64,000 bases of DNA. It comes from a bacterium (lineage in GTDB: Bacteria > Patescibacteriota > Microgenomatia > UBA1400 > UBA12108). Location of the stretch: positions 96,521 through 160,520 of the forward strand of contig JAJYKS010000002.1 in the NCBI GenBank assembly GCA_021788365.1, given 5' to 3'. Within the stretch, counting starts at the first letter, position 1. Each line of letters starts with the position of its first letter. Positions 1 through 64,000 of the stretch are shown in pieces. The position numbers and the translations under genes are program-made. The notes beneath the pieces are model-generated. The model made no database searches. It was not told where the DNA came from and was given only the letters and a program-made list of their open reading frames with translations.

Positions 1-1028
1 AGTCGCACATGACCATACCCCAAATTCGGGGTATGTACCACGGCGACCAAGCCCGAAAACGCACGCTCATAGACTACGGTTTTCGCCTGGAGTCGGCGAT
101 AGACAATCGGCCCCTAAAGTTCGATGAATTCTATGGCATCCCGCCTCGTTTTATCTATGTATCGGCAACTCCCGACAGTTGGGAACTGGAACAAGCCGGG
201 AAAAACGTCATAGAGCAGCTCGTCCGCCCGACTGGCATCATCGATCCGAAAATAGAAATTCGCCCAGCAAACCCTACGGCCCCGAGCGACAATCGAGGGG
301 GACAAATCAAAGATGTCATCGAAGAAATCCGCAAGCGAGCAGACAAAGGCCAGCGTACCCTGGTGACAACACTTACCAAAAAGACCGCTGAAGATCTAAC
401 AAGCTACCTAAAAGAGCAGGGGATCCGTGCAAGCTATCTCCACTCTGATATTAAAACGCTCGAGCGAACCGATATCCTAGACGCCCTGCGCAAAAATGAG
501 TTCGACGCGCTCATAGGTGTCAATCTTCTCCGAGAAGGCTTGGACCTCCCCGAGGTAACGCTCGTAGCCATTCTAGACGCCGACCGCGAGGGCTTCCTCC
601 GCTCCCGCGTCTCCCTCATTCAGACCATGGGCCGTGCCGCCCGCAACATCGAGGGAGAGGTTATTCTGTACGCAGACGCCGTGACCGACAGCATGAGCGC
701 AGCTATCGAAGAGATCGCTCGCCGCCGGAAGTATCAGCTCACCTACAATACAAAACATGGCATCACCCCACGAACCATAGAGAAACCGGTACGGGAAAAA
801 GTGGTAGAAGGCGACGCCGAAGGGCTGCCCTGGAACACCATAGATACTGTCGAGACCGGCAAGGCACTCAAACTGGACGCCGCCGCTCTGACTCCTCACG
901 ATCGCGAAAAGTGGGTAAAACGACTAGAGCGCGACATGAGACGCCTCGCGGGAGACTTAAACTTCGAGGCGGCAATTGCCGTGCGCGATAAACTACGCGA
1001 ACTGAAAGAAGGTACTTTACAGGGATGA
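1..1028 (+). CDS. uvrB: Excinuclease ABC subunit B, C-terminal portion; the gene starts upstream of the window
   Basis: ORF 9..1028 is in frame from position 3. Helicase C-terminal region motifs and a C-terminal UVR domain (FEAAIAVRDKLRELKE) are present. GC is about 55%. Confidence 0.9.
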   Translation, partial: SHMTIPQIRGMYHGDQARKRTLIDYGFRLESAIDNRPLKFDEFYGIPPRFIYVSATPDSWELEQAGKNVIEQLVRPTGIIDPKIEIRPANPTAPSDNRGGQIKDVIEEIRKRADKGQRTLVTTLTKKTAEDLTSYLKEQGIRASYLHSDIKTLERTDILDALRKNEFDALIGVNLLREGLDLPEVTLVAILDADREGFLRSRVSLIQTMGRAARNIEGEVILYADAVTDSMSAAIEEIARRRKYQLTYNTKHGITPRTIEKPVREKVVEGDAEGLPWNTIDTVETGKALKLDAAALTPHDREKWVKRLERDMRRLAGDLNFEAAIAVRDKLRELKEGTLQG

Positions 1029-1079
1029 TCCTTGTAAGATGCAAAGCATCTCACGAAGATCATCCCTAAAACAAAACAT

Positions 1080-3959
1080 ATGACTAATTATCTAAAAATT
1101 CGCGGTGCCAGACAGCATAACCTGCAAAACATCGACGTGGATATCCCCAAAGACCAGTTTGTAGTCATGACTGGCGTATCCGGGAGCGGAAAAAGTAGTC
1201 TCGCGTTTGACACCATCTACGCCGAGGGACAGCGTCGCTACGTTGAATCCCTTTCTCCCTATGCCCGACAATTTTTAGGCCTCATGGATAAACCGGATGT
1301 AGATAGCATCGAAGGCTTGTCTCCATCGATCTCCATCGATCAAAAAACCGTCTCCCACAATCCCAGGAGTACCGTGGGAACGACAACCGAAATATATGAC
1401 TACCTCCGTCTTCTGTTCGCGCGGATAGGCCACCCCAAATGTCCAGATGACGGCACCGAGATCACCAAATTTAGCCTCGACGAGATCGTCGAACACGCCA
1501 TTGCCGACATCGAGGTGGAGACGACTGCCGGAAAAGCCGCCCCCCACCTATTTACCGTTCTCTCTCCAATAGTTCGAGGCAAGAAGGGAGAGTTCAAGGA
1601 ACTCTTAGACAACGTCCGCTCCAAAGGCTACACTCGAGCCGAAATAGATGGCAAACTATACGAAGACTTCGACGACCTTTCGCTTCTCAAGACAAACAAA
1701 CATAACATCTCGGTAGTGACAGATGTAGTGAGCGTCACCCACCGCGATCTTAAAGATCCTGTGTTTATCGGCAACCTCCGCACACGGCTTGGGGCGGCAG
1801 TTGAGCAGGCCACCAAACTCTCGGCCGGTCTTGTCATGATCCGTGGAGAGGCTACGCATCTCTATTCCGAGAATTACGCCTGTCCGGTCTGCGGCCGCTC
1901 TCTCCCCGAGATTGAACCACGTATGTTTTCCTTCAACTCGCCTTTGGGTGCCTGCGAGACATGCAAAGGACTGGGCACCGTCGAACACATCGAACCCGAG
2001 CGCATTATCAATCCTCGTCTCTCATTTAACGAAGGCGGTATCCTCCCCCTAAACCGCCTCCTACTCCACGACACATGGTACATGCGCCTGGTAAAAGCCG
2101 TCGCAGATGCGGAGGGTGTGAGCCTCACACTCCCCTTGGGAGAGCTCTCTGACCGGGATAAACAAATTTTGCTCTACGGCACGGGTAAAGAGTACGACGT
2201 TGTAGGGAGGAATCGCGATGGCCGGGTCACCACCATTCACGAGATCTGGACCGGCATCGTTCCCAAGCTCGAGGAGCACTACTTCACGGCCCAGTCCGAG
2301 TGGGCACGTATGGATCTTCATCAATATATGCGGGAAGAGGTCTGCGCCAGTTGCAAAGGAGAAAAGCTAAAACCTGAGGTCTTGGCAATCACCGTAAACA
2401 ACGAGAACATCACCGCCTTTACTCGCCGTGCAGTTTCTGAGCTGGCTCCGTACGTCAAAGAAGTCTTACCAGGAATACTCAATGCCTACGAGGTGCAAGT
2501 TGCAACAGGCATCTTAAAAGAAATTGGCATACGTTTGAGCTTCTTGGTAGACGTCGGCCTGGGCTACCTCGATCTCGCTAGAGCCAGCCGTACCCTCTCC
2601 GGTGGCGAAGCGCAGCGGATCCGCCTGGCAAGCCAAATAGGGACCGGGCTAACCGGCGTCCTCTACGTACTGGACGAGCCGTCGATTGGCCTCCACTCCC
2701 GCGACGTCGCGGCTTTGATCGGCTCGCTCCGCCACTTAGTGGAGATTGGCAACAGCTTGGTGGTAGTCGAGCACGACGAAGAGACAATCCGCGCGGCCGA
2801 CTATTTGGTCGAGCTCGGCCCTGCCGCCGGCAAAGGTGGGGGTAAGTTGGTCGCTCATGGCACTGTGCCAGAGATTACCAAAGATACACATTCGCTAACC
2901 GGCCAATATCTCTCCGGCGCCAAATCTATAGAACGAATAGTTTCCCCGGTCAAAACCTCGCTCGGTACTCTCGAACTCAAAGGCGCGCGCGAAAATAATC
3001 TCAAAAAAGTAAATCTTCGACTTCCTCTTGGTAACCTCATCGGGGTGACCGGCGTCTCAGGCTCCGGGAAATCGACACTGATTACCGAGACGCTTTTCCC
3101 AGCCTTGAAGTATTACGTGGACGGCACCTTTGCCGATCACATGGGTGCCTACGATCGCTTGGATGGTTACCAGTACGTCAGATCGGTCTATTTGGTAGAC
3201 CAGTCGCCGATCGGCCGGACTCCGAGGAGCAATCCAGCGACCTATGTAGGCTTCTTCGACGAGATCCGAGATATCTACGCTGCCACACCCGAAGCGCGCC
3301 TCCGCGGCTTTGGCAAGGGTCGGTTTAGCTTCAACGTCAAAGGCGGTCGGTGCGAAAAGTGTCAGGGCGCCGGGGTTATCAAGATTGAGATGCAGTTCTT
3401 GCCGGACGTCTACGTGACGTGTGACGTCTGTGAGGGGAAGCGCTACAACCGCGAGACATTGGAATGTAAATATAAAGGCATGACGATCTTCGATATCTTG
3501 AATATGACCATCACAGACGCTGCTGCTTTCTTTAAGAACCACACCCGCATCTACCGCAAACTCAAGCTTTTATGTGACGTTGGCCTTGGCTATCTCACGG
3601 TGGGGCAGGGTGCCCCAACACTTTCGGGCGGCGAAGCACAACGGGTAAAACTAGCCGCAGAGCTTGGTAAACGAGAGGGAGCGAGCACCGTCTACATCCT
3701 AGACGAGCCAACAACCGGCCTACATTTTGACGATATCAACAAACTCTTGCTCACTCTTCGCCGGCTGGTAGAAAAGGGGAATACTGTTATTGTTATCGAA
3801 CACAATCTCGACGTCATCAAAAACTGTCAGTATGTAGTGGACATGGGCCCCGAGGGCGGCGACGCCGGCGGGCAGATTATCTTCCAGGGACCAACCGACG
3901 AAATCGCAAACATTCGCACGTCCTACACTGCCAAATATCTCAAAAAATATCTTAAGTAA
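1080..3959 (+). CDS. uvrA: Excinuclease ABC subunit A
   Basis: 959 aa with two ABC ATPase modules (GVSGSGKSSLAFDT and GVSGSGKSTL), LSGGEAQR signature motifs and zinc-finger cysteines. This is a classic UvrA N-terminus. Confidence 0.95.
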   Translation: MTNYLKIRGARQHNLQNIDVDIPKDQFVVMTGVSGSGKSSLAFDTIYAEGQRRYVESLSPYARQFLGLMDKPDVDSIEGLSPSISIDQKTVSHNPRSTVGTTTEIYDYLRLLFARIGHPKCPDDGTEITKFSLDEIVEHAIADIEVETTAGKAAPHLFTVLSPIVRGKKGEFKELLDNVRSKGYTRAEIDGKLYEDFDDLSLLKTNKHNISVVTDVVSVTHRDLKDPVFIGNLRTRLGAAVEQATKLSAGLVMIRGEATHLYSENYACPVCGRSLPEIEPRMFSFNSPLGACETCKGLGTVEHIEPERIINPRLSFNEGGILPLNRLLLHDTWYMRLVKAVADAEGVSLTLPLGELSDRDKQILLYGTGKEYDVVGRNRDGRVTTIHEIWTGIVPKLEEHYFTAQSEWARMDLHQYMREEVCASCKGEKLKPEVLAITVNNENITAFTRRAVSELAPYVKEVLPGILNAYEVQVATGILKEIGIRLSFLVDVGLGYLDLARASRTLSGGEAQRIRLASQIGTGLTGVLYVLDEPSIGLHSRDVAALIGSLRHLVEIGNSLVVVEHDEETIRAADYLVELGPAAGKGGGKLVAHGTVPEITKDTHSLTGQYLSGAKSIERIVSPVKTSLGTLELKGARENNLKKVNLRLPLGNLIGVTGVSGSGKSTLITETLFPALKYYVDGTFADHMGAYDRLDGYQYVRSVYLVDQSPIGRTPRSNPATYVGFFDEIRDIYAATPEARLRGFGKGRFSFNVKGGRCEKCQGAGVIKIEMQFLPDVYVTCDVCEGKRYNRETLECKYKGMTIFDILNMTITDAAAFFKNHTRIYRKLKLLCDVGLGYLTVGQGAPTLSGGEAQRVKLAAELGKREGASTVYILDEPTTGLHFDDINKLLLTLRRLVEKGNTVIVIEHNLDVIKNCQYVVDMGPEGGDAGGQIIFQGPTDEIANIRTSYTAKYLKKYLK

Positions 3960-3987
3960 CTTAAGAGGCACAGAACCAACATTCTTT

Positions 3988-4374
3988 CTACCCAGAATAA
4001 GGCTCTACCTCAAAAGCTTTACTACTATCAGGAATACTAAACACAGACCTGCCTCGATTAACCCTTAATCGTTCAAACACCTCGTCAAAATAAAATGTCA
4101 ACTCTATAGGGAAGCGCTTGGCGGCAACTAATGCAGCTACCACAACTCGTAGCTCGTTGACTTTCGCTTCTGGACCAATGCTAACCTTCAACAACTCATC
4201 ACTATCTACCACAGCAGCATACTGGGCCAAATCAGTAACAGACGCTAGCGATGTAAAGTGGCCGCCCTCGCTGCCTCGCACGTGTACTATAGCCATAAAA
4301 CACCCTCCCACAAGTTGTTTAGCATACACAAATCTACGTTCGCCTTTGGAATATAATTTTGTGTGGATTTTCAA
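3988..4374 (-). CDS. Hypothetical protein; possibly the C-terminal half of a gene split by a frameshift
   Basis: 128-aa ORF overlaps the upstream 100-aa ORF (4334..4636, same strand) by 41 nt in a different frame. GC is lower than in the flanking uvr genes. No motif recognised. Confidence 0.3.
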   Translation of the reverse strand: MKIHTKLYSKGERRFVYAKQLVGGCFMAIVHVRGSEGGHFTSLASVTDLAQYAAVVDSDELLKVSIGPEAKVNELRVVVAALVAAKRFPIELTFYFDEVFERLRVNRGRSVFSIPDSSKAFEVEPYSG

Positions 4375-4636
4375 CCATAATATTACTTCGTATCATAGGT
4401 GTCCCGTTTTGCAGAACTATCCCCATAGAATCCTTCTCAGTCACAACTGATATTGCACCCGTGGGAACAACCGTCAACACTTCCATAATCCACGCCTCTA
4501 TCTTATCAATATCCGGTTGTTGAACTTCTGGATCTAAAAAATACGTAACATCTCCACCGACATCTTGCTGAACAATTCCCACATTACCATCACACTGTAT
4601 AGCCCCCGATTCTCCAAAAATTCCAATTACTGGCAT
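4334..4636 (-). CDS. Hypothetical protein; possibly the N-terminal half of the same split gene
   Basis: 100-aa ORF sits directly upstream of, and overlaps, the 3988..4374 ORF on the minus strand. Together they would encode about 228 aa. Confidence 0.3.
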   Translation of the reverse strand: MPVIGIFGESGAIQCDGNVGIVQQDVGGDVTYFLDPEVQQPDIDKIEAWIMEVLTVVPTGAISVVTEKDSMGIVLQNGTPMIRSNIMVENPHKIIFQRRT

Positions 4637-4677
4637 AAATCACTCCGATATATTTTATATGAGATAATTCTACTACT

Positions 4678-6015
4678 ATGAGTCAACTCAATTGGTACAC
4701 CATTTTGGAAGCAAGCGACGCGCCAACAACCGCGGGCGTATATATGTATATGAAGGCTAGTACGCCGCTCTACATCGGCAAGGCAGTAAACCTTAAAGCG
4801 CGTCTTGCAAGCCACGTCCAAAACGCCAAACTAGATGCGCGTGAAGCAGCCTATGTCACTGGTGCGGCGGATATCCGCTATGCCGAGACCGACACAGAAT
4901 TTAAGGCGCTCCTCCTCGAAGCCTCCCTCATCCAAAAATATCAACCTCGCTACAACCGCGCCCTCAAAGACGACAAAAGCTACCTGTATATCGTAATAAA
5001 TACAAGCGACGAATTCCCCAAACCCGTACTCGCCCGCGCCCACGACCTTCAGCGACAAAATAATACATACAAAATAGTAAATAAAAAGTATAAAGTGTTT
5101 GGTCCCTTCCCCAATTCGTATGTCGCCGAAGAAGTGTTACGTACCATCCGTCGACTGGTTCCTTTTTGCCAGCAGAAATCGCGGAGCAAAAATAGCCGGG
5201 CCTGTTTCTACCACCACCTCGGCCTCTGCGATCCGTGTCCCAGCACCATTACGACCGCAGAAGACAAGCGCCGCTATCGTCACCAAATCTTCCAGGTCAT
5301 TCACATACTCGAAGGGAATATCGACCCAGTTATCGCTGCTCTCACCAAAGATATGAAAGCCGCCTCAGCACGGGAAGATTTCGAGTCCGCGCTCCGTCTT
5401 CGCCAAAAAATCGAACGCTTCACCCGCTATATCGAATCTCACTCGTTTTCTCGAGGCGAACACATTTCGTATAACACAGCCGATCTGCGTCTTAATGCTT
5501 TACGTACCCTCCTATCTTCTAGCATCTCTCATCTAGAATCTTTATCCCGCATCGAGGCCTACGATGCCTCCCACCTTGGCATGGCAGACGCAACGGTATC
5601 AATGGTAGTCGCAACCGACGGGCTGCTCGACAGGGGAGCATATCGCCGCTTCCGAGTAAAAAATCCCCGCGCCGTATCTGATTTTGATCGATTAGAAGAG
5701 GCAATGGTTCGCCGTCTCAAAAACACACATTGGCCCGCACCGGACTTGATCGTTATAGATGGCGGCACCCCCCAGCTTCGCCGCTTGCAAAGAGTTTTCG
5801 ACCAGCTTCCCTCGCCCCCTCGTTATCTCGGCCTTGCCAAGCACCCGGATAGGCTGATCCTTCAAGGTCCGTCCTTGAAGGAATCAAACTGGGTCACGAT
5901 CCATGTCCCAAGTAACAATCCCGGGCTTCACTTGCTCGAAGAATTGCGCGACGAAGCCCACCGATTTGCCAACAACTACCGCAAAGTGCTCGGGAGAAAG
6001 CGATCTGGGCTATAA
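4678..6015 (+). CDS. uvrC: UvrC-like excinuclease subunit C, short form (445 aa)
   Basis: N-terminal GIY-YIG motifs (GVYMYM...YIGKAVNLKARL...YNRAL) are followed by a UVR domain (EDFESALRLRQKIERF) and a UvrC RNase H-like endonuclease region (EAYDASHLGMADATVSMVV). The protein ends without a recognisable C-terminal (HhH)2 domain. Confidence 0.85.
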   Translation: MSQLNWYTILEASDAPTTAGVYMYMKASTPLYIGKAVNLKARLASHVQNAKLDAREAAYVTGAADIRYAETDTEFKALLLEASLIQKYQPRYNRALKDDKSYLYIVINTSDEFPKPVLARAHDLQRQNNTYKIVNKKYKVFGPFPNSYVAEEVLRTIRRLVPFCQQKSRSKNSRACFYHHLGLCDPCPSTITTAEDKRRYRHQIFQVIHILEGNIDPVIAALTKDMKAASAREDFESALRLRQKIERFTRYIESHSFSRGEHISYNTADLRLNALRTLLSSSISHLESLSRIEAYDASHLGMADATVSMVVATDGLLDRGAYRRFRVKNPRAVSDFDRLEEAMVRRLKNTHWPAPDLIVIDGGTPQLRRLQRVFDQLPSPPRYLGLAKHPDRLILQGPSLKESNWVTIHVPSNNPGLHLLEELRDEAHRFANNYRKVLGRKRSGL

Positions 6016-6047
6016 TAGAGTGTCATAGCCCTCTTCATAGTCGAAGG

Positions 6048-6122
6048 GCCTCTGTCGTTCAACGGATAGGACTACGGTCTTCGGAACCGTTAATGCTGGT
6101 TCAATTCCTGCCAGAGGCACCA
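6048..6122 (+). tRNA. tRNA-Arg (anticodon TCG) with encoded CCA
   Basis: Cloverleaf folded by hand. Acceptor stem is GCCTCTG/CAGAGGC. D stem is GTTC/GGAC with GG in the D loop. Anticodon stem is ACGGT/ACCGT with loop CTTCGGA (anticodon TCG, G37). T loop is TTCAATT. A discriminator A is followed by CCA. Confidence 0.7.
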
Positions 6123-6242
6123 ATGCTCCCACCAGTGTTTCCGCCCAAGGCGGATCACCCTTGGGATGACGACTCATGCCGGGTGCACAATAGATATACC
6201 TTGCTTGACACCTTCCCAAGTCGTGTATACTAATAGAAATCT

Positions 6243-6944
6243 ATGCAGCTATTTTTGAATAAATTAGTTGAGAAGGCGCTCACGCAAGGCGAGGTAGGGA
6301 ACCGCGCCAACAAAATACAAATCACCGGTGCCTGGAATCCCGACATCGTTATCTCCCGAGATCCGGGGAGTGGCGGTCGCGTCATCGCGCAAAAAATCGC
6401 CAAAAAACTCGAGTGGAAGCTGCTCGATAAAAAAATCATGGAAGAGCTCTCACGCGATCTAGGTATTCCCGAACGAGAGTTCGCCGAAGTCGACGAGCAT
6501 GGCCGCAGTTGGCTCACAGACTCTATCCGTACACTTTTCGATCCCCACTTTGTCTCGGATGTAACGTACGTCAATCACCTCAAGCGTCTGCTGACGCACG
6601 CGGCAAAAGGGGCCGATATAGTGATCGTTGGTCGCGGTGCCAACCACATTATCCCCGCCGACAAATGCCTGCGCGTCAAGATCACTGCATCCTGGAAAAC
6701 TCGAGTAGACAATACCTACAAATATGAAAAAAAGAAATCGCGCGAAGAAGCAGAGGCTTGGGTAAAGCACGTCGAGGAAAAGCGCAACCGCTTTATCGAA
6801 CAATATTTTGGTATGGAAGGCTGTCACCCAGAACACTTTGACCTCATTGTGAATACCGATTACCTCACCCTCGATACCGCCCGCGACATGGTGATTGCTG
6901 CGTTCTACGCCAAATTCCCTGACATGCGCCGCAGAGTCAAATAA
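6243..6944 (+). CDS. Cytidylate kinase-like family protein (AAA_28/CMP kinase-like P-loop protein)
   Basis: 233 aa with an N-terminal ISRDPGSGGRVIAQKIAKKL glycine-rich loop typical of the cytidylate kinase-like family. Host-like GC. Confidence 0.55.
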   Translation: MQLFLNKLVEKALTQGEVGNRANKIQITGAWNPDIVISRDPGSGGRVIAQKIAKKLEWKLLDKKIMEELSRDLGIPEREFAEVDEHGRSWLTDSIRTLFDPHFVSDVTYVNHLKRLLTHAAKGADIVIVGRGANHIIPADKCLRVKITASWKTRVDNTYKYEKKKSREEAEAWVKHVEEKRNRFIEQYFGMEGCHPEHFDLIVNTDYLTLDTARDMVIAAFYAKFPDMRRRVK

Positions 6945-8679
6945 CTTCCCGTACGGTATAATTACTTCGTTGCCGAGATGGCGGAACTGGTAGACGCGCA
7001 CGTTTCAGGAGCGTGTGGAGCAATCCATGGAGGTTCAAGTCCTCTTCTCGGCACCATAGAGAACTTTTTAAATAGTTTTTCAAATCTTCCCGATTTGACA
7101 AGCTATTTTCAGGTTCAAGCGGTCCATTTTTATCGTTGGTGGTTTTTGCACCCTCTTTTAACTTCAAAAAGATAAATCTAGGCTGATATTCAAGTTTTTG
7201 ATCTAGTAAGATCGGGTTCAAGCCGATTGCCTTGAAAATGACCTTTTTGTCTTCTGAGTCTCCACTTTCAAACCGTTGCTTAGCCAGTAACGCGAACTCG
7301 AAGGAGTCTTTTGCAACCTCAGCCCAGTCGGATTCACCACTTTTTGCATGAGCTAGTTGGTGGGTAAGGTTATCTTTCTCGATCATCAGCTCACGTTTCC
7401 TGTCACCAAACTCGGCGTCTGAAAGTAAGCTGCCATCATTTTCTGGGGATATCTTGAGAGCTATCAGATTATCAATTCTCCGATTTACCCCGTCTAAGGC
7501 AGTCTGGAGAGCTTCTACACTTGTTTTATTGACCACCTGACTCTTTTCCTTGGTTTCGTTGAGGGCTTCATACGCCCAATCTACAAATTCCTTATCTTTA
7601 ATCTCGAGTTGACATAAATCGCTAGCGAACTGTCCCTCCAATTTTGAAGTTGAGATGTAGCGCTGGTTACATTTTTCTTCTCCCTTTTTCGTACAACTAT
7701 AGTAGCCAAATACTTGTTCAGTACCATTTTTGTATTTCTTTTTGTGTTCCTGGGCGGTGATGCAGTAATGGCACTCTCCACAATGGATAATACCGTTCAA
7801 GGCGAAGTCATGCTTTTGTTGTCTTGCCTTTGATCTGCCATCTAAAATGTCTTGTAAGAGGTTAAATTCTGCTTCACTGATCATTGCTGGATGTTGGCCT
7901 TGGTATATTTTGCCACAATACATAAACTTGCCGGTATAAAATGGATCACGTAATAGTCTGTGCATCCAACTTTTAACGATAGGCCTACCAGATTTAGAGC
8001 TTCTGATTCCTAAAATCTTGGCTTCACGCATCAATGCTTGAACGCTGTAATTACCAGTTAGTGCAAGATCGAAGAGTTTTCTCATTAAAGGAAAATACAC
8101 CGGGTGAGGTGAGATATCGCGTAACCCTTGAGGTTTTTCGTGATTATTTTTGTATCCTGGTCGTGCTCTACCCGGAAATACACCTCGTTCAGCTTTGAGT
8201 TTTAGTGCCTCCGTGACATTGACACTTTTATTGTCATTCTCAAGTTTTGCCTGGGTACAAAGCAAATTCAGCATGAATTTATCATTCGGATTATTCCGGA
8301 ATGTTTGGTATGGGGTTACTACTTCAAGCAGCTTACCTTGATCCATTAGGTAGATAACCCTGCCGGTATCGACCGTGTTTCTTGATAGACGTGAGGGGTT
8401 AAGAAGCACGATTCCATTCACATCGCCATCTTCAATCTTTTGTATAAGTTGTCCAAAAATAGGTCTGCCTGGAATTTTAGCCGTTCGTTGTTCTTGAAGT
8501 GGTTCACCGACGAGCTCAACACCTCGCTGACGGACGAGAGCAGTTAAATTCGTAATCTGATCAGGAAGTGATTGAATTTGTCTCTCATCAGATTCACTAC
8601 TTTTTCGGCAATACATCATATAGCGAGGGATAATCGGCGTCTGACTTATATTTTGCGTGTTATAGTCTGCCAGTCTCAT
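6937..8679 (-). CDS. Large serine recombinase (integrase) of the island
   Basis: 580 aa with an N-terminal resolvase domain (catalytic Ser in [12 protein letters not shown]), a recombinase domain, and a Cys-rich zinc-ribbon region (CGECHYC...CTKKGEEKC). The likely real start is the MMY at about 8619. The last ~39 codons run antisense through tRNA-Leu, so the true C-terminus is uncertain. Confidence 0.85.
6972..7056 (+). tRNA. tRNA-Leu (anticodon CAG) with encoded CCA
   Basis: Acceptor stem is GCCGAGA/TCTCGGC. D stem is GCG/CGC with an 11-nt D loop containing GG. Anticodon stem is CACGT/GCGTG with loop TTCAGGA (anticodon CAG). A long variable arm is followed by T arm GGTTCAAGTCC, discriminator A and CCA. 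The low-GC island begins immediately 3' of this gene. Confidence 0.85.
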
Positions 8680-8875
8680 ATTGCCTCCTTTCTGGTTGAG
8701 AAGATGTAGGAATAGATGTTTCTGTTTTAATCGGTTTTTGTTTTGGTCGTATTAAGACTTCCATTAGATTGAGAAAATGTGTTGCCAGTTCGGTTGCTTC
8801 CTCGTCCGTGAGAGTAATGTCATATTTGTCTTTATATAACCTCTTAAACTTATCTAAATACTCTTTGCTGATCAT
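8660..8875 (-). CDS. Small protein upstream of, and co-oriented with, the serine recombinase; possible directionality or regulatory factor
   Basis: 71 aa. It overlaps the recombinase start. A related small ORF sits in the same position upstream of the second recombinase (61696..61998), with a shared Y-x-(L/I)-(T/S)...E..E...FL pattern. Confidence 0.4.
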   Translation of the reverse strand: MISKEYLDKFKRLYKDKYDITLTDEEATELATHFLNLMEVLIRPKQKPIKTETSIPTSSQPERRQYETGRL

Positions 8876-8893
8876 GGTTGTACTAGTAAAATT

Positions 8894-8976
8894 AACTACA
8901 ACTATAGTTACAGAATAGCAATTATAGTTGTAGTTGTCAAGCGTATTTTAAGGCTAAATTGTAACTATGGTTGTAG
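8894..8976. promoter_or_regulatory. Inverted and direct repeat cluster in the divergent control region between recombinase module 1 and the XRE gene
   Basis: AACTACAACTATA (8894-8906) and TATAGTTGTAGTT (8923-8935) form a 13-bp perfect inverted repeat. A third degenerate copy AACTATGGTTGTAG lies at 8963-8976. A nested palindrome AACTATAGTT is also present. Confidence 0.5.
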
Positions 8977-9068
8977 GCCAGATTTAGGCATAAATGATGT
9001 CCTATAAGTTGAAGAAATTGAGATTCTTTGATAAACTACCGTAAATTCACGAGTGATATACTACGATT

Positions 9069-9293
9069 ATGAATATGATTCCAGACGAAAAGAGCCAAAA
9101 AGCATTTGGTAAAAATCTTCGCTCAGTGAGGGAAGATAAAAGACTCTCTCAAGAAGAGGTTGCAACCCTGAGTAAGATTTCCACCACTCACTATGCCGGA
9201 ATTGAACGTGGAGAAGAAAACCCTACTTTTTCAGTGCTAGAAAACATCTGTAAAGCGCTCAAAATCAAGTCCTCCCAGGTTCTTCCTTTTTAA
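9069..9293 (+). CDS. XRE-family helix-turn-helix transcriptional regulator
   Basis: 74 aa with an HTH_3 pattern (LSQEEVATLSKISTTHYAGIERGEENPTFSVLENICKALKI). Confidence 0.7.
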   Translation: MNMIPDEKSQKAFGKNLRSVREDKRLSQEEVATLSKISTTHYAGIERGEENPTFSVLENICKALKIKSSQVLPF

Positions 9294-9359
9294 TCTTTTG
9301 CTCGATACGATAACTTCCTGTATACTCTCAACTAAATCCTGCCTCTATTAGGTCGGATT

Positions 9360-11951
9360 ATGTTAAAGATAACATCTCTACAAATAATTCTTTCTAAATA
9401 TACCTTTCGTTTGTTTGTTTTTGTTAATCCATATATCACACCTCTAAAAATAGCAGTTGTTGCGACGGTTGCGCTGTATGTGTGCTATCAGCTATTACGA
9501 CTTTATTTCACCATCAAACAACTAAAAGAGAAAAGTATTCTCTTTGAACTTCAGCCACTAAAAAATACTGAGCAATCCTCATATACCACTCAGCAATTAT
9601 TTGCCATTTTGCATGGACTTGCCAAACAGCGATCCTTTATTAATCGATTATTTGATATACAAAAGATCTATGCTTTTGAGATCGTTTCAACAAAGAATGG
9701 AGGAATAACCTATTACACAAGAATTGGCGAAGAAGAGGCTGACTTAGTGAAGAAAACCCTTTTAGCGTATTTGCCAGGAATCAGTGTAAAAGAATCGACT
9801 GATTACTTACAGTTCCTTACCAATCAACACAAACGAATATCAAGTTATAAACTTTCTAGGCACTTTGCATGCCCACTAAAACATCAAGAAGACCTGACGC
9901 TCCATGATCCGATAGCGTATCTAACTGGAAGTATGACTAAACTTACCGAGGATGAACTTATTGCTTTTCAAGTTGTGTTATCTCCGCTTCGCAAGTCTTC
10001 ACTTCCGGCTGTTTCGCGGATTTCTCACCTTATATATTCAGGTAAAGATTTAGTTTCAAACATCGGAAACGATACAGATACAAACCCAGTTATTATTGTT
10101 TTCAAGACTCTGTTTAGAGTAGTACTTCGCGTCCTTATGCTTCCATTTGGCTTATTGGTATTTATCACCACAGACGGACGAGAAGGTCCGGTATTAAGAC
10201 TTCCTACAGATATAGCACCGCTTAAAACCCCCAATCCATATCAGATTGAGCTTGAACAACTTGTAAAACATAAACTTGATCAACAGTTATTCACTTCATC
10301 TGTAAGACTAATGGTAGCGAGCAATAATTACAGCGAACTCAGAAAAAGAGAAAGAGGTTTTCAATCTGCTCTATCTGCGCTGAATAATTCAGACTATCAA
10401 GCTCTTATTCCATCATTTAGGATCACGTTAAAGCTATTTGATCGATTAATGGAGGTTCTTTATAACCATAGATTATTGATACCGACTAAATCATTGATTC
10501 TCTCAGCTACCGAAATTTCTGATCTGTATCACTTTCCCTATACCAGTACGACCAAAACGGAGGATTTACTCAAGCAACATAGTAAAGAACTACCAGCACC
10601 ACTGTCCTTGAAACAGAAGCAGGAATGCGATTTGTACTTTGGAATAAATACCTATGGTGGCACTGAAACAAAAATAGGATTAACGACTGATGAAAGACGA
10701 CGCCATGTCTATATTCTCGGAGCAACGGGCACGGGTAAATCCACCATGCTGTTATCAATGATTAAACAGGACATAGATCATGATAAAGGATTATGTGTCG
10801 TCGATCCTCACGGTGATTTAATCGAACAGATTGTATCCGTTATTCCTCATGGTCGTATTTCTGATGTTGTGTATTTTAACCCAGATGATATTAGCTATCC
10901 GATGGGCATTAACCTCCTTGAATTGACTCCGGGGTTAAATCCGGAAGATGCTATAAGAGAAAAAGAATTTATTGCTGAAAGTATCATCTCGGTTTTCCAT
11001 AAAATTTACACCGATAAATACTCCGGCCCAAGAATGGAATATATTTTGCGCAATACGATTCACACCGCCTTTACCGTGCCGGATGTAACCTTGTTTACCG
11101 TCTACAAACTTCTGATAAATACCTCATATAGAAAAGGGGTTGTGAGAGGACTTACCGATGAAAACCTCAAGGACTTCTGGAAATATGAATTTGCAAAAGC
11201 CGGTGATTACCAGAAAGTGAAGATGATTTCTCCGATTACTAACAAAATCGGGCGCTTCCTATTTTCTCCGACTGCAAAACGAATTCTTGAACAAGGCAAG
11301 TCGACAATTAACTTTGACACAATCATGAACGAAGGTAAGATTCTGCTTTGTAATCTATCGAAAGGAAAAGTTGGCGAGGATAATTCCGAAGTCTTCGGCG
11401 TACTTATCATGGCTAAGATCCAGTTGGCCGCTTTAAAAAGAGCCAGGATGAAGCAAGAAAATAGAAAAGATTTCTACCTATACGTTGATGAGTTCCAAAA
11501 CTTTGCCACTCCTGCGTTTGCCCAGATTCTCTCAGAAGCTCGTAAGTATCGATTAGGTGCAATTCTCGCTCACCAAACCACTTCACAACTTGAAGATATC
11601 TCGCTCGTAAATATTACCCTGGCCAATACTGGTACAGTCATTTGTTTCCGTACGGCTAATCCAGAGGATGAACGGATGATCTTGCCACAATTCAGGCCAT
11701 ATATTGAACAAGGTGAAATTGCCAGTCTTCCTTCATACCATTTTTACATGAGACTTGGAGCACTTAATCCTGAAGAGCCGTTTTCAGGCGTTACTGTTCC
11801 GGTGAAGATTGAATACAGTCAAAATAGGGTGAATGAGGTTATTGAATCGTCCAGAAAATTGTATGCCAAATCCTATACTCCCGAGAAACAATCATCAGTC
11901 AAAAAACCTACGAATCAAGCTATTCAAAAGATCTATGCTACAGTGCCATAA
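9360..11951 (+). CDS. Type IV secretion coupling protein (VirD4/TraG/TraD-like T4CP) with a large N-terminal membrane/extracytoplasmic domain
   Basis: 863 aa. Two TM segments are separated by a ~190-aa loop. Walker A is YILGATGTGKST followed by VDPHGD. The C-terminal TraG-D_C-like region reads YVDEFQNFATPAFAQILSEARKYRLGAILAHQTTSQL. A close paralog begins at 62169. Confidence 0.7.
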   Translation: MLKITSLQIILSKYTFRLFVFVNPYITPLKIAVVATVALYVCYQLLRLYFTIKQLKEKSILFELQPLKNTEQSSYTTQQLFAILHGLAKQRSFINRLFDIQKIYAFEIVSTKNGGITYYTRIGEEEADLVKKTLLAYLPGISVKESTDYLQFLTNQHKRISSYKLSRHFACPLKHQEDLTLHDPIAYLTGSMTKLTEDELIAFQVVLSPLRKSSLPAVSRISHLIYSGKDLVSNIGNDTDTNPVIIVFKTLFRVVLRVLMLPFGLLVFITTDGREGPVLRLPTDIAPLKTPNPYQIELEQLVKHKLDQQLFTSSVRLMVASNNYSELRKRERGFQSALSALNNSDYQALIPSFRITLKLFDRLMEVLYNHRLLIPTKSLILSATEISDLYHFPYTSTTKTEDLLKQHSKELPAPLSLKQKQECDLYFGINTYGGTETKIGLTTDERRRHVYILGATGTGKSTMLLSMIKQDIDHDKGLCVVDPHGDLIEQIVSVIPHGRISDVVYFNPDDISYPMGINLLELTPGLNPEDAIREKEFIAESIISVFHKIYTDKYSGPRMEYILRNTIHTAFTVPDVTLFTVYKLLINTSYRKGVVRGLTDENLKDFWKYEFAKAGDYQKVKMISPITNKIGRFLFSPTAKRILEQGKSTINFDTIMNEGKILLCNLSKGKVGEDNSEVFGVLIMAKIQLAALKRARMKQENRKDFYLYVDEFQNFATPAFAQILSEARKYRLGAILAHQTTSQLEDISLVNITLANTGTVICFRTANPEDERMILPQFRPYIEQGEIASLPSYHFYMRLGALNPEEPFSGVTVPVKIEYSQNRVNEVIESSRKLYAKSYTPEKQSSVKKPTNQAIQKIYATVP

Positions 11952-11954
11952 CTT

Positions 11955-12085
11955 TACCTACCGGTAGGAAAACACTATTTTGAGATTAGCCCGATTTATA
12001 GACCTTTTTACTTTTTATTTTTACCCCTTATTCCTTATATATAAGGGAGAGGAATGATACAATCATTCCAGATTCTGCCCACAGA
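11955..12085. promoter_or_regulatory. Candidate origin of transfer (oriT) or control region rich in palindromes
   Basis: Perfect palindromes CCTACCGGTAGG (11957-11968) and CCTTATATATAAGG (12033-12046) plus hairpin GGAATGAT-aca-ATCATTCC (12051-12069). The region lies between the T4CP gene and the replication-relaxation family gene. Confidence 0.35.
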
Positions 12086-12091
12086 CACACT

Positions 12092-12865
12092 ATGGACAAT
12101 CAAAAACTAACTACCACACAATTAAACATTCTTCACTATATCTATCGCTTTCGCTTCTTAACCAGTCTACAACTTCAAAAACTTCTTACTCACAAAAATA
12201 TCCGCCTGACTAACTACTACCTACAATTACTCACTGCAAAAAATTACATCGGCAAACACTATACTCGGTCACTCAGTCTAGCTAATATACCCGCGGTCTA
12301 TTTTCTTACCTCAGGAAGTATTCAAGTGTTAGAGAATACCGACGGAATCGAAAAACGAGCATTGAATCGGATCTATCGAGAAAAAATCCGCTCTCAACAA
12401 TTTATATCCCATACATCATTTTTAGCGGAGTACTATCTATTTCTGAGAAGTGAATCTGAAAAATCAAAGCACACACTCGATTTTTTCACGAAAACCGATC
12501 TTTTAGCACATCCCTACATAATCCATCCATTACCCGATGGTTATTTTGCGAGGGTCGATAACGTAGGCAACACTAAGCGATATTTTGTTGAAGTTATCGA
12601 GGATAGTTCACCTCGGTTTGCCTTACGTAAAAGAGTTCAGGCGTATTGTGATTATATTGATGAAGGAAAATTTGAGAGGGCCACAAGCCATCCGTTTCCG
12701 GTGATCCTCTTTATATGTCCGGGTATAGCGAGCCTTATATACCTAAAGAAACACATATCACGAATGTATGAAGAAATATCATTTGACCAAGTTGATATTT
12801 ATATCGCCACCCGTGAGGGTGCGTTTTCCGGAAAATGGGAAAAGGTGGAAGCAGAAGATGACTAA
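12092..12865 (+). CDS. Replication-relaxation (Replic_Relax) family protein; putative relaxase or mobilisation protein
   Basis: 257 aa with an N-terminal winged-helix-like segment (LTTTQLNILHYIYRFRFLTSLQLQKLL). Size and position next to the T4CP fit Replic_Relax proteins of Gram-positive ICEs. Family assignment is from memory. Confidence 0.4.
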   Translation: MDNQKLTTTQLNILHYIYRFRFLTSLQLQKLLTHKNIRLTNYYLQLLTAKNYIGKHYTRSLSLANIPAVYFLTSGSIQVLENTDGIEKRALNRIYREKIRSQQFISHTSFLAEYYLFLRSESEKSKHTLDFFTKTDLLAHPYIIHPLPDGYFARVDNVGNTKRYFVEVIEDSSPRFALRKRVQAYCDYIDEGKFERATSHPFPVILFICPGIASLIYLKKHISRMYEEISFDQVDIYIATREGAFSGKWEKVEAEDD

Positions 12866-13360
12866 TTACGGCATGAAAAAGTAGTTATATTCATCAAACG
12901 GAAAGTGTCCGGCCGGTTTGTTCAAGAGTAGATCAGCCAATTCCCAGGCGGTCATATTTTCTGAAATTCTGTACTCTGCGTTTGTGTCGATTGAGCCGTT
13001 ACCGATCTTGATTGCTTTGTCGCTTGGCGTGGAGTCTTTAGTGTGTTCTAGAGCCAACTTGAATGCTTTTTCATCCCGTATAAAACCATAATAAAAAAGA
13101 TTACCTATAAGAGCGTTAAGGGTAACGTCTTTGTTTATTCGTAAATCTACCGTTCCGTCCACTCCTGGCCTCGATCTGATTTTTTCAGCCTCAGCTACAG
13201 GCATATGGAGGCGTTCAATAAAATAATCTTCTACTTTCTTAGCTGATTTCCAGTCTTTCCCTGGAGCCTTAAAATTTTCTACGTTTGGTTTAGTAATTAA
13301 AGAATAACCACCTAATACTAACAATAAAAACACGACCAATATACTGATTTTCCTGATCAT
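12866..13360 (-). CDS. Membrane-anchored or secreted hypothetical protein
   Basis: 164 aa with an N-terminal hydrophobic segment (ISILVVFLLLVLGGYSLI). No catalytic motif recognised. Confidence 0.4.
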   Translation of the reverse strand: MIRKISILVVFLLLVLGGYSLITKPNVENFKAPGKDWKSAKKVEDYFIERLHMPVAEAEKIRSRPGVDGTVDLRINKDVTLNALIGNLFYYGFIRDEKAFKLALEHTKDSTPSDKAIKIGNGSIDTNAEYRISENMTAWELADLLLNKPAGHFPFDEYNYFFMP

Positions 13361-13643
13361 GCCCTTATTATAGACCTTCTAAGCTAGACGCTTTCTTTTC
13401 GGCCGAGAAACCTATTCAGCTCCCTACGTCCTTCTTCTGTTTGACGAAACTCATAAAACAACTTAGCGCCTTTATCTGTTAAAAATGACACATATACAGG
13501 TAAATCATTGAGTGACATTTTTCTAAATTCCTGCAACCGTCATATCGACGGTGTAACTTTTAAAAACTGGTAGTATTCTGATCATATTTTTATTCCTTTC
13601 TAATCCCATCCGCTGGATTGCTAGGCCAGCGAATGGGTAACTT

Positions 13644-13958
13644 TTATAATTTGGCACTTGGTACAACCTCACTGATCCGCTTTTCATCAAAATACAAATC
13701 ACGCTCTATCCCTAGACCGAATTGTCCGCGGTAGCTTTCGAGCTCTGCCAGTGAAAATGAACCCCATTCGTCATTCCAATCCCCAAAGATTGAAACGTAT
13801 CCGAAAAATTCCTTTGACACTGGATCATATTCGGTGGCGTACCATGTACCCGCTCCGGCTGGGTTGAAAAACTTCGCCACTACAACGGGGTCTTTGCTGT
13901 CCTCTTGTCTTCCAATCTTCGCGAACCTCATTAGTAGCTCGTTGGTTAATAGCTTCAT
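13644..13958 (-). CDS. DUF2958-family protein (plasmid/ICE associated)
   Basis: 104 aa with the motifs VVAKFFNPAGAGTWYATEYDP and FGDWNDEWGSFSLAELES characteristic of DUF2958. Confidence 0.55.
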   Translation of the reverse strand: MKLLTNELLMRFAKIGRQEDSKDPVVVAKFFNPAGAGTWYATEYDPVSKEFFGYVSIFGDWNDEWGSFSLAELESYRGQFGLGIERDLYFDEKRISEVVPSAKL

Positions 13959-14005
13959 ATGTTGTCACCTCCTTTTTTTTGGGTTTTCCCTGATAATTTA
14001 TTTTT

Positions 14006-14152
14006 GGGAAGCATGCCCATGCTTCCCATACCAGGGGAACCCTCAAGCGAGGTGAAATTTTGCAAGGGCAATCCCGCCATAGGCGGGAGCAGTTTATTGA
14101 AGGCGAAGCCGGAAACCCTTGCAAAATGAGGGGCAAGACCCCTAGAGACTCG
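14006..14152. repeat. Copy A of a ~140-nt hairpin-rich repeated element
   Basis: Perfect hairpin GGAAGCATG-CC-CATGCTTCC. Long-range stem TTTTGCAAGGG...CCCTTGCAAAA. Internal hairpins CCCGCC-ATA-GGCGGG, GGC-GAA-GCC and AGGGG-CAAGA-CCCCT. Related copies lie at 24031-24165 and 28172-28222. Confidence 0.6.
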
Positions 14153-14233
14153 ATAAATATCTGAAAAACATATTTAATTGCTTGACTCACAGAACAGTAT
14201 GGGAGTAATATATGAATATAGATTCATATTACT

Positions 14234-14590
14234 ATGTCAGACACAAATCCAGTGCGTTTACAGAAACTTTTAAAGCTTATTTCCAATGAGAATAAGTTCA
14301 ACATTATCCAACTTCTTTCCAAAGGAGAGGTTTGTGTGTGTGATATCGGCGAGAAACTAGGCATCGAGCAGTCATTAGTTTCTCACCATTTAAATTCGCT
14401 TCGAAAAGCCGGACTTATTAACGATCGCAAACTTGGAACTTGGATACACTGCTCATTAAACAGAAATGCGTTCGCAGACTTAATGTCCCTGTTTTATATG
14501 CACTTAAGTCAGGATGCGATATCGGAAAAAATGTGTTGCGTACACGATGAATGTAAATGTTTACGTAAAGGAGCAAAAAATGAAAAATAA
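14234..14590 (+). CDS. arsR: ArsR-family arsenic-responsive repressor
   Basis: 118 aa with a winged HTH and an As(III)-binding ELCVCDL-like motif (GEVCVCDIGE). It is the first gene of the ars operon. Confidence 0.8.
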   Translation: MSDTNPVRLQKLLKLISNENKFNIIQLLSKGEVCVCDIGEKLGIEQSLVSHHLNSLRKAGLINDRKLGTWIHCSLNRNAFADLMSLFYMHLSQDAISEKMCCVHDECKCLRKGAKNEK

Positions 14591-14894
14591 AATCATTATT
14601 TACGATCCACCTATGTGTTGTTCTTCAGGGGTTTGTGGACCTAATCCAAATAGAACCTTGCTTGATTTTCAAGACACCTTCAAACATTTAGTCCAAAATG
14701 GGGAATTGATTGAACGCTACATCATTACCCAAAGTCCAGAGAAATTTAAGGAAAATCCGAAAATTATTAAGCTAATCCAAGACCAAAAGTTAAAAGTTCT
14801 TCCTATTACTACAGTCAATGGAGACGTAGTAAAAACCGGATCGTATCCAACTAAAGAAGAACTTGAAAGTTATTTAGTAATTAGAAAAGCATAA
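14580..14894 (+). CDS. arsD: Arsenic metallochaperone/repressor ArsD
   Basis: N-terminus MKNKIIIYDPPMCCSSGVCGP matches the ArsD Cys12-Cys13-Cys18 motif. An RBS (aaggagc) precedes the ATG at 14580. The ORF-track start at 14514 is probably too far upstream. Confidence 0.8.
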   Translation: MKNKIIIYDPPMCCSSGVCGPNPNRTLLDFQDTFKHLVQNGELIERYIITQSPEKFKENPKIIKLIQDQKLKVLPITTVNGDVVKTGSYPTKEELESYLVIRKA

Positions 14895-14897
14895 AGC

Positions 14898-16748
14898 ATG
14901 AATACAAAATTCTTATTTTTCTCAGGTAAAGGCGGGGTGGGTAAAACAACCATGTCTTGTGCCACTGCCATTCATTATGCCAATGAAGGTAAAAAGACAT
15001 TAATTATTACCACTGACCCGGCTTCGAATCTTGCGGATGTATTTGAACAAACAATTGGCCATAAAATTACTCCCATCAAAACAATCTGGAACCTTTCAGC
15101 TATGGAGCTCGATCCGGATAAGGCTACAGCAGAGTATAAAGAACGGACGTTATCCCCTTTGCGAGGACTTATCCCAGAAGAAAGTTTTGCCGTTCTTGAA
15201 GAACAATTAAACTCACCGTGTACCGCAGAAATGGCCTCTTTTGACCGCTTTACTGATTTTGTGCAGGATGGTCAGTTTGATATTGTCATTTTTGATACCG
15301 CTCCGACCGGTCATACATTGCGTTTACTTGAGTTGCCGGTGGAATGGAGTGGGGTGATTGAAAAAGCAGCTAATGATAGTAGCGGTGGACAAACCTGTAT
15401 TGGTCCTGCGGCAGCGTTGGCAGCCTCCAAAGCCAAGTTTGATCGAGCTATCACTGTCATGCGAGATCCCAGAATTACAACTTTTCTATTCGTTCTGCGC
15501 CCCGAATCAACACCAATCTATGAAGCTGAGCGCTCTATTTCCGAGCTGAATAAGTTAGATATTCACTCGTTGGAGATCATCGTCAACGGAGTCTATCCAG
15601 CAGAAGCTTGTGACAATCCCTTCATGACTGCGCGGTTTATGAAACAACAGGAGTTTTTAAAGGCAATTAACCAGAAGTTTTCGGTTCCCGCTCGAATCGT
15701 TGAATTAGGCTCCGAAGAAATCAAAGGAGTTGAACGTCTAGCTTCAATTGCCGTCAAACTCTTTGATAATCCAACAGAACTGATAGATTATCAATACAAA
15801 AATCTGGAGGTGAAAGAATCGTCTGCAACTCATGGTTATGTTTTACCCAACGAAAACATAAAGAAATTGCTCACCCCCTTAAATGAGAAGAAACGGGTGA
15901 TCTTTTTTGCCGGTAAAGGCGGTGTGGGTAAGACCTCGATTTCCGCCGCTACCGCTCTCTGGGTGGCCCAAGCCGGATACAAGACATTATTGTTAACCAC
16001 TGATCCAGCCTCTCACTTAAAACAGATTTTTGATCAAGAAGTCACTGACAAACCTACTCTGGTGAACGGAGAGAAAAATTTATGGTTTACACATATTGAC
16101 GCTAAAAAAGCGGTAGAAGAATACAAGGAGAAAATTCTCTCTGAGGCTCGAACTAAATATGATAAAGATCGCGTCACTGCTATTGAAGAGGAGCTAAACT
16201 CACCCTGTACCGAAGAAATGGCCACCTTTGAAAAATTTATTGAGTTTGTCGCCCGAAAAGACTTTGAGGTAATTGTATTTGACACGGCTCCCACTGGTCA
16301 TACGTTACGATTGCTCGAATTACCCGTGGACTGGAACAGGCAATTGGAAATTAAAACTTTTACCACAACAGGTGAAACCGATGTCGATAAGATAACTAAG
16401 TCTAAATTTAAGGAAGTGATTGATCTGCTTCAGGATCCAGATCAGACTACATTTAGTTTTGTTATGTATCCGGAAGCAACACCAATTGAAGAAGCATCTA
16501 GGGCGATTAAGGAACTCTTAACCATCAGCGTCCCTACTAGTCTGATTGCGGCTAACTTAATTCTTTCCGAAACTATTGTTACCAATGAGTATTTACGGCA
16601 ACGAAAGGCCATGCAGGAGAAATATCTAGCTGTAATGGCTAAACGCTTTACAGCCCCCATCGTTACTCTCCCACTCCTAAAAGAAGATTTAATGGGCAAA
16701 GATCGATTGCGTGAAGCTGGTTATCTATTGTATGGAAAATTAAACTAA
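14898..16748 (+). CDS. arsA: Arsenite-transporting ATPase ArsA (duplicated halves)
   Basis: 616 aa with two P-loops (GKGGVGKTT twice) and two TDPASNL/TDPASHL motifs. A metalloid-binding Cys is present. Confidence 0.9.
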   Translation: MNTKFLFFSGKGGVGKTTMSCATAIHYANEGKKTLIITTDPASNLADVFEQTIGHKITPIKTIWNLSAMELDPDKATAEYKERTLSPLRGLIPEESFAVLEEQLNSPCTAEMASFDRFTDFVQDGQFDIVIFDTAPTGHTLRLLELPVEWSGVIEKAANDSSGGQTCIGPAAALAASKAKFDRAITVMRDPRITTFLFVLRPESTPIYEAERSISELNKLDIHSLEIIVNGVYPAEACDNPFMTARFMKQQEFLKAINQKFSVPARIVELGSEEIKGVERLASIAVKLFDNPTELIDYQYKNLEVKESSATHGYVLPNENIKKLLTPLNEKKRVIFFAGKGGVGKTSISAATALWVAQAGYKTLLLTTDPASHLKQIFDQEVTDKPTLVNGEKNLWFTHIDAKKAVEEYKEKILSEARTKYDKDRVTAIEEELNSPCTEEMATFEKFIEFVARKDFEVIVFDTAPTGHTLRLLELPVDWNRQLEIKTFTTTGETDVDKITKSKFKEVIDLLQDPDQTTFSFVMYPEATPIEEASRAIKELLTISVPTSLIAANLILSETIVTNEYLRQRKAMQEKYLAVMAKRFTAPIVTLPLLKEDLMGKDRLREAGYLLYGKLN

Positions 16749-16753
16749 AACGT

Positions 16754-17116
16754 ATGAACGACCAACTTTTACAACTTGTCCGTGGTTTTTCTCAAGAATT
16801 GGTAAATGAAATACCTGAATTTCAGGAACTCATTCAAGCGAAACAGGCACTCGATAGAGATCCGGTGTCACAACGATTATGGCAAGAAAAGGAAGAGCAA
16901 CGACAAACTGTAGACTTACTAAAAAAACAAGGTTTACCAGTATCAACCGAACAGGAGCAGAGATTGTTTCAAAAACTCCAAGAGATGCGGGAGAACCCTA
17001 TCACGATGCGATATCTTAAGGCTATCAATTTTGCTAATAAAATATCAGGCAAAATCGGCGCCGAATTATTTGATTTTATCGGGGTTGACTTTGCCCCAAG
17101 AAAGGGGTGTGCATAA
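16754..17116 (+). CDS. YlbF/YmcA (UPF0342)-like protein ending in a Cys motif
   Basis: 120 aa helical protein with the YlbF-like pattern (EFQELIQAKQAL...PVSQRLWQEKEE...NPITMRYLKA). The C-terminus reads PRKGCA. Confidence 0.4.
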   Translation: MNDQLLQLVRGFSQELVNEIPEFQELIQAKQALDRDPVSQRLWQEKEEQRQTVDLLKKQGLPVSTEQEQRLFQKLQEMRENPITMRYLKAINFANKISGKIGAELFDFIGVDFAPRKGCA

Positions 17117-17484
17117 TGTCAAAACAAATCTATTCTAAAACAAAAGACTACATTCAATCCTTACTGGATACTGATGAAGTGAAAGCCTATACCAAAGCGG
17201 TTGATGATTTTCAAAACGATATCGAGGCTAAAAAACTACTGAAAGATTTGCAGGAATCACAACAAACGCTTGCTGTATTTCGACAGGGTGGATTTACAGG
17301 TGTAGAAGAACAGGAGCGTAAAGTGAAGCTTTTGCGGAATAAAGTTTCTAAAGATAAAAAAGTTCAAATCTTAATAAGATCACAACAAGAGTTACAAGAT
17401 TTAGTGGGTGCATTGGCGGGAGAAATCAGTCAAGCAATTAATTTCCCATTTGCCCAACCACAACGAGGAGGGTGCTGCGGCTAA
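17107..17484 (+). CDS. Second YlbF/YmcA (UPF0342)-like paralog with a Cys-rich C-terminus
   Basis: 125 aa with the same family pattern (EVKAYTKAVDDFQND...AKKLLKDLQESQQ). The C-terminus reads QRGGCCG. It overlaps the previous gene by 10 nt. Confidence 0.4.
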   Translation: MCIMSKQIYSKTKDYIQSLLDTDEVKAYTKAVDDFQNDIEAKKLLKDLQESQQTLAVFRQGGFTGVEEQERKVKLLRNKVSKDKKVQILIRSQQELQDLVGALAGEISQAINFPFAQPQRGGCCG

Positions 17485-17487
17485 ACT

Positions 17488-18228
17488 ATGAAAAACATTA
17501 AGCAAATAGTCAAAGAAAATTATTGCCAAATCGCCAAGCAAAATAGTTCGTGCTGCGGTGGTGGTTCATGCTGTAATGGTAGTTTGCCAGATTTAAGCAA
17601 AATTATCGGGTATACCGACGAACAGATAACTGAAGTACCGGATGGCGCCAATCTCGGTTTGGGTTGTGGTAACCCACTCGCTTTAGCAACATTGAAACCA
17701 GGAGAAACGGTATTGGATTTGGGCTCAGGAGCTGGCTTTGACGTATTTCTAGCATCTCGGAAAGTAGGATCCAGCGGTAAGGTTATTGGTGTGGATATGA
17801 CTGAAGAAATGATTAAAAAAGCCAGGAAGAATGCTATTACCGGTAAATTTACAAACGTTGAGTTTAAACTGGGAGATATTGAAAATTTACCCGTAGAAAG
17901 TTCAACCATTGATGCAATTATTTCCAATTGTGTCATTAATTTAGCACCGAATAAGAATAAGGTTTTTGCTGAAGCTTACCGAGTACTAAAGCCCGGTGGC
18001 AGATTGATGATCTCCGATGTAGTGTTATCAAAGGAACTACCAGAGAATCTAAAAGGTGACGAAGCACTGCTAACTGGTTGCGTTAGTGGAGCCATTCTAA
18101 AAGAAGACTATTTGCAAATGATAAAGGAAGCTGGATTTAAAGAAGTCAAAATTACCAAGGAAGTGCCGATGTTCATGGAAGCGTATGCACTAAGCATTTC
18201 ATTTACTGCAAAGAAAGTTAATAAATAA
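17488..18228 (+). CDS. arsM: Arsenite S-adenosylmethionine methyltransferase ArsM
   Basis: 246 aa. N-terminal Cys cluster ([10 protein letters not shown]). SAM-binding motif [13 protein letters not shown] and the conserved C-terminal VSGA region. Confidence 0.8.
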
Positions 18229-18424
18229 TGAGTAACAAATTATGATAAATATATTTTATTGTCAAAAATGCAAAAGGAAAATGATGATTTCAATAAATAT
18301 GCTGAAGAGTTACAAAATAGAGGTGGCGGATGTTATGTCGATAGAGTGTGCCACGGCTAAACTATGAAAAACACAAATACTTTTATTTGTTGACATTTAC
18401 AATTGTTTTTTATAGCATTAACAT

Positions 18425-18811
18425 ATGTCTTCATCAAAAAAAGTTGATTTAGTGAGTATGGCAGATTCGGCCTGTCAAACGGAAATTCCTCGATATAGAA
18501 AGAATGGAACACCTTTCCTGTCAAATTCTATGCTCATCAATTTTTCAACTTTTGCCCATGCACTTAGCGATAGTATCCGACTTCAAATGCTCTTTTTGTT
18601 GACACAATATCCTGACCTATGTACCTGTGAATTCGAGGAGCTTTTATCTATAAGTCAATCGAAAGTGTCTTATCACCTCAAGATACTCACTGATGCTCAA
18701 CTTGTTTCACGAAAAACGCAAGGAACATGGAGTCACTTTAGTCTTATTCGGAAAGATATTTTTAATGAGCTTCAACCCTTTACTAAATTTAAGAAAAAAA
18801 ACCAATCATAA
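18425..18811 (+). CDS. ArsR/SmtB-family metal-responsive regulator
   Basis: 128 aa with an HTH and a LCTCE metal-site motif. It immediately precedes a P1B ATPase. A candidate promoter TTGACA(18390-18395)-N16-TATAGC lies upstream. Confidence 0.7.
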   Translation: MSSSKKVDLVSMADSACQTEIPRYRKNGTPFLSNSMLINFSTFAHALSDSIRLQMLFLLTQYPDLCTCEFEELLSISQSKVSYHLKILTDAQLVSRKTQGTWSHFSLIRKDIFNELQPFTKFKKKNQS

Positions 18812-21072
18812 TGAAAAATAATCATTCAAAAAAATCTATTAAGACAGTTGAAATACCTATTCAAGGCATGACCTGCGTTGACTGTTCGTTTGATATTGAG
18901 GCTGCTATAAAAAAGGTACCAGGCGTGCAAACTGTTGAGGTACTCGTAAACTCCGAAAAGGCACACGTCCAATTCGATCCAACGAAAGCATCGATTGAGG
19001 ATATTCACTCTGCGATAGAAAATGCTGGCTATTGCACCCCGCTTTCTCTTCAACCAACAGTGCAACCAAAAAATCCATCGGATACTCAAATACCGTTGGG
19101 AAATTTTACTAATCGCATTTTAATACTATTTGGAATTGTGTTTGGAGTGGTTTTACTTGTTGTCGTGATGGGTGAAGTGCTTGGGATATTTGATCGTTAC
19201 ACAGAGCAAATACCATGGTTTGTCTGGCTTATTTTAGTGATTATCAGCGGGTATTCGATTTTTCGAGGAGTTATTCAAGCAACACTAAGAAAACAGATAA
19301 CCTCGCATACCCTCATGACGGTGGGGCTTATTGCAGCTGCAGTTGTTGGAGAATGGACTACAGCACTACTTATCGTTTTTTTCATGCGAGTTGCCGAGTA
19401 TGTTGAGAAATTTACTACTGAACGTGCCAGGCAAGCTCTGAAAAACCTTACCCGACTTGCTCCACTCACAGCTCGAATAGAAAAAAATGGAGAGGAACAA
19501 GAAGTCATGATTGGGGCAGTACAGAAAGACGATATTGTTATCGTCCGACCAGGAGAACGTATTCCCGTTGACGGTGTTGTTATCGATGGCCAAGCAACAG
19601 TAAATCAAGCAGCGATTACAGGTGAATCAATGCCGGCAGAAGTCGGTGTCGGAGCGAAAGTATATGCTGCAACAATAGCACAATTCGGGACGCTTCGCAT
19701 TCGCACCACTCTTATCGGTGAAGATACAACTTTTGGCAAAGTGATTAAATTGGTTGAGGAGGCAGAAACCCATCGAGCAGACGTACAACGAGTTGCGGAT
19801 AAGTTTTCCGCATACTATTTACCGGTTGTTGTCGTTGTAGCAACACTCACATTTGTATTTAGTCACAATCCTTTGGCGACCGCTGCCGTTTTAGTCGTTG
19901 CCTGTTCCTGTTCGTTTGCCATGGCTACCCCCATAGCCGTTTTAGCTTCAGTGGGAGCGGCTGCTAAGAGAGGCCTGCTTGTTAAAGGAGGAAAATACCT
20001 TGAAGAGCTCTCGCGTATTGATGTTTTATTGATTGATAAGACTGGGACTTTGACTTTAGGTCGTCCTACAATTTTAGACGTAGTTTCTTTGGGTAAAATG
20101 ACAGAGAGTGAAATTGTTAAACTGGCTGCTTCTGCAGAAAGGTATTCAGAGCATCCCTTAGCTGAAGCGGTACGAACTCTCGCACACAATCGAAATATTA
20201 CTTTGTCTCAACCAAGTGAGTTTGTGGCCATACCAGGAAAAGGAATTCGGACAAAAATCTCAGATAAATCAATTGCCGTGGGAAGCAAACGTCTCTTTAC
20301 AGACAGTATGTTAAACGATAAAAAAATCCATGAAATAATTTCCAAACTTGAAATACAGGGAAAGACATGTTTGATAGTTTCGCAAGATGATACTATTGTC
20401 GGAATATTAGCAGCTTCAGATACAACGAGAACTGAAGTGCCCAAAGCGATAGATGACCTTCGTGCACTGGGCATCAAAAAAATAGAGCTGTTGACTGGTG
20501 ACAATGAACGAGTCGCCGCTTCACTTGCAAATACTTTAAAAGTTGATTACCAGGCTGGTCTTCTCCCTGAAGACAAAATACGAATCGTAAAAGAATATCA
20601 GAAAAAAGGTCACACTGTTGCAATGATTGGTGATGGGGTAAACGATGCTCCCGCTCTTGCCCAAGCCAATGTCGGAATTGCCATGGGAGCAGCCGGCACT
20701 GATGTCGCAATTGAGGCAGCACATATTGCATTGATGCGCGATGATTGGGCGCTTATACCAGAGGTCATCCATATATCTCGCCGTACCATGTCTGTTGTTA
20801 AATTTAATATTGGATTCACTGTTGTGTACAACTTTATTGGTTTAGCGCTCGCATCAACTGGCATTTTACCTCCTGTGTTTGCAGCGGCTGCCCAAACACT
20901 GCCCGATTTAATTATTTTAGGAAATTCATCTCGTTTATTAAAAAGGAGTGTATTTACAAAAAATATTCCTATTAATAAAGTAAAATTTACTAACAGAAAT
21001 GAAAAAGGAGCTGAATGCGATCCAAATACCTGCGCATGCGGCTCAGTATCAATTGATCAGGTACACTCTTAA
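18811..21072 (+). CDS. Heavy-metal P1B-type ATPase with a non-canonical CSC transmembrane motif
   Basis: 753 aa. N-terminal HMA domain (GMTCVDCSFDIEAA). DKTGTLT phosphorylation site and GDGVNDAP motif. The TM6 motif reads VVACSCSFAMATP where CPC is expected. A Cys-rich C-terminal tail (CDPNTCACGS) is present. Confidence 0.85.
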   Translation: MKNNHSKKSIKTVEIPIQGMTCVDCSFDIEAAIKKVPGVQTVEVLVNSEKAHVQFDPTKASIEDIHSAIENAGYCTPLSLQPTVQPKNPSDTQIPLGNFTNRILILFGIVFGVVLLVVVMGEVLGIFDRYTEQIPWFVWLILVIISGYSIFRGVIQATLRKQITSHTLMTVGLIAAAVVGEWTTALLIVFFMRVAEYVEKFTTERARQALKNLTRLAPLTARIEKNGEEQEVMIGAVQKDDIVIVRPGERIPVDGVVIDGQATVNQAAITGESMPAEVGVGAKVYAATIAQFGTLRIRTTLIGEDTTFGKVIKLVEEAETHRADVQRVADKFSAYYLPVVVVVATLTFVFSHNPLATAAVLVVACSCSFAMATPIAVLASVGAAAKRGLLVKGGKYLEELSRIDVLLIDKTGTLTLGRPTILDVVSLGKMTESEIVKLAASAERYSEHPLAEAVRTLAHNRNITLSQPSEFVAIPGKGIRTKISDKSIAVGSKRLFTDSMLNDKKIHEIISKLEIQGKTCLIVSQDDTIVGILAASDTTRTEVPKAIDDLRALGIKKIELLTGDNERVAASLANTLKVDYQAGLLPEDKIRIVKEYQKKGHTVAMIGDGVNDAPALAQANVGIAMGAAGTDVAIEAAHIALMRDDWALIPEVIHISRRTMSVVKFNIGFTVVYNFIGLALASTGILPPVFAAAAQTLPDLIILGNSSRLLKRSVFTKNIPINKVKFTNRNEKGAECDPNTCACGSVSIDQVHS

Positions 21073-21077
21073 ATTAT

Positions 21078-21725
21078 ATGAGCAAAAAGAAACATAATCT
21101 TAGACAATCATCTTATGATCCGTCCATGGAGACAGTCATGCCTATGGAGAATCCGGTATCGAGTAAGAATAATCTGCAAGTCTTATTTCTTGCGCTTGGG
21201 ATCGGTATCGTTTTGATATTAATATTGGCAAATCGTTTACTAGACCTGAAAAATAATACAAGCAATGGATCAGTAAAGGCTGTAAGTACGATTCAAGGAG
21301 TAGGAGGTATAACATGGAGTGTTCCAACGATTGACGGAGGCACATATGATTTTGCAGAGCATAAGGGAAAGCCGACGGTTTTATTCCTAAGTTCTTCATG
21401 GTGTAAAGAATGTCGAGGTGAAGTGGCAAAATTAGCCCGTGTATACAACACATACAAAAATAAGGGGCTGGAGATTGTTGCTCTTGATATCTATCCTCAG
21501 GAGGGTCCAGAGCCGTGGAGACAGTTTAAGGATGATGGCGCGGGTGGCGAGACTGTAAATTATGTGTGGGCTATGGATACAAATAATCAGATTGCTCGTC
21601 TATTAAACGTTCAATATTTGGATACAAAAATATTTATAAACAGTCAAGGAAAAGAGGTAGCACGTACCCTTGGTATTCGCCCTTACGAAGAGATTGAAGC
21701 ACATGTTAAGGAGACGCTTCAATGA
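21078..21725 (+). CDS. Membrane-anchored thioredoxin-like (TlpA/ResA-like) thiol-disulfide oxidoreductase
   Basis: 215 aa with an N-terminal TM segment and a WCKEC CxxC motif in a thioredoxin-fold context. Confidence 0.65.
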   Translation: MSKKKHNLRQSSYDPSMETVMPMENPVSSKNNLQVLFLALGIGIVLILILANRLLDLKNNTSNGSVKAVSTIQGVGGITWSVPTIDGGTYDFAEHKGKPTVLFLSSSWCKECRGEVAKLARVYNTYKNKGLEIVALDIYPQEGPEPWRQFKDDGAGGETVNYVWAMDTNNQIARLLNVQYLDTKIFINSQGKEVARTLGIRPYEEIEAHVKETLQ

Positions 21726-22417
21726 ACAATCTCCCTCTAGCGTATGCATTCGGCGCCGGATTGCTGGCGACCTTAAATCCATGTTGTGTGGCAATGCTTC
21801 CATCCTTCCTCGCGTTTTATATCGGAGCCAATAACGAAGGCTACGAGCACATTCCACTACATAGTCGCCTAAAGAATGCAGTTATGACAGGAATCCTTGT
21901 CACATTAGGGTTCTTAACCATATATCTTGGTGGTGGCATCTTGGTAAGTCTAGGCTTACAAATGTTTATCAACTGGGTACCTCAACTTACGATCCTCATA
22001 GGGTCCATTTTAATGGTAATGGGCGGGACTATGCTCCTAGGGCACTCTCTTAAGGTTCATCTATTTCATCCACAATGGAGCGTAAAAAAAACGGGATTAT
22101 TGCCAATGTTTTTATATGGGGTAAGTTATGCAATTGCATCGTTATCGTGCACATTGCCAATGTTCTTGATTATCGTAGGCAGTACAGCCTCTGCTCCAGG
22201 ACCACTATCGACACTGCTTATGTTTCTGAGTTATGGGTTGGGAATCGCAGTTGTTCTTATTGGTATCACCTGCGCAACTATGCTCTTTCAGACTGCAGTA
22301 AATCGATGGCTGCACAGAATTCTTCCATATGTTCAGATAGTTAGCGGGTTGCTTCTGATTGGGGTGGGAGCGTATTTAATCTATTATCAATTACACTTTG
22401 CCTTTAGGTTGTTTTAA
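21722..22417 (+). CDS. CcdA/DsbD-family transmembrane electron transporter
   Basis: 231 aa multi-TM protein with an NPCCVAMLPSFLAFY signature. It is translationally coupled to the thioredoxin-like gene. Confidence 0.7.
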   Translation: MNNLPLAYAFGAGLLATLNPCCVAMLPSFLAFYIGANNEGYEHIPLHSRLKNAVMTGILVTLGFLTIYLGGGILVSLGLQMFINWVPQLTILIGSILMVMGGTMLLGHSLKVHLFHPQWSVKKTGLLPMFLYGVSYAIASLSCTLPMFLIIVGSTASAPGPLSTLLMFLSYGLGIAVVLIGITCATMLFQTAVNRWLHRILPYVQIVSGLLLIGVGAYLIYYQLHFAFRLF

Positions 22418-22419
22418 TA

Positions 22420-23139
22420 TCAATCCTCACCAGGAAACACATATTTTGATAGCATTGGTCGAGGCAGTTCAGACTCGGAACCAAAGGTCACCAGGATTTC
22501 ATCGTGCTGATTAAGGGGTAGTTGTCTTGGATCACCTTGATACTGTTTCCCATTAACAAAAACGGTTAGTTTATTAGTTTCATCAATAGTATAGCCACCA
22601 ATATTTTTTTCGGTGAAAAATACACCCCAGACATCAAAAAATAATCCGAGCGTTGGCTTAAAAGTAGTATCTGACGCTTCGACATGAATAATGCCTGTCG
22701 GATCATGTGTATGCGTAGGCAATTCCACTGTACTGGAAAGTCCAATTTGCGCAGGGACAACAATATTCTGGTTATGGATATAAATATCTAAATGGTCATG
22801 GTGGTGTAGATATGACGGGTCTGCAGGTGGTAAATGAAGCAAGGCTGTAAGTTCGGGCAACATATCTGCATTCGGTTTCCAAGTTGAGTTCTTAGTCAAA
22901 TCTAACGTTTGATGAGATAAACGGTTTTGCACAAAGTTCACATTGTTTACGCTGGTTGAAGTTTCAGATGCAGGCGGATAATTCTGTTGCGTTAAATTGT
23001 GTTGATTTGATTTAATCAAGAATAAAGCACTAGTAACAACTACAATTACGATAAGAGCAATCTTTATTATCCAATTACGTTGATTATTTTGTCTATTTAC
23101 GTACGTCGTCATATTAAATCTCTCCCGACACCTGAGCAT
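22420..23139 (-). CDS. His-rich secreted or membrane-anchored hypothetical protein
   Basis: 239 aa with an N-terminal TM segment and a His cluster (YLHHHDHLDIYIH, PTHTHDP), suggesting metal binding. Confidence 0.4.
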   Translation of the reverse strand: MLRCRERFNMTTYVNRQNNQRNWIIKIALIVIVVVTSALFLIKSNQHNLTQQNYPPASETSTSVNNVNFVQNRLSHQTLDLTKNSTWKPNADMLPELTALLHLPPADPSYLHHHDHLDIYIHNQNIVVPAQIGLSSTVELPTHTHDPTGIIHVEASDTTFKPTLGLFFDVWGVFFTEKNIGGYTIDETNKLTVFVNGKQYQGDPRQLPLNQHDEILVTFGSESELPRPMLSKYVFPGED

Positions 23140-23259
23140 TTTCTTCTCCTTTTTTTGTCAAATGTCGTAGTTCGTAATACATAATCTTTATTATAGTAAA
23201 TTATAACTAAAGATTCTTGCTTGTTCGTAACATAGACGAACACTGAATAAAGTTCCGGA

Positions 23260-23837
23260 AGGTGCCAATTTGGGTTTAGGGTTTGGCAGGCACTTGCTTT
23301 GGCTGCACTGCTATCAGAAGAAACAGTATTAGATCTAGAGTCAGACGCTGGTTTAAGTCTTTTTAGCTGCCTGCAAGGTAGGAAGTACAGGCAAAGTTAT
23401 CAGTGTTGGTAGTACTGAAGAAATGATTACAAATGCAAGGTAAATGCTGCCTCCGGTAAATTTACAAATGTTGAGTTTTGTCTTGGAGATACTGAAAATT
23501 TACCTACAGTAAGCGTAACCATCGATGCGATTATTTCTAATTATGTGATAAATTTAGCACCGAATAAGGATAAGGTCTTTGCTGACACTTACCGAGTATT
23601 AAAACCGGAGTCAGATTGATGATTTCCGACGTAGTGCTATCAAAAGTATTACCAGAAAATCTCAAAGAGGATAGTACATTGCGCACAGGATGTGTCAGCG
23701 GTGCTATCTTAAAAAATAACTATCTCAAAATACTAAATGAGGCCGGATTCAAAGACATCAGCATAACAAAGAAGGTACCGATGTTCATAGAGGAATATGC
23801 GTTAAGTATTTCATTTACAGCAATAAAACCAAAGTAA
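23260..23837 (+). pseudogene. Degraded second copy of arsM
   Basis: Nucleotide-level similarity to arsM 17640-18228, but with several stops and frameshifts. Only the last 73 codons (23616..23837) remain open and match the ArsM C-terminus (MISDVVLSK...ALSISFTA). Confidence 0.6.
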
Positions 23838-24030
23838 AGGTTAGTTGCACTATGAATAAATTTTTCTATGAATAATGCAAATTAGGATTTGAAGTCTAAG
23901 AAAATAATCTTGAATATTAAGATCAGCAATGTCTTCTCACCTGCCTAATTTGCAAATCTCGTTAGAGCTAATTTGTAAAAAATTTCATAATTTCACACCT
24001 CCTTTTGACTTCTTCCCGAAATTAATTGTT

Positions 24031-24165
24031 AGGAAGTATGACCATACTTCCCATACCTGGGAATCTTTCTAGCGGGGTGAAATTTTGCAATGGCAAACGA
24101 AGTGCAGTTTATTGAAGCGAAGCGGAAACCCTTGCAAAAAGAGGGGCAAGGCCCTTAAAAGAATC
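24031..24165. repeat. Copy B of the ~140-nt hairpin-rich element
   Basis: Aligns with copy A. Hairpin 1 is GGAAGTATG-AC-CATACTTCC, with a compensatory C:G to T:A change relative to copy A. The TTTTGCAATGG...CCCTTGCAAAA and AGGGG-CAAGG-CCCTT stems are conserved. The internal hairpin is deleted. Confidence 0.6.
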
Positions 24166-24176
24166 GCATTTGATAA

Positions 24177-25466
24177 CTATTTCTGTATAAAGGGAAACTG
24201 ATAATACGTTGCTTTGCTACCGAGCTGCCGCTCAATTCTCATAAGTCGATTATATTTTGCTACCCGTTCGCTTCGGGCGGGAGCGCCGGTTTTCATTTGT
24301 CCTATTCCCATTGCAACGGTAAAATCAGCTATAAATGTATCTTCCGTTTCTCCACTCCTATGGGAAACGACTGATGACATGCCGTTTTTCCGAGCAAGTA
24401 ACACTGCGTCAACCGTTTCTGTCAACGTGCCGATTTGATTCAGTTTGATGAGAACAGAGTTAGTCGTTTTACTATCTATGCCTTTTTGTAATAGTTTTAC
24501 GTTTGTCACATACAAATCATCGCCGACAATTTGTAATTTGTCCTCATACGACGAGGTAAATCTTTGAAATGCTTCCCAGTCATCCTCAGCAAATATATCT
24601 TCAAGGGAAATGATGGGATATTTTTTGGCAAGTTGTGTAAAAAATTCCGCTAGTTCATCACTGTTCACTGTTTTTCCTTCTTTACTGAGTTGGTATGTTC
24701 CATTTTTATAAAATTCAGATGCGGCAGGATCAATACCAAAACTAATATCTCTGCCAAGAATATAGTTTGCTTTTTCTATTGCCTCAGACAATAATTGAAA
24801 TGGCTCTTCATTTGATGTTACATTTGGAGCAAAACCACCCTCATCACCAACAGTTACACTGTAACCTTTTGTTTTTAGAATCTTTTTGAGACTTTGATAA
24901 ACCTCAGTATTCATGCGTACCGCCTCAACTATATTTTTTACTCCAATCGGAAACAGCATATATTCCTGAATATCGGTTGCCCAATTAGCGTGCTTACCAC
25001 CATTCATAACATTCATTTCTGGAATTGGCATGAGATATGTTCCCATAAAATCAGGATTAAATTTCGTAAGGTATTCGTAGAGTTCTTTTTTTTCAGTTGC
25101 CGCTTGTGCTCTGGCGGCACTCAGCGATACAGAAAGAATTGCATTGGTGCCAAGCTTTGCTTTATTTTCTGTACCATCCAAGTCAATTAACGTTTGATCA
25201 AGCTTCCGTTGATCCTGCGCATCTATACCTGAAACTGCATTGCTAATAATTGAATTCACATTGGCAACGGCGGACAGCACACCCTTTCCGTTATAACGAT
25301 TGATATCTCCATCACGAAGTTCAACGGCTTCGTGTTTTCCGGTAGAAGCGCCTGATGGTATAGCGGCCCAACCTGTTGATCCATCTTCAAGAATTGTTAC
25401 CGCTTCAATCGTCGGATTTCCCCGACTATCAAGAATTTCTTGTGCATTTACTGATCTAATTTTCAT
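24177..25466 (-). CDS. eno: Enolase (phosphopyruvate hydratase), island-borne copy
   Basis: 429 aa with a canonical N-terminus (IRSVNAQEILDSRGNPTIEAV) and the SHRSGETED motif. It is the last gene of the fluoride-riboswitch operon. Confidence 0.95.
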   Translation of the reverse strand: MKIRSVNAQEILDSRGNPTIEAVTILEDGSTGWAAIPSGASTGKHEAVELRDGDINRYNGKGVLSAVANVNSIISNAVSGIDAQDQRKLDQTLIDLDGTENKAKLGTNAILSVSLSAARAQAATEKKELYEYLTKFNPDFMGTYLMPIPEMNVMNGGKHANWATDIQEYMLFPIGVKNIVEAVRMNTEVYQSLKKILKTKGYSVTVGDEGGFAPNVTSNEEPFQLLSEAIEKANYILGRDISFGIDPAASEFYKNGTYQLSKEGKTVNSDELAEFFTQLAKKYPIISLEDIFAEDDWEAFQRFTSSYEDKLQIVGDDLYVTNVKLLQKGIDSKTTNSVLIKLNQIGTLTETVDAVLLARKNGMSSVVSHRSGETEDTFIADFTVAMGIGQMKTGAPARSERVAKYNRLMRIERQLGSKATYYQFPFIQK

Positions 25467-26656
25467 ACGCGAAAGTATCTCTTTCTATGATACATAACAA
25501 ATATGGCAAGTGCGAGTATTGCCATCACACTGCCATACAAAAACGTTGCAGATGGTTTTATTGTATTCCAGAGAATTCCGCCAATAAAAGAAGCCAAAAA
25601 TGTCCCGATTGCCGTAATCGTATAATACGCTCCAAAATATGTTCCGGATTCCTCAGGATGGATAAATTCGGCGATGTACGCCTTTGACACTCCGTCGGTC
25701 GCTGCAATATAGATGCCATATATAGGAAACAAAAACCAGAGTAATTGCGTCGTATGAATGATTCCAAAGGCGAAATATACGATTGCAAAGATCAGGAGAC
25801 CAAATAAATAGACTTTTTTCGGTCCCAAACGGTCCGATGTTTTTCCAAGCGGCGTGGAAAATGCCGTATACGATATGTTATAGAGCACATAGGCAAGAAC
25901 GACAAAGGTTGTTGTAAGTCCTAAGTTTTTTGCCTGTAGGAGAAGAAACGCATCGGAGCTGTTACCCGCCGAAAAAATAAAGCTGATTAGCAAAAAAAAT
26001 TTTAATTCCTTGGGTATAGTTCGCCAGGAAAAACGACTTAAACGGTACTGAGATGTAATGGTCGCCCGTTTTGTTTCACCAACAAAAAAGAATATGAGAA
26101 GTATAGCGATAACTGCAGGAATGAACGCGATAAAGAATGTCAGTCGGATATTTTCTTTGAATAGTGCTAAGAGAACTAGAGCCGCAAGTGGCCCAAATAC
26201 TGCACCTAGGCTATCAAACGCGCGATGGAATCCGAAAATGAATCCTCGGTTCGTGCGGTTGGTATTATCGAGAAGTAAACTATCTCGCGCTGCGGTCCGC
26301 ATGCCTTTGCCGAGACGGTCAATAAAGCGGGCAAAGAGGACAAGCGGCCACGTGTACGCAAGACCGATAAGCACCTTTGAAACCGCTCCTAGCGTATAGC
26401 CGCCTATTACAAATGGTTTCCGCTTATGAATTGAATCGGAATATACGCCAAATAAGAACTTCGTGATGCTTGCGGTTGCCTCGGCAATACCTTCGATCAA
26501 CCCAATGACTGGAATTGTCGTGTGAAGAACTGAGGTTAAGAAAATCGGGACTATCGGGTAAATCATTTCCGACGCCAGATCATTGAAAAAACTCACCAAA
26601 CCCAAAAAGAAGACTGTTCGTGGGATAGATGTCAGTTTTTTCGTTACTATGGACAT
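25463..26656 (-). CDS. MFS transporter
   Basis: 397 aa with 12 predicted TM segments and the MFS loop motif (RFIDRLGKGMRTAARD). Confidence 0.8.
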   Translation of the reverse strand: MSIVTKKLTSIPRTVFFLGLVSFFNDLASEMIYPIVPIFLTSVLHTTIPVIGLIEGIAEATASITKFLFGVYSDSIHKRKPFVIGGYTLGAVSKVLIGLAYTWPLVLFARFIDRLGKGMRTAARDSLLLDNTNRTNRGFIFGFHRAFDSLGAVFGPLAALVLLALFKENIRLTFFIAFIPAVIAILLIFFFVGETKRATITSQYRLSRFSWRTIPKELKFFLLISFIFSAGNSSDAFLLLQAKNLGLTTTFVVLAYVLYNISYTAFSTPLGKTSDRLGPKKVYLFGLLIFAIVYFAFGIIHTTQLLWFLFPIYGIYIAATDGVSKAYIAEFIHPEESGTYFGAYYTITAIGTFLASFIGGILWNTIKPSATFLYGSVMAILALAIFVMYHRKRYFRV

Positions 26657-26670
26657 GATTTTATTGTACG

Positions 26671-27195
26671 CTACTTACCCTCAGCGGCGAACCGTTTTTG
26701 CGCTTCATTGATAATCCTATATGCTTCCGTTTTATTAAGCCAACCTACAACTTCAACGTTTTTTTCTTCGAGATGTTTATACACTTCAAAGAAATGGACT
26801 ATTTCCTTTCTGTGATGTTCGTTTACGTCGTCAATCTCCTTGAGATACGATAGTTTTGGATCCCTATCAGCAACAGCAAGAATTTTCCAATCCTGACCGG
26901 CATTATCATTCATGTTCAACATTCCAATAGGTCGAACAGTTAAGATACAACCAGGGAATGTGGGTTCAGTTATAAGAACAAGCACATCTAAATGATCGCC
27001 GTCTTCTGAACGAGTTTGTGGAATAAAACCATAGTCTGTCGGATAAAAGACTGGTGAATGCAGGACTCGGTCAAGTCGAATTTCGTCAAAGTTTTCGTCG
27101 TACTCATATTTGTGATGCGATCCTCGAGGAATCTCAACGATAACAGTAATTATTTCCGGAGCTTTATCTCCGAGTGGAATTGTATGAAATGCCAT
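26671..27195 (-). CDS. ppa: Family I inorganic pyrophosphatase
   Basis: 174 aa with the motifs EIPRGS..KYE, DGDHLDVLV and the DNAGQDWK-type pattern of soluble PPases. Confidence 0.9.
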   Translation of the reverse strand: MAFHTIPLGDKAPEIITVIVEIPRGSHHKYEYDENFDEIRLDRVLHSPVFYPTDYGFIPQTRSEDGDHLDVLVLITEPTFPGCILTVRPIGMLNMNDNAGQDWKILAVADRDPKLSYLKEIDDVNEHHRKEIVHFFEVYKHLEEKNVEVVGWLNKTEAYRIINEAQKRFAAEGK

Positions 27196-27197
27196 AT

Positions 27198-27539
27198 TTA
27201 TCCTTTCTTCCCATATTGAATAATTTGAACTCGCTCTTGAGTTATTAATGTGCTCGCGGATATATCCCAGGTTGAATACACTTGTTTAAATTGCTCAATT
27301 TTTTCTTCCCTATCAACAACTTCGACTATAATTGGCTCATCAGAAGAAAGTTCTAGGATGTTTGCCGTATGGATTTTACTGGCTTTTCCATACCCCTCTA
27401 TGCCACGAAGAACAGTGACGCCAGCGAAATGATTTGTCCTAAGGTATTCGACAATATACATATATAACGTTTTCCCTTGATATTTATCTTTCTCACCCAT
27501 GTATATGCGAAGTAATAGTACTGTTGATTCTTGTTCCAT
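27198..27539 (-). CDS. DUF190-family protein (commonly fluoride-riboswitch associated)
   Basis: 113 aa with LLLRIYMGEKDKYQGKTLYMYIVEYLR...AGVTVLRGIEGYG, matching the DUF190 pattern usually found next to crcB. Confidence 0.7.
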   Translation of the reverse strand: MEQESTVLLLRIYMGEKDKYQGKTLYMYIVEYLRTNHFAGVTVLRGIEGYGKASKIHTANILELSSDEPIIVEVVDREEKIEQFKQVYSTWDISASTLITQERVQIIQYGKKG

Positions 27540-27541
27540 AG

Positions 27542-27919
27542 TTACTTAGTTATCAATATTGCCAAATTTCTGCTTAATCCAATTGCCAATAAGCATAACA
27601 GTATGTTTGCAGAGAGATTTATACCAAATAATAATACATCGTTCATCTCTGCAAGTCTTACAGACTCAAAAGCAAACGTTGACATAGTGGTATAAGCACC
27701 AATAAATCCAACGGTTATCATATTACGAATATCTGGATTGATATTTCTGCCATATAGCACCATATAGCTGATAAATCCGAGAAAAAAACTTCCTGTAACG
27801 TTCACGAATAAGGTGCCTATAGGAAATGACGGGAAAAGATTACCTATAAAGCGGGAAATAATAAATCTACTGATACTGCCAAAAAATCCACCAATTCCAA
27901 TATAGATAACTTGTTGCAT
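27542..27919 (-). CDS. crcB: Fluoride ion channel CrcB/Fluc
   Basis: 125 aa, 4 TM segments, with the characteristic N-terminus (IGIGGFFGSISRF...GTLFVNVTGSFFLG). Confidence 0.85.
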   Translation of the reverse strand: MQQVIYIGIGGFFGSISRFIISRFIGNLFPSFPIGTLFVNVTGSFFLGFISYMVLYGRNINPDIRNMITVGFIGAYTTMSTFAFESVRLAEMNDVLLFGINLSANILLCLLAIGLSRNLAILITK

Positions 27920-27920
27920 A

Positions 27921-27997
27921 AAAAAAAAGCTCCTACAAAAATATTTGTAGAAGCTATCAGCCTTTCGGCACTTATAGAGCGAGCTTCATCGCTTACG
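27921..27997 (-). ncRNA. Fluoride riboswitch (crcB motif) with an intrinsic-terminator expression platform
   Basis: The minus strand reads AGCGAUGAAGCUCGCU-CUAUAA-GUGCCGAAAGGC-UGAUAGCUUCUAC. This matches the fluoride aptamer architecture: GCGAUGRRGYUCGC P1, a GNRA-capped P3, the conserved GAUGnnUUCUAC-like 3' segment, and a GAAGCU/AGCUUC pseudoknot. It is followed by hairpin CUACAAA-UAUU-UUUGUAG and U8 immediately 5' of the crcB ATG. Confidence 0.7.
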
Positions 27998-28171
27998 TTG
28001 TATTATAGTTGTGAAAAATATTGTTTGCAAGGTGACTATTGTTTGGGTAAATATCAAAGATAGATTAGACCCAATACTGATCGTTGCCTCTCTGTTTCGT
28101 CACCATTCATGAAGCAAATACTCGCACAATAAAAACAGTAATCAGTTTCCTCAAAATTGGTCAAAACTATC

Positions 28172-28222
28172 GAAACAAAGCAGAAACCTTTCAAAAAGAG
28201 GGATAAGACCGTTAAATCTCTA
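28172..28222. repeat. Partial copy C of the hairpin-rich element (3' portion only)
   Basis: GAAACAAAGCAGAAACCTTTCAAAAAGAGGGATAAGACCGTTAAATCTC aligns with the 3' third of copies A and B (GAAGCGGAAACCCTTGCAAAAAGAGGGGCAAGGCCCTTAAAAGAATC). Confidence 0.45.
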
Positions 28223-28240
28223 GTCCTGCGAAGTTACAAC

Positions 28241-30685
28241 CTAAGTATTCGTTCTTTTCAGCAACCGGGCGGAGTTAAGAAAAACAGCGACATCGGGGAA
28301 TGATTGGGCGGCAGCTGCAAGCACTGGAGGTAAAAATCCTATTGAGGCTAATCCCATCCCCACAATATCAAAACCAATCCCTAAAGTAATATTTTGCTTA
28401 ATCGTACGAAAGGTTTGCTTGGCAATAGCAATAGCTTCAGGGAGTTGATTCCAATCATCTCCCATCAATACTACATCTGCAGCTTCAAGAGCAATATCGG
28501 TACCGGCGACACCCATACCGATACCTACATCAGCCTGCGATAGCGAAGGAGCATCGTTGACCCCATCATCGATCATGGCTACTTTGTACCCTCGTTTTTG
28601 TAAGTCTTTTACCTCCTCAATTTTGTCTTCGGGTAATAAATGCGCCTGATAACCAATGCCTAAAGCTGATGCGACTGTTTGGGCGGCGTGTTTATTGTCT
28701 CCGGTCAGCATAATGATCTTTTTAAACCCGAGTTTTTTTAGTGTTTCAATTGCCGGTTTTACTTCATTTCGAATAATGTCAGTAATTGCCAACAAGCCCA
28801 AAACACCATCTTTTCTATTGGCTAAGATTAAGACGGTTTTCCCTTGTTTTTCAGAAGCTTCTATCAGGTCTTTTATTTTAGAGTTGATGGTAATGCCTTG
28901 CTCTTGAAGTAATTTTTGATTACCTAAATAATAGGTAAGCTTTTTGATATTGGCGATCACTCCTTTACCGGCGAGGGTTGAAAATTTGCCTGGATCGGAT
29001 AGATGTACGGCTGATTCTGCTGCCTTGTCGAGGACGGATTTGGCTAAAACATGTTCTGAATACCGTTCCATTGTGGCGGCAATCGACAGGATGTCATCAC
29101 TTGTCAAAGTAGAAACGGAAATAATATCAGTCACCTGCGGTTTTCCAAAGGTCAGGGTACCGGTTTTATCCACTAACAACACATTTACTTTGGTCAATAG
29201 TTCCAGATAACGGCCACCTTTAATCAAAATCCATTGTTTGGCCGCTCTACCGGTCGCTGCTACCACTGCCATCGGAGTTGATAATGCTACCGCACAGGGG
29301 CAGGCTACCACCAACACAGCAATTGTTGCCGATAAGTTCCGGCTGATTAAAAATGTCGCGGTCGCAATTAAAATAACCAGTGGCAGATAATAACCACTAA
29401 ACCGATCAGCAAATTTCTGAATTGGCGCTTTGTGTGTTTCGGCCTCTTCGACCAAGTGAATAATTTTGCCTAGAGTAGTATCAGCACCAATCCTGTTTAC
29501 CTTGATTTCCAGATGACCTGATTGATTCATGGTGGAAGCAAAAACCTGACTTCCCAGTTCAATCCGGACGGGTGTTGATTCCCCGGTAATGGTTGACTGA
29601 TCCACCGCACTAACCCCTCTCGAGACTTTACCATCAACCGGAATTCTCTCACCGGGTTTAACCACTACCGTATCCCCAACGATAATATCGGTGATATTCA
29701 CTTCAACTTCCTGGCCGTCTTTTTTGATCCACGCCGTAGTAGGAGCCAGTTTAATCAGTTCGTTAATTGCTTGGCGGGAGCGGTCAACGGTAAAGTTTTC
29801 CAGAAAGTGAGCTATGCGAACAAAAAATACAATTAATAACGCGGCGGATAATTCGTGTGAGACTGATGCTGCGGCTATACCAACACTCATGATCAAGTCA
29901 GTGTTGACTGACTTATGTAATAGATTTTGTAGGGCACTTTTAAAAATCGGATAACCGCCAACCAGAGTGGCACCAACTAACAACCAGTTGGGGATGGGAA
30001 CCAGAATCGCTTCAAGAATACCGAGTCGTTCAAAGACTATTTCGATTAAAAGAATCACTGCCAAAAATCCAACAAAAGCAAAAGTAATGATGCCATCAGT
30101 CTTGATTCCCTGCGTTTTTGCATCATCGGCTACTGTAAAACCTGAGCGTTGGATTAATTGTTTGATATCATCAATCGTAATTTTGCTGTCGTCATAGGTG
30201 AGAGAGATTTTTTCGGCGGTAAACAGTAAGGTATAGGTACCAATACCTGTTTGTGTTTTAAGTACCCCTTCTAAAGGGATGGCACATTCCGGACAATCCA
30301 ATCCTTTTACTTTTAAACTTATCGTCTTTGTCGCTTGAGTTTTTGCTGTTGGGTTTATGGTTACCCCGGCTACATTTGATTGACGGCTACACTGACCATC
30401 ACCACATGTATCACAACTATTGTCTTTTCTCATTCGATAGAAACCATAGATGACAGAAAGCAAGGTTAGACCGGCGATAATCGGTTTGGTGATACCTAAA
30501 AACGAGGCGCCGAACATCCCGGCATAAATGGCCAGCATGGGTGAACCACAGCAGCCAATCAAGAAACAACCTGCAAAAGACAAAACAGAAACTAACGACA
30601 GTCCACCAAAGACACCTTTCAGGTTACCGGCCGAGGATCGTCGGCGATCCAGGTAATTAATGAAAGTAAACGTCATAAACGCCAT
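28241..30685 (-). CDS. Heavy-metal P1B-type ATPase (CPC) with an extended Cys-rich N-terminal membrane region
   Basis: 814 aa. Extra N-terminal TM helices carry CFLIGCCGS and CDTCGDGQC. An HMA-like domain (GLDCPECAIP) is present. TM6 is VVACPCAVALSTP. DKTGTLT and GDGVNDAP motifs are present. Confidence 0.9.
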   Translation of the reverse strand: MAFMTFTFINYLDRRRSSAGNLKGVFGGLSLVSVLSFAGCFLIGCCGSPMLAIYAGMFGASFLGITKPIIAGLTLLSVIYGFYRMRKDNSCDTCGDGQCSRQSNVAGVTINPTAKTQATKTISLKVKGLDCPECAIPLEGVLKTQTGIGTYTLLFTAEKISLTYDDSKITIDDIKQLIQRSGFTVADDAKTQGIKTDGIITFAFVGFLAVILLIEIVFERLGILEAILVPIPNWLLVGATLVGGYPIFKSALQNLLHKSVNTDLIMSVGIAAASVSHELSAALLIVFFVRIAHFLENFTVDRSRQAINELIKLAPTTAWIKKDGQEVEVNITDIIVGDTVVVKPGERIPVDGKVSRGVSAVDQSTITGESTPVRIELGSQVFASTMNQSGHLEIKVNRIGADTTLGKIIHLVEEAETHKAPIQKFADRFSGYYLPLVILIATATFLISRNLSATIAVLVVACPCAVALSTPMAVVAATGRAAKQWILIKGGRYLELLTKVNVLLVDKTGTLTFGKPQVTDIISVSTLTSDDILSIAATMERYSEHVLAKSVLDKAAESAVHLSDPGKFSTLAGKGVIANIKKLTYYLGNQKLLQEQGITINSKIKDLIEASEKQGKTVLILANRKDGVLGLLAITDIIRNEVKPAIETLKKLGFKKIIMLTGDNKHAAQTVASALGIGYQAHLLPEDKIEEVKDLQKRGYKVAMIDDGVNDAPSLSQADVGIGMGVAGTDIALEAADVVLMGDDWNQLPEAIAIAKQTFRTIKQNITLGIGFDIVGMGLASIGFLPPVLAAAAQSFPDVAVFLNSARLLKRTNT

Positions 30686-30864
30686 CGCTAAAGCGTGGAA
30701 AATCCGAGAAAATAATCCCTTTGGTCAAAATATCCTTGAATGATCAGTGGTATCTGGCTGTTATCGACCACCCACGGAGAAAAGGGTTTTGCTTAATATT
30801 CGAAAGCTAAAGTGTAGCGAAAAGACTGTTATAAATACGGCAAATGGGAGGTATGACTTTAACT

Positions 30865-31311
30865 TCATTGGGGTTTGACCTGAGTGGCCTTAATAATCAA
30901 TTTCCCCGAACTATCGCGAGACACCATTCCTGAAACTTGGACATAATCTTTAACATTAGGTAAGGTTCCCGTGTAATTTACCGGAATTTGATTGATGGCA
31001 CATGTGACCACTCCGCAATTGGCAAACTCCTTGTTATCAATAACTACCAGTGATTGGCTTTCCGGATAAACAAAGGAAACTACACCTTTAAGGTTTATCG
31101 ATTTATCAAAGTATTGATTGACATTGTTTGCCAGCATATCAACGTCCAAAACGGTATTTGAATCTATCTGGCTATTTTTGCTTGTACTGTTGGCTGCCTT
31201 GATCAGTGTTCTATATTTGACGATTAAACCAATCCCAATGAGGAGCATGATGATTAGGGCGATTGTTAGGTATTTTGTTGTTTTCATATATTTAATATCT
31301 GGTACACGCAA
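30865..31311 (-). CDS. Membrane-anchored hypothetical protein in an operon with the ATPase
   Basis: 148 aa with an N-terminal TM segment (LTIALIIMLLIGIGLIV). It lies between the ArsR-family gene and the ATPase on the same strand. Confidence 0.35.
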   Translation of the reverse strand: MRVPDIKYMKTTKYLTIALIIMLLIGIGLIVKYRTLIKAANSTSKNSQIDSNTVLDVDMLANNVNQYFDKSINLKGVVSFVYPESQSLVVIDNKEFANCGVVTCAINQIPVNYTGTLPNVKDYVQVSGMVSRDSSGKLIIKATQVKPQ

Positions 31312-31621
31312 AAATAGTATTGGCGGTCAATTTTAAGATGCTTTGACCAAGTTCTATCAGTTCGGCGATTTTTTTATCCACCAAACTATAGATAACCTGT
31401 CGGCCGTCATGTCTTGATTGAACCAAGCCACACTCCTTAAGGCAGCTTAGATGGGCTGATACATTGGGTTGGGATAAACCAGTTTCCTCAACCACATCGC
31501 TGACAGATTTTTCTTTGTCGATTAAAGATTTAAGAATGGTTAATCGAGAACTATCGGCGAAACCGTTAAACAGGCGAGCCTCTAGTTGAATAGTGCTTTG
31601 ATTGGTGACATTACGACTCAT
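31292..31621 (-). CDS. ArsR/SmtB-family metal-responsive repressor
   Basis: 109 aa with an HTH (LSQPNVSAHLSCLKECGLV). Candidate operator ATAATC-N12-GATTAT lies upstream at about 31623-31650. Confidence 0.75.
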   Translation of the reverse strand: MSRNVTNQSTIQLEARLFNGFADSSRLTILKSLIDKEKSVSDVVEETGLSQPNVSAHLSCLKECGLVQSRHDGRQVIYSLVDKKIAELIELGQSILKLTANTIFACTRY

Positions 31622-31827
31622 ATATATAATCGTGTAATTATATGATTATAGAATAGTTGGAAGTAAAAAGATGTCAATAACTTAACAGTATTCACTGCAA
31701 GAATATTCATGGGGTTTGATAGTTCACAATATAAAATAGTTAGAAAATATTCAAAAAATATAACATAATGTCACTGCATTTTCTTGTCATCATCTTCATA
31801 AAATCTTAATATCGCCAGGAGTACGAT

Positions 31828-32121
31828 TTGACTATGAATATCAAAACTCAGGATCTCGACAAACAGGAAATTGTTAAAAAATTACGGTTGGCGAGTGGAA
31901 TTATCAGCATATTGATTAACCAAATGGAAGAGGGTCTAGATTGGGAATTGGCACATACCCAACTCGTCGTAGCAATAACTCAACTTAAATCTGTAACAAG
32001 ACAACTTGCAGTGCATCATCTAGTTGTTTGTATAGCTAATAGACTAAAAATTGAACAGAGTCAAGAAATCTCGAAACAAAATATTAGTGAATTTATAAAA
32101 ACATTTAATTACATAAACTAA
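31828..32121 (+). CDS. CsoR/RcnR/FrmR-family metal-sensing repressor
   Basis: 97 aa all-helical protein with the family core (KKLRLASGIISILINQMEEG...HTQLVVAITQLKSVTRQLAVHHLVVCI) including H-x3-C. The first Cys of CsoR is absent, which makes it RcnR-like. Confidence 0.6.
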   Translation: MTMNIKTQDLDKQEIVKKLRLASGIISILINQMEEGLDWELAHTQLVVAITQLKSVTRQLAVHHLVVCIANRLKIEQSQEISKQNISEFIKTFNYIN

Positions 32122-32122
32122 T

Positions 32123-32620
32123 ATGTCACCAAAAACAATCATCATCGGTATACTCATATTCTTCCTAGCAGTAGTAGGACTGTCATTTCTTTTGACCGCA
32201 GGCCAAAAACCCGCACCTGCTACCGCTTCATTTTCAGCGCAGGATACGGATCGTCCTAAAGCAGAAACGACAAATACTCAAAGAAATCTGGGTGAAATTA
32301 AAGTATCGGATGTAAAAGTTGAAGATTATGCTGTTAAAAATGTGGGTACGAAGCCACTCCAAATTCTCAATATCAATTCGAGCTGTGGATGTACGGCAGG
32401 CCAGATCATATACCAAGGTAAAACGAGCAAAGAGTTCAGTATGCATACCCAAAGTGGATTTGTCACCGAAATTGCACCGGGAGATACCGCAACTGTTCGT
32501 TTGACCTACCGACCGGCCACTATGCCTGTCTACGGACTCGTAGAGCGTGAAGTATACGTTGAGACAAATGACCCTGCAAATGCAAAATTGATCTTTAGCA
32601 TAACTGCGAAAGTAAAATAA
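32123..32620 (+). CDS. DUF1573-domain protein (membrane-anchored, SCGCT motif)
   Basis: 165 aa with an N-terminal TM segment and a DUF1573 core (VKNVGTKPLQILNINSSCGCTAG). Confidence 0.55.
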   Translation: MSPKTIIIGILIFFLAVVGLSFLLTAGQKPAPATASFSAQDTDRPKAETTNTQRNLGEIKVSDVKVEDYAVKNVGTKPLQILNINSSCGCTAGQIIYQGKTSKEFSMHTQSGFVTEIAPGDTATVRLTYRPATMPVYGLVEREVYVETNDPANAKLIFSITAKVK

Positions 32621-32622
32621 CC

Positions 32623-33450
32623 ATGGATACAAATTTCCTTTTTGGTATATCGTTAACCGCATCCTTTTTGGCCGGAGTATTGGCATTATTTGCCCCATGC
32701 TGTATCACTTTTCTGTTACCGTCATATCTAGGCACAATATTTAAAGAGCGTAAACGGGTCATGTATTACACGCTTATATTTGCACTTGGTCTTGCATTAG
32801 TTCTCGTTCCTATCGCACTTGGGATTCGTTCTGCAATATTCTTCCTTGACGCCTACCATACTCCTATCTATTACCTTGGAGCACTTGTGATGATCCTCAT
32901 GGGGGTAATGACACTAAAACCGATCTTTCACCTTCCACAGTTTTTCCATGTTTCTGGATTGCAGGGTAAAAAAGTAAATACGGCAAGTGTGTTTGGCCTT
33001 GGACTTATGTCCGGCCTTACCTCAGCTTGCTGTGCGCCAGTTCTTTTTGCCGCAGTTACCCTGACTTCGCTCTCTCCGTCACTATTCCAAGCTCTGATAG
33101 TTTCAATAGCCTATGTTGTGGGTATTGTTATGCCGCTATTTATTATGTCGATGTTCTATGAAAAGGCTACCAGTAAAGTCACTGGCGCCAATAGGCAGAA
33201 AATCTATACGATACTAACAAGGCTTGGAGCAGGCATCTTTTTTCTCACAGGCATTTTGATTGCGATTTTTAACTACCTCGGCAAAATTCAGATGAACCAA
33301 ATGGAGCCATACAGTATCAAAATCCGCATGATCGTTTTTGAAATTGCCAAATATTTCCAAAATCCGATAGTTGATCTCGCGGTATTTGGAATTGTGCTCT
33401 ACGCTTTTTATAAATTACTGCGCTACAAAGGAGGCAACGATGAAAAATAA
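32623..33450 (+). CDS. CcdA/DsbD-family transmembrane electron transporter, second copy
   Basis: 275 aa multi-TM protein with FAPCCITFLLPSYLG and a second conserved Cys (SACCAPVLF). Confidence 0.7.
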   Translation: MDTNFLFGISLTASFLAGVLALFAPCCITFLLPSYLGTIFKERKRVMYYTLIFALGLALVLVPIALGIRSAIFFLDAYHTPIYYLGALVMILMGVMTLKPIFHLPQFFHVSGLQGKKVNTASVFGLGLMSGLTSACCAPVLFAAVTLTSLSPSLFQALIVSIAYVVGIVMPLFIMSMFYEKATSKVTGANRQKIYTILTRLGAGIFFLTGILIAIFNYLGKIQMNQMEPYSIKIRMIVFEIAKYFQNPIVDLAVFGIVLYAFYKLLRYKGGNDEK

Positions 33451-34375
33451 ACTACTGCCGATCCTTCTTGTAAGTGTCGTTGCCAATACTATTTTGGCTG
33501 CATTTTTGCTCGCTCCGAAACTAGCCGTCTGGAGAGCAAATGGCTTTAAACCTGCAAGTAAAACAAATACGACTCAGGCAACTTCTGCCAGTAAAGACAA
33601 CCTATTTGACGAAGTAAATCCGGTAGCTGGATTTAAAATTAATGCCAGCTACGGTCAGCTCGGCCCGAAAATGACAGCAATGGGGGTTATCGATCCAGAC
33701 AAGTTTAAAAACACCTATGAAAAATCCAATCAACCTCTAACTGTCGAGCAGGAACAAATTTTGTTAAAGGGCTCTGATGAAAAGATTACTATTACCCGAG
33801 AAAATTCGTATTTTCTTCTGAACTACTTTTGGGCGGTAGGTCTGGCTAATAAGTCAAAGATTTTAGATGAAGGAGAAATGATCAAGTATGGTGGTAAAGA
33901 GGGAGCCGGAAACTTCGCCTCAACCGGTGGTTGGAGTCTAGCCAGGGGAAACGCGATGAGCTACTATTCTAAATCCGCTCTTATTCCACTAACCAAAGAA
34001 CAAGAAGCATTAGTTGAGCTCGTGGCCTCCAATATATATCGGCCATGTTGTAATAATTCGACGGCATTCCCGGATTGTAATCACGGGATGGCACTTTTAG
34101 GAGTACTCCAACTGATGGTGAGTAACGGTGCAACGGAAAGAGAAATGTATGAAGCTGCCAAATATGTGAATGCATTTTGGTTTCCGGGTAACTATTATGA
34201 CCTAGCGCTCTACTTTAAAAACAAAGAGGGTAAGTCATTTAATGATATTGATGCCAAGACATTGCTAAGCAAAGATTATTCTTCGGCTTCAGGATGGCAA
34301 GGAGCCAAACAATGGCTTGCTGATAAGGGATTAGTACAACGACCTCCTAAACAGGCTGGAGGATGCGGCGTATAA
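33440..34375 (+). CDS. Secreted or membrane-anchored Cys-containing hypothetical protein
   Basis: The start is chosen at MKNKLLPILLVSV, after the RBS ggaggcaacg at 33440. A signal/TM segment is followed by RPCCNNSTAFPDCNHG and a C-terminal GGCGV. No family recognised. Confidence 0.4.
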   Translation: MKNKLLPILLVSVVANTILAAFLLAPKLAVWRANGFKPASKTNTTQATSASKDNLFDEVNPVAGFKINASYGQLGPKMTAMGVIDPDKFKNTYEKSNQPLTVEQEQILLKGSDEKITITRENSYFLLNYFWAVGLANKSKILDEGEMIKYGGKEGAGNFASTGGWSLARGNAMSYYSKSALIPLTKEQEALVELVASNIYRPCCNNSTAFPDCNHGMALLGVLQLMVSNGATEREMYEAAKYVNAFWFPGNYYDLALYFKNKEGKSFNDIDAKTLLSKDYSSASGWQGAKQWLADKGLVQRPPKQAGGCGV

Positions 34376-34411
34376 ACGTAAAAAATGGTACTATAAATAT
34401 GTTGAGTCACT

Positions 34412-34891
34412 ATGAAGCATTATCACAAAAGTATCGTACTTTCTGCGTCTCCTGAGCAAGTGTTCGATTACGCCGATGATCATTCCCGTTTTTCATCTCA
34501 CATGACTAGTTCGTCATGGATGATGATGGGAAGCAGCATGCATATTTCAACAGATGATAAACTCGGGAGGGAAGTTGGTTCTCACATATTTTTGAAAGGC
34601 ACAATTTTAGGTATTCCTATGTTTGTGGATGAAGTGGTAACGGAGCATAGAAAGCCGAGTGTAAAATCATGGAAAACGGTCAACGTACAGAATCTGTTAA
34701 TAATTGGTGACTATGCGATGAAATTCGATATTTTCCCTCAAGCACATAGTTCTCTGTTTCGCGTTTCGATTGATTATGAACAGCCAAAAAAGCACAAATT
34801 GCTTGGTATCTTGTTTGGCGATTGGTATGCTCAGTGGTGTGTTCAACAAATGCTCGATAATGCAAAAAGTATTTTTTCTCGTAAATCTTAA
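34412..34891 (+). CDS. SRPBCC (START/Bet v1-like) domain protein
   Basis: 159 aa with fold-family N-terminal features (ASPEQVFDYADDHSRFSSHM). Weak assignment. Confidence 0.35.
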   Translation: MKHYHKSIVLSASPEQVFDYADDHSRFSSHMTSSSWMMMGSSMHISTDDKLGREVGSHIFLKGTILGIPMFVDEVVTEHRKPSVKSWKTVNVQNLLIIGDYAMKFDIFPQAHSSLFRVSIDYEQPKKHKLLGILFGDWYAQWCVQQMLDNAKSIFSRKS

Positions 34892-34925
34892 TGATTTCTT
34901 CATGATTTTTTAATATAATAGTATC

Positions 34926-35591
34926 ATGAGAGTCTTAATTGTCGAGGACGAACGTCGCCTATCAAACATCATTAAAAAAGGCTTCATTGAGGATGGGTTT
35001 GCTGTTGATCAGGCATTTGATGGTGAGGAGGGTCAATATCTCGCTGAAAGCGAGCAGTATGATCTGATAGTGCTTGATATCATGCTCCCTAAACTTGATG
35101 GTCTTCAAGTTTGCAAAGAACTTCGCAAAAAGAGCATCAAAACACCCGTCCTCATGCTTACTGCTAAATCAACAACCGAAGATAAGGTTGCCGGACTTGA
35201 TAGCGGGGCTGACGACTATATAACGAAGCCTTTTTCGTTTATTGAATTTCGTTCCCGCATCCATGCCCTAATCCGCCGAAGCCATCAGGAAACGTCGCCA
35301 GTATTGTTAATTGATGGCCTAGAGCTTGATCCGTTGAAGCATACCGTTTCCCGTGACACAAAGGCATTAACCTTGACACCAAAAGAATTTGCGGTTTTAG
35401 AGCTTATGATGCGACACAAAGGTGAAGTTGTTTCCCGCACAATGATTATTGAACATGTGTGGGATTACAACTTTGACGGTATGAGTAATGTAGTTGATGT
35501 ATTTGTAGGCACGCTTCGAAAGAAAATTGATTTGCACGCTAAGAAAAAACTCATCCAGACCGTGCATGGTGTGGGGTATAAAATTGGATAA
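34926..35591 (+). CDS. OmpR-family response regulator
   Basis: 221 aa with a receiver domain (MRVLIVEDE...DLIVLDIMLPKLDG...LMLTAK) and a winged-helix trans_reg_C domain. Confidence 0.9.
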   Translation: MRVLIVEDERRLSNIIKKGFIEDGFAVDQAFDGEEGQYLAESEQYDLIVLDIMLPKLDGLQVCKELRKKSIKTPVLMLTAKSTTEDKVAGLDSGADDYITKPFSFIEFRSRIHALIRRSHQETSPVLLIDGLELDPLKHTVSRDTKALTLTPKEFAVLELMMRHKGEVVSRTMIIEHVWDYNFDGMSNVVDVFVGTLRKKIDLHAKKKLIQTVHGVGYKIG

Positions 35592-35592
35592 C

Positions 35593-36996
35593 ATGAATAG
35601 AAAATCTATCCGTTTTCGATTGACACTGTGGTACTCCACTGCATTTTTTGTCAGTACTGCAATTGTCTTCGCCGTATTCTTCTATGTTACGAAACAAACA
35701 ATCCTCTATCAGACTGATCGTGCAGTAATAGCTCATGCCGAAACATTAACCCATATCGTATCGAATGATCAACCAAGCATGGCACAGGGTGTTTTTAACC
35801 AAGGCATCATCAGCCAACAATTTGCCGAAATGCCCGGAATGCTGGTTATTATTACCGATTCAACGGGGAAGATTACCGGTAGTTCTCAGATGGGAGCAGA
35901 TCAAAATCCCATACTAAAAGACCTGATAGAAAAATCCATAAATATCATTAAGCCAACGTTTGTTGAACGAAAAATTGGTTCTACAACACTTCGTATAGGA
36001 GTATTTCCTATCATTAAAGATGGCGTGATCTCAGGTCTTGTTTTTATGGGTGATCCAGTCGATGCAATATACCATTCGTTTAACGCACTTCTGCTTACCC
36101 TCGTCACTATCTATATTTTGTTTGCATTTCCGACAATAATTGGAAGTTACTTCTTGGCAAAAAGTGCAATGCAGCCGATCCGCAGGATTTCTGGTGAATT
36201 AAAATCTATCACTTCCCAGGATCTGAATCGACAGGTTGAAGTTCCAAAAACATCCGATGAAGTCTCTGAGCTAGTAATCACCTTTAACGATTTGCTCCGA
36301 CGCCTTCATGAGTCATTTAAGAGAGAACGCCAATTTATCGGGGATGTCGCACATGAATTGAAAACACCGGTCGCGACGTTAAAAGGAGAAATTGAACTAG
36401 CATTATCAAAAAAACGCACAAATGAAGAATATAAAAGTGCTTTTAACGAAACACTTATTGATGTAAACCGACTTTCAGCCACAATTAGAAATATTCTCGA
36501 TTTAGCATGGATCGGGGCAGACAAGGCGATTAGTAATAATCAGCAAACTGATCTGACTGCGGTACTTACAGAACTAAACGAAATTGCAATTAAACTAGCT
36601 GCACAAAAACATATTACAGTCAAAAGTCATATTACCGAAGGCGTGCTGGTTTCTGGATCTGAAGACAAGCTCGCCCGGGCAATTCTTAACATCCTAGATA
36701 ACGCGGTGAAATATACTCCTTTGAATGAGACCATTTCCATCTTTCTTCGTACAAAAAATAACGAGGCTGTGATTGAAGTTATCGATACAGGTAGTGGTAT
36801 TTCCGAAAAGGATTTGCCCCACATCTTTGACCGTTTCTATCGCGGTTCAAAAACAGCCAAAACACTAGGCTCCGGACTAGGACTTGCCATTGCCCAAGGT
36901 ATTATAGAGTCTCACAGTGGCACAATTTCTATAGCTAGCAAGGTCGGTAAGGGAACACACGTCACCATGACTCTCCCTCTGATAGATAAATCTTAA
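35593..36996 (+). CDS. Sensor histidine kinase
   Basis: Start MNRKSIRF at 35593, one nt after the RR stop. Two TM segments, a HAMP region, an H-box (FIGDVAHELKTPV) and HATPase_c motifs (DNAVKYT, DTGSGI, GSGLGLAIA). Confidence 0.85.
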   Translation: MNRKSIRFRLTLWYSTAFFVSTAIVFAVFFYVTKQTILYQTDRAVIAHAETLTHIVSNDQPSMAQGVFNQGIISQQFAEMPGMLVIITDSTGKITGSSQMGADQNPILKDLIEKSINIIKPTFVERKIGSTTLRIGVFPIIKDGVISGLVFMGDPVDAIYHSFNALLLTLVTIYILFAFPTIIGSYFLAKSAMQPIRRISGELKSITSQDLNRQVEVPKTSDEVSELVITFNDLLRRLHESFKRERQFIGDVAHELKTPVATLKGEIELALSKKRTNEEYKSAFNETLIDVNRLSATIRNILDLAWIGADKAISNNQQTDLTAVLTELNEIAIKLAAQKHITVKSHITEGVLVSGSEDKLARAILNILDNAVKYTPLNETISIFLRTKNNEAVIEVIDTGSGISEKDLPHIFDRFYRGSKTAKTLGSGLGLAIAQGIIESHSGTISIASKVGKGTHVTMTLPLIDKS

Positions 36997-37050
36997 TCTT
37001 CATACTTTCTTAATCTGTACGTTACTATAATCTGGGTAAGGAGGTTAGAT

Positions 37051-37260
37051 ATGGATCACTCAACAATGAATCATTCAACCAATGGGGATACAAAAAGTAA
37101 AACGAATTGGCTACTTATATGTCTTGGGGTTGTGGCGGCAATATTCATAGCCGTAAAGATATTTGGAGTGCCCCTCACAAATGTAGTGTACTTTGGAGCC
37201 ATACTAGCTTGTCCGCTGATGCACATCTTAATGATGCGCAATGCCGGTCATAAACATTAA
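37051..37260 (+). CDS. Small membrane protein, DUF2933-like (CPLMH motif, His-rich ends)
   Basis: 69 aa with a single TM segment and ACPLMHILMMRNAGHKH. Proteins of this type are common in copper-resistance loci. Confidence 0.4.
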   Translation: MDHSTMNHSTNGDTKSKTNWLLICLGVVAAIFIAVKIFGVPLTNVVYFGAILACPLMHILMMRNAGHKH

Positions 37261-37306
37261 ATGCTTGTATTTTCGTATCTAAACTTCTACAATTCGTAGT
37301 AGAGAT

Positions 37307-37684
37307 ATGAAAGTGAAAGCGTTAAGTGAACTTGAATTCGAAGTAATGAATGTGGTCTGGAATATTCAGACCTGTTCGGTGCGTGATGTCTTGGCCCAGA
37401 TATCAAAAGATAAAGATCTTGCATATACCACGATCGCTACGATACTTCAGAGACTACACGAAAAAGGGTTAGTCAACCGGAGTGACAAAGATTTTGCTGT
37501 TCACTACAAGCCGAGAATTTCAAAGGCCGAGTATAGCAAATCAGTTGCCGGATCATTCTTCACTAAATTTTTTGATTCATTTGGCGACGCGGCGATTGCT
37601 TCTTTTGCGGAATCGGTCGATGAGTTGCCCAGAGAGAAGAAGGAATATTTCCTCAGACTCTTAGAAAAGAGCCATGAAACCTAA
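37307..37684 (+). CDS. BlaI/MecI/CopY-family transcriptional repressor
   Basis: 125 aa with a penicillinase-repressor winged helix (LSELEFEVMNVVW...YTTIATILQRLHEKGLV). Confidence 0.75.
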   Translation: MKVKALSELEFEVMNVVWNIQTCSVRDVLAQISKDKDLAYTTIATILQRLHEKGLVNRSDKDFAVHYKPRISKAEYSKSVAGSFFTKFFDSFGDAAIASFAESVDELPREKKEYFLRLLEKSHET

Positions 37685-38663
37685 TTCCTACTTACTAGGT
37701 TTTGGAGGTCTCGTAGCATTTCTTGCGTTCAGTCATTTTTTTGTTATCGTTAAATATTTTCAACTCCTCATTCATCACACAATTTATTATTGCCAGACCA
37801 TGGCAAAAACATTGAACGTACAAATTCCAAGCGATGTAAGCCGTATATATATTGGTTTTTTGGTTCTTGCCGTGGCATATACCATTATTAAGATCGGCGT
37901 AGCGGTTATCAAAATATATACATTTAAAAAAACTTTGAGAAAAGTCACGACCCAATTCAGCGATACTTTCGACGATATATGTAATAGATTAGATCTTCGC
38001 AACAAAGTAATATTGCTTCACCAAACCACACCTCAGGCATTTTGCTTTGGTATTTTTAATCCCAAAATATATGTTTCGACTAGTCTTTTGGCAATGATGA
38101 GTGACAAAGAAGTGGAAATAATACTTAGGCATGAGCAATATCATCTGAACCATAAAGATTCACTGGTGTTTTTACTTGCGACCATTATTGAATCACTTTT
38201 TCCATTTTTTCCTGTTATTTCAGATTTCATTCGTGCATATAGGATGGATAGAGAAGTTCAGGCAGATACAACGGCTATTAAAGAATCGGGAGATAAACAC
38301 TCGCTTGCCGAAGTGTTAAAAAAATTACTTCAGTACGAGCCAGCAGTAAGTACCGCGTTTGTGGCAGGCATTATTTCGGAAGATGTGCTTGAAGCCCGAA
38401 TACGGTCTCTTTTATCACAGAAGCCAACTCGTCATAAGGCTTACTTCCGTAATATTATTTTTAGCGCCACTTCTTTGGTTATACTATTAGGTCTTATGGT
38501 AAGTCCTGTTAATGCCATTGAACTTCACGATTCGGGACGTGATGTGGTGATGGTATGTAATAGTACAGTGAATTGCGCCTCTGTTTGTCGCAAAGAAACG
38601 TTATTACAACTCCAAAGCCATACTCCCCGGTATTCTTCAAGTAATTTCAGTTCTCAAAATTGA
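37674..38663 (+). CDS. BlaR1-like M56 family membrane metalloprotease (signal transducer partner of BlaI/CopY)
   Basis: 329 aa multi-TM protein with an HExxH zinc motif (ILRHEQYHLNHKD). It overlaps the BlaI-like gene by 11 nt. Confidence 0.7.
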   Translation: MKPNSYLLGFGGLVAFLAFSHFFVIVKYFQLLIHHTIYYCQTMAKTLNVQIPSDVSRIYIGFLVLAVAYTIIKIGVAVIKIYTFKKTLRKVTTQFSDTFDDICNRLDLRNKVILLHQTTPQAFCFGIFNPKIYVSTSLLAMMSDKEVEIILRHEQYHLNHKDSLVFLLATIIESLFPFFPVISDFIRAYRMDREVQADTTAIKESGDKHSLAEVLKKLLQYEPAVSTAFVAGIISEDVLEARIRSLLSQKPTRHKAYFRNIIFSATSLVILLGLMVSPVNAIELHDSGRDVVMVCNSTVNCASVCRKETLLQLQSHTPRYSSSNFSSQN

Positions 38664-38718
38664 CATAGAAGGATACTGTTGACAGTCAGACATTATATCT
38701 ACTACACTGTGTAGTAAT

Positions 38719-39447
38719 ATGATAGAAAATAAATACGGTCCTTATGTCACTCCAGTATTGATAGGATTATTAATTATTGGAGCATTTTTCCTTGGTTCTC
38801 TTTGGACAAAAGTGCAATTTCTTGAAAAAAATGGATCAACTTCCTTGGCGGCCGCAGCTCCTGCTGCTCCACAAGGTAATCAACCTCAGGCTCCTGCTCC
38901 TGGTCAAAAATATTCTGTAGATGTTGGCCACTTTCCAATCAAAGGTAAAGGTGATGCCAAGGTAACCATTGTGGCATTTGAAGATTTTCGTTGCCCATTT
39001 TGTGAAAAAACCTTTACTAATACTGAACCGCAGATATTCAAAGATTATGTCGATACGGGCAAGGTGAAATTTGCCTATCGGCACTATCAATTTTTAGGAG
39101 CGCCCTCAGTGGTCGCTGGGAATGCGGCGGAGTGTGCGAATGAACAGAAAAAGTTTTGGGAGTACCACGATTATCTTTATAAAAACCAACCAAGCGAATC
39201 CGATACCTCAATGTATACAACCGATAGGATGACTGAAATAGCTGGTCAACTCGGCCTTGACGTCAGTCAATTCAAATCCTGCCTAAGCAGTACCAAATAT
39301 CAAAAAAATGTTGATCAGGACTTTGCCGATGGCCAAAAAGTTGGAGTCTCGGGCACTCCAACATTCTATATAAACGGAATTCAACTTGTTGGTGCCCAAC
39401 CATATAGCGCATTTAAAACAATTATTGATCAAGAATTGTCGAAATAG
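38719..39447 (+). CDS. DsbA-family thioredoxin-fold thiol:disulfide oxidoreductase, membrane-anchored
   Basis: 242 aa with an N-terminal TM segment and FEDFRCPFCEKTF (CPFC active site). Confidence 0.7.
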   Translation: MIENKYGPYVTPVLIGLLIIGAFFLGSLWTKVQFLEKNGSTSLAAAAPAAPQGNQPQAPAPGQKYSVDVGHFPIKGKGDAKVTIVAFEDFRCPFCEKTFTNTEPQIFKDYVDTGKVKFAYRHYQFLGAPSVVAGNAAECANEQKKFWEYHDYLYKNQPSESDTSMYTTDRMTEIAGQLGLDVSQFKSCLSSTKYQKNVDQDFADGQKVGVSGTPTFYINGIQLVGAQPYSAFKTIIDQELSK

Positions 39448-39988
39448 ACGCATATATGTTAGGGCAAAACTTTTTACGTATAAATTATATATAGCTAGTT
39501 TTGCCGTTGCCGCAATCTATATCATCCTCACCATTTACCTTATGAATTTTCGACTGGTGCGAGACACGATATTTGGTACCTATCCTCTCACGTACAAAAG
39601 TAGATTACTCACTGATCTGTTGGGTGGTATGTGGACGTCAATGACGGGGAAAGGGCTAGTATTACTTGTGACAACCTCTATACTTACCGGAGTCGATTTA
39701 TCACTTCTTGTAAGTCGCCTAAAGGAATTAAAACGCCAAGGGAAAACACGTTTGGTTGTAGGCGGCAGTTCTTTTCTTGGGATTATTGGCAGTGGATGTG
39801 CAGCCTGTGGGTTGCCAGTTCTGGCTCTCCTGGGACTTAGCGGCAGTGTTGCATTCCTACCTTTAAGGGGAATGGAGCTGTCATATTTTTCGGTTTTGCT
39901 TCTGCTCATGTCATTTTTAGTTTTAACGAGAACTAACACTCAACAATCCTGTACGATTAAAAATAGAAATATACATACAAATGAATAA
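39386..39988 (+). CDS. Multi-TM membrane protein with a CAAC motif; possible redox partner of the DsbA-like protein. Start uncertain (likely the internal Met near 39541)
   Basis: Hydrophobic helices and GIIGSGCAACGLPVLALLGL. The ORF-track start overlaps the upstream gene. Confidence 0.3.
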   Translation: MLVPNHIAHLKQLLIKNCRNRRIYVRAKLFTYKLYIASFAVAAIYIILTIYLMNFRLVRDTIFGTYPLTYKSRLLTDLLGGMWTSMTGKGLVLLVTTSILTGVDLSLLVSRLKELKRQGKTRLVVGGSSFLGIIGSGCAACGLPVLALLGLSGSVAFLPLRGMELSYFSVLLLLMSFLVLTRTNTQQSCTIKNRNIHTNE

Positions 39989-40277
39989 AGAATTTTTACA
40001 AAAAAACAGATATATCATTTTTGTCTTGATTGCTGTCATTCTGGGTATTATTTTTTTCCGGATAAATAATGCAAAAAATCGTACGGCATTGAAGAGCGCT
40101 CCAGCAGAGTTATCCATTTCTGGCATAAACGAAACTGCTCTTAAGGCAATGGAGGCGATTCCACAAGATAATGTACCACAAACAATAGAGAGACAAGGTC
40201 TTCAGGAATTGCTATCTAAAAGGAAAGTGGATGTTGCATTGTCATATACCCCACCACACAACGAACGAACACGTTGA
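39981..40277 (+). CDS. Small membrane-anchored hypothetical protein
   Basis: 98 aa with an N-terminal TM segment (YIIFVLIAVILGIIFF). Confidence 0.25.
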   Translation: MNKEFLQKNRYIIFVLIAVILGIIFFRINNAKNRTALKSAPAELSISGINETALKAMEAIPQDNVPQTIERQGLQELLSKRKVDVALSYTPPHNERTR

Positions 40278-40339
40278 ACCAGGAGGACTTATGATGATGA
40301 TCGACGTGACATATTAAAAATTATTAAGGAGGTGAAAAT

Positions 40340-40732
40340 ATGAACAATAAAACATTAGTAATAATTTTAGTCGTTATGGGTATTGCAGTTGCTTACTTAG
40401 GATGGAAATCAAGTTCCATCGGCGACTCATGGACTTCTGGCGGAATATCACTATCAACAGATCCAAACCCGTTACGACCAGGGAGAGCGACCTTTATGAT
40501 CGATGTGAAGGACAAGAATGGAAAACCCGTCGACAATGCGACCGTCTCCTTTGATTTAAATATGACTACAATGAACATGGGAACTCAAAGAGGAGATGCT
40601 ACATCACAGGGGAATGGGAGGTATGCTGCAGTTGGTTCCATGTCAATGAGAGGTCCATGGCGAGTGAGAACAAGCGTCAAAATGCCCGATGGAAGCACGG
40701 AAAATAAGGACTTTACGGTTGATGTTCCTTAA
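40340..40732 (+). CDS. FixH/YtkA-like Ig-fold protein (putative copper-binding)
   Basis: 130 aa with an N-terminal TM segment. Pattern RPGRATFMIDVKDKNGKPVDNATVSFDLNMTTMNMG...GNGRYAAVGSMSMRGPWRVRTSV is typical of FixH/YtkA family proteins. An RBS (ggaggtg) lies upstream. Confidence 0.5.
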   Translation: MNNKTLVIILVVMGIAVAYLGWKSSSIGDSWTSGGISLSTDPNPLRPGRATFMIDVKDKNGKPVDNATVSFDLNMTTMNMGTQRGDATSQGNGRYAAVGSMSMRGPWRVRTSVKMPDGSTENKDFTVDVP

Positions 40733-40782
40733 CATCTTTATGGGGGAATATCCGGAACTAATGATATCCTCACGATTTCTTC

Positions 40783-41469
40783 ATGTATGAATTGTTAGAC
40801 TGCAGATATATGTATGACTATGGAAACTGGTTGCTTGTATTCCTAAATATCGGAATATTTCTCTATTTTCTGAAAAGCTCATTTAAACCCAGAACAAAAA
40901 CTGACTGGCGGACATATCATTCCTTTGGAGCATTTATTGTGGCTCTTTTTGCCGAGATGTATGGTTTTCCTCTAACTATCTATGTATTAACAGCTTTATT
41001 TGGAAAAAGGCTCGGCCTTGATTTTACCCATGATAACGGACATTTACTTAATACCCTGTTGGGAATAAAGGGTAATCCTCACTTTAGTGCACTTCATATT
41101 ATCAGTTATGGCCTCATAATTGGCGGCTTTTCGCTTCTGGCTAATGCTTGGGAAGTCTTATATACAGCTCAGAAAAGACATCGCTTAGCCACTTCCGGAA
41201 TTTATACATATATTCGTCATCCTCAATACTTGGCATTTACACTCATTATCTTTGGATTTCTCGCACAATGGCCTACGCTTATCACGCTCTTAATGGCTCC
41301 GATTCTGATTTGGAGATATGTCCGTCTTGCAAGGCTTGAAGAGGTGGAGATGCGCACTCAATTTGGCATTTCCTACATTCGATATCAAAAACACACAGCA
41401 GCGTTTATTCCATCGATTAAGCAGATTCTGCAAAAAAATTCACGTAAGCTAATTCCGGCAAGTAATTAA
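40783..41469 (+). CDS. Isoprenylcysteine carboxyl methyltransferase (ICMT/PEMT) family membrane protein
   Basis: 228 aa with GIYTYIRHPQYLAFTLIIFG and a C-terminal E..E motif (LEEVEMRTQFG). Confidence 0.6.
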   Translation: MYELLDCRYMYDYGNWLLVFLNIGIFLYFLKSSFKPRTKTDWRTYHSFGAFIVALFAEMYGFPLTIYVLTALFGKRLGLDFTHDNGHLLNTLLGIKGNPHFSALHIISYGLIIGGFSLLANAWEVLYTAQKRHRLATSGIYTYIRHPQYLAFTLIIFGFLAQWPTLITLLMAPILIWRYVRLARLEEVEMRTQFGISYIRYQKHTAAFIPSIKQILQKNSRKLIPASN

Positions 41470-41481
41470 ACACAGGAGTTT

Positions 41482-41970
41482 ATGAATAAAGAACCCATAC
41501 GTGCAAGTGTCGCAACCCTTGCCATTCAGCTCGTCAGTCTGCTTATTTTTACTGATCTTGTGTATAGCATCATAAATTTCTTTTTGATGAAAGTATATTT
41601 TTTACAAGGTGTTTTACCCTTTGATACCCATCGCTACATCGTTTTTATCCTTGCAGCTCTTCATATTGGCAAAAGTATTTTTCAGGTGATTTTTGTGTTG
41701 AAATTCGTGATGAAATGGATTAGTGAATCGTATTTCATTGCCGAAGCACATCTGGTTAAAAGAAGCGGTATTATGAATATGATTGAGAAAACGTATGATC
41801 TGGATAACGTCAGGTCCATTACAGTCAATCAGAGTGTACTGGGAAAACTTTTTCACTTCGGCGATGTCCTTATTGAAACAAGTGCTTCCGGTGGATATAT
41901 GGATCAAATAATTCTTGCTGGAGTATCTAATCCCGAGCAATTTGAGCATAAAATCGGACGACATTTTTAG
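41482..41970 (+). CDS. Membrane protein with a bacterial PH (bPH_2/YdbS-like) domain
   Basis: 162 aa with two N-terminal TM segments followed by the YdbS-like pattern (EAHLVKRSGIMNMIEKTYDLDNVRSITVNQSVLGKLFHFGDVLIETS). Confidence 0.45.
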   Translation: MNKEPIRASVATLAIQLVSLLIFTDLVYSIINFFLMKVYFLQGVLPFDTHRYIVFILAALHIGKSIFQVIFVLKFVMKWISESYFIAEAHLVKRSGIMNMIEKTYDLDNVRSITVNQSVLGKLFHFGDVLIETSASGGYMDQIILAGVSNPEQFEHKIGRHF

Positions 41971-42008
41971 TTTGCCAACGTACTCAAAGAGGCTCATAAT
42001 GAAATGAT

Positions 42009-44243
42009 ATGAAACACATGAATATGACAATGTATACCTGTTCAATGCATCCGGAAGTAATGAAAGAATCTCCTGGAACGTGTCCAAAATGCGGCATGAC
42101 GCTGATACCTACTGAGATGAGCCACGAGCCAACAGATTTTTCCACTCGTTCTGAGCATGCCTCTCATACGATGAAGTCAACAGCAGAAATGACTTTTTGG
42201 GCAAAGCTCAAAATGAGCATGACGATGACCATGGGTATGGATCACACCGGTCTTGCAGGTCGTGAAATGGCAAAACTCATGGAAGAGGACATTCGGAATA
42301 AATTCTTTTTTGCACTTCTTTTAACGATACCGATTTTGGTGTATTCCATGGGAAGGACGATGTTTGGTTGGAGCCTGCCATCTCCTTTGCCTTACTCATG
42401 GATACTCTTTATTCTTACAACACCAGTATTTTTCTACAGTGGTTGGTTATTTTTGTATTCTTCCTTTTTTGAGCTAAAGACGCTCCGTCTTGGTATGTCA
42501 GTCCTCATCGCGGTCGGTATTTCGGCTGCATATGGGTTTAGTGTAGTCTTAACACTCCTAGGAAGTAACGACTCCTATTACGAAGCAGCCGCCATGTTGA
42601 TCACCTTTGTCCTCTTTGGCCACTGGATGGAAATGAAATCGCGGCGTGGAACCACTGATGCACTTCAGGCACTTTTTAATATCGTTCCGCCACAAGCGAG
42701 GCTTTGGAAAAATGGAGTTGAATCAACGGTTCCTACAGCAAGTATAGTTCTAGGCGATATTCTCATTTTAAAGCCAGGCGACAAAGTGCCGGTTGATGGT
42801 GAAATTTTCGAGGGAGAGACAGCAATAGATGAATCTCTCGTTACGGGTGAATCGCTCCCTGTTGCAAAATCTGTCGGAAACTCCGTTATTGGCGGATCAA
42901 TTAATACATCTGGATCGGTAAAATTCAAAGCTACAAAAGTTGGTGGTGACACAGCTCTTGCCCAAATTGTAAAAATGGTTGAGACTGCTCAAAATTCCAA
43001 AGCTCCGGGACAAAAAATTGCCGATCAATTTGCGAAATATCTGGTCATTGTTGCAGTTGGTGGTGGATTATTAACGTTTGGCATTTGGTTTTTTGTCATG
43101 GGTCAACCGTTACTCTTTGCGCTTACCTTTGCTATTTCCACCGTTGTTATTGCCTGTCCTGATGCTTTGGGTCTTGCGACTCCGACAGCGGTAGCTGTGG
43201 GAACAGGATTGGGAGCAAAACACAACATCCTTATCAAAGACGCTCCGACACTTGAGCAGGTCTCAAAGATTCAATCAGTCGTTTTGGATAAAACGGGAAC
43301 ACTAACCGAAGGAAAACCCCGTATAACCGATGTGGTAGCGGCAAATGGATTTACCGAAGACCAGATTATCGAGCTTGATAGTGCAGCCGAGGCAAAATCT
43401 TCTCACCCTTTAAGCATGGCAGTGCTTGAGGAAGCAAAACGCAGAAATCTTACGGTACCGACTCAGGTGGAAAAATTTAACAATCTCGCCGGTCACGGAG
43501 TTGAGGCGGTAGTAAATGGCAAACATATTCTTGTAGGGACAACGAAACTAATGAATGACTGGAAAGTAGATATGACGCCGATTCAATCAGATATAGAGCG
43601 ACTTCTTACTGAGGGAAAAACAATAATGATTTTGGCAGTAGATAAAAAAATCGCTGGTGTTGCAGCGGCATCCGATCCAATAAAAACAAATGCTAAAGTG
43701 GCAATCAACCGTATGAAAGAAATGGGTCTTGAAGTTGCGATGATTACCGGTGATAACAAAAAGACCGCTGAAGCAATTGGGAAAGAGCTTGGAATCAATA
43801 GAATTTTCTCTGAAGTATTGCCTGAGGATAAAGCGTCATATGTCAAAAAGTTACAGTCAGAGGGTAAGTTTACTGCCATGGTCGGCGACGGCGTCAATGA
43901 CGCTCCGGCTCTTGCACAGGCCGATATTGGCATTGCTATAGGAGCAGGAACCGATGTTGCCATCGAAACCGCCAAAGTCGTGCTGATGAAATCAGATCCT
44001 GCAGATATTTTACGTGCCATACGCTTATCAAAAGCAACAGTCAGAAAAATGAAAGAAAATCTTGTCTGGGCAAGTATGTATAATCTGTTGGCTATTCCAA
44101 TAGCTGCTGGGGTACTGTATCCTCGATTTGGTATCACTCTCCGCCCGGAGTTTTCAGCCCTATTAATGAGCATTTCCTCAATTATTGTTGCCACTAACGC
44201 AGTATTATTAAAGCGTGCGGAAAAGAGCTTAATCACTGTATAA
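42009..44243 (+). CDS. Heavy-metal P1B-type ATPase with an N-terminal YHS/TRASH-like Cys domain and a non-canonical CPD motif
   Basis: 744 aa. N-terminus YTCSMHPEV...CPKCGM and a Met-rich stretch (MSMTMTMGMDH). TM6 is IACPDALGLATP. DKTGTLT and GDGVNDAP motifs are present. Confidence 0.85.
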   Translation: MKHMNMTMYTCSMHPEVMKESPGTCPKCGMTLIPTEMSHEPTDFSTRSEHASHTMKSTAEMTFWAKLKMSMTMTMGMDHTGLAGREMAKLMEEDIRNKFFFALLLTIPILVYSMGRTMFGWSLPSPLPYSWILFILTTPVFFYSGWLFLYSSFFELKTLRLGMSVLIAVGISAAYGFSVVLTLLGSNDSYYEAAAMLITFVLFGHWMEMKSRRGTTDALQALFNIVPPQARLWKNGVESTVPTASIVLGDILILKPGDKVPVDGEIFEGETAIDESLVTGESLPVAKSVGNSVIGGSINTSGSVKFKATKVGGDTALAQIVKMVETAQNSKAPGQKIADQFAKYLVIVAVGGGLLTFGIWFFVMGQPLLFALTFAISTVVIACPDALGLATPTAVAVGTGLGAKHNILIKDAPTLEQVSKIQSVVLDKTGTLTEGKPRITDVVAANGFTEDQIIELDSAAEAKSSHPLSMAVLEEAKRRNLTVPTQVEKFNNLAGHGVEAVVNGKHILVGTTKLMNDWKVDMTPIQSDIERLLTEGKTIMILAVDKKIAGVAAASDPIKTNAKVAINRMKEMGLEVAMITGDNKKTAEAIGKELGINRIFSEVLPEDKASYVKKLQSEGKFTAMVGDGVNDAPALAQADIGIAIGAGTDVAIETAKVVLMKSDPADILRAIRLSKATVRKMKENLVWASMYNLLAIPIAAGVLYPRFGITLRPEFSALLMSISSIIVATNAVLLKRAEKSLITV

Positions 44244-44252
44244 TGATGGTAT

Positions 44253-44732
44253 ATGTTTCTGATAGTTTTTGGTGCTAAGTATCTTTATATAGTAGTTGGC
44301 TTGATTGCTATCACAGTATTTTTTTTATCGAGTATTCAGATAAAAAATAAACTACTATTACTTGCCGCTGTGGTTTTCCCAATTAGTTATCTTTTATCAA
44401 AACTGTTTGGATATTTCATACAAAGTCCACGCCCTTTTATTGTCAGCCATATAAAACCACTTATTGATGCGTCAAATGACAACGGCTTCCCCTCCGACCA
44501 TACACTATTAGCTATGGCAGTTGCTTCAGTGATTTTTGTGTATAATCGAAAAGTTGGAAGTCTATTAATATTACTAGCTATCCTTGTTGGATTATCGAGA
44601 GTATTAGTGGGTGTTCACCATCCTATTGATGTTATAGGGAGTATTGTCATCGCAATATTCACGACATATATAGTATATACATATCCTTTTAAGGATTTGG
44701 GAAAGAAAATACAGGTAAATAAAAAATTATGA
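44253..44732 (+). CDS. PAP2-family membrane phosphatase
   Basis: 159 aa with PAP2 motifs PSDHT and SRVLVGVHHPIDV. Confidence 0.65.
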   Translation: MFLIVFGAKYLYIVVGLIAITVFFLSSIQIKNKLLLLAAVVFPISYLLSKLFGYFIQSPRPFIVSHIKPLIDASNDNGFPSDHTLLAMAVASVIFVYNRKVGSLLILLAILVGLSRVLVGVHHPIDVIGSIVIAIFTTYIVYTYPFKDLGKKIQVNKKL

Positions 44733-45325
44733 AGTTGCTTAAAATATCATTGCTCCTGCTAAGCTTTATTGCGCTCTTTTTTGGACACAGTCCGTTAGTC
44801 TACGCACAAGTGATGATGGGGCGATTTACTTCTCCTAATCCTTCAGAGCCTTCTTCTATATCTTCAACAGTAAAAGATGAGGCAGATGGAAAAGTCATAT
44901 ATGAGCTACTACAGTCCAAACAAAAATCATGCAAAGATCTCTCTGATGATGACTTTGATGTCTTAGGTGACTACTTTATGAGTCAGCGGGTAGGGAATAC
45001 CCAAACGCATGACTCAATGAATACCATGATGGGAAACATGATGGGCGAAGACGGCGAGAAACAGATGCACATTTCACTGGGTAAACGCTTGAGCGGCTGT
45101 ATTGCGGATGCACCTCTTCCAGCTCAAGGCACAAACTTTTTGCCAATGATGGGACTTGGCGGAATGATGAACGGTGGCATAAACAACTGGGGTGATCGGA
45201 GTTCTATGATGGGTTTTGGTTCATCTGGTTCACTCTTAGAATCTGTCATATTAATTCTGGTTGTCATCTTCCTTGTTTTGGGAATTATCTATTTCTGGAA
45301 AGAAATCAATCGAAAAAAGAAGTAG
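44729..45325 (+). CDS. Met-rich secreted protein with a C-terminal TM anchor (putative Cu-binding)
   Basis: 198 aa with a signal peptide, repeated Met motifs (MMGNMMGEDGE, MMGLGGMMNGG, MMGFG) and a C-terminal hydrophobic helix. Confidence 0.45.
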   Translation: MKLLKISLLLLSFIALFFGHSPLVYAQVMMGRFTSPNPSEPSSISSTVKDEADGKVIYELLQSKQKSCKDLSDDDFDVLGDYFMSQRVGNTQTHDSMNTMMGNMMGEDGEKQMHISLGKRLSGCIADAPLPAQGTNFLPMMGLGGMMNGGINNWGDRSSMMGFGSSGSLLESVILILVVIFLVLGIIYFWKEINRKKK

Positions 45326-45367
45326 TGTGCCTTATTTCATGAAGTCGCAATATCGTACAATATAGAC

Positions 45368-47263
45368 ATGCTCATCATAGAAATTTTTAAAGAAACCAAG
45401 TTTAGGCGCTTAGTTGCAACCCTTCTTCTTATTATTCCACTTGAAATTTTATCTCTTTTTTCAATCCATTTACCGAAATTTGTGGAGTACCCGTTATTTG
45501 CCGCAGTCATTTTTATCTATGGTAAAGACGTCATTCTTGGTGGTTTGCATAGTTTGATTCGGCTCAAATTTTCCAACATTAACCTTCTCATGACTATCTC
45601 CACTTTTGGTGCCCTCTTTTTAGGAGAGCTCGAGGAAGCAGCTATCATTATTGTTCTCTTTGCCATCAGTGAGGCGCTTGAGGAATTTGGCATTACCAAA
45701 AGTCAGAATGCCCTTGAAGAGCTAGTAGAACAGACTCCCAAAACAGCTTTATTGAAAGGACAGGAAACCAAAACATCAATAGAAAATATCTCATTCGATG
45801 ATGTTGTGATTGTCAAACCTGGAGACTATATTCCTCTGGACGGCATTGTAGTTAAAGGTAAGTCTTTGGTGGACGAGAGCAGTATTACCGGCGAACCGCT
45901 TCCTAAGAGTAAATATAGTGGTGAAGTGGTATATGCCGGAACTCTTAATAGTCAAGGCTACTTGGAAATTAAGGTCACCAAAACCTCAAAGGATTCTACG
46001 TTAGCCAAAATTGTTGATCTGACATTTCAAGCTGCCGAAAGAAAGTCTCAGGCCGCTACGTTCATTGAAAAATTTGCTTCATATTACACTCCTGCTGTCC
46101 TGGTTGTTGCAGCCTTGTTGGTTGTTATACCGGTAGTATTTTTTGCTCAGCCATTTACTCCCTGGTTTACCCAAAGCCTGACTCTACTTCTTATCGCCTG
46201 TCCGTGTGCTCTGGTTATATCTACTCCAATTACAATATTTTCCGCTATCGGGAATGCAACAAGACGGGGTGTTCTTATCAAAGGAGGTCAATTTTTAGAG
46301 GAAATGGGAAGAATAAAGGCAATCGCCTTTGACAAAACACGAACATTAACAAAAGGAGAACCTGTGGTTTCTGATGTCATACCGTTAAACGGATATTCCA
46401 AAGGGGAGCTACTGGCATGCGTAGCTGGCGCAGAAGCATTCTCCGAACACCCGATTGCCAAAAGCATTATTGACATCTCTAAGAATTTTCCGGATATCAA
46501 AGACCATCAGTACGCCAACTTTAAAGCTATTATAGGAAAGGGTATCACCGGTGAATGTATGGTCTGCGTAGATAAACATCACTGCATCGGCACGTTACAG
46601 TTCGTGATGGAAGAGCACAAAGTAGATGAGCGCGTCATAAAAATTGTTGAGGAATTTGAAAAAGAAGGCAAAACGACCATAATTGTCAGCGACGATAAAA
46701 AGCTTGAAGGTATTATTGGGATTGTTGATGAGATCAGATCGGAAAGCACATCTGCAATAAAAGAATTACATACGCTTGGACTTAAAACTGCAATCCTAAC
46801 CGGAGATAATGCATCGGCGGCTTCATATGTGGCAAACGCAGTTAATATAGATGAAGTTCATGCGAAGCTCTTGCCTGATGAAAAAGTTATCCAACTGAAA
46901 AATTTAGTTACGAAATACAAAGATGTGGCAATGGTCGGTGATGGAGTAAATGATGCTCCGTCACTCTCTACTGCATCTGTTGGAATAGCTATGGGGGCTA
47001 TTGGCTCCGAAGTAGCAGTTGAAAACGCCGACATAGCGCTTATGAACAATAACCTAAATCTCATTCCGTTTCTGGTAAAATTAGGCCGAGCTTCCGGTAA
47101 TACCATCCGAATGAATGTCTCTCTGGCCATAGCAGTTAAAGCTGTTTTTCTTTTATTGGCGCTCTTAGGGAAAAGTAATCTGGCTTTGGCTATATTCGCA
47201 GATGTAGGTGTTGCCGTGATCGTTGTTATAAACGGTTTAAGTCTCTTGAATTATTCCCCATAA
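45368..47263 (+). CDS. Heavy-metal P1B-type ATPase (CPC; Zn/Cd/Pb-type core without an N-terminal HMA)
   Basis: 631 aa. TM6 is IACPCALVISTP. DKTRTLT replaces the canonical DKTGTLT (an unusual Arg). GDGVNDAP is present. Confidence 0.85.
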   Translation: MLIIEIFKETKFRRLVATLLLIIPLEILSLFSIHLPKFVEYPLFAAVIFIYGKDVILGGLHSLIRLKFSNINLLMTISTFGALFLGELEEAAIIIVLFAISEALEEFGITKSQNALEELVEQTPKTALLKGQETKTSIENISFDDVVIVKPGDYIPLDGIVVKGKSLVDESSITGEPLPKSKYSGEVVYAGTLNSQGYLEIKVTKTSKDSTLAKIVDLTFQAAERKSQAATFIEKFASYYTPAVLVVAALLVVIPVVFFAQPFTPWFTQSLTLLLIACPCALVISTPITIFSAIGNATRRGVLIKGGQFLEEMGRIKAIAFDKTRTLTKGEPVVSDVIPLNGYSKGELLACVAGAEAFSEHPIAKSIIDISKNFPDIKDHQYANFKAIIGKGITGECMVCVDKHHCIGTLQFVMEEHKVDERVIKIVEEFEKEGKTTIIVSDDKKLEGIIGIVDEIRSESTSAIKELHTLGLKTAILTGDNASAASYVANAVNIDEVHAKLLPDEKVIQLKNLVTKYKDVAMVGDGVNDAPSLSTASVGIAMGAIGSEVAVENADIALMNNNLNLIPFLVKLGRASGNTIRMNVSLAIAVKAVFLLLALLGKSNLALAIFADVGVAVIVVINGLSLLNYSP

Positions 47264-47289
47264 TCTTCATAAAATCTTAATATCTGTTT

Positions 47290-49113
47290 TTGTATGCTTT
47301 GATAATGAAAACACAAAAAGTTCATATCAAAGGCATGCACTGTCGGTCGTGCGAAATCCTCATTGAGGATGAATTAAAACAAATTTCCGGGGTTAAAGGT
47401 GTCAACGTAAACCATCAAACAGGAATTGCAGACATAGAATGCGAGTGTGAACTGAACAGTGATGAGGTAAAGGTAGCTATAGAAAAAGCGGGTTATACTA
47501 TTGGTGAGGACGGTAAAATTCATTTTTTCTCACGCAATCACCGTGATTATATTGATGTCGGCATCGCCTTCTTTATTGCCACAGCATTATTTTTAATAGC
47601 TAAATCTCTGGGACTTTTTGACCTTAGTAAATCTATCTCAGGGAGTTATTCAAGTCTCCCGATCGTTTTCCTCGTTGGCTTAACTGCAGGGGTATCAACA
47701 TGTATGGCACTAGTTGGTGGATTGGTCCTCGGAGCTTCAGCACGTTTTTCAGCGCAATTCCCCAATGCAACCGGCATGGAAAAATTCAAACCACACCTGT
47801 TTTTTAATCTTGGCAGAATCGCTTCATATACTATTCTCGGGGGAGTTATTGGACTTGCCGGATCATTCATTCAGTTATCGACCTCCGTACTAGGTCTATT
47901 AACAGTAGCTGTTGGACTCGTCATGATGCTACTCGGAGGCCAACTCATCGACATCTTTCCAGTCCTCAAAAAGGTCTCATTCACCTTGCCAAAAGGAATA
48001 TCAAGAGCACTGGGTATTCAGGAGAAAACTCAGCTTGAGTACAGCAATAAAAATGCTGCCATCATGGGTGCATCGACATTTTTTCTTCCCTGTGGTTTCA
48101 CTCAGGCAATGCAACTGTTTGCCATGAGCACCGGAAGTCCAGTACAGGGAGCCTTAACTATGGGTGTTTTTGCCTTGGGCACAGCACCTGGCCTACTCGG
48201 TGTTGGCGGGTTATCGGCAGCTGTGAAAGGTAACTCTGCAAAGTTATTTTTCAAAACAGCCGGTGTTGTCGTTATTATGCTGGCGTTCTTTAATGTCTCA
48301 AACGGCCTTAACTTACTTGGTGTTCCTCAAGTGCTCGGAGCGATTACGGCAAATACAAGTGCTCCAAATTCTAGCTACGATCCGAATGTCACCATCGTAA
48401 ATGGTGTTCAGGTAGTTCGAATGACACAGGATTCTTCCGGATATTCACCAAATAAGTTTACGATCAAAAATAATGTTCCAGTCAAATGGATTGTAACATC
48501 AAAAGATGTCTTTACCTGCGCCAGCAGTATTGTGTCTCAACAACTTGATATTCGCAAGGGATTGGCATTGGGTGAAAATATATTTGAATTTACTCCAACT
48601 CAAACAGGTACTATTCGTTTTTCATGCTCAATGGGTATGTATAACGGATCATTCATAGTGGTTGATGATGCGGGTGCAACAAACTTCACACCGCTGCAGG
48701 AAAAAGCACCAATCGTACAAAACCAACCTGTTTCCGGTGCCGGTGCTTCATGTAGCGCTAACGGTGGAGGATGTGGATGCGGCGGAGGAACGAGAAAGCA
48801 GGTAACTACTTCCGCAGGAGAGACAAATACGCAAGGAACTGTTCAAATCTTGAAGGCAACCTATTCTTCTTTGAGCGATATAAAGCCAAATACTTTTACT
48901 GTTAAAGCGAATCAACCAGTACGATTTGAAATTGACGCCACTGATGATGGTCAGGGGTGTATGGGGAGCGTGACTATTCCGAGGCTTACCAATAAAGTTG
49001 AAGTATTCTCCAAAGGTCAAAAGACCGTCTTTGAATTTACCCCTACGAGTACTGGTTCATTTCCTATCACCTGCGCAATGGGAATTCCGAGGGGACAAAT
49101 ACAAGTTAATTAA
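47290..49113 (+). CDS. Fusion protein: HMA domain, then a DsbD_2/TauE-like multi-TM domain, then two C-terminal cupredoxin-like repeats
   Basis: 607 aa. N-terminus is GMHCRSCEILIED. The TM region carries FLPCGFTQA. Two C-terminal ~100-aa repeats each end in a C-x-MG motif (FSCSMGMYNG and ITCAMGIPRG). A Gly/Cys linker (CSANGGGCGCGGG) joins them. Confidence 0.55.
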   Translation: MYALIMKTQKVHIKGMHCRSCEILIEDELKQISGVKGVNVNHQTGIADIECECELNSDEVKVAIEKAGYTIGEDGKIHFFSRNHRDYIDVGIAFFIATALFLIAKSLGLFDLSKSISGSYSSLPIVFLVGLTAGVSTCMALVGGLVLGASARFSAQFPNATGMEKFKPHLFFNLGRIASYTILGGVIGLAGSFIQLSTSVLGLLTVAVGLVMMLLGGQLIDIFPVLKKVSFTLPKGISRALGIQEKTQLEYSNKNAAIMGASTFFLPCGFTQAMQLFAMSTGSPVQGALTMGVFALGTAPGLLGVGGLSAAVKGNSAKLFFKTAGVVVIMLAFFNVSNGLNLLGVPQVLGAITANTSAPNSSYDPNVTIVNGVQVVRMTQDSSGYSPNKFTIKNNVPVKWIVTSKDVFTCASSIVSQQLDIRKGLALGENIFEFTPTQTGTIRFSCSMGMYNGSFIVVDDAGATNFTPLQEKAPIVQNQPVSGAGASCSANGGGCGCGGGTRKQVTTSAGETNTQGTVQILKATYSSLSDIKPNTFTVKANQPVRFEIDATDDGQGCMGSVTIPRLTNKVEVFSKGQKTVFEFTPTSTGSFPITCAMGIPRGQIQVN

Positions 49114-49123
49114 AGGAGGATTT

Positions 49124-49327
49124 ATGAATAAACAAACAATCACATTATCAGGCCTAACCTGCGCAGCCTGCAAAAAAATTACCGAAAAAAGAATTGGCGG
49201 ACTGGATGGTGTTACAAAAGTTGAGACGACGGTTGAAACAGGTTTGGTTGCAATCGAAGCCAATAGGGAAATTTCTGCCCAAGAAATTATTACTGTATTA
49301 AAAGACACACCTTATAAAATTATTTAA
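49124..49327 (+). CDS. copZ: Copper chaperone CopZ (single HMA domain)
   Basis: 67 aa. [21 protein letters not shown] carries the GMxCxxC motif. An RBS (aaaggagga) precedes the ATG at 49124. Confidence 0.8.
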
Positions 49328-49337
49328 CAAAAAAACT

Positions 49338-52300
49338 ATGAACAGAACAATCGACTTAGATATTAAAGGCATGCACTGCCAATCATGCGAAATGCTGATT
49401 AAAGACGAACTTACGGCTCTTCCAGGTATTAAAGAAGTGAGTGTTGACCACAAGGCTGGTAAAGCCACAATTATTACAACCAACGGTCAGGTAACAGAGC
49501 AAACAATTATAGATGCTGTCAAAAGTGCTGGCTACCAAAGCCAGATTGTCCGAAAAGATAATCCTACCAATAGCCATTCGCTGATGACAAAAGAGCTCTT
49601 TGAACAACAAGTAAAACCACTTTTTGTGCTTCCTCCGGAGATAGAGATTGACGGAAAAGTTGGTCAAGATGAAGAGGGTCAATGGACCATTAAAGGAATA
49701 TTACGTTTCGGATCGGCACAAAAGTCCCCGTCTACACAGACAGTGACCTCCGACAGTATTATCTCAGCAGGCTCAGCAACAGGTAAAACAGAGCGCGCGA
49801 GTCTCGTCATTTCAGGCATGCATTGCTCCTCTTGTGCTGCAATTATTGAACGTCAATTAAAAAAAGTCCCAGGTGTTTCTGAAGCCAAAGTTAATTTCGC
49901 TTCAGAAAAAGCTTCAATTCTTTACGACACTGCGTCAGCCAAAGCTGACGATCTTATAAAAGCAGTAGAAAAAGCAGGATACAAAGGAATGCTTGCAAGC
50001 TCTGAAGACTCTCAAGCTCAAACCAAACGTCAACTATCGGAAATTAAAGGGCAATGGAAAAAATTTCTATTCAGCCTTGTTCTCTCATCACCGATGATTT
50101 ACTTCATGTTCTTAGATTTCTTTAATTTCTTACCGGGAGGAAAGACGTTACTTCCCTATATTGGAATTATTTCCTTCATCTTAGCAACGCCTGTACAGTT
50201 TATTAGCGGCGCAAGTTTCTATAAAGGCATGATATCAGCACTCAAGATGCGGACGTTTAATATGGATAGTCTGATTGCTATTGGGACATCAGTTGCCTAT
50301 TTCTACAGTGTCGCCAACTTTTTTTCCTTTTATAGCGCAACTGGTTCTCTGATTGGATTAAACGGCGCTAAAATACCAGAATTGTATTTCGAAACCGCCG
50401 CGTTCCTTATAACTTTCGTTATCTTGGGTAAATATCTTGAAGCAAAAGCCAAAGGCAGAACCGGCGAAGCTATCAAAAAACTCATGGGTCTACAGGCAAA
50501 AACCGCCAGAGTTATCAGAAACGGGGAAACTCTGGATATCCCGACGGACCAAGTGGTGAAAAACGATATCATTGTGGTGCGTCCAGGCGAAAAAGTACCA
50601 GTCGATGGCGTCATAATCAAGGGGGCATCATCTATTGATGAGTCCATGATCACCGGCGAAAGTATGCCGTGCGAAAAACATGTTGACGATATGGTAATTG
50701 GTGGCACAATCAATAAAGTCGGCAGCTTTGAGTTCATGGCAACGAGAATTGGCTCGGAAACGACTCTTTCGCAAATCATCCGCCTTGTGGAAGACGCACA
50801 AGGATCGAAGGCGCCTATTCAGGCAGTTGCCGATCGTATTTCAGCGTTCTTCGTTCCTGGAGTCATTACCATTGCGGCACTCACATTTGTCGTCTGGTAC
50901 TTCTTCTTGGGAGCACCACTCTCATTTGCGCTTATGGCCTTTACGGCCGTAATCGTCATTGCGTGTCCCTGTGCCCTTGGATTGGCTACACCGACCGCCA
51001 TTATGGTCGGCACAGGTGTCGGAGCCGAACATGGAATTTTAGTCAAAGGCGGAGAACCACTGGAGAGTGCCAGCAAAATCAATACCATCGTTTTTGATAA
51101 AACCGGTACGATTACCAAGGGCAAACCGGAAGTCACCGATGTTGAGGATGTAGGTTCCATGGACGAGGAAGAAGTGCTCACTATTTCAGCAAGTTTGGAG
51201 AAGCAGTCGGAACATCCACTTGCCGAGGCCATCTATTCCTACGCACAGGAAGAGAGAGTTGTTCTCAGTGATGTTGATAAGTTTGCAGCAATACCTGGAC
51301 ATGGAGTCAAAGGCACGATCGGTAAAACCGAGTATTATTTTGGCAACCGTAAGCTCATAACAGAAACCCTCAGTCTGGAAGTCGGGAAATTCGAACGCAA
51401 ACTAACCCGGATGGAAGAGCAGGGAAAGACCGCTATGATTTTGGCAACCAAAAAAGAAATCTTGGGGCTCATTGGGGTAGCTGATACGGTTAAGGAAACC
51501 TCTCGTGAGGCCGTAGAGATGCTTACCAAGATGGGTATCGAGGTTTGGATGATCACCGGCGACAATACCCGCACCGCCAAAGCTATAGCCGCTCAAGTCG
51601 GAATAACCAACGTTCTTGCTGAGGTCTTACCTCAGGACAAAGCCAATGAGGTGAAAAAACTTCAGGATGCTGGCAAGAAAGTAGCCATGGTTGGCGATGG
51701 TATCAACGACGCTCCTGCCCTAGCACAGGCTGATCTTGGTATTGCCATGGGGTCAGGCACTGATGTAGCCATGGAAGCAGGCGGAATTGTCATTATAAAG
51801 AACGATCTGCGAGATGTCGTACACGCTCTGGAACTATCAAAAACGACAGTGCAAAAAATACAACAGAATATGTTTTTTGCATTATTTTACAACGTGATTG
51901 GCATCCCAATTGCAGCACGGATATTCTCATTCGTCGGATTAGTACTCAAACCAGAGCTCGCTGGTCTTGCCATGGCGTTAAGCTCTGTATCTGTGGTCGG
52001 TAATTCGTTATTGCTGCGCAAATATAAGCCAGGCAAAAAGAACTATCTTTCCATGTTTGCTCCGGCAATCATGATGATTGCGTTTACCGTTCTATTTATC
52101 GAATTTGCCCGGTTTAGCTCAACTATGGCAGCACCAGCTAAGATGGATATTAAAGAAAAAACAAGCCAAGTGCTGATTAATAAAAATGTGATCATCGCTA
52201 AAACTTCTGAAGGCGTGGAAAAGAAGTTCTATATGGTCGATGCCAAGGCTTCAAAAGACCTAGCTAATAAACTTCCAATAGACGGTTTTAATATCGTCTA

Positions 52301-52511
52301 TATCGGTGGAAAAAAATATCTTCCGGTATATATTGGCTATGATGAGGCGCAAGTCATGATAAAAGAAAAACTCTTTACTAAAGAAGGTGACACGATTTCG
52401 GACTTCTTTGGTAATGACGTAATTGTGTCCGGTATTTTAGCCAAGACAAATACCAGTCTAGATAATTATCATTTTGTTAAAGATGGATTTAAGATCGCTT
52501 CAGCAAAATAG
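49338..52511 (+). CDS. copA: Copper-translocating P1B-type ATPase with two HMA domains and a ~200-aa C-terminal extension
   Basis: 1057 aa. HMA1 is [13 protein letters not shown]2 is [12 protein letters not shown]6 is [19 protein letters not shown] and GDGINDAP are present. After the last canonical TM comes an extra helix and a soluble domain (aa ~860-1057). Confidence 0.9.
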
Positions 52512-52529
52512 AGTTTGTGAGAACAACTC

Positions 52530-52656
52530 GATAGCTCGTTTCGGCAGTTACTGCAAATAACTGTGTCAGAACGAGCTATCTTGTTGACTTTGCCTCCGGT
52601 CTGTATCATAATCCGCTCAAGTTCAAAAGAGCTGCCCCTCCGATAGGGGCTTTTTT
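52530..52656 (+). promoter_or_regulatory. Control region between copA and the T4SS operon: strong nested hairpin, sigma70-like promoter, intrinsic terminator-like hairpin
   Basis: 11-bp inverted repeat GATAGCTCGTT (52530-52540) and AACGAGCTATC (52570-52580) with nested CAGTTA/TAACTG. TTGACT (52584-52589), 17 bp, CATAAT (52607-52612). GCCCCT-CCGAT-AGGGGC plus T6 (52634-52656). Confidence 0.4.
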
Positions 52657-52711
52657 GTAGCTAAAAGCCTGCCGTCTATTAACAAATTATTTATTTGTAA
52701 GGAGGTGGGTT

Positions 52712-53047
52712 ATGAATAAAAAATTAATCACTATATCTTCACTAGCCATCATGGCGCTAGTATTTGCATCTCCAGCATACGCAGCAGCAGGTGACGTCAC
52801 CAACGTTGAAACATTCATCAAGAGCATCATTCTCATTCTCGTTAAAATTGCTGGACTTGTCGCAGCCGGATTCTTTGTCTGGGGAGGGTTTGGATATATC
52901 ACCAGTTCCGGAAATCCTGAAATGCTTGATCGTTCCAAGAAAACAATTTTGTACTCTGCAATCGGGCTTGCGGTTGTTCTTGGTGCGTTTGTTTTAACAA
53001 ATATCGTATCCGACTTGGCTACCGGTGCATTTGGTGCCACGCCGTAA
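52712..53047 (+). CDS. VirB2/TrbC-like T4SS pilin candidate
   Basis: 111 aa with a signal peptide ending AYAAAG and two hydrophobic helices (IILILVKIAGLVAAGFFVWGG, ILYSAIGLAVVLGAFVL). An RBS (aggaggtg) is present. It is the first gene of the T4SS cluster. Confidence 0.45.
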   Translation: MNKKLITISSLAIMALVFASPAYAAAGDVTNVETFIKSIILILVKIAGLVAAGFFVWGGFGYITSSGNPEMLDRSKKTILYSAIGLAVVLGAFVLTNIVSDLATGAFGATP

Positions 53048-53074
53048 ATACAATTATGCACGAAAAAATACTTT

Positions 53075-54352
53075 ATGCTGAAACTGATGCTCTTGGCCGG
53101 TATCATACTTAGCTCGTTATTATTTCCTCACTCAGTTCTGGCCGCTTCTTCAATTCCTGAAATTACTTCATACACTTCGGATACACTCACCATTATCACT
53201 CTGATTGCCTCTGCGTCTGCAGTATTCTTTTTACTGCGTGGTGGGTATCTTTATATCACTTCAACCGGCAAACCGGAGGTTCTAGAAGAAGCTAAGAAAA
53301 CAATTCGTAATGCGCTACTTGGCCTTGTTCTTGTTATCGCGGCACACGCCATCGTTTCCACTCTTCAAGGTGCGCTTGTTGGCAATACAAATACAGGTAC
53401 AATATCGAATCTTCCGTTAGCCCAGATTGAAAGTGTCAAACCAAATGAGGGATTAACTCAAGTACTGATTGATGCCGTCAATGGATTTATCCAAAATATC
53501 GTGGAAAGCTCTACAAAGCCTGTGGTGGACGGAATTATGACCATGCTTACCACGACACCGGAATTACTAACAAATGGCACGATTGTTAAATTTTGGCTCA
53601 TTATGCTAGGTATTACTGATACACTTTTTGTTCTGGTTGTCGCTTTTTTGGGACTTCAGTTTATGAGTACCTCCACTTTTGGATTTGAGGAGATTGAATT
53701 CAAGCATCTGCTTCCCAGAATTGGCTTAGCCTTCCTGGGGACGAATATATCTTTGTTTCTCGCTGATTATGCCGTAAAGACTTGTAACGCTCTGGTGAGT
53801 GGCGTCATTTCAGCAACAGGTGGTCTTAATCATGCATGGATTACAAACGCTATCACACTGCAAAACATCACCACTGGAACTGCACCATTAATTACTTTGA
53901 TATTTTTACTTCTCTTCTTGATAGTCGCAATTGTTCTACTACTCATGTATATCAGTCGGCTAATCGTTATTGCACTTGGAGCTGTCCTTTCACCTTTTAT
54001 TTTTCTTCTCTGGACACTCCCAAAAACTGCTGACTTTGCCGAAATGGCAATTAAGAGCTATTTAGTCTCCGTATTTATGATCTTTATCCATGTCGTAACA
54101 ATTCAATTGGCAGGGTCGTTTCTGGCGCTTCCGGAACAAACGAATAATTCACTTATCTCAGTGGCTGTTGCAATTGGACTTCTATTTACCTTACTTAAAA
54201 TTCCGAGCTTTCTCATGCAACTTATTCTTTTCTCACGAAGTGTGGGAACGGTCAAAAGCATGGGCAGTCAGATTATTAACGTCATGAGTACAGATTCAAC
54301 ACATAAGGGAACGGTCGGAGCTAAGACACCGAGGAAGTCGATCAATATATGA
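53075..54352 (+). CDS. VirB6/TrbL-like polytopic T4SS membrane protein with an N-terminal pilin-like module
   Basis: 425 aa with at least 6 TM segments. The N-terminal ~100 aa resemble the preceding pilin (LRGGYLYITSTGKPEVLEEAKKTIRNALLGLVLV versus GGFGYITSSGNPEMLDRSKKTILYSAIGLAVV). Confidence 0.5.
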   Translation: MLKLMLLAGIILSSLLFPHSVLAASSIPEITSYTSDTLTIITLIASASAVFFLLRGGYLYITSTGKPEVLEEAKKTIRNALLGLVLVIAAHAIVSTLQGALVGNTNTGTISNLPLAQIESVKPNEGLTQVLIDAVNGFIQNIVESSTKPVVDGIMTMLTTTPELLTNGTIVKFWLIMLGITDTLFVLVVAFLGLQFMSTSTFGFEEIEFKHLLPRIGLAFLGTNISLFLADYAVKTCNALVSGVISATGGLNHAWITNAITLQNITTGTAPLITLIFLLLFLIVAIVLLLMYISRLIVIALGAVLSPFIFLLWTLPKTADFAEMAIKSYLVSVFMIFIHVVTIQLAGSFLALPEQTNNSLISVAVAIGLLFTLLKIPSFLMQLILFSRSVGTVKSMGSQIINVMSTDSTHKGTVGAKTPRKSINI

Positions 54353-54822
54353 GAACAACAATTATTCCGGCACAAATCACTACTGTCGAAGACAAAATTG
54401 CAGGATCACTGAATTTTGTTCAGATAATGCTCATGATGACACCCGTGCTCTGGGGGACCTTGGTGTATGCAATCTTTAGTCCGGTCATGAAGATATCACC
54501 ATACAAAATTAGCTTAGTTCTGTTCGTAACCGCCATATCACTCGTCTTGGCGCTCAGGATAAAAGATAAAATAATTGCTGAGTGGATTGGTATACTTCTT
54601 CGGTATAAATTACGGCCTACATATTATGTATTTAACAAAAATGACGTAAGCGAACGCATAATTGATCTGCCGTTTGAACCAACATCCCATCATAAGACTT
54701 CAGTAGCAAAAGCCGGAAAAAAACAAACAACCGAATTATCGATAGAAGAGCTAATACGTCTTGAACAGGCGATGAACTCAAAACGACTCGCTGTCTCATT
54801 TCATTATGGAAAAAGAGGATAA
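54349..54822 (+). CDS. VirB3/PrgI-like small T4SS membrane protein
   Basis: 157 aa with two TM segments immediately upstream of VirB4, as in Gram-positive T4SS. Confidence 0.4.
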   Translation: MRTTIIPAQITTVEDKIAGSLNFVQIMLMMTPVLWGTLVYAIFSPVMKISPYKISLVLFVTAISLVLALRIKDKIIAEWIGILLRYKLRPTYYVFNKNDVSERIIDLPFEPTSHHKTSVAKAGKKQTTELSIEELIRLEQAMNSKRLAVSFHYGKRG

Positions 54823-54824
54823 CT

Positions 54825-55439
54825 ATGGCGCTATTTAAGCCAAAAACACAATCATCACGTCAGCAGATCCAGATCAAAAAGGTCTTTGATAATGTATTGG
54901 TGTTACCAAACCAAGAATACCGGATGATTCTTGAAACGTCCTCCATTAACTTTGAGCTCAAGAGTGAAGAAGAGCAGGATGTGATGATCGACAGTTTTCA
55001 AAATTTCCTCAATGCGCTACCGTGCCAAATTCAAATACTCGTTCGGGTCAGGGAAATCGATATCGATAAATACGCAGAAGATGTAGCGAGATCAAAGGAT
55101 AAAGAAAAAGATCCCATCTACCGGAAACAAATAGAGGGATACAGCGCATTTGTCAAAAAGCTGGTATCCGGCAACAGTATCCTTTCCCGACGGTTCTATA
55201 TTATTTTGCCATATCACCATCCAGATCGTCACGAAGATTGGAAAGTGATCAAAGAACACCTCAATCTAAATCGCGATATTGTCGTCAAAGGCTTGGAACG
55301 GATGCAGATGAAGGCAAAGGTTCTCTCGAGCCTGGAAATTATCAATCTGTTCTACAGTTTTTATAATCCTGAGTCGGTGAAAACTCAGGCAATTACCAAA
55401 GAGGCATTATCAGCACTATTCACTCATAATTATGTTTAA
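54825..55439 (+). CDS. VirB4/TraC-like ATPase, N-terminal domain (separate ORF)
   Basis: 204 aa. It ends 8 nt inside the next ORF. Together the two ORFs give ~799 aa, the usual VirB4 size. Confidence 0.55.
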   Translation: MALFKPKTQSSRQQIQIKKVFDNVLVLPNQEYRMILETSSINFELKSEEEQDVMIDSFQNFLNALPCQIQILVRVREIDIDKYAEDVARSKDKEKDPIYRKQIEGYSAFVKKLVSGNSILSRRFYIILPYHHPDRHEDWKVIKEHLNLNRDIVVKGLERMQMKAKVLSSLEIINLFYSFYNPESVKTQAITKEALSALFTHNYV

Positions 55440-57219
55440 TCTAACCAAAATCAAACCTATTCGGGATTGGCAGAGGCGCCAAAAGAAAAAACGCCTCACT
55501 CATCAGGCGATCAATATCACGTTTGGTGAACAAGACCAACTTGAGCTTATGTCCTATGCCGGAATGAAAGAAGAATCCAGTTATTTGCAGATCAATGATA
55601 CGTTCGTGAGAACTCTGTTTGTGTCAGGTTACCCATATGTTGCTTCAACCGGTTGGCTATCGATGCTCGTAAACTTCAACCACAATATCGATATCAACTA
55701 CCATATAGAGCAAATTGACCCACTCATTGCCTTGCCTAAATTGAATCGGAAGATTACAGAACTTGAATCTACTAAACGCACCATGCTCAAAGAGGGTCGG
55801 GTGATTGGGAGTGAAATTACTGATCCGCTCGAATCGGCCATGGAGCTTAAAGATAAAATTCAACGAGGTATGGAAAAGCTGTTTCAGGTCTCAATCTATA
55901 TGACTGTTACTGCCGATAGTCTTGTTGAGCTTAATAAAGTCACAAAACTACTGGAAACGGTCATGCAGACACGACTTTTCTACATTAAGCCAGCGACGTT
56001 TCAACAAGTCGAAGCACTTCAATCCATATTGCCCAGAGGTGAAAACAAATTAGCTCAGAAACGAAATCTGGATAGCTCAAGCGCCGCCTTGACCTTCCCG
56101 TTTGTCTCATCTGAACTCGTCCAAGAATCAGGCATCTTATATGGTATCAACAAATCAAATAACTCACTGGTCATTATCGACCGGTATAGTTTAAACAACG
56201 CCAACTCGATAATTTTTGCCCAGAGTGGATCCGGAAAAAGCTTTACCGCTAAAGTCGAGATACTCCGGCACCTCATGCAAGGCACAAAAGTCATTGTGAT
56301 CGACCCAGAACGCGAATATAAACAACTGGCCAAAAGTGTGGGTGGTACATATATCAAGCTATCAAGTACATCCAAGGAAAAGATTAATCCGTTTGATTAC
56401 TCCCAGAATTCGGTGACGGGTGAAAATAGCCTCACTGAACACATCCAAGACCTGACAGAACTCATTTCTCTTATGGTTGGCTCTCTGACCTCCGAAGAGC
56501 GGGCAACAGTCGACAGAGCCCTCCTACAAACGTATAAGAACGTAGGGTTAAGTAAGAGAAAGAACGGGAAAAAGCCAGCAAAAATTGTATATCCACTCCT
56601 CAAAGACTTTTACAACGAGCTTAAGGCATTAAAACATAAAGACCTTTGCAATCGGCTTGAACGGTTTGTGAAAGGGTCACTTGGTGGAGTATTCGATTCC
56701 CAAACCAACATTGAGATGAATAATCGCCTCGTCGTGTTTGATATTAAAGATCTCAGCGAGTCCTTACGTCAAATCATGATGATGGTGGTTGCTAACTTCG
56801 TACATAGCGAAGTCAAACAGAGTCCACAAAAGCGCATGTTAGTTATCGATGAGGGTTGGATACTCCTACAAGAGCCGGAGAGCGCCAGATTTATCTCAGG
56901 CTTAGTACGACGCGCCAGAAAATACTATCTGGGAGTCACCATTATCACGCAACAAGCCAACGATTTTCTTTCACAGGAATACGGCAAAGCAGTAGCCAGC
57001 CAATCCTCCCTGCGCATATTAATGAGACAAGATACAACCACCATCAAAAAAGTTGCCGAAGAGTTTCACCTCTCAGCCTTTGAACAGCACTATTTATTAA
57101 CGTGCGAGCGGGGTGAGGCATTAATTATTGCCGATCAGAATCATGTTGCTGTTAAAGTAGTGGCATCTGAGGAAGAACACCCGCTTCTTACAACTGATCC
57201 TCGGGAAATATACATCTGA
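55432..57219 (+). CDS. VirB4/TraC/CagE-like T4SS ATPase (ATPase domain)
   Basis: 595 aa with Walker A FAQSGSGKSFTAK, Walker B LVIDEGWILL and a VirB4 C-terminal pattern. Confidence 0.85.
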   Translation: MFNLTKIKPIRDWQRRQKKKRLTHQAINITFGEQDQLELMSYAGMKEESSYLQINDTFVRTLFVSGYPYVASTGWLSMLVNFNHNIDINYHIEQIDPLIALPKLNRKITELESTKRTMLKEGRVIGSEITDPLESAMELKDKIQRGMEKLFQVSIYMTVTADSLVELNKVTKLLETVMQTRLFYIKPATFQQVEALQSILPRGENKLAQKRNLDSSSAALTFPFVSSELVQESGILYGINKSNNSLVIIDRYSLNNANSIIFAQSGSGKSFTAKVEILRHLMQGTKVIVIDPEREYKQLAKSVGGTYIKLSSTSKEKINPFDYSQNSVTGENSLTEHIQDLTELISLMVGSLTSEERATVDRALLQTYKNVGLSKRKNGKKPAKIVYPLLKDFYNELKALKHKDLCNRLERFVKGSLGGVFDSQTNIEMNNRLVVFDIKDLSESLRQIMMMVVANFVHSEVKQSPQKRMLVIDEGWILLQEPESARFISGLVRRARKYYLGVTIITQQANDFLSQEYGKAVASQSSLRILMRQDTTTIKKVAEEFHLSAFEQHYLLTCERGEALIIADQNHVAVKVVASEEEHPLLTTDPREIYI

Positions 57220-57220
57220 C

Positions 57221-57829
57221 ATGAATCCAAAACTGTTCCTTACTCTCTGGTCATTTCGCAAGGAACTGAAATTTGTATTCCTAGCATTTCTTGCGATCCT
57301 CATGTTTCCAGTCATCGGAGTAATCCTTCTTACTCAGGTTGGTATTAACATCATCTCTGATAAGCTGGTTGAAAGTAATCCGGTTACTCAATCAATTGAA
57401 ATCAAGGACCCGACATCCGGGAATGTGGTTAAATCAATCACTCCACAGGTTGTTTGGCCTGTACACGGGGTTATAACGCTAGAATTCGGACAGTCGAGTG
57501 GGTATCAGGTGTTCCATACAGGTATTGATATAGCCAATCCCAATGGACAGATCGGAGATCCAATTAACCCAGCCATGAACGGTGTCGTTACGTACGCCGG
57601 AGAAATATTCTGGGGGTATGGCAAACATATTATTATTGATAATGGGAACAATATTACAACCGTCTACGCGCATCTCGATAAGATTTATGTCTACCCAGGT
57701 CAGAAAGTTACTATCACAGATATGATTGGAAGAGAAGGACAAACCGGTTGGGCTACAGGACCTCATCTACACTTTGAAACAAGAATATATGGGATACCAG
57801 TCAATCCGAGAGTATTTTTAGGCCAGTAA
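57221..57829 (+). CDS. M23/LytM-family peptidoglycan endopeptidase (T4SS cell-wall hydrolase)
   Basis: 202 aa with an N-terminal TM segment and the motifs HTGIDIA, GYGKHIIIDNGNNITTVYAHL and GPHLHFE. Confidence 0.85.
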   Translation: MNPKLFLTLWSFRKELKFVFLAFLAILMFPVIGVILLTQVGINIISDKLVESNPVTQSIEIKDPTSGNVVKSITPQVVWPVHGVITLEFGQSSGYQVFHTGIDIANPNGQIGDPINPAMNGVVTYAGEIFWGYGKHIIIDNGNNITTVYAHLDKIYVYPGQKVTITDMIGREGQTGWATGPHLHFETRIYGIPVNPRVFLGQ

Positions 57830-57862
57830 GTAACATTCATTACTGTAGCTTGATATAATTAT

Positions 57863-58759
57863 ATGTATCTGAATAATATGGCAACAACGATCAATCAAGC
57901 ATTTACACAATTTAAATCTAATCTAAATATTACTGGATTACAGGCGCAAACAGTTTCAACGCGTCAACAAAACGTGCGAAAGGTTGTCGAGGAAGGATTA
58001 ACCGTGTTGGATTCGTTCCTTACAGGATCTTACTCTAGAGGCACAATGATTTGTCCACTTTCTGAAGCTGATATAGATATTTTCATGGTACTCGATAATT
58101 CATATTACTATCATTACCATGGTAAAAATGGTGGTCAGGCAGGTTTATTGGACTTTGTGAAACGGACTTTACGAAAAACGTATACAAAAACACCGGACAT
58201 AAGCAGGAACGGCCAAGCAGTTACAATTAGATTTGATGATTTTATGGTTGATGTAATCCCAGCATTTAATCGGCAAGGTGGAGGGTATTTGATTCCGAAT
58301 TCTATAACTCAATCTTGGCTCTCAACAAATCCAAAAAAGCATGTTGAGTTAATCAGCGCATCAAATTCAGCTCACAATGGAGATTTCGTTCCACTTGTTA
58401 AAATGATCAAATGCTGGAACCGCAATATACAGTCTCACTTTCATTCTTTTCATCTTGAAGTACTTGCCCTCTCAATTTTTTCGAATATAGAAATATCGGA
58501 CTTACCGTCTGGGGTGCGATACTTTTTTGACAAAGCAAGAGTATTGGTTACAAAGCAAAATTCCGATCCGGCTGGGTATGACGGAGACGTAGGTAGCTAT
58601 ATAAATAACCAAGATAAGATCGATGAAGCCGTTTCAAGACTCCAGACAGCATATGATCGAGCAGTCAAAGCTGAATACTGCTCAACTCTAGGACAAACAA
58701 GCAATGCCATAGACGAATGGAGAAAAATATTTGGCAATTACTTCCCTACATATGGCTAA
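57863..58759 (+). CDS. SMODS-type (CD-NTase-like) nucleotidyltransferase
   Basis: 298 aa with a Pol-beta NTase core GSYSRGTMICPLSEADIDIFMVLD (GS-x9-S/DxD) and a helical C-terminal half. A 2TM SLATT-like gene follows. Family assignment is by motif and context. Confidence 0.5.
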   Translation: MYLNNMATTINQAFTQFKSNLNITGLQAQTVSTRQQNVRKVVEEGLTVLDSFLTGSYSRGTMICPLSEADIDIFMVLDNSYYYHYHGKNGGQAGLLDFVKRTLRKTYTKTPDISRNGQAVTIRFDDFMVDVIPAFNRQGGGYLIPNSITQSWLSTNPKKHVELISASNSAHNGDFVPLVKMIKCWNRNIQSHFHSFHLEVLALSIFSNIEISDLPSGVRYFFDKARVLVTKQNSDPAGYDGDVGSYINNQDKIDEAVSRLQTAYDRAVKAEYCSTLGQTSNAIDEWRKIFGNYFPTYG

Positions 58760-59321
58760 TACTACGAGAACAACCAAAACTACCGCTAGTGAAAAACCTA
58801 TTTCTCAGGCGAAGGACGAAATTATTAAGGAGGCAAAAAGAATTGAAGAAGCCTGCCTTTTTTCAGCAAAGCGTCATTTTATTTCTGCTAATTTCTGGGG
58901 AGGTCTGAATTACTGGTTAGGTATACCAGCTGTCCTTTTATCTGGTGTTGTCGGAGTATCAGTATTCTCCGACTTTGATAAAACTCATACAATTTCAAAA
59001 TTGTCCTCAATTTTTGTAGCAGGCCTAACAAGCTTAATGACTTTTCTCAATCCCAATCAAAAATCATCGACACACCAAGACTCTGGTAATAGCTACGATG
59101 CTTTACTAAATAAGGTCAGAATATTTTGGTCAATAGACTGTTGGGAAGAGAAGTCGACAGAAGTGCTAACTGGAAGATTAAAGGGTATTTCGGAAGAAAA
59201 GGACAGATTAAATAAAACCAGTCCACAAACTATTGGAATATCGTACTTTCTTGCAAAACGATCAATCGAACGAGGAGAGGCAAGCTATACTGTCGATAAC
59301 CAAGACCTACCAGCCAATTAG
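58731..59321 (+). CDS. SLATT-like two-TM effector protein partnered with the SMODS NTase
   Basis: 196 aa. An N-terminal helix (ACLFSAKRHFISANFWGG) is followed by two closely spaced TM helices (LGIPAVLLSGVVGVSVF and LSSIFVAGLTSLMTFL) and a ~90-aa soluble tail. It overlaps the NTase by 29 nt. Confidence 0.45.
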   Translation: MAITSLHMANTTRTTKTTASEKPISQAKDEIIKEAKRIEEACLFSAKRHFISANFWGGLNYWLGIPAVLLSGVVGVSVFSDFDKTHTISKLSSIFVAGLTSLMTFLNPNQKSSTHQDSGNSYDALLNKVRIFWSIDCWEEKSTEVLTGRLKGISEEKDRLNKTSPQTIGISYFLAKRSIERGEASYTVDNQDLPAN

Positions 59322-59548
59322 TTTGGTAAATCTTCTTCAGACTTCAAATCTCGAGCTTTCATGCTCATAAACGTATCAGAGGTTTTAAGAAGTTCGGCAA
59401 ACTCAATAGCATTTTCATTATGGTCAGGATCAAGAACATCGAGTATTTTCTGCACATCATCCATAACGTTGATATTCATATTATGATCATGCGCATATTG
59501 AAGCGCATCTATCACGAGTTCAGACTTTTGTGAAACTGGATCTTTCAT
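59318..59548 (-). CDS. Small acidic hypothetical protein downstream of the PLD nuclease
   Basis: 76 aa, D/E-rich, no motif recognised. It lies 11 nt after the nuclease gene on the same strand. Confidence 0.3.
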   Translation of the reverse strand: MKDPVSQKSELVIDALQYAHDHNMNINVMDDVQKILDVLDPDHNENAIEFAELLKTSDTFMSMKARDLKSEEDLPN

Positions 59549-59559
59549 AATTTTCTCCT

Positions 59560-60072
59560 TTAGTATAACAAATGTTTTTTAATATCACTAACTTGATCGT
59601 ATTTCAAAAATTTAAACAAGACTTCTGCCTTTTGCTTGTTTTCGTCACGCTCCATAAACTCACGAGTATTTCGGTGAGAGAGGATATTGAGACTGCCTTT
59701 CCATACTATTGTCCTATCAATCATTGCCAACTTCCTATGGTGTGACTTACAGAGAAGTACCTGAATGCCTAATTTCTCAAAATATTGTATTCCTGCCTCA
59801 GATTGCTCGACCATGAACGAATCATGCTCTTCGGGATGTCTCGTGATGATAAATACCGCCACCCCTCGCGCAATCAACCGTTCAAAAGCAGCTTTCAGAC
59901 TACGCATCTTCGGAACCGTGATATATGGACTTTCAATAATCACTTCTTGCTTCGCTTGGTTCAAATCCTGCTCGAATTGGTAGTAAAAGCTATTTTCATC
60001 TGTTAAAATATAGCTTGCAGTCTGGGAATCAAGAGATTGCGTGTCCATTGGGGACTTAGTGAACCAGTTCAT
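59560..60072 (-). CDS. PLD/HKD-family nuclease (Nuc/BfiI-like, single HKD)
   Basis: 170 aa with an HxKx4D...GSxN motif (SHHRKLAMIDRTIVWKGSLNI). No signal peptide. Confidence 0.7.
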   Translation of the reverse strand: MNWFTKSPMDTQSLDSQTASYILTDENSFYYQFEQDLNQAKQEVIIESPYITVPKMRSLKAAFERLIARGVAVFIITRHPEEHDSFMVEQSEAGIQYFEKLGIQVLLCKSHHRKLAMIDRTIVWKGSLNILSHRNTREFMERDENKQKAEVLFKFLKYDQVSDIKKHLLY

Positions 60073-60145
60073 TGTTTTCCCTCCTTTTTAAAATGAGCGA
60101 TGGAAATGATGAGACTAGCTTTCTCTTTGGGATCGATAGAGGAGG

Positions 60146-61699
60146 TTAGGTAGGTTCTAACATCGTCCCAGATGGTGCACTAGAAAAGAGAGCATTAGTA
60201 TCAATGGTACAAATTGATTGATACAACGGGCTAATCTGGCGGTTCAAGGTGCCATTTTGGTTCCAAGCCAACCCTGACGGGAATATTGAACCAAGGAGTA
60301 CTTTGATCTGGCTAAGGCTTGATCTTTTATACGTTTCTCCTAAATCCGCAAGCAGCGTTCGTATAAAAGTAGTAACGTCTTCAATATTATATTTATCAAT
60401 CGTGGCATCGTCTTTGACGATATGTGCTTTGGTCATTCGGTCCTCAATAACAGCATTTTGCTCTTTATACACCTCGTCAGAATACACACCAGCCAGGTTT
60501 TTCTCGACCAATGTTTTCCGAAGTGCTTTTAGTGTGGCAATCTCTTGATCTGCCTCGGTTTTTATCTTTTGCAGTCTTGATAGCCGTTGGTGATATGTCC
60601 GATACAGGAATGTAATAAAAAGGTTTAGACACTCCTTTTTTGGTGTTACCTGTTTGAGTGTTTGAACAACGGAATTTTCAAGTATTTCCGATTTAGCTGC
60701 TACGCCCTTACAAACACCACAGCACCGGTAATACGCATATTTGGCATGTCTACCTTTACTCCAGCCGCCAGTCATTCCCATTCCGCAAACTCCGCATCGG
60801 ACTATCCGGCGGAGAGGAAAATCTGGGTTGGCATGATTTCTTTTGGCAAGTGCCACTTTATTTGGATTTCGACCATCTAGAATTGCTTGTACGCGATAAA
60901 ACTGCTCATCAGTAATCATGGGCACATGTTGCGCTTTTACTTCCTCAAGGTACGTCTTAGATGTTAAAATACCCATGTAAAACTTATTCCTGAATAACAC
61001 ATCAACGCGTTGAGCACGGATAATAAATTCCCGTTTTCCTCGTCGCTCTTTCATGCCCCACACGTTCATAAGGTCTGCCATTTCCTGTAAACTCTTTGTT
61101 CCCGTCGCCATGAGGTCCCAAGATTTTTTCATTAAATCCCAAGTTTTGTCATCTTTAACTGCATAGCCTGCTTGAACGGCATATCCCAGAGGAACTTGGC
61201 CCGTAACGATCATACCGGAAAGAAATCTCGCTTTAAGACCGTTTCGTGACCGTTCGCTGCGGATATCATTATCAAGTTGAGCAAATCCGGCAAGAATCGT
61301 CTCAACGAGTTTTTCAGTAGGGCTATCACCAGTCGGCTCAGTTGCAGAGAGTATAGTTACTCCGTTCTCTGTTAGCTTTTTTCGAATTGCCAAGTAGTCA
61401 GCAGTTATACGGGAAATGCGGTCCAGACGATACACAAATACCGCTTGTACCGCGTGTTTATGCTTCCGGCAATATTCAAGAAGCTGGATAAGTATCGGTC
61501 GTCCGGTGATGCTTTTGGCGGACCTGCCTTCTTCACGAAACATCTCGATTACTTGATATCCGCGTTTTTCTGCCTCTTTCCTGCAAATTTCTTCTTGGGT
61601 ACCCAGTGAAAAATTATCAACTTGTTCCTCGGTAGAAACTCGAAGATAAAGTACCGCCTTTTTCCCATCGGCATAAACGGCATTATTTAATTTCATCAT
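60146..61699 (-). CDS. Large serine recombinase, second copy
   Basis: 517 aa with an N-terminal resolvase domain (AVLYLRVSTEEQ; catalytic Ser), a recombinase domain and a Cys-rich zinc ribbon (CGVCGMGMTGG...YRCCGVCKG). Confidence 0.85.
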   Translation of the reverse strand: MMKLNNAVYADGKKAVLYLRVSTEEQVDNFSLGTQEEICRKEAEKRGYQVIEMFREEGRSAKSITGRPILIQLLEYCRKHKHAVQAVFVYRLDRISRITADYLAIRKKLTENGVTILSATEPTGDSPTEKLVETILAGFAQLDNDIRSERSRNGLKARFLSGMIVTGQVPLGYAVQAGYAVKDDKTWDLMKKSWDLMATGTKSLQEMADLMNVWGMKERRGKREFIIRAQRVDVLFRNKFYMGILTSKTYLEEVKAQHVPMITDEQFYRVQAILDGRNPNKVALAKRNHANPDFPLRRIVRCGVCGMGMTGGWSKGRHAKYAYYRCCGVCKGVAAKSEILENSVVQTLKQVTPKKECLNLFITFLYRTYHQRLSRLQKIKTEADQEIATLKALRKTLVEKNLAGVYSDEVYKEQNAVIEDRMTKAHIVKDDATIDKYNIEDVTTFIRTLLADLGETYKRSSLSQIKVLLGSIFPSGLAWNQNGTLNRQISPLYQSICTIDTNALFSSAPSGTMLEPT

Positions 61700-61998
61700 T
61701 TGCCTCCTTTCTCATGCAGTAATTCCTGCAGAGTTAAACCTTTAAATATGTGTCGCTCATATTCATCAAGCCAGGTTTCAGTTAAAAACTCTACCTCCAT
61801 GACGACGGTCTCAAGCTCTGTTGCGGACAATTCATATCCGAGAAGTCCTAGTGCGTCTTTTGCTTGCTTGAGGCGTTTCTCTTCATATTTTTGTTCGGGA
61901 AATAATTTTTCAAGGGATTGCTCCGTACTTTGTGGAATAGTAACCAACCCTAGTTCTTTTTGCTCTAATCCCATGGCAGTTTGCATACTCATATCCAA
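61696..61998 (-). CDS. Small protein upstream of, and overlapping, recombinase 2; homolog of 8660..8875
   Basis: 100 aa with a 4-nt overlap onto the recombinase start. It shares YELSATELETVVMEVEFL with YDITLTDEEATELATHFL in the module-1 small protein. Confidence 0.4.
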   Translation of the reverse strand: MDMSMQTAMGLEQKELGLVTIPQSTEQSLEKLFPEQKYEEKRLKQAKDALGLLGYELSATELETVVMEVEFLTETWLDEYERHIFKGLTLQELLHEKGGK

Positions 61999-62015
61999 TC
62001 TAGAATCTTACTAAC

Positions 62016-62072
62016 CTATCTATATATAGATAGTGTATATCGAAATATAGATAGCTGTCAAGTATCTAGATA
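62016..62072. promoter_or_regulatory. Palindrome cluster in the divergent region between recombinase module 2 and the T4CP paralog
   Basis: 18-bp perfect palindrome CTATCTATATATAGATAG (62016-62033). Direct repeat ATATAGATAG (62045-62054). Palindrome TATCTAGATA (62063-62072). Confidence 0.4.
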
Positions 62073-62168
62073 TCCCAGCATTTTTGCACAAATTCCATCT
62101 CTGGAGTATCATTCTAACAACATCAAATACGTTGAGTTGACGATGCTAACTGCCCGTAAAGGGTAGTT

Positions 62169-64000
62169 ATGTTTAAAAATAACGTTATTCTGATAATTCT
62201 TCAAAAAGAGCTTTTTAAGGTAAGCGACTATTTACATCCATATTTCATTGTTTGGCTCCATGTGCTTACTGACTATATCCCGTTTATATTTGTAGGTGTT
62301 GTCACGTTGATCGTTTTCTGGGTCGCCTATCTGGCGATCAAGTTACGTCTAATTTGGAACGAATCGGGTAAACCAGTCGCATTGTTTGAAGTTTCACCGC
62401 CCACAAACACAGAACAAAGTTCCTTTACTACCACTCAGCTATTCACCTCAGTCCACGGACTCCTGAAACAGCGTTCGTGGCTACTTAGACTCTTTGACGT
62501 GACAAAATCCTACGCGTTTGAAATTGTATCTACAAAAGACAAAGGTATTCGATATATCTTCCGTATTGCAACCGAAGACGAACAAATCATCAAAAAGACT
62601 CTGATTGCATACCTCCCAGGTATTCAAGTTAAAGAAATTGACGACTATCTCGATCCAAACATTACTCGCGGTCATGTTCTTGATTTTCGTTTAACCCATC
62701 ATTTTGCGTTTCCCCTAAAAAAACAAGAAAAACTCGAGGAATACGATCCCATCTCCTACATTACCGGGACTATGACCAAATTAGAGGCTAGTGAGCTGGT
62801 TGCGGTACAAACCGTGGTATCTCCCGTGAGTCGATCTATATCGCGAAGCGTTGGACACTTACGATCACTCTTCCTGGGAAAGAAAGACATACTCACGGAA
62901 TTAGCCTTCAGCAATCAAGCAGGATCATTCTTGATGTTTGTTATTCGTTTTTGTCTGCAACTTTTATTATTTCCTGTTGGGCTTATGATTTTCGTCTTTA
63001 CTGGTGGTCGTGAAGGCCCGATGCTACCGATTATGTCCCTTAAAGCTCAATTACCGGATAGTACGTATCGCGATATTGTAGAGACTCAAATCAAACAAAA
63101 AATTGACCAACAGCTTTTTACAGTTTCGTTGAGATTTCTGACCGTTGCCGATTCGTATACCAATAGATCAAGAATCGAGAAGGGGTTCGTTGCAGCACTG
63201 TCGCCATTCACTAATGCGGGATATCAATCGCTACGTCCAAAAAGATATATAAAAGTAAAGGCAGTAAACAACGAACTGTTGTGGCTGTATCAACATCGAA
63301 TACTCGGATTCATTGATAATTTAGTTTTATCTACGTCTGAACTATCTGACCTCTATCATTTCCCATATACCAGCACAACAAAAACAGAAAATCTCTCCAA
63401 ATTGCACAGTCGAGAACTTCCTGCTCCGTTATCGCTTAAACAAAAATCTGCGTGTGATCTCTATTTTGCCAAAAATACCTATGGCGGTACTGAAACAAGG
63501 ATTGGTTTGACGCTCGATGAACGAAGACGCCATGTGTATATTTTGGGGGCAACCGGAACCGGAAAATCTACAATGCTTCTGTCAATGATCCAGCAGGATA
63601 TCGAACACAAGAAAGGATTATGTGTTATTGACCCGCACGGTGATTTGATTGAACAGGTGCTATCAATTATTCCTAGAGAGCGGATACCGGATGTCGTGTA
63701 CTTTAACCCAGACGATATCAGCTATCCGATGGGTATTAATTTACTCGAACTGACACCTGGATTATCTTCTGAAGATGCTATCCGCGAAAAGGAGTTCATC
63801 GCTGAAAGTATTATTTCTGTCTTCCACAAAATCTACTCTGACAAGTATTCCGGCCCGAGAATGGAATATATTTTGCGAAACACAATCCACACAGCTTTTA
63901 CTGTTCCTGATGCCACACTATTTACGATCTATAAACTTTTAATAAACACCCCATTTAGAAAATCAGTTGTACGGAATCTAACAGACGAGAACCTCAAGGA
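62169..64000 (+). CDS. Second VirD4/TraG-like coupling protein (paralog of 9360..11951), 5' portion; continues past the window
   Basis: Translation from the ATG at 62169 aligns along its length with the 9360 protein. Examples: TNTEQSSFTTTQLF, FEIVSTKDKGIRY, LYHFPYTSTTKTE, and Walker A YILGATGTGKSTMLLSMIQQDIEHKKGLCVIDPHGD. It is absent from the ORF table because no stop codon occurs inside the window. Confidence 0.7.
   Translation, partial: MFKNNVILIILQKELFKVSDYLHPYFIVWLHVLTDYIPFIFVGVVTLIVFWVAYLAIKLRLIWNESGKPVALFEVSPPTNTEQSSFTTTQLFTSVHGLLKQRSWLLRLFDVTKSYAFEIVSTKDKGIRYIFRIATEDEQIIKKTLIAYLPGIQVKEIDDYLDPNITRGHVLDFRLTHHFAFPLKKQEKLEEYDPISYITGTMTKLEASELVAVQTVVSPVSRSISRSVGHLRSLFLGKKDILTELAFSNQAGSFLMFVIRFCLQLLLFPVGLMIFVFTGGREGPMLPIMSLKAQLPDSTYRDIVETQIKQKIDQQLFTVSLRFLTVADSYTNRSRIEKGFVAALSPFTNAGYQSLRPKRYIKVKAVNNELLWLYQHRILGFIDNLVLSTSELSDLYHFPYTSTTKTENLSKLHSRELPAPLSLKQKSACDLYFAKNTYGGTETRIGLTLDERRRHVYILGATGTGKSTMLLSMIQQDIEHKKGLCVIDPHGDLIEQVLSIIPRERIPDVVYFNPDDISYPMGINLLELTPGLSSEDAIREKEFIAESIISVFHKIYSDKYSGPRMEYILRNTIHTAFTVPDATLFTIYKLLINTPFRKSVVRNLTDENLK

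Follow-up and report, generated by a model that had tools for sequence, protein, structure and literature searches.

The 64,000-nucleotide stretch of DNA analysed here (the window) passes, at the 3' end of a tRNA-Leu(CAG) gene, from host DNA into a low-GC island. The island contains two large serine recombinases, which share 27% identity, and two coupling proteins sharing 58-65%. In 1-kb bins, GC ranged from 45 to 55% across 1-7000 and from 35 to 47% in every bin of 7001-64000, and the mean fell from 51.6% in the host DNA to 40.5% in 7055-60180, which bore out the GC discontinuity that the initial annotation had placed at the tRNA-Leu 3' end. The host, whose UvrA was nearest to proteins of Woesebacteria and Collierbacteria, is a Microgenomates-group candidate-phyla-radiation bacterium. 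The target tRNA and the left-hand backbone of the first element comprise the following features.

6972-7056, +, tRNA-Leu(CAG) (ARAGORN; Rfam tRNA, 51.4 bits)
7051-7054, unstranded, GCAC, common to the tRNA 3' end and the right end of the element
about 7055-60180, element 1 (53.1 kb), the whole backbone and two cargo slots
6937-8619 (ORF up to 8679), -, large serine recombinase 1, 560 aa from Met21
8660-8875, -, 71-aa ORF, partner of recombinase 1, kept beside recombinase-1-type genes
9069-9293, +, XRE-family HTH regulator (Pfam HTH_3, 9.7e-12; 81% identical in L001)
9360-11951, +, T4CP-1, 863 aa (Pfam TrwB_AAD_bind, DUF87, TraG-D_C, T4SS-DNA_transf)
12092-12865, +, Replic_Relax (PF13814, MobC-superfamily) candidate relaxase (Pfam, 1e-10)
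12866-13360, -, conserved 164-aa ORF
13384-13536, -, conserved 50-aa ORF
13644-13958, -, DUF2958 (Pfam, 1.6e-19)

This part of element 1, assigned to integration and DNA processing, has the order read by the initial annotation (recombinase and small protein on the minus strand, then XRE regulator and T4CP on the plus strand and the Replic_Relax gene), as Pfam and the ORFs attest. Recombinase 1 matched the Pfam families Resolvase (2e-16), Recombinase (3.4e-10) and Zn_ribbon_recom (3.7e-6), has the N-terminal motif, and is likewise called at 560 aa by ENA. Its final ~39 codons (6937-7054) are the antisense of the tRNA and host DNA, and the tails of its homologues read ...LKSS[LV]WC and then tRNA-Leu antisense. 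The adjoining 71-aa ORF, for which a Pfam search returned no match, is 68% identical in L001 and 61% in L159, and is a candidate directionality or regulatory factor. T4CP-1 had 35 related loci, in which the taxonomically informative labels were mostly of Patescibacteria groups. The candidate relaxase, a moderate Pfam match (42.5 bits against a cutoff of 25.3) for which no solved-structure relative was found, is encoded directly after the T4CP in all relatives compared; CONJscan assigns PF13814 to MobC (PMC5357655). The region between T4CP-1 and this gene, put forward as oriT-like by the initial annotation, contains only a weak 11-nt palindrome. The three minus-strand genes that follow were recovered by tblastn, with their order kept in relatives.

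The remainder of element 1 carries the cargo, the mating-pair-formation genes and the right end.

14234-52511, unstranded, cargo slot 1, ~38-39 kb (Pfam)
24177-28002, -, fluoride-resistance operon within slot 1 (Rfam and Pfam)
52751-57829, +, mating-pair-formation genes (Pfam; precomputed Pfam matches on the identical ENA contig)
52751-53047, +, VirB2-like pilin
53075-54352, +, pilin/VirB6-like
54349-54822, +, PrgI/VirB3-like
54825-55439, +, TraC/TrsD-like
55432-57219, +, VirB4
57221-57829, +, M23 peptidase (cell-wall hydrolase)
57863-59321, +, cargo slot 2, type I CBASS-like pair (PADLOC)
57863-58759, +, SMODS cyclase (PADLOC cyclase, 2.9e-109)
58752-59321, +, SLATT 2TM effector (PADLOC 2TM effector, 1.3e-61)
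59318-60072, -, right-end module
59318-59548, -, 76-aa ORF
59560-60072, -, PLD-family protein (Pfam PLDc_2, 2.7e-13)
60069-60179, -, start-less conserved ORF, 36 codons here, CTIWDDVRTYLTSSIDPKEKASLIISIAHFKKEGKQ and stop
60141-60180, +, right-end site (P arm), ...GGTTCTAACATCGTCCCAGATGGTGCAC, the end of element 1

Slot 1, with genes for resistance to arsenic, heavy metals and fluoride, comprises arsR/arsD/arsA, two YlbF-like genes, a methyltransferase, five P-type ATPases, a DsbD/cupredoxin protein, a two-component system, a BlaI/BlaR-like pair, DsbA, PAP2 and the fluoride operon. The last encodes CrcB, DUF190, a pyrophosphatase, an MFS transporter and an enolase by Pfam, with a fluoride riboswitch at 27941-28002 (Rfam RF01734, 37.4 bits against a gathering score of 34). 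In the compact relatives L014 and L017, the interval between DUF2958 and the pilin measures about 1-2 kb, against the ~38-39 kb found here. The CBASS pair of slot 2 recurs at 90-91% identity in the equal slot of three relatives (L051, L065 and L102). The order of the mating-pair-formation genes is kept in seven relatives (L007, L009, L014, L017, L065, L091 and L131), and the T4SS of element 1 is a minimal, monoderm-type one. A VirB8-like gene was not detected. Compared with the 12-16 kb Patescibacteria relatives L009, L014 and L017, element 1 contains each backbone gene once and in identical order.

Of the 76 mapped metagenome loci of at least 4 kb, about 50 have the right-end module, whose PLD part terminates in ...GATGGTGCAC, immediately inward of the right-end site. 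The 20-mer at 60161-60180 was matched exactly by at least 120 metagenome stretches, in which the information content amounted to 0.9-1.35 bits leftward and 0.1 bits rightward, with a sharp fall past GTGCAC. Since the DNA on the left is conserved and that on the right unrelated, 60180 represents the universal right end of the family. The PLD module always precedes this site, as do VirB4 and M23 where visible, and host tRNA genes follow it in 14 contexts. The site is common to elements of the recombinase-1 type (L090, L159) and of the recombinase-2 type (L076).

Immediately to the right, at 60181, element 2 opens with the canonical left end of the family, and homology to its relatives starts exactly at this junction.

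60146-61696, -, large serine recombinase 2, 516 aa, first gene of element 2
61696-61986, -, 96-aa ORF, partner of recombinase 2, also called as a gene on the ENA contig
62169-64000 (to 64775 on the source contig), +, T4CP-2, 868 aa in full (Pfam DUF87, TrwB_AAD_bind)

Recombinase 2 (Pfam Resolvase, 2.9e-32, Recombinase and Zn_ribbon_recom) has its last 11 codons and stop inside the right-end site of element 1. It had 985 homologues at E<1e-50, and relatives 84-89% identical to it adjoin tRNA-Leu 3' ends. It differs from recombinase 1 but is likewise of a tRNA-Leu-targeting group. For this second module, the gene set, strands and T4CP-2 given by the initial annotation were confirmed, but its order of small protein and recombinase was reversed: the small partner ORF lies upstream of recombinase 2, matching module 1, and the ORFs at 59318-60072 belong to the right-end module of element 1. 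The 96-aa ORF is 66-68% identical beside recombinase-2-type genes of five relatives (L006, L009, L010, L015 and L026). T4CP-2 is 58% identical to T4CP-1 over the part in the window and 65% over the full length. Beyond the window, the ENA contig k141_818376 continues from T4CP-2 with LMWPc, Replic_Relax-2 and DUF2958-2, so that the second module does continue into conjugation-related genes of its own (T4CP, relaxase and DUF2958, ordered as in element 1), with identities between the two elements of 65% for T4CP, 68% for Replic_Relax and 81% for DUF2958. The source contig ends inside element 2 at the window-equivalent position 68411.

Gene content, boundaries, family-wide conservation and site geometry, all observed directly, led us to consider it likely that two related ICEs of one family lie head to tail at the tRNA-Leu(CAG) 3' end. 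The initial annotation had left a choice between two related elements in tandem and one element with a duplicated module. The former was supported by the full backbone of element 1, present once, its right end, the adjoining left end, and the T4CP, relaxase and DUF2958 that element 2 has of its own; the latter was disfavoured. Assembly did not reach the right end of element 2 or the host sequence that follows it, so the tandem arrangement is established at the left and middle junctions only.

A composite element or cointegrate, in which 60153-60202 would be the intact attP of element 2 and a circle of more than 61 kb would have integrated via recombinase 1 only, appears improbable. The junction is exactly attP-like in structure, joining the universal right arm to recombinase 2's own left arm quasi-palindromically around GTGCAC; P0046/L041, with a recombinase 69% identical, is arranged alike, and excision of a tandem array from its outermost sites would yield such a circle. 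The right arm is, however, common to the family whatever the recombinase type, so that every tandem array makes such a junction. Moreover, the left module is complete and non-redundant in both halves, the backbone is complete in element 1, and no single relative has two recombinases or two T4CPs between one pair of ends.

The junction 60180/60181 derives from one MEGAHIT assembly (ENA ERZ27233565), and the NCBI contig with the same proteins probably represents the same data. Somewhat less probable again is an assembly chimera, in which element 1 would truly end at host DNA and have been joined, via the shared right end, to a different element from the community. Many elements from the same habitats have identical terminal ~30 nt, and the contig also terminates within element 2. 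In addition, a Logan k=31 assembly of SRR13170411, whose contigs match the window at 100% identity, is interrupted precisely at 60180; this break may stem from true heterogeneity or simply from branching of the graph at the shared 30-mer. Against this, the name k141_... points to a final MEGAHIT k of 141, in which case a 141-mer would need to span the junction, conservation past ~40 nt is just partial, and junctions of this kind recur in assemblies unrelated to this one, long chromosomal contigs among them (L086, L128, L168 at 69.9 kb).

For two elements in tandem, the tRNA-Leu(CAG) gene, which is intact although element 1 has inserted, would serve as the left half-site (B arm) of attB. When the window was aligned to L001 (recombinase 80% identical, at a different tRNA-Leu), homology began at CGGCACCA/TA.AGAACTTTTT, the slash marking the junction; element-2-type junctions in relatives read ...GGCAC/AAGAAGAG, and in L015 an identical tRNA-Leu 3' end is joined to a recombinase-2-type element. 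The att-like direct repeats expected at the outset do not pertain to recombinases of this class. A long direct repeat of the tRNA 3' end was looked for and not found; the only shared letters were GCAC (7051-7054 and 60177-60180), the residue expected when serine recombinases act with a 2-bp crossover. For element 1, the attL crossover would lie within or adjoining GCAC 7051-7054. From GGTTC to the last base of GCAC, the tRNA spans 23 nt (7032-7054) and the right end 28 nt (60153-60180).

For catalysis, excision, transfer and the arrival order of the two elements, we infer a course from what is established for ICEs and large serine recombinases in general. The recombinase would recombine the site of the circular element with the tRNA 3' end, with crossover in or beside GCAC, which corresponds to the last two acceptor-stem bases, the discriminator base and the first C of CCA; with the crossover so placed, the tRNA would stay intact. 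The right-end site resembles a tRNA 3' end with attP-type spacing, its T-loop-like GGTTCNA in the right arm lying 5 bp farther from the crossover than in the tRNA, as in the 5-bp attP/attB spacing rule of serine integrases (PMC3783163). On the far side of the tRNA the DNA is unconserved, so that the resident attL (tRNA plus element left arm) may still be a target, and its reuse would give arrays. Once excised, the circle would be transferred by the relaxase, T4CP and T4SS.

The initial annotation had singled out serine recombinases at a tRNA site; this holds and generalises, since 13 related genome loci have the 3' end of the recombinase gene adjoining or overlapping that of a tRNA gene, and C-terminal tails that read as tRNA antisense are present in most of the 240 homologues listed. 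Related genome loci with informative labels were mostly Patescibacteria MAGs, and both elements belong to a large Patescibacteria-wide family that inserts at tRNA gene ends by serine recombinases, of which the literature searched contained no description. As precedents for the tandem, other end-to-start junctions and multi-copy arrays were found in L086/L128, L148, L060, L055 and L168. Decay is evident in many members of the family, which retain remnants of recombinases or bare end sites in arrays. Clustering at 90% identity places the VirB4 of element 1 in a group of 83 members, of which two come from MAGs with different labels, Candidatus Shapirobacteria and Gammaproteobacteria, whereas the host UvrA proteins are just 60-75% identical, which suggests recent spread of the family.

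Most T4SSs of Patescibacteria have been argued to be non-conjugative, and most of their virB4 clusters lie near oriC without relaxases (PMC12102498). Since a T4SS is also essential for epibiotic growth in a Saccharibacterium (PMC12857230) and so many members have decayed, a fixed immobile island with its T4SS serving an epibiotic lifestyle, a role proposed for Patescibacteria at large, was considered, but we regard it as very improbable: here the T4SS lies in a low-GC segment between recombination sites that also carries an intact recombinase, T4CP and relaxase, and backbone proteins are more than 90% identical in different lineages and at different tRNAs.

The start-less ORF at the right end of element 1 is open over at least 30 codons in 101 of 103 contexts (other frames, 5 and 2), with 1.03/1.33/0.70 of information per codon position. 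In a circular element 1, the recombinase 1 ORF would run in frame into these ~35 codons, which are thus predicted to form the C-terminal tail of recombinase 1 upon circularisation; natural in-frame fusions exist in P0372/L168, with a remnant in L057.

The integrases of SSV1-type archaeal viruses are tyrosine recombinases whose gene is split into two large parts by integration. They resemble the present system in that the attachment site lies inside the integrase gene and the integrated and excised states encode different proteins; here, in contrast, a serine recombinase would lose just a ~35-residue C-terminal tail, in the recombinase-1 frame only.

The combination of a serine integrase, a VirD4-type T4CP and a PF13814/MobC relaxase is shared with streptococcal IME_Class_8 and related Firmicutes elements (Coluzzi et al. 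2017, PMC5357655). These are mobilisable only and without a T4SS, whereas the present family carries a full minimal T4SS, targets tRNA 3' ends and has an invariant right-end site with a PLD module. The gene set of VirB4, TrsD-like, PrgI/VirB3, VirB6, VirB2-like pilins and a cell-wall hydrolase is in common with MPF_FATA-type monoderm ICEs and plasmids and with the Patescibacteria T4SS (Quinonero-Coronel et al. 2025, PMC12102498). The latter were described as chromosomal, mostly without relaxase and probably co-opted, with no mention of recombinases, tRNA targets or element borders, in contrast to the delimited element found here with its recombinase, T4CP, relaxase and ends.

As in the phage large serine integrases A118/LI, Bxb1 and phiC31 (Rutherford et al. 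2013, PMC3783163), the recombinases have three domains, the att sites share no long identity, and, relative to the host site, the distal motif of the element site is displaced outward by 5 bp. Unlike in the phage systems, the host half-site is the T-arm and acceptor end of a tRNA with unconserved far-side DNA, one element arm is invariant across recombinases just 27% identical, and the recombinase ORF crosses the crossover. Prochlorococcus tycheposons (Hackl et al., bioRxiv 10.1101/2020.12.28.424599) are non-conjugative and mostly employ tyrosine recombinases with partial-tRNA repeats, but they likewise accumulate next to tRNAs with degraded remnants and tandem junctions, and a minority of them carry a large serine recombinase.

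The drop in GC content at the tRNA-Leu gene reported in the initial annotation was reproduced, with 45-55% per 1-kb bin up to position 7000 and 35-47% in all bins from there to the end; the mean was 51.6% for the host part versus 40.5% for 7055-60180. The window was 100% identical to contig k141_818376 (130,751 bp) of the ENA assembly ERZ27233565, positions of which are converted to window positions by subtracting 62340, and this contig runs 4.4 kb beyond the window, ending at the window-equivalent position 68411; no longer record extending it was found. The best named relatives of the host UvrA were from Candidatus Woesebacteria (73%), Collierbacteria (72%) and other Microgenomates-group or Patescibacteria metagenome-assembled genomes (MAGs). 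In a search for an empty site among close relatives, contigs carrying UvrA 99% and 85% identical to that of the host ended before the tRNA, and the Logan contig bearing the cmk-like gene continued into the first of the two elements described below (element 1, approximately 7055-60180). In a related genome (L058/L143; UvrC-like protein 58%, cmk-like protein 55% identical), the tRNA-Leu(CAG) and the element converge on the cmk-like gene, unlike in the window (4678-7056), where the tRNA and the cmk-like gene run in the same direction, which suggests an inversion or rearrangement between lineages at this locus.

Pfam searches confirmed both gene modules that had been proposed from the sequence alone, namely recombinase, XRE, coupling protein (T4CP) and Replic_Relax in the first, and a second three-domain recombinase with a second coupling protein in the second. 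The features are as follows.

6048-6122: tRNA-Arg (ARAGORN and Rfam)
6972-7056: tRNA-Leu(CAG) (ARAGORN and Rfam)
6937-8619/8679, minus strand: large serine recombinase 1, three-domain (Pfam)
9069-9293, plus strand: XRE regulator (Pfam)
9360-11951, plus strand: T4CP-1 (Pfam TrwB_AAD_bind, DUF87, TraG-D_C)
12092-12865, plus strand: candidate relaxase, Replic_Relax (PF13814, 42.5 bits versus a cutoff of 25.3)
52.75-57.8 kb: minimal monoderm-type type IV secretion system (T4SS) with VirB2-like pilin, pilin/VirB6-like, PrgI/VirB3-like, TraC/TrsD-like, VirB4 and M23 peptidase
60146-61696, minus strand: large serine recombinase 2, three-domain (Pfam)
from 62169, leaving the window, plus strand: T4CP-2 (Pfam)

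Both recombinases matched PF00239, PF07508 and PF13408 (resolvase catalytic, recombinase and zinc-ribbon domains), the N-terminal motif of recombinase 2 being LYLRVSTEEQ. They share 27% identity, and the two coupling proteins 58% over the part in the window and 65% over their full length. Past the window, element 2 (from 60181 onward) continues with the rest of T4CP-2, an LMWPc protein, Replic_Relax, a 100-aa ORF, DUF2958 and a 301-aa ORF, its Replic_Relax and DUF2958 being 68% and 81% identical to their element 1 counterparts. In the T4SS of element 1, VirB4 was detected as a P-loop_TraG match in Pfam (1.3e-25), the PrgI match lay under Pfam's cutoff (E 8.3e-4), and no VirB8-like gene was found. 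The T4SS is followed by a type I CBASS-like pair, a cyclase (PADLOC 2.9e-109; Pfam SMODS 1.3e-27) and then a 2TM effector (PADLOC 1.3e-61), 3' of which the minus strand carries a 76-aa ORF and then a PLD-family protein (Pfam), hereafter the PLD module. The PLD protein (59560-60072, minus strand), which almost all members of the family share at their right ends, resembles the PLD nuclease domains of the defence proteins MkoC (PADLOC 6.3e-14) and DrmC (4.2e-5), and may act in defence, anti-defence, entry exclusion or as a recombination accessory.

Element 1 has the constituents of an ICE, that is, a recombinase gene at its left end, a relaxase and T4CP, and VirB4 with further mating-pair-formation genes, and it is delimited by the tRNA-Leu 3' end on the left and by a family-wide site ending at 60180 on the right. 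Element 2 likewise has its three-domain large serine recombinase at the left end. From PF13814 membership and placement beside a VirD4-type T4CP, Replic_Relax is assigned, at family level, to the MobC relaxase superfamily; no relatives of it were found in the PDB. The oriT search returned just one weak 11-nt palindrome at 11953-11972, and no circular contig of the element was found. A prophage in the middle of the island, suspected from ORF sizes, was ruled out because the large ORFs proved by Pfam to be P-type ATPases; none of 60 ORFs matched phage structural families (capsid, portal, terminase, tail) in the Pfam scan, and a viral-contig scan with recombinase 2 gave one distant match. The functions named for the element genes are putative throughout, following from family membership.

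To place the two elements within their family, one genome per species was scanned with both coupling proteins, which yielded 35 loci. Informative taxonomic labels were mostly Patescibacteria groups, and about a dozen records were labelled otherwise (Gammaproteobacteria, Pseudomonadales, Clostridiales and others). The labels Gammaproteobacteria, Pseudomonadales, Clostridiales, Eubacteriales and Nevskiaceae occurred in L002, L012, L014, L016, L018, L021, L022, L025, L031 and L033; element and flanks in these MAGs look patescibacterial, and the labels probably reflect mis-binning or mislabelling, with transfer outside the phylum ranked less likely. As determined by tblastn with the window proteins, the conserved order comprises recombinase and a small ORF (both minus), sometimes XRE (plus), T4CP and Replic_Relax; then a 164-aa ORF, a 50-aa ORF and DUF2958 (all minus) and a variable gap; and finally pilin/VirB6, PrgI-like, TrsD-like, VirB4 and M23. 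Element 1 keeps this order with each backbone gene present exactly once. The stretch from recombinase (or T4CP) to M23 measured 11-15 kb in three loci (L009, L014 and L017), and the gap from DUF2958 to the pilin amounted to about 39 kb in element 1 versus about 1-2 kb in compact relatives. Homologous proteins numbered 985 for recombinase 2 (type 2; E<1e-50) and 1150 for recombinase 1 (type 1; E<1e-30). Near-identical backbones were found in different lineages and the family at many different tRNAs, which points indirectly to excision and transfer.

Reduced members were also observed. In L003, a segment of about 9.5 kb (7900-17500), low in GC within 50%-GC DNA, carries a type-2 recombinase (67% identical; tail ...PSGAPAVGLTRPQRT), T4CP, relaxase and DUF2958 without T4SS genes. 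Its left end adjoins no tRNA, and the segment may represent a mobilisable derivative inserted outside tRNA genes. Miniature members (L076 7183-9507; L078 5247-5721; L087 625-1063; L060 352-3155) include a unit of about 2.5 kb with recombinase, small ORF, PLD and end site, and others in which tRNA-Leu is followed by an end site just 330-900 nt on, sometimes several consecutively; they represent decayed copies or, alternatively, non-autonomous elements. In L168 (4819-6995), T4CP is cut down to its N-terminal DUF8128 part beside an IS (rve transposase), an example of IS-caused element decay.

At 13 of the genome loci, the 3' ends of the recombinase gene and of an opposite-strand tRNA (Leu, Glu, His, Ser or Gly) adjoin or overlap each other, and the C-terminal tails of the homologues are tRNA antisense translated as protein: ...LKSS[LV]WC then GREDLNLH... 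in type 1, ...SCADERT and a stop in close type-2 relatives, and ...SGAGDGNRTRDLLLGKETFYH in more distant ones. The recombinase-1 ORF itself crosses the tRNA-Leu antisense and stops at 6937. Judged from these loci, tRNA targeting is a property of the family. The window and L001 (recombinase 80% identical, different tRNA-Leu) were alignable from CGGCACCA/TA.AGAACTTTTT (the slash marks the border), type-2 relatives begin at ...GGCAC/AAGAAGAG, and in L015 a type-2 element is seated on a tRNA 3' end identical to that of the window; it follows that the two recombinase types share one crossover position, within GCAC or adjoining it. The direct repeat of the tRNA-Leu 3' end sought near 59-62 kb did not materialize, as blastn-short and local alignments gave only chance 11-15-mers, and the lack of a long direct repeat is expected because the enzymes are serine recombinases. 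A right arm formed by an inverted copy of the element 1 left arm was rejected, since the sole candidate (52221-52237) lies inside a coding region.

The boundary between the elements was located at the left flank of recombinase 2, whose homology to relatives reaches, on that side, as far as GCAC (60177-60180) and no further; no tRNA was found beyond it. A decayed tRNA or pseudo-attB, and at first also an intact attP, were considered for this flank. The 20-mer 60161-60180 (CATCGTCCCAGATGGTGCAC) was searched in metagenome contigs and found exactly in at least 120 stretches. Across 111 distinct contexts among the matches listed, about 100 nt left of the site were conserved (0.9-1.35 bits per position), and conservation fell to 0.1 bits right after GTGCAC. 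Of the 76 longer loci that were mapped among the matches listed, about 50 had the PLD gene immediately left of the site, in most cases together with the 76-aa ORF; on sufficiently long contigs, M23, VirB4 and the remaining T4SS genes came next. Right of it was unrelated DNA, with the next tRNA gene of a host cluster within 150 nt in 14 contexts among the matches listed. Elements of both types end in this site (type 1 in L090 and L159; type 2 in L076). The conserved left side, the unrelated right side and the sharing by both types therefore identify the site as the universal right end of the family rather than a decayed tRNA or pseudo-attB, which places the last base of element 1 at 60180 and the first of element 2 at 60181. 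The tandem arrangement of two related elements offered by the initial annotation is accordingly upheld, with good confidence, as a head-to-tail array, and the island itself is real.

Full recombinases after the right-end site were also present in L086/L128 and L148, and short recombinase remnants in about eight more contexts. Several contigs hold the site in duplicate or triplicate at spacings of 0.6-2 kb (L055, L059, L060, L077, L100, L114, L126, L132 and L134), which we interpret as arrays containing decayed members. Short motifs similar to the outer portion of the site (GTTCTAACATCGTCC) recur two to three times inside two related elements, in intergenic positions directly after ORF ends (L019 15539-15567, 16992-17008 and 17547-17563; L032 21900-21916 and 22335-22351). 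The junction 60180/60181 is documented by one assembly. The Logan assembly of SRR13170411 (k=31), the contigs of which are 100% identical to the window, has one contig that ends exactly at 60180; this break was not accepted as proof of excision, since the shared 30-mer would by itself be enough to break a graph built at k=31. The right end of element 2 is predicted to bear a PLD module and ...GATGGTGCAC, with host DNA beyond.

The minus strand of the conserved right-end block contains about 35 codons with the consensus CTIWDDVRTYLTSsIDPKEKtaLIvAISHFKKEek. Among the matches listed, this frame remained open across 30 or more codons in 101 of the 103 contexts, versus 5 and 2 for the other frames, and its third codon position was the least conserved (1.03/1.33/0.70 bits). 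An independent gene was rejected, as the conserved part has no start codon and the DNA upstream is variable. In a circularised element 1 (60180 joined to 7055), the recombinase-1 ORF would instead read in frame through ...KSSLWC/TIWDDVRTYL...KQ to a stop. Such an in-frame fusion exists naturally in the recombinase P0372 on a 69.9-kb NCBI contig (...LKSSLWC/TIWDETRTYSTSRIDSKEKTALLEAIEYFTKEV, then stop), and L057 retains a fusion remnant in the same frame; the P0372 fusion sits on the L168 contig with the IS-damaged T4CP. Type-2 recombinases cross in another frame and gain just 10 residues, PSGTM(L/F)EP(T/I), before a stop, as seen in the window, P0046/L041 and L086. The ORF spans the crossover, and integration thus alters the recombinase C-terminus: the excised form would carry the conserved tail (about 35 residues in type 1, 10 in type 2) and the integrated form a tail set by tRNA antisense, so that tail exchange could serve as a built-in switch between integration and excision states.

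The geometry of the sites suggested how one arm could be shared. Measured from the first base of GGTTC (the T-loop in the tRNA) to the last of GCAC, the tRNA gives 23 nt (7032-7054) and the right-end site 28 nt (60153-60180), GCAC being the sole identity shared by the tRNA 3' end and the right-end site. In serine-integrase sites, the distal zinc-ribbon-domain (ZD) motif lies 5 bp nearer the centre in attB than in attP (PMC3783163). With GGTTC taken as the putative ZD site, the right-end site thus resembles the 3' end of a tRNA set to the spacing of an attP. Such a tRNA-like right-end site would explain how recombinases only 27% identical, with different tRNA targets, share one arm, because the T-loop motif is common to tRNAs. 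Right of the site, the pooled contexts showed no conservation, which suggests that host sequence past the tRNA is hardly read as a half-site; a tRNA adjoining a resident element would then stay usable as a target, which would give rise to arrays. Joining 60180 to 7055 creates a perfect 12-bp palindrome, ATGGTGCACCAT, and the predicted junction of an element 1 circle is ...CCCAGATGGTGCAC/CATAGAGAAC...; at the actual element 1/element 2 junction, 13 of 25 inverted positions match by hand comparison. The geometric centre GC of the joined site would itself be palindromic, and the exact crossover dinucleotide is ambiguous. Jointly, an invariant tRNA-mimicking arm, unread host DNA and an ORF-internal crossover acting as a switch would amount to an undescribed serine-integrase attachment logic, which we put forward only tentatively.

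The wide DUF2958-to-pilin gap of element 1 holds its cargo, with the following features.

14.2-52.5 kb: cargo slot (ORFs by Pfam) with arsR/arsD/arsA, a DsbD/cupredoxin protein, a two-component system, a BlaI/BlaR-like pair, DsbA and PAP2
18811-21072, 28241-30685, 42009-44243, 45368-47263 and 49338-52511: five P-type (E1-E2) ATPases with HMA or HMBD domains
24177-28002, minus strand: complete fluoride-response operon with CrcB, DUF190, inorganic pyrophosphatase, MFS transporter and enolase
27941-28002: fluoride riboswitch heading the CrcB operon (37.4 bits)

ArsR/CsoR-type regulators accompany the five P-type ATPases on this one element of a small-genome lineage, and the sample behind the window was probably metal-stressed. 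Two internal direct repeats, about 74% identical in each case, were observed, one in a methyltransferase segment (17617-18211 vs 23235-23823) and one in the region upstream of DUF2958 recurring about 10 kb on (13918-14144 vs 23949-24157); they may be the trace of the capture of the first cargo block via recombination between elements.

The window thus presents a delimited element in Patescibacteria that has defined ends and carries a recombinase, a coupling protein, a MobC-type relaxase and a T4SS, belonging to an abundant family (about 1000 homologues per recombinase type, end site in at least 120 stretches). PF13814 is classed in the MobC relaxase superfamily, and a serine integrase, a VirD4 coupling protein and a PF13814 relaxase define the streptococcal IME_Class_8 (PMC5357655). 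The T4SS gene set matches the MPF_FATA-like set described for Patescibacteria in PMC12102498, in which few relaxases were reported (58 MOBC; 39 relaxase genes near a t4cp gene) and the T4SS was assigned to the epibiotic lifestyle instead of to conjugation, relaxases seeming absent; recombinases, tRNA targets and element borders are unmentioned there, and a recent T4SS review holds the same view (PMC12857230). If the tentative attachment logic holds, then, taken with the relaxase, T4CP and T4SS, it would mean that some at least of the T4SSs widespread in Patescibacteria are truly conjugative. The cargo moved would be about 39 kb of metal and fluoride resistance plus a defence system, a sizeable load for a group thought to be tiny-genomed and streamlined, with genomes of the lineage typically below about 1 Mb (PMC12857230). 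The family would offer a concrete, testable handle on gene flow in Patescibacteria, and the tRNA-mimicking arm, unread host arm and site-crossing ORF would interest serine-integrase engineers. The open-access literature searched contained no description of this element family, which does not prove that none exists. Island growth and tandem junctions beside tRNAs are already known from tycheposons and other systems, and a tandem island at a tRNA is, as such, ordinary; what goes beyond the ordinary is the host phylum, the evidence for a complete and abundant ICE family in it, and the unusual att-site logic with an ORF crossing the site.

Follow-up and report, generated by a model that had tools for sequence, protein, structure and literature searches.

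We found that the structured repeat bordering resistance modules in the window (the whole 64,000-nt stretch of DNA analyzed here) is a cassette of ~185 nt that adjoins gene starts, and that its complete copy, copy A, is a backbone part of an integrative conjugative element (ICE) of Patescibacteria. With confidence slightly above even, we interpret the cassette as the expression front end of early/anti-restriction genes, in which the P2 junction would act as a single-stranded DNA (ssDNA) promoter or priming signal and would be followed by a structured leader, the two further copies of the window, B and C, being scars. The ICE is organized in the order serine recombinase, T4CP, Replic_Relax protein, DUF2958 operon, cassette, ~38 kb of metal-resistance cargo and T4SS (Table 1).

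The first-pass annotation had described 2.5 copies of a ~140-nt element. Copies A and B are real homologs (76% identity over 179 nt, E=4e-28 in blastn; covariance model scores of 173.7 and 182.5 bits, respectively), and a repeat search of the window paired 13995-14071 with 24020-24096 (82% identity) and 14110-14144 with 24123-24157 (91% identity). The length given proved too short, as the repeat runs through the ribosome-binding site and, in copy B, extends ~17 codons into a gene stub (13936-13976 vs 23966-24006). Copy A, on the minus strand, extends exactly to the start codon of the DUF2958 gene (ATG at 13958-13956), which is followed by orf59, orf50 and orf164, down to 12866, in a four-gene operon whose synteny is kept in about 40 loci. 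The folding of copy A exceeds that of its shuffles (z=-6.2 as RNA, -6.1 as DNA and -5.3 as plus-strand DNA); the fold of copy B is no better than shuffles (z=-0.4 and +0.35 for RNA and plus-strand DNA), and the DUF2958 remnant next to it has a stop at codon 7. Copy C, located directly after the copA stop, is the weak member of the trio: it shows 69% identity over 35 nt in the repeat search, scores 13.8 bits with the covariance model (E=0.16) and is absent from the nhmmer matches at 1e-3. When aligned by eye, ~55 nt correspond to P1, the P2 5' arm, P2a and the junction, and copy C appears to be only a degenerate relic of that length.

The wider homolog search that had been recommended yielded >130 loci with the cassette, mostly in Patescibacteria. 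The cassette adjoins the DUF2958 ATG in 46 matches across the genome loci, and >85 further copies come from metagenome contigs. A pattern search with the most invariant stretch of the cassette detected at least 120 metagenome stretches. Orientation is constant, each strong match with a 3' gene being sense to that gene. The downstream genes encode DUF2958 proteins of two subfamilies, ArdC-like proteins (L167, L120/L194 and the second of the two full cassette copies of L024), unknown small proteins and, behind one weak match, an N6/N4 methylase; on plasmids, the neighbors of DUF2958 are ArdC-like, ParB and methylase genes. Since the cassette also lies 5' of ArdC-like and a few other small genes, it represents a modular front end for establishment/anti-restriction genes. 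The element had been thought to be oriented upstream of no gene, and a cis-regulatory leader had been disfavored on that ground. Yet, the statement is wrong for copy A, which lies 5' of DUF2958 (13958-13644, minus strand), and misleading for copy B, which lies 5' of the truncated DUF2958 remnant; with the element directly 5' of a gene start in >100 loci in the minus-strand reading, the argument against a leader fails. Likewise, the suggestion of a free-standing sRNA is at odds with a conserved block that is continuous into the ribosome-binding site.

The three stems named at first pass (P1, P2 and P3) were all found, and wide covariation agrees with them. In the alignments, two of which (A4 and A5) had been fitted to the structure of the model, the share of paired cells is 94-96% and compensatory changes occur in 19-20 of 33 pairs; none of 500 shuffles reaches these values, slid controls have at most 57% of cells paired, and a MAFFT-only alignment recovers the same P1, P2 and P3. 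In P3 (GGGAAGyATG/CATrCTTCCC) all ten pairs covary, with 97.9% of cells paired, and the compensatory C:G to T:A exchange noted earlier between copies A and B (24031-24052 in the latter) is confirmed. P2 (TTTTGCAAGGG/CCCTTGCAAAA) is perfect in copy A and has one mismatch in copy B; its inner seven pairs are invariant, compensatory changes were found in L045, L050, L040 and L066, the spacing of its arms varies from ~33 to 60 nt, and about one third of the homologs have a perfect TTGACA in its 5' arm. The P2a pairs are 100% Watson-Crick with GC/CG/UA exchange, and the plus-strand loop is GAA in 59 homologs. P2b reads GCGAAGC, ACGAAGT or GTGAAAC on the plus strand in most homologs, but copy A and L015 have a long stem in its place, so structure and not sequence is conserved here. 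As judged from the alignments, covariation supports P3 and the predicted mini-hairpins P2a/P2b within a three-way junction P2/P2a/P2b; a divergent subgroup has neither P2a nor the CAATAAAC junction. P1, which reads AGGGG-CAAG-CCCCT in the window with an A.C mismatch in copy B, has a covarying loop-closing pair (UA 46, CG 26, UG 15). It forms a sharp upstream border of conservation, flanks beyond it being unrelated between loci, and is possibly a terminator or insulator. On the gene side, the linker (TTCACCyCGCTT) resembles the 16S anti-Shine-Dalgarno (SD) sequence and is kept whatever the SD type; in MFE folds its TCACC pairs with the SD (mean P(SD paired) ~0.6). The GGGAAG motif occurs three times in the cassette.

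Table 1. Window coordinates of the cassette copies, the parts of copy A and associated genes.
Feature	Position	Strand	Basis
DUF2958 gene, 104 aa, first in the operon behind copy A	13644..13958	-	Pfam PF11171, E=1.6e-19
Copy A, complete, presumably functional cassette (P1, P2 three-way junction, invariant stretch, P3, SD)	13959..14148	-	covariance model and fold
GGGAA repeat (X2, ~13986-13990) and extended SD GGAGGTG (13966-13972)	13966..13992	-	alignments
P3 hairpin, TGGGAAGCATG/CATGCTTCCCA, within mRNA leader	14005..14028	-	covariation
Most invariant 25-nt stretch, P2 3' arm and linker, GCCCTTGCAAAA(T)TTCACCyCGCTT	14046..14070	-	invariant alignment columns
P2b hairpin, long variant of copy A, TCCCGCC-ATA-GGCGGGA	14073..14089	+	alignment
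Junction strand CAATAAAC between P2a and P2b	14093..14100	-	nearly invariant, alignments A1 and A5
P2a mini-hairpin, GGCGAAGCC on plus strand, GNA triloop type	14103..14111	+	covariation
P2 5' arm, CATTTTGCAAGGGT	14116..14129	-	alignment, covariation
P1 hairpin, AGGGGyCTTrCCCCT, then T-run on minus strand	14130..14144	-	alignments A1, A4, A5
Second DUF2958 gene, dead 5' stub joined to copy B (MKFFTN*)	23936..23988	-	repeat and translation
Copy B, full-length decaying cassette of a different ICE variant	23989..24161	-	182.5 bits; P1 and P2 mismatches
Copy C, apparent degenerate 5'-part relic (P1, P2 5' arm, P2a, junction)	28160..28216	-	weak alignment
Second ICE of the same family, start, in tandem	60146..63998	.	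tblastn
Second-ICE serine recombinase	60146-61699	-	tblastn, 27% identity
Second-ICE T4CP	62169 to beyond 63998	+	tblastn, 56% identity over 619 aa

Mismatched cells bear on the question of which strand is folded. In P3, G.T outnumbers A.C by 23 to 3, favoring the sense (mRNA) strand. In the P2 outer stem, A.C/C.A outnumbers G.T by 43 to 1, favoring the antisense strand, and P1 signals are mixed (17 vs 19); such counts represent few independent events, 32 of the 43 A.C cells coming from the TTGACA variant group. For 87 of 97 sequences, DNA parameters give the P2 domain a more stable fold on the antisense strand. A 2-bp stem is stable only when it belongs to a GNA mini-hairpin of DNA. The plus-strand loops of P2a/P2b are GAA (112), GTA (12), GCA (4) or GATA (8) among about 150, with C-G (119) or T-A (36) as closing pairs, and the GAA-loop mini-hairpins suggest that part of the element works as ssDNA during transfer. 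GNA mini-hairpins bind SSB poorly and mark the G4/St-1/alpha3 primase origins, RSF1010 ssiA and the N4 hairpin promoters (PMC13037366). GAA loops could also be kept for a sequence-specific protein and not for hairpin stability.

In our model, the P2 junction would fold as ssDNA on the plus strand of the window, i.e., the DUF2958 template strand, where P2a and P2b would form GCGAAGC-type GNA mini-hairpins and the P2 stem would present a duplex TTGCAA (-35-like). The folded junction could recruit RNA polymerase or primase to the single strand derived from conjugative transfer or rolling-circle replication; RNA begun there would run into DUF2958, and P3 and the anti-SD-like stretch would then serve as leader within the transcript. 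The outcome would be early DUF2958 expression and possibly complementary-strand priming, as for F-plasmid Frpo and plasmid ssi signals. The relaxase-like gene, from which the element is ~1 kb away, always faces the DUF2958 operon and the ArdC gene in convergent orientation. Such orientation fits transfer of the template strand from a candidate oriT, the conserved palindromic T4CP-relaxase intergenic block upstream of the relaxase-like gene.

Masai and Arai reportedly described, in 1997, the Frpo/ssi single-strand DNA promoters in the leading regions of conjugative plasmids, and the P2 junction is probably an ssDNA promoter or priming signal of this kind. Like Frpo/ssi of F and ColIb-P9 (Samuel and Burstein, 2024; PMC11541004), the cassette is folded, lies directly 5' of anti-restriction/establishment genes in fixed orientation, may be repeated within an element and has a stem with a -35-like hexamer; its product would, as proposed, be both mRNA and primer. 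It differs in having no sequence similarity to Frpo/ssi, no recognizable -10 element, Patescibacteria ICEs whose T4SS is of the monoderm type as hosts, and a three-way junction in place of the long imperfect Frpo hairpin with -35 and -10; the P2 duplex of only 12-13 bp is a counterpoint to the ssDNA reading. STAXI (Rfam RF01728) is likewise structured and non-coding, lies close to genes for ssb, topoisomerase, antirestriction and integrase, and has been considered as a possible single-stranded DNA motif (Weinberg, 2010; PMC2864571). However, it is made up of tandem pseudoknots that have UUCG loops and occurs in Enterobacteria, and the cassette, which belongs to no Rfam family, gave no Rfam match even at E up to 10.

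A possible, though clearly less probable, reading dispenses with the ssDNA step and assumes an ordinary duplex promoter and a structured mRNA leader from P2 (or P1) to the SD, the RNA controlling translation (TCACC sequestering the SD), stability or protein binding. The continuity of the cassette with the SD and start codon agrees with it, as do the linker-SD pairing, the tolerance of G.U in P3 on the sense strand only, the X2 repeat that tracks P3-arm changes in several lineages and the perfect TTGACA arms. Drift of the 5' arm to TTGACA suggests some ordinary double-strand promoter activity. Yet, a sigma-70 promoter search of the minus strand found none, and none is conserved upstream of P1. 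P2a, which covaries and changes in length, would lie between the candidate -35 and -10; as its stem length varies, the linear TTGACA-to-TYCAAT spacing ranges from 16 to 22, which argues against a linear double-strand promoter across P2a. The 2-bp UUC-loop hairpins would be unstable as RNA, yet they are fully Watson-Crick and covarying, and their complements are canonical GNA DNA mini-hairpins. Moreover, the linker is kept even where the SD differs, and the P2 outer stem pairs better on the other strand.

It is improbable that the cassette is a DNA-processing site (sso, primosome site or oriT) with no role in expression, placed beside DUF2958 by chance, even if primase and ssi sites typically carry GNA mini-hairpins, the relaxase-like gene is near and orientation is strictly conserved. 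Similarly to the G4/St-1/alpha3 complementary-strand origins and RSF1010 ssiA, it carries GCGNAGC/GCGNNAGC-type mini-hairpins inside a larger folded single strand (PMC13037366), sharing the loops GAA, GTA, GCA and GATA closed by C-G. However, these primase-dependent sites lack the link to a start codon that the cassette has, and the cassette combines two mini-hairpins in one junction with a subsequent RNA-type hairpin and SD; no cognate primase was identified in this ICE. The ssoA/ssoT sites of rolling-circle plasmids and ICEBs1 are also orientation-specific folded stretches of ~150-200 nt near a relaxase gene, on elements with a single-stranded stage. Yet, their defining RSB and CS-6 (TAGCGT) were not identified in the cassette beyond a loose AGCGG resemblance, and gene-start association is a cassette trait, not an sso property. 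Since an oriT or sso needs no fixed start-codon spacing, the fixed distance to the start codons of different genes counts against this reading, as do the two full copies of L024. In addition, P3 is unconstrained in sequence, as would be unusual for relaxase recognition, and the T4CP-relaxase intergenic block is a better oriT candidate.

We find it very unlikely that P2, P2a, P2b and P3 are double-strand operator palindromes bound by a repressor, e.g., a small operon protein, with co-evolving half-sites mimicking covariation: the inner P2 arms and linker are indeed invariant in sequence and GGGAAG recurs, but P3 changes at every pair with a strong G.T over A.C bias, which palindromic protein sites would not show, P2 arm spacing varies and a long stem can replace the P2b mini-hairpin.

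A mobile or recombinogenic element is equally unlikely, be it a MITE, as proposed at first pass, or an attI/attC-like site where a recombinase or relaxase inserts cargo. Copies or relics do lie at cargo-module junctions in a single orientation, as first noted in the window and as repeated by the relic arrays of L150 and L168, and two L150 relics break 3 nt or less apart (model positions 67 and 69). However, terminal inverted repeats and target-site duplications are absent, copies are not dispersed, orientation and start-codon position are fixed with full copies tied to gene starts, and B stems from a diverged ICE and is no transposed copy of A. The breakpoints range over model positions 40-69 or fall inside the DUF2958 gene; the P1 side is always kept, and what remains in a relic is in every case the part facing the cargo, as one-sided deletion predicts. 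Because the breakpoints vary, they point to deletion scars of tandem ICE accretion and not to an active crossover site, so the earlier idea of a cargo-assembling recombination site was only loosely right. Copies B and C would thus have arisen through tandem accretion of related ICEs and deletion, from the DUF2958 side, of the redundant backbone lying between these, and both appear to be scars, not working sites, MITEs or active recombination sites. Tandem accretion is directly seen toward the end of the window, where the second ICE begins.

We found that the hairpin element repeated in the window is very probably a real, conserved and structured cis-acting cassette of establishment genes of an integrative conjugative element (ICE), and neither a MITE nor the free sRNA that had also been proposed. 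Copies A and B are genuine homologues, matching at 82% (13995-14071 with 24020-24096) and 91% (14110-14144 with 24123-24157) in a repeat search and at 76% identity over 179 nt by blastn (E=4e-28). The three stems named by the first-pass annotation were all found in the sequence, with C:G indeed replaced by T:A in the 9-10 bp hairpin (here P3). Its argument that orientation speaks against a cis-regulatory leader falls, as the minus strand had been overlooked. On that strand, copy A leads directly into the ribosome-binding site and ATG of a 104-aa ORF (13958-13644), which encodes a DUF2958 protein (Pfam E=1.6e-19). The A/B repeat continues past the Shine-Dalgarno sequence (SD) into the gene (13936-13976 versus 23966-24006) and the reading frame behind copy B stops at codon 7; thus, B is a cassette to which a dead 5' remnant (stub) of another DUF2958 gene is still joined. 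The fold of copy A is far better than that of shuffled sequence (RNA z=-6.2, DNA z=-6.1), while copy B does no better than its shuffles (z=-0.4). Copy C is weak: approximately 55 nt (28160-28216) can be aligned by eye with the first third of the element, but model support is poor (69% identity over 35 nt; covariance model 13.8 bits, E=0.16), and nhmmer at 1e-3 missed it. The DUF2958 stub of copy B is abutted by a second, decayed arsM methyltransferase gene (23352-23830 versus 17738-18216, 71-82% identity in three frame-shifted blocks), and a fluoride riboswitch (27941-28002, minus strand, 37.4 bits), heading a crcB-crcB-...-MFS-enolase operon, starts only ~160 nt past relic C.

The neighbourhood in the window is an ICE. 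At its left border, beside the chromosomal uvrBAC genes, the serine recombinase ORF overlaps at its 3' end with a tRNA gene, which is likely the integration site. The intergenic block between the T4CP and relaxase genes (11952-12091), conserved in 16 loci, holds the palindromes CCTACCGGTAGG and CCTTATATATAAGG as well as GGAATGATACAATCATTCC with an extended -10 (TGATACAAT), and it is a plausible candidate for oriT and the relaxase promoter. The DUF2958 operon and the ArdC gene invariably face the relaxase-like gene in convergent orientation, and a Replic_Relax protein adjoins T4CP in every related ICE. A recent survey detected relaxases in few Patescibacteria T4SS loci and raised the question whether very different ones are still to be discovered (PMC12102498); the Replic_Relax family may be the missing Patescibacteria relaxase.

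Features of the ICE in the window and parts of the cassette
Feature	Position (nt)	Strand	Details
Serine recombinase	6937-8679	-	
tRNA	6972-7053		
T4CP	9360-11951		
Replic_Relax protein (PF13814)	12092-12865		
DUF2958 operon		-	followed by the cassette
Cassette, copy A	13959-14148	-	
Arsenic, fluoride, copper and other metal cargo	beyond the cassette		~38 kb
T4SS pilin/TrbL and VirB4 genes	from 52.7 kb		
Second ICE, same family, in tandem	59560-63998		
170-aa ORF, second ICE	59560-60072	-	
Large serine recombinase, second ICE	60146-61699	-	27% identity to the first
Second T4CP	62169 to window end		56% identity
P1			sense-strand 5' end of the cassette; AGGGGyCTTrCCCCT, then a T-run
P2			12-13 bp stem CATTTTGCAAGGGT/GCCCTTGCAAAAT, closing a three-way junction
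P2a and P2b			mini-hairpins inside the P2 junction, with CAATAAAC between them
Invariant linker			TTCACCyCGCTT, 3' of P2, then a variable hairpin
P3			10-bp stem, then an A/T-rich linker, a GGGAAG repeat and an extended SD

Further homologues of the element proved numerous. A DUF2958 protein scan of species-representative genomes yielded 80 loci, mostly from Patescibacteria MAGs, and in ~45 of them the element lies directly upstream of DUF2958, with the same backbone synteny. Scanning metagenomes with an invariant 18-mer returned at least 120 stretches, in which R1, our covariance model of the cassette, detected more than 85 further copies. No Rfam family matched the element (gathering scores or E up to 10) or four other loci (E up to 1), the searches returning only tRNAs and the fluoride riboswitch, and blastn against 72,556 plasmid records, expected to include F-like plasmids, gave no match. 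Similarity between loci starts abruptly at P1, and the sequence farther upstream is unrelated. In cargo-poor relatives the element and the first T4SS gene are just 1.2-2.2 kb apart, which marks the upstream side of the element as the cargo hotspot.

The genes served are mostly those of DUF2958, in two subfamilies. Cassettes also precede small unknown proteins and ArdC-like genes (the second copy of L024, 2.3 kb from the first, L167 and L120/L194; ArdcN matches at or near threshold), and one weak cassette match has an N6/N4 DNA methylase gene downstream. The second full cassette of L024 (8144-9093 in the complete genome of WWE3 bacterium RAAC2), placed ahead of a 260-aa ArdC-like gene, has a different P3 (CAGGAGGC/GCCTCCTG) and a downstream repeat changed to match. 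In L045 (5629-6001) the P2 arms are altered in a compensatory manner to GTCAAGGG/CCCTTGAC, and the cassette precedes an ORF of ~70 aa without SD, itself upstream of DUF2958. The company of DUF2958 in proteobacterial and Bacteroides plasmids consists of ArdC-like, ParB and methylase genes, and it is in such genes that the leading regions of plasmids are enriched (PMC11541004). The genes served and their plasmid company together indicate a modular front end for establishment or anti-restriction genes.

The stems are well backed by covariation in the wider alignment. In 46 sequences 95.7% of cells are paired, a level reached by 0/500 shuffles (slid controls 39-57%), with compensatory changes in 19/33 pairs; over 98 distinct sequences these values come to 94.0% and 20/33, and P3 covaries at 10/10 pairs. 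RNAalifold on a plain MAFFT alignment recovered the same P1, P2 and P3. P2a and P2b are paired at 100% and 99.4% (98 sequences), with GC/CG/UA exchanges, and in copy A and L015 a 7-bp stem stands in for P2b, so structure is kept here and not sequence. A divergent subgroup of A5, our alignment of cassette copies (e.g., L154, L186, L099, L086), is devoid of P2a and carries CAAGATAAC instead of CAATAAAC; the loop of its P1 reads TGC in the sense direction and GCA, likewise of GNA type, on the + strand.

Wobble pairs can tell which strand folds; a count of G.U versus C.A over the whole structure favoured neither strand in 46 sequences, and the asymmetry is informative only per helix (98 sequences). 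For P3, G.T outnumber A.C by 23 to 3, which indicates selection on the sense strand, as in an mRNA; for the outer stem of P2, A.C/C.A outnumber G.T by 43 to 1, so that it pairs better on the complementary strand, and for P1 the counts are mixed (17 versus 19). Folding energies point the same way: calculated with DNA parameters, the antisense strand gives the P2 domain its greater stability in 87/97 sequences; for P3 the sense strand is the more stable one (41 versus 11). The structural asymmetry points to P2 folding on the template (+) strand. The mini-hairpins are the most telling evidence. On that strand P2a and P2b take the forms GCGAAGC, GGCGAAGCC, ACGAAGT, GTGAAAC, GCGTAGC, GCGCAGC and GGCGATAGCC, which are "extraordinarily stable" DNA mini-hairpins of the GCGNAGC/GCGNNAGC type, a type defined by two or more G-C or C-G pairs that close a GNA or GNNA loop on one strand only. 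Only the sheared G.A pair of the loop makes two base pairs sufficient. Among ~150 loops, 136 are GNA/GNNA (GAA 112, GTA 12, GCA 4, GATA 8) and the closing pair is C-G in 119. A 2-bp stem closed by a UUC loop would have no reason for stability as RNA of the sense strand, yet it is strictly maintained. Such mini-hairpins are known from the primase origins of phages G4, St-1 and alpha3, ssiA of RSF1010 and the N4 hairpin promoters, and GNA mini-hairpins bind SSB poorly (PMC13037366).

The best-supported mechanism, for which we would put the chances at about even, is that the P2 junction works as single-stranded DNA in an Frpo- or ssi-like manner. If nicking and displacement affected the relaxase-sense strand, which is the case in rolling-circle elements, it is the + strand that would become single-stranded. 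Whether supplied by transfer or by rolling-circle replication, it would fold into the P2 junction, placing a duplex -35-like TTGCAA beside a pre-opened, SSB-resistant junction, at which RNA polymerase or primase could start. The RNA would extend toward DUF2958, giving early expression and possibly a primer for the complementary strand, both of which have been shown for Frpo (PMC11541004). P3 and the anti-SD-like linker would act afterwards, in the transcript.

As with Frpo, which serves leading-region ssb, psiB, ard and similar genes, the cassette lies upstream of, and is oriented with, leading-region-type genes, here in a putative leading region of the ICE. Frpo is a long intrastrand hairpin that rebuilds both the -35 and -10 hexamers as duplex, whereas the cassette has a 12-13 bp stem with TTGCAA/TTGACA only and a three-way junction, and a -10 was not found; it therefore fails the architectural definition of Frpo. 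In about one third of copies the 5' arm of P2 is a perfect TTGACA, for which two pairs of the stem are given up; this makes a -35 function likely. The sole -10-like hexamer, TYCAAT, is without the key A and lies 16-22 nt away, the spacing varying with the length of P2a; this is at odds with a promoter in linear duplex and still compatible with a folded one. A sigma-70 scan of the minus strand found no promoter, and counting TAnnnT and TTGnnn by position over 97 loci revealed none that is conserved upstream of P1. The candidates picked out by eye, TTGACA-N16-22-TYCAAT, TTCACC-N19-20-TATnGG and the sigma-54-like CTGCAC-N5-TTGC, were rejected for variable spacing or for want of the key -11A, T-7 or GG.

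A cis-regulatory mRNA leader accounts for another part of the cassette, P3 being predicted as a covarying sense-strand structure before the start codon. X2, the GGGAA repeat near the SD, could pair with the 3' arm of P3 in many lineages, though not in every one, and it might just as well form a nested pairing with a TTCCC lying upstream. In MFE folds the linker pairs with the SD at a mean probability of ~0.6, but we found no SD/anti-SD correlation, since TCACCCY is present in the linker ahead of differing SDs as well. Combining the strands, one can tentatively picture a two-strand device, in which the three-way junction of the template strand, incoming or rolled-off, would be stiffened by its two GNA mini-hairpins into a pre-opened, SSB-resistant promoter or priming site, active only while the ICE is single-stranded, and the transcript hairpin with its anti-SD-like leader would gate translation of the anti-restriction genes. 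If true, the cassette would provide the first description of a single-strand promoter that does not belong to the Frpo family, and for Patescibacteria ICEs the first evidence of an early-gene programme at DNA entry.

T4SS genes occur almost everywhere in Patescibacteria. It is debated whether these bacteria conjugate, since relaxases and the other hallmarks of conjugation are seldom found (PMC12102498). The present ICE family has a Replic_Relax protein, a candidate oriT, antirestriction-type genes and a front-end element, widespread and under strong conservation, with an anatomy that suggests a role as single-stranded DNA; combined, these features would amount to direct sequence evidence for single-strand transfer with an early-gene programme in Patescibacteria. 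The element also offers a defined 190-nt object for in vitro work, and its covariance model a marker for such ICEs and their cargo hotspot.

The cassette was also compared with other known systems. Intrinsic terminators have a GC-rich stem and a U-run after a co-oriented gene; P1 is followed by TCTTTTT or CATTTT, and in the window the enolase and copA genes terminate immediately ahead of P1 in copies B and C, which suggests that P1 may persist as a terminator, only a suggestion as the upstream gene is divergent in most loci. P1 was not among the minus-strand calls of the terminator scan. The ssoA origins combine an RSB site with the CS-6 hexamer TAGCGT/A in a terminal loop, and what the cassette shows is only (A/T)AGCGG, in a linker on the + strand and outside any terminal loop. 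Riboswitches are tied to genes of one metabolic or transport pathway and have a ligand-binding core; here, the downstream genes are those of DUF2958, ArdC-like, methylase and unknown mobile-element proteins, and Rfam returned no match.

The first-pass annotation also considered a recombination site that assembled the cargo. Arrays like that of the window recur in other contigs: a full cassette before DUF2958 is accompanied by two relics (partial, degenerate copies) upstream in L150, and L168 likewise has one full cassette and two relics; within each locus all copies are co-oriented. Relics always retain the P1 (cargo-side) end. Their other ends fall at model positions 40, 50, 61, 65, 67 and 69, and for B inside the gene, so that neither an attI/attC-like site nor an oriT nic with a precise recurrent crossover is indicated, and an exact recombination breakpoint was rejected. 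An apparent split copy in L025 is an artefact of an N run. MITEs are dispersed, with terminal inverted repeats and target-site duplications; the element has neither, its flanks upstream of P1 are unrelated, its 3' end is fixed at the start codon and copies are found only in ICE context.

The simplest account of copies at cargo junctions is tandem accretion followed by deletion: related ICEs would accrete in tandem, the redundant backbone would then be deleted from the DUF2958 side, and the leftover part of the cassette would stay joined to the next cargo block. This is offered as an explanation for the assembly of large metal-resistance islands. An intact precursor of copy B, with the fluoride/copA module beside a live DUF2958, was sought among 200 loci, and these held no cargo homologues. 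In L168 (2242-5540) the relics flank genes for a LexA/UmuD-like peptidase, SRAP (YedK-like) and a Y-family polymerase, a set that recalls the umu-like operons bordering plasmid anti-defence islands.

Follow-up and report, generated by a model that had tools for sequence, protein, structure and literature searches.

Two adjacent genes for small YlbF/YmcA-like proteins with cysteine-ended tails, here called Y1 and Y2, lie within the ars operon of the window (the whole 64-kb stretch of DNA analysed). They belong to a widespread two-protein module found in bacteria and salt-loving archaea, and comparison of loci from both domains shows that linkage of the pair to ArsD and ArsA is near-obligate. 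Since the module travels with a distinct, four-cysteine ArsA in bacteria and archaea alike, the partner of the pair is probably ArsA rather than the methyltransferase ArsM. Thiol-based metalloid handling is the most economical reading of these data. A catalogued link of such proteins to ars genes already exists through the haloarchaeal proteins HcsL and HcsS, and their function is undescribed in the literature that we found.

The Y1 and Y2 genes and their operon

The genes arsR-arsD-arsA-Y1-Y2-arsM form one tightly packed operon on the plus strand, with neighbouring genes from arsR to arsM either overlapping or separated by 3–5 nt. A single promoter-like site was found in the operon, 5′ of arsR (14182..14211, plus strand; TTGACT-18-TAATAT), called from its consensus match alone. 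The sole terminator-like site of the operon lies within arsR (14314–14330), and no such site was detected on the plus strand from arsD through arsM. The ArsR/SmtB metalloregulator ArsR (14234..14590, plus strand; 118 aa) scores 57.4 bits with Pfam HTH_5 and 84.6 bits with NCBIfam NF033788. It is followed by the metallochaperone ArsD (14580..14894, plus strand; 104 aa; PF06953, 108.4 bits; NF033727, 107.7 bits against a cutoff of 90), which from its sequence is a short form with the As(III) site MCCSSGVC. Next come the 616-aa ArsA (14898..16748, plus strand; PF02374, 510 bits), the Y genes and, starting 3 nt past Y2, the 246-aa arsenite methyltransferase ArsM (17488..18228, plus strand; NF008823, 349.6 bits against a cutoff of 263). 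The operon sits on an integrative element. It contains no reductase gene, and no Acr3, ArsB or ArsP was detected in the 64-kb window by tblastn or among ten of its larger ORFs by Pfam.

Y1 occupies 16754..17116 on the plus strand and encodes 120 aa ending in ...GVDFAPRKGCA, with the single tail cysteine at Cys119 (codon 17108–17110). Y2 (17116..17484, plus strand) ends in ...INFPFAQPQRGGCCG, with a vicinal pair at Cys120-121 (codons 17473–17478). An HMM search, which the initial annotation had proposed, places both proteins above the 23.9-bit cutoff of Pfam PF06133 Com_YlbF (39.1 bits for Y1 and 52.9 bits for Y2), and the two are homologous to each other (hhalign, 96%). The annotation's reading of two YlbF/YmcA-like genes between arsA and arsM with tails ...PRKGCA and ...QRGGCCG thus holds. 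It had also given lengths of 120 and 125 aa. The first stands, and Y2 is rather 122 aa: of its two candidate starts, ATG at 17116 (122 aa, in a TAATG overlap with the Y1 stop) and GTG at 17107 (125 aa), the ATG agrees with the public gene call and with all homologues (122–124 aa, beginning MSK or MSN). Either start implies translational coupling of Y2 to Y1, as had been suggested. Neither protein matches the ArsD models (PF06953 and NF033727), and with the NCBIfam YlbF/YmcA equivalog models (PRK13676; cutoffs 130–200) the best scores are 28.1 bits for Y2 and 20.7 bits for Y1.

We found 35 homologues of Y1 and nine of Y2, at 47–95% identity. The tails (...GC-x in Y1, ...GCCG in Y2) are kept in all close homologues except two; the Y1 tail cysteine is shared by at least 90% of 36 sequences, and the Y2 GCCG is invariant (10/10 sequences). 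Homologues with conserved tails indicate that Y1 and Y2 are real genes and not chance ORFs. A survey of orthologous ars operons, also proposed in the initial annotation, finds the cysteine tails retained. In addition, scanning metagenome contigs with a degenerate DNA pattern of the tail motif alone yielded 29 loci, which are mostly from a few sediment studies and not independent. Nearly all of them combine a CC-tail gene with a C-tail gene, and in 25 a second paralogue ending in C or CC lies next to the first. No pair examined has fewer than three tail cysteines. A profile search built on 132 sequences recovered at least 15 proteins, including fused two-domain forms that are located in arsD/split-arsA operons and whose tail cysteines are invariant. 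Y1 and Y2 are not colinear with domains 1 and 2 of these fusions: by hhalign, domain 1 corresponds to Y2 and domain 2 to Y1. Further small proteins of such operons likewise have Cys-rich C-terminal tails.

Linkage to ArsD and a four-cysteine ArsA

The initial annotation had proposed that the pair hands arsenite to ArsM. The comparative context argues against this. All eight close loci carry arsR-arsD-arsA, and arsD-arsA is found wherever the contig extends far enough; ArsD accompanies the pair in all operons examined. Among the motif-selected loci, ArsA is present in 15 of the 15 with sufficient upstream DNA, and ArsB is present in one more locus. Two loci (L047 and L034) have the pair adjoining a non-ars ATPase. 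The methyltransferase gene, by comparison, is found in one of the 29 motif-selected loci and beside the pair in some close relatives only. It follows the pair in L003, L006 and L007, and follows arsR2 on Halobacterium pNRC100, and is not beside the pair in L005, L001, L018, the Halorubrum locus L016 or any fused-form locus.

The ArsA of the window scores 646.5 bits with NF041417 ArsA_halo (cutoff 800) and 495.8 bits with TIGR04291 (cutoff 650), placing it below both cutoffs and nearer to the first model. The same preference is seen in eight of eight pair-linked ArsAs, all of which are under the TIGR04291 cutoff. The best haloarchaeal match to the ArsA of the window, from Haloferax, shares 43.5% identity with it, and canonical ArsA proteins share 33–36%. 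Alignment to 9nbl and 1f48 shows that its three metalloid cysteines, C108, C167 and C437, are conserved. A fourth, clade-specific cysteine is found at C238 (codon 15609–15611). Among the 23 pair-linked ArsAs examined, a cysteine of this type is present in 20/20 encoded by fused genes and, for split ArsAs, in each of the two halves (3/3). The comparison set of canonical ArsAs is five proteins only; the position is E, Q, S or A in those of E. coli, B. mycoides, S. saprophyticus and Comamonas, and the PDB alignment shows that the cysteine is also missing from L. ferriphilum ArsA.

Relationship to HcsL/HcsS and to RicA/RicF

The initial annotation had described the family as never before linked to arsenic, which is too strong. 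NCBIfam already contains models for two halo-CC-star proteins, HcsL (NF041416) and HcsS (NF041415), alongside ArsA_halo (NF041417), and in RefSeq hcsL-hcsS lies directly 3′ of arsA on 26 haloarchaeal plasmids, in the order arsD-arsA-hcsL-hcsS. The gene order on Halobacterium pNRC100 is arsD-arsA-hcsL-hcsS-arsR2-arsM, and on a Halorubrum megaplasmid arsA is followed by a Cys-terminated pair in the same layout as in the window. A literature search returned no paper on HcsL or HcsS and none linking YlbF proteins with arsenic.

Y2 resembles HcsL. It matches NF041416 over its full length at 52.3 bits, below the cutoff of 140 (Y1, 20.5 bits), and hhalign aligns it to Halorubrum HcsL at 98.3% (E 1.6e-14), with both the QGGF motif and the GGCC end in register. 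Like hcsL-hcsS, Y1 and Y2 are two genes, directly after arsD-arsA, whose products all end in cysteines, and the two systems have the ArsA clade and its extra cysteine in common. They also differ. HcsL is haloarchaeal and ends CC*, whereas Y2 is bacterial, with about 40% GC, and ends CCG*, as do nine close homologues (many more distant Y2 relatives end CC*). Gene order is inverted relative to hcsL-hcsS, the single-Cys subunit Y1 coming first, and while HcsS has 62–74 aa and ends CC*, Y1 is a 120-aa full-length YlbF paralogue ending C-A*. Y1 was rejected as an HcsS orthologue: it has no match to NF041415, hhalign against Halorubrum HcsS gives 0.4%, and the likeness is limited to a GVD(F/Y) motif. 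A tblastn search of PLSDB with two bacterial-looking proteins (P0077 and P0116) returned haloarchaeal hcsL only. ArsA occurs on 2141 plasmids and HcsL-like genes were found only on haloarchaeal ones; the module is apparently missing from plasmids of cultured bacteria.

The fold points to another known pair. In an AF2 model of Y2 (mean pLDDT 84.9), tail residues 108–122 are unstructured and the best PDB match is 6prk_A (RicA/RicF; TM 0.76/0.80, rmsd 2.4 Å), followed by YmcA (2pih); the eleven best PDB chains are all of Ric, YmcA or YheA type (6prk_A, 2pih, 6prh, 6prk_B, 2iaz and 2oeq). A similar fold is predicted for Y1 from its hhalign match to Y2. In B. subtilis, RicA pairs with RicF in a heterodimer whose two C-termini exit on opposite faces, and [4Fe-4S] cluster 2 of the Ric complex is bound by RicF C134 and C146, RicA C141 and RicT C167 (PMC6751060). 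Y1 and Y2 share with RicA and RicF the Pfam family, the fold, the two paralogous subunits and a 1+2 arrangement of tail cysteines, which in the Ric system acts with a fourth cysteine from a third protein, RicT. In contrast, sequence identity is only about 17–18%, and the Ric tails have 20–25 residues with spaced cysteines that hold a [4Fe-4S] cluster with RicT, whereas those of Y1 and Y2 have 10–15 residues and Y2 carries a vicinal CC at the very end. The genetic context is ars genes rather than RNase Y, competence and sporulation, and there are relatives in archaea.

Possible roles of the pair

We infer heterodimer formation, As(III) binding by the tails and contact with ArsA. In the arrangement that we propose, Y1 and Y2 would form a helical-bundle heterodimer of RicA/RicF type that serves a distinct ArsD-ArsA system as a recruited accessory. 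In both subunits a five-helix bundle leads into a short cap with the conserved motif G-x-(D/N)-F and then into a flexible tether, 5–8 residues long, that ends in one cysteine in Y1 and a vicinal pair in Y2; the two tails together offer three thiolates. Three is the number needed for As(III) or Sb(III), as in the S3 sites of ArsD, ArsR and ArsA, where three-coordinate, Cys-bound As(III) is established (PMC12415280). The tails may receive the metalloid from the accompanying ArsA or donate it to that protein, with ArsA C238 as a candidate docking or exchange thiol. The pair would thus act as a metalloid acceptor, buffer or adaptor in a hand-off chain from ArsD to ArsA, for which ArsM, Acr3, ArsB and ArsP may be interchangeable downstream sinks. 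We give about even chances to a RicAF-like heterodimer whose flexible tails exchange As(III)/Sb(III) with ArsA by means of at least three thiolates. The shortness of the Y1 and Y2 tails relative to those of RicA and RicF, together with the opposite-face exit of the RicAF C-termini, counts against it, as does the family precedent, which is Fe-S ligation and not metalloid binding. We rejected a membrane role for the pair, and likewise a lipid attached to the CC end, since both proteins are soluble bundles of helices and lack any hydrophobic segment. The ArsE/F/G nomenclature is unrelated and concerns roxarsone detoxification.

ArsD provides the nearest functional comparison. It too is a small cytosolic protein encoded beside arsA, and its vicinal cysteine pair and third cysteine bind As(III) for delivery to ArsA (PMC12415280); its fold is an unrelated, thioredoxin-like one with the cysteine site near the N-terminus. 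ArsD is found beside the Y pair in every operon examined, so the pair is no replacement for it; with the chaperone role taken by ArsD, the presence of a second chaperone would have to be explained. A bolder proposal is that the Cys-tailed pair and the four-cysteine ArsA are a self-contained, ATP-driven machine for arsenite capture and hand-off that needs no ArsB or Acr3. In such a machine ArsA Cys238 and the three tail thiolates would jointly bind As(III) until its release to any available sink, for instance ArsM or a so far unrecognised exporter. We regard this proposal as doubtful.

The Ric precedent offers a different role for the same cysteines. The three tail cysteines and a partner cysteine such as ArsA C238 could ligate a [4Fe-4S] cluster, as in RicA-RicF-RicT, making ArsA redox- or As(III)-sensitive or serving Fe-S protein protection or repair during arsenic stress. 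The 3+1 count fits the clade-specific fourth cysteine of ArsA, some pairs have sulfur-mobilisation genes next to them (in L017, TusA and a cysteine desulfurase; in L005, Aminotran_5; in L013, SufBD/ABC), and the canonical arsA of B. mycoides is followed by a gene for an "iron-sulfur cluster biosynthesis family protein". However, the Y2 pair is vicinal and at the extreme C-terminus while the RicF ligands are spaced, and the neighbouring RicT residues C166 and C167 bind two different clusters (PMC6751060), which suggests that one cluster is not shared by adjacent cysteines. The Pfam gene lists of loci L001–L019 contain no PSP1/RicT gene, and the other genes of these ArsR-controlled operons are solely metalloid-handling. 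We consider an Fe-S role unlikely. A redox relay, with the terminal dithiol cycling to a disulfide and keeping thiols of ArsA, ArsD, ArsC or ArsM in the reduced state during arsenic or oxidative stress, would be modelled on the GCUG/SCCS tail of thioredoxin reductase. The GCUG* end of that enzyme has the same form as the GCCG* end of Y2, and in both MerA and thioredoxin reductase a flexible vicinal-Cys (or Cys-Sec) tail links a buried site to a partner by shuttling a soft metal ion or reducing equivalents. Those tails, however, belong to flavoenzymes, whereas Y1 and Y2 are small helical bundles with no cofactor or catalytic domain. The pair often has thioredoxin-fold genes (Thioredoxin_3, DUF1462-like), pyridine-nucleotide disulfide reductases or thioredoxin-type ArsC as neighbours, but its tightest linkage is to ArsA and not to ArsC or reductases, the partner subunit often has a single cysteine, and the operon of the window has no reductase gene of its own. 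This makes a relay decidedly improbable.

A dedicated chaperone delivering As(III) to the N-terminal cysteine cluster of ArsM would explain the closeness of arsM to Y2 in the window and the few other loci in which arsM follows the pair. The CCGGGSCC cluster noted in the initial annotation is indeed present near the ArsM N-terminus (residues 22–29; codons 17551–17574). It lies within the NF008823 match (residues 2–232), though, and is thus typical of ArsM and part of the ordinary family model. With arsM so rarely beside the pair elsewhere, we consider this role very improbable. The reading of Y1 and Y2 as ordinary YlbF/YmcA regulators (RNase Y specificity, cell fate) that are carried on a mobile element and have no arsenic role draws on the Pfam match and the integrative element. 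It is already disfavoured, and barely credible, given equivalog scores far under cutoff (28 against 130), arsD-arsA synteny kept across distant bacteria and archaea, translational coupling within an ArsR-controlled operon and a fourth ArsA cysteine that co-varies with the pair.

ArsA is the textbook arsenic-efflux ATPase, and many arsA operons are without ArsB or Acr3. Biochemical evidence for a direct ArsA-ArsB interaction is still lacking according to a recent structural paper (PMC12415280). Halobacterium NRC-1 owes arsenite and antimonite resistance to arsADRC and can dispense with its chromosomal arsB; a transporter of unknown identity was postulated there (PMC3600143). The ArsA clade with the fourth cysteine almost always precedes a Cys-tailed YlbF-like pair or fusion, an association that spans haloarchaea, sediment bacteria and the lineage of the window. 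The pair is thus a concrete and genetically tractable candidate for the missing component of ArsB-less ArsA systems, testable in Halobacterium, where ArsA gives resistance without ArsB. If the pair and ArsA do form a capture machine, this would explain both the two-decade-old NRC-1 puzzle of ArsB-independent, ArsA-dependent arsenite resistance and the persistence of permease-less arsRDA operons on mobile elements of small-genome bacteria. More broadly, the RicA/RicF family, known so far solely for Firmicute factors of RNA processing and cell fate whose tails ligate Fe-S clusters, would be extended to metalloid resistance, and annotation of such genes as "competence regulators" is misleading.

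Operon structure and surroundings

An ORF listing of the raw sequence places six genes on the + strand, overlapping or 3–5 nt apart: arsR (14234–14590), arsD (14580–14894), arsA (14898–16748), the YlbF/YmcA-like genes Y1 (16754–17116) and Y2 (17116–17484), and arsM (17488–18228). Profile matches in Pfam and NCBIfam firmly identify ArsR, ArsD, ArsA and ArsM. A promoter-like site (consensus match) lies immediately 5′ of arsR, and no terminator-like site was found on the + strand from arsD through arsM, the sole one in the operon being inside arsR. No Acr3, ArsB or ArsP was detected by tblastn over the 64-kb window or by Pfam in ten of its larger ORFs.

Y1 is a 120-aa protein ending in GVDFAPRKGCA. 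The initial annotation correctly recognized Y2 as its tandem partner but, by using an upstream GTG, made it 125 aa long. The ATG at 17116, which overlaps the Y1 stop codon (TAATG), is the best start because the resulting 122-aa protein, ending in INFPFAQPQRGGCCG, agrees with all homologues and with the public gene call. The HMM search proposed there bears out the YlbF/YmcA assignment, both proteins passing the Com_YlbF cutoff of 23.9 bits (Y1, 39.1; Y2, 52.9). The AlphaFold model of Y2 is a five-helix bundle (mean pLDDT 84.9) with a tail disordered from residue 108; its closest PDB match is the B. subtilis RicA-RicF complex 6prk (TM 0.76/0.80, rmsd 2.4 Å), followed by YmcA 2pih, then 2iaz and 2oeq. 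The ORFs, profile scores and fold match thus confirm the original observation of the two genes.

The operon belongs to a 10-kb metal cassette that also holds arsR2 with a P1B-ATPase, genes resembling thioredoxin and DsbD, and an arsM pseudogene. The second metal module (18425–22417) encodes an ArsR-family regulator (18425–18811), an HMA-domain P1B-type ATPase (18811–21072), an AhpC/TSA-thioredoxin-like protein (21078–21725) and, with no Pfam match, a membrane protein of 231 aa whose N-terminus bears a CcdA/DsbD-like CC motif (21722–22417). In the pseudogene (23243–23837, +), ArsM residues 47–113, 73–169 and 167–243 lie in different frames (tblastn, 48–73% identity), and only the last 73 codons persist as an ORF (23616–23837); this degraded second copy accounts for DNA repeats D2 and D3 (17738–17993 and 23352–23606). 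A 30-nt, 90% identical copy of the Y2-stop/arsM-start junction (17468–17497) lies at 18344–18373, 116 nt past intact arsM; it may be what is left of a former Y2-arsM junction, parted from the pseudogene when the arsR2-ATPase block inserted. The cassette is flanked by direct-repeat copies about 150 nt long (13995–14144 and 24020–24157, 82–91% identical; third, partial copy at 28180–28214), which suggests that it arrived by insertion or can be mobilised when the repeats recombine.

The region from 6937 to 13958 and onward looks like an integrative element, with a serine recombinase (6937–8679, −) abutted by tRNA-Leu (6972–7056), an HTH gene, a TraG-like/DUF87 ATPase (9360–11951), Replic_Relax (12092–12865) and a DUF2958 gene (13644–13958, assigned by synteny with the related locus L003). 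L003 and L006 have the same mobile-element genes 5′ of their ars operons. GC content falls from 53% at 1–4 kb (uvrB and a 959-aa ORF) to about 40% over the remaining window. A T4SS pilin gene lies at 53075–54352. A 300-nt direct repeat with 71% identity (10512–10811, within the TraG-like gene, and 63339–63638) is a hint that another, related element lies close to the window end. A fluoride riboswitch (RF01734) was found at 27941–28002 (−), scoring 37.4 bits against a gathering score of 34.

Distribution of the cysteine-tailed proteins

By hhalign (96%), Y2 is a paralogue of Y1, and their tail cysteines align. Both tails are kept in orthologous ars operons; their loss there would have refuted the initial annotation. 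All ten Y2-family proteins (47–100% identity) end in GCCG, with G119, C120, C121 and G122 invariant, as is an FRQGGF motif. The penultimate cysteine of Y1 is present in at least 90% of 36 sequences (50–95% identity); one sequence ends in RRGV instead and another has a diverged C-terminus.

The family had been presented as never linked to arsenic. This does not hold for annotation: tblastn against PLSDB with a haloarchaeal-looking representative found 26 haloarchaeal plasmids on which NCBI annotates hcsL and hcsS beside arsA. Our literature search found no paper on halo-CC-star and none tying YlbF-family proteins to arsenic. Halobacterium NRC-1 pNRC100 has the order arsC<-arsR<- ->arsD-arsA-hcsL-hcsS-arsR2-arsM, the same architecture as the window operon. 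Y2 matches the HcsL model NF041416 over its full length at 52.3 bits (cutoff 140) and Halorubrum HcsL with 98.3% hhalign probability, terminal GGCC included. HcsL ends in SLGGGCC and the 62-aa HcsS in GSDCC; Y1 was rejected as an HcsS relative, similarity between the two not reaching significance outside a GVD(F/Y) motif.

A HMMER search with the Y2 profile against 1.84 billion representatives gave 366 matches at E ≤ 0.001. Among the best 146 full-length matches, a vicinal CC occurs within the final six residues of 93, a single terminal Cys in 36, and the tail lacks Cys in 16. The HcsL model was matched at E ≤ 0.001 by all 130 Cys-tailed representatives and by both window proteins. Some weaker Y2-profile matches resemble ordinary Firmicute RicF with spaced Cys-rich tails, so a Cys tail alone is not ars-specific.

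arsR-arsD-arsA lies upstream in all eight close loci (metagenomes and MAGs). Six carry both Y1 and Y2 and two (L001, L002) only Y2. Two of these loci have an inserted arsC of the LMW-phosphatase type, and Acr3, ArsB and ArsP are encoded in none of these operons. L001 and L018 lack the Y1-type gene and encode, besides Y2, a further small protein whose end is Cys-rich: a 68-aa protein ending in GGCC (L001, 5885–6091) and a Zn_ribbon_8 (PF09723) protein ending in CGPVCGPGTC (L018, 2820–3059). Further Zn_ribbon_8 proteins end in GGGCCGPGGCGSV (L011, 6721–6945) and GPGCCGSN (L047, 1616–1837). An 81–108-aa DUF1462-like or ArsD-like protein often lies between the Cys-tailed small protein and the YlbF pair.

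For an unbiased sample of gene context, metagenome contigs were scanned for DNA encoding FDFA-x6-GGCC-stop, yielding 29 loci that span at least five tail subtypes and are not fully independent, because most come from a few sediment studies. In 25, a second YlbF-like paralogue (ending in AASC or SGCC) directly adjoins the CC-tail gene. The usual order is arsD-arsA-[Zn_ribbon_8 with Cys tail]-[DUF1462-like]-Ycc-Yc; L026 has a clear ArsB upstream, and the only non-ars neighbours are of the L047/L034 type. ArsA is encoded at all 15 motif loci with enough upstream DNA. In L017 (1–3342), an ArsD-like C-terminus precedes a CC-tail and C-tail pair without an intervening ArsA, and 3′ of the pair lie genes for Thioredoxin_3, TusA, cysteine desulfurase and a flavoprotein, a sulfur-trafficking context.

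Natural fusions of two YlbF domains (266 aa) sit in arsR-(acr3 or arsP)-arsD-arsA1-arsA2-...-fusion operons, with arsC and Trx genes 3′ in two of three fusion families. By hhalign, Y2 corresponds to domain 1 and Y1 to domain 2. Of the invariant cysteines, C121 and C129 sit where domain 1 ends and C264 at the C-terminus, and each half of the confident model (pLDDT 87.8) matches 6prk chains. Every pair or fusion examined has at least three tail cysteines. One fusion-encoding operon (L011) has a Rieske protein and an arsenite-oxidase-like molybdopterin oxidoreductase between its split arsA halves (3137–5713).

A fourth cysteine in the associated ArsA

The window ArsA scores 646.5 bits against ArsA_halo (NF041417) versus 495.8 against the canonical TIGR04291, and is 43.5% identical to Haloferax ArsA versus 33–36% to the canonical ArsAs sampled. 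ArsA_halo likewise outscored TIGR04291 for 8/8 pair-linked ArsAs, all under the TIGR04291 cutoff. The canonical sample was drawn from 2141 ArsA-bearing plasmids, among which no non-haloarchaeal plasmid had a match to an HcsL-like gene.

When 20 pair-linked and four canonical sequences were aligned, the metalloid cysteines (window C108, C167 and C437; E. coli C113, C172 and C422) proved conserved in both groups, one pair-linked sequence having no aligned Cys at C167. An extra cysteine at window ArsA position 238 (codon 15609–15611), part of the motif NG-x-x-P-x-x-x-C-x-x-PF(F/M), is shared by all 20 pair-linked ArsAs; canonical ArsAs have E, Q, S or A there, and L. ferriphilum ArsA has Ala. The split ArsAs accompanying fused pairs have it in both halves (3/3), and all ArsAs examined that have a Cys-tailed YlbF pair or HcsL/S downstream carry it (L001–L045, L015, L016). 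Pair-linked ArsA is a distinct clade marked by a fourth cysteine.

On a Bacillus mycoides plasmid (L050) with a canonical arsR-acr3-arsC-arsD-arsA operon, a 93-aa 'iron-sulfur cluster biosynthesis family protein' is encoded directly 3′ of arsA (4265–4546), a further small protein, possibly Cys-bearing, in the YlbF-pair position.

A possible role for Y1 and Y2

In the RicA-RicF heterodimer, the C-terminal tails give 1+2 cysteines to a shared ligand and RicT gives the fourth (PMC6751060). As(III) is bound by three thiolates in ArsA, ArsD and ArsR, and ArsA participates in nucleotide-dependent hand-offs (PMC12415280). The best-supported reading is that Y1/Y2 are a RicAF-like heterodimer and an As(III)/Sb(III) partner of the four-Cys ArsA. 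We infer that the two proteins dimerise, bind metalloid and contact ArsA: their short flexible tails would form a site of at least three thiolates for As(III)/Sb(III), and the pair would act with ArsA as acceptor, buffer or adaptor, with ArsM, Acr3, ArsB and ArsP as interchangeable sinks.

A Fe-S cluster shared between Y1/Y2 and ArsA has precedent within the family, fits the 3+1 cysteine arithmetic and has genes for sulfur mobilisation close by in L017, L005 and L013; however, the extreme C-terminal position of the vicinal CC would favour a soft metalloid over a single cluster, and we consider this explanation unlikely. Somewhat less probable again is a redox relay by the tails, although their terminal vicinal dithiol resembles the TrxR tail and neighbours include reductase and thioredoxin genes. 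The As(III) hand-off to ArsM put forward in the initial annotation is contradicted by gene context, arsM lying downstream in only three of the eight close loci (L003, L006 and L007; L005 is without it) and at one of the 29 motif loci (L037), and we now regard an ArsM-specific chaperone as quite improbable. Synteny and NCBIfam scores speak against an unrelated Ric-type regulator, to which we give hardly any weight.

The haloarchaeal hcsL/hcsS pair was already named in NCBI annotation, with no function assigned there. What appear to be new are the bacterial HcsL relatives below curated cutoffs, the pairing of a CC-tail with a C-tail together with the fusions, a near-obligate linkage with ArsD-ArsA instead of ArsM, and the fourth ArsA cysteine co-varying with the pair. 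In Halobacterium NRC-1, As(III)/Sb(III) resistance is conferred by arsADRC, chromosomal arsB has no role and a novel transporter has been proposed (reviewed in PMC3600143). This strain is a direct test bed, its ArsB-independent ArsA function having been unexplained since 2004.
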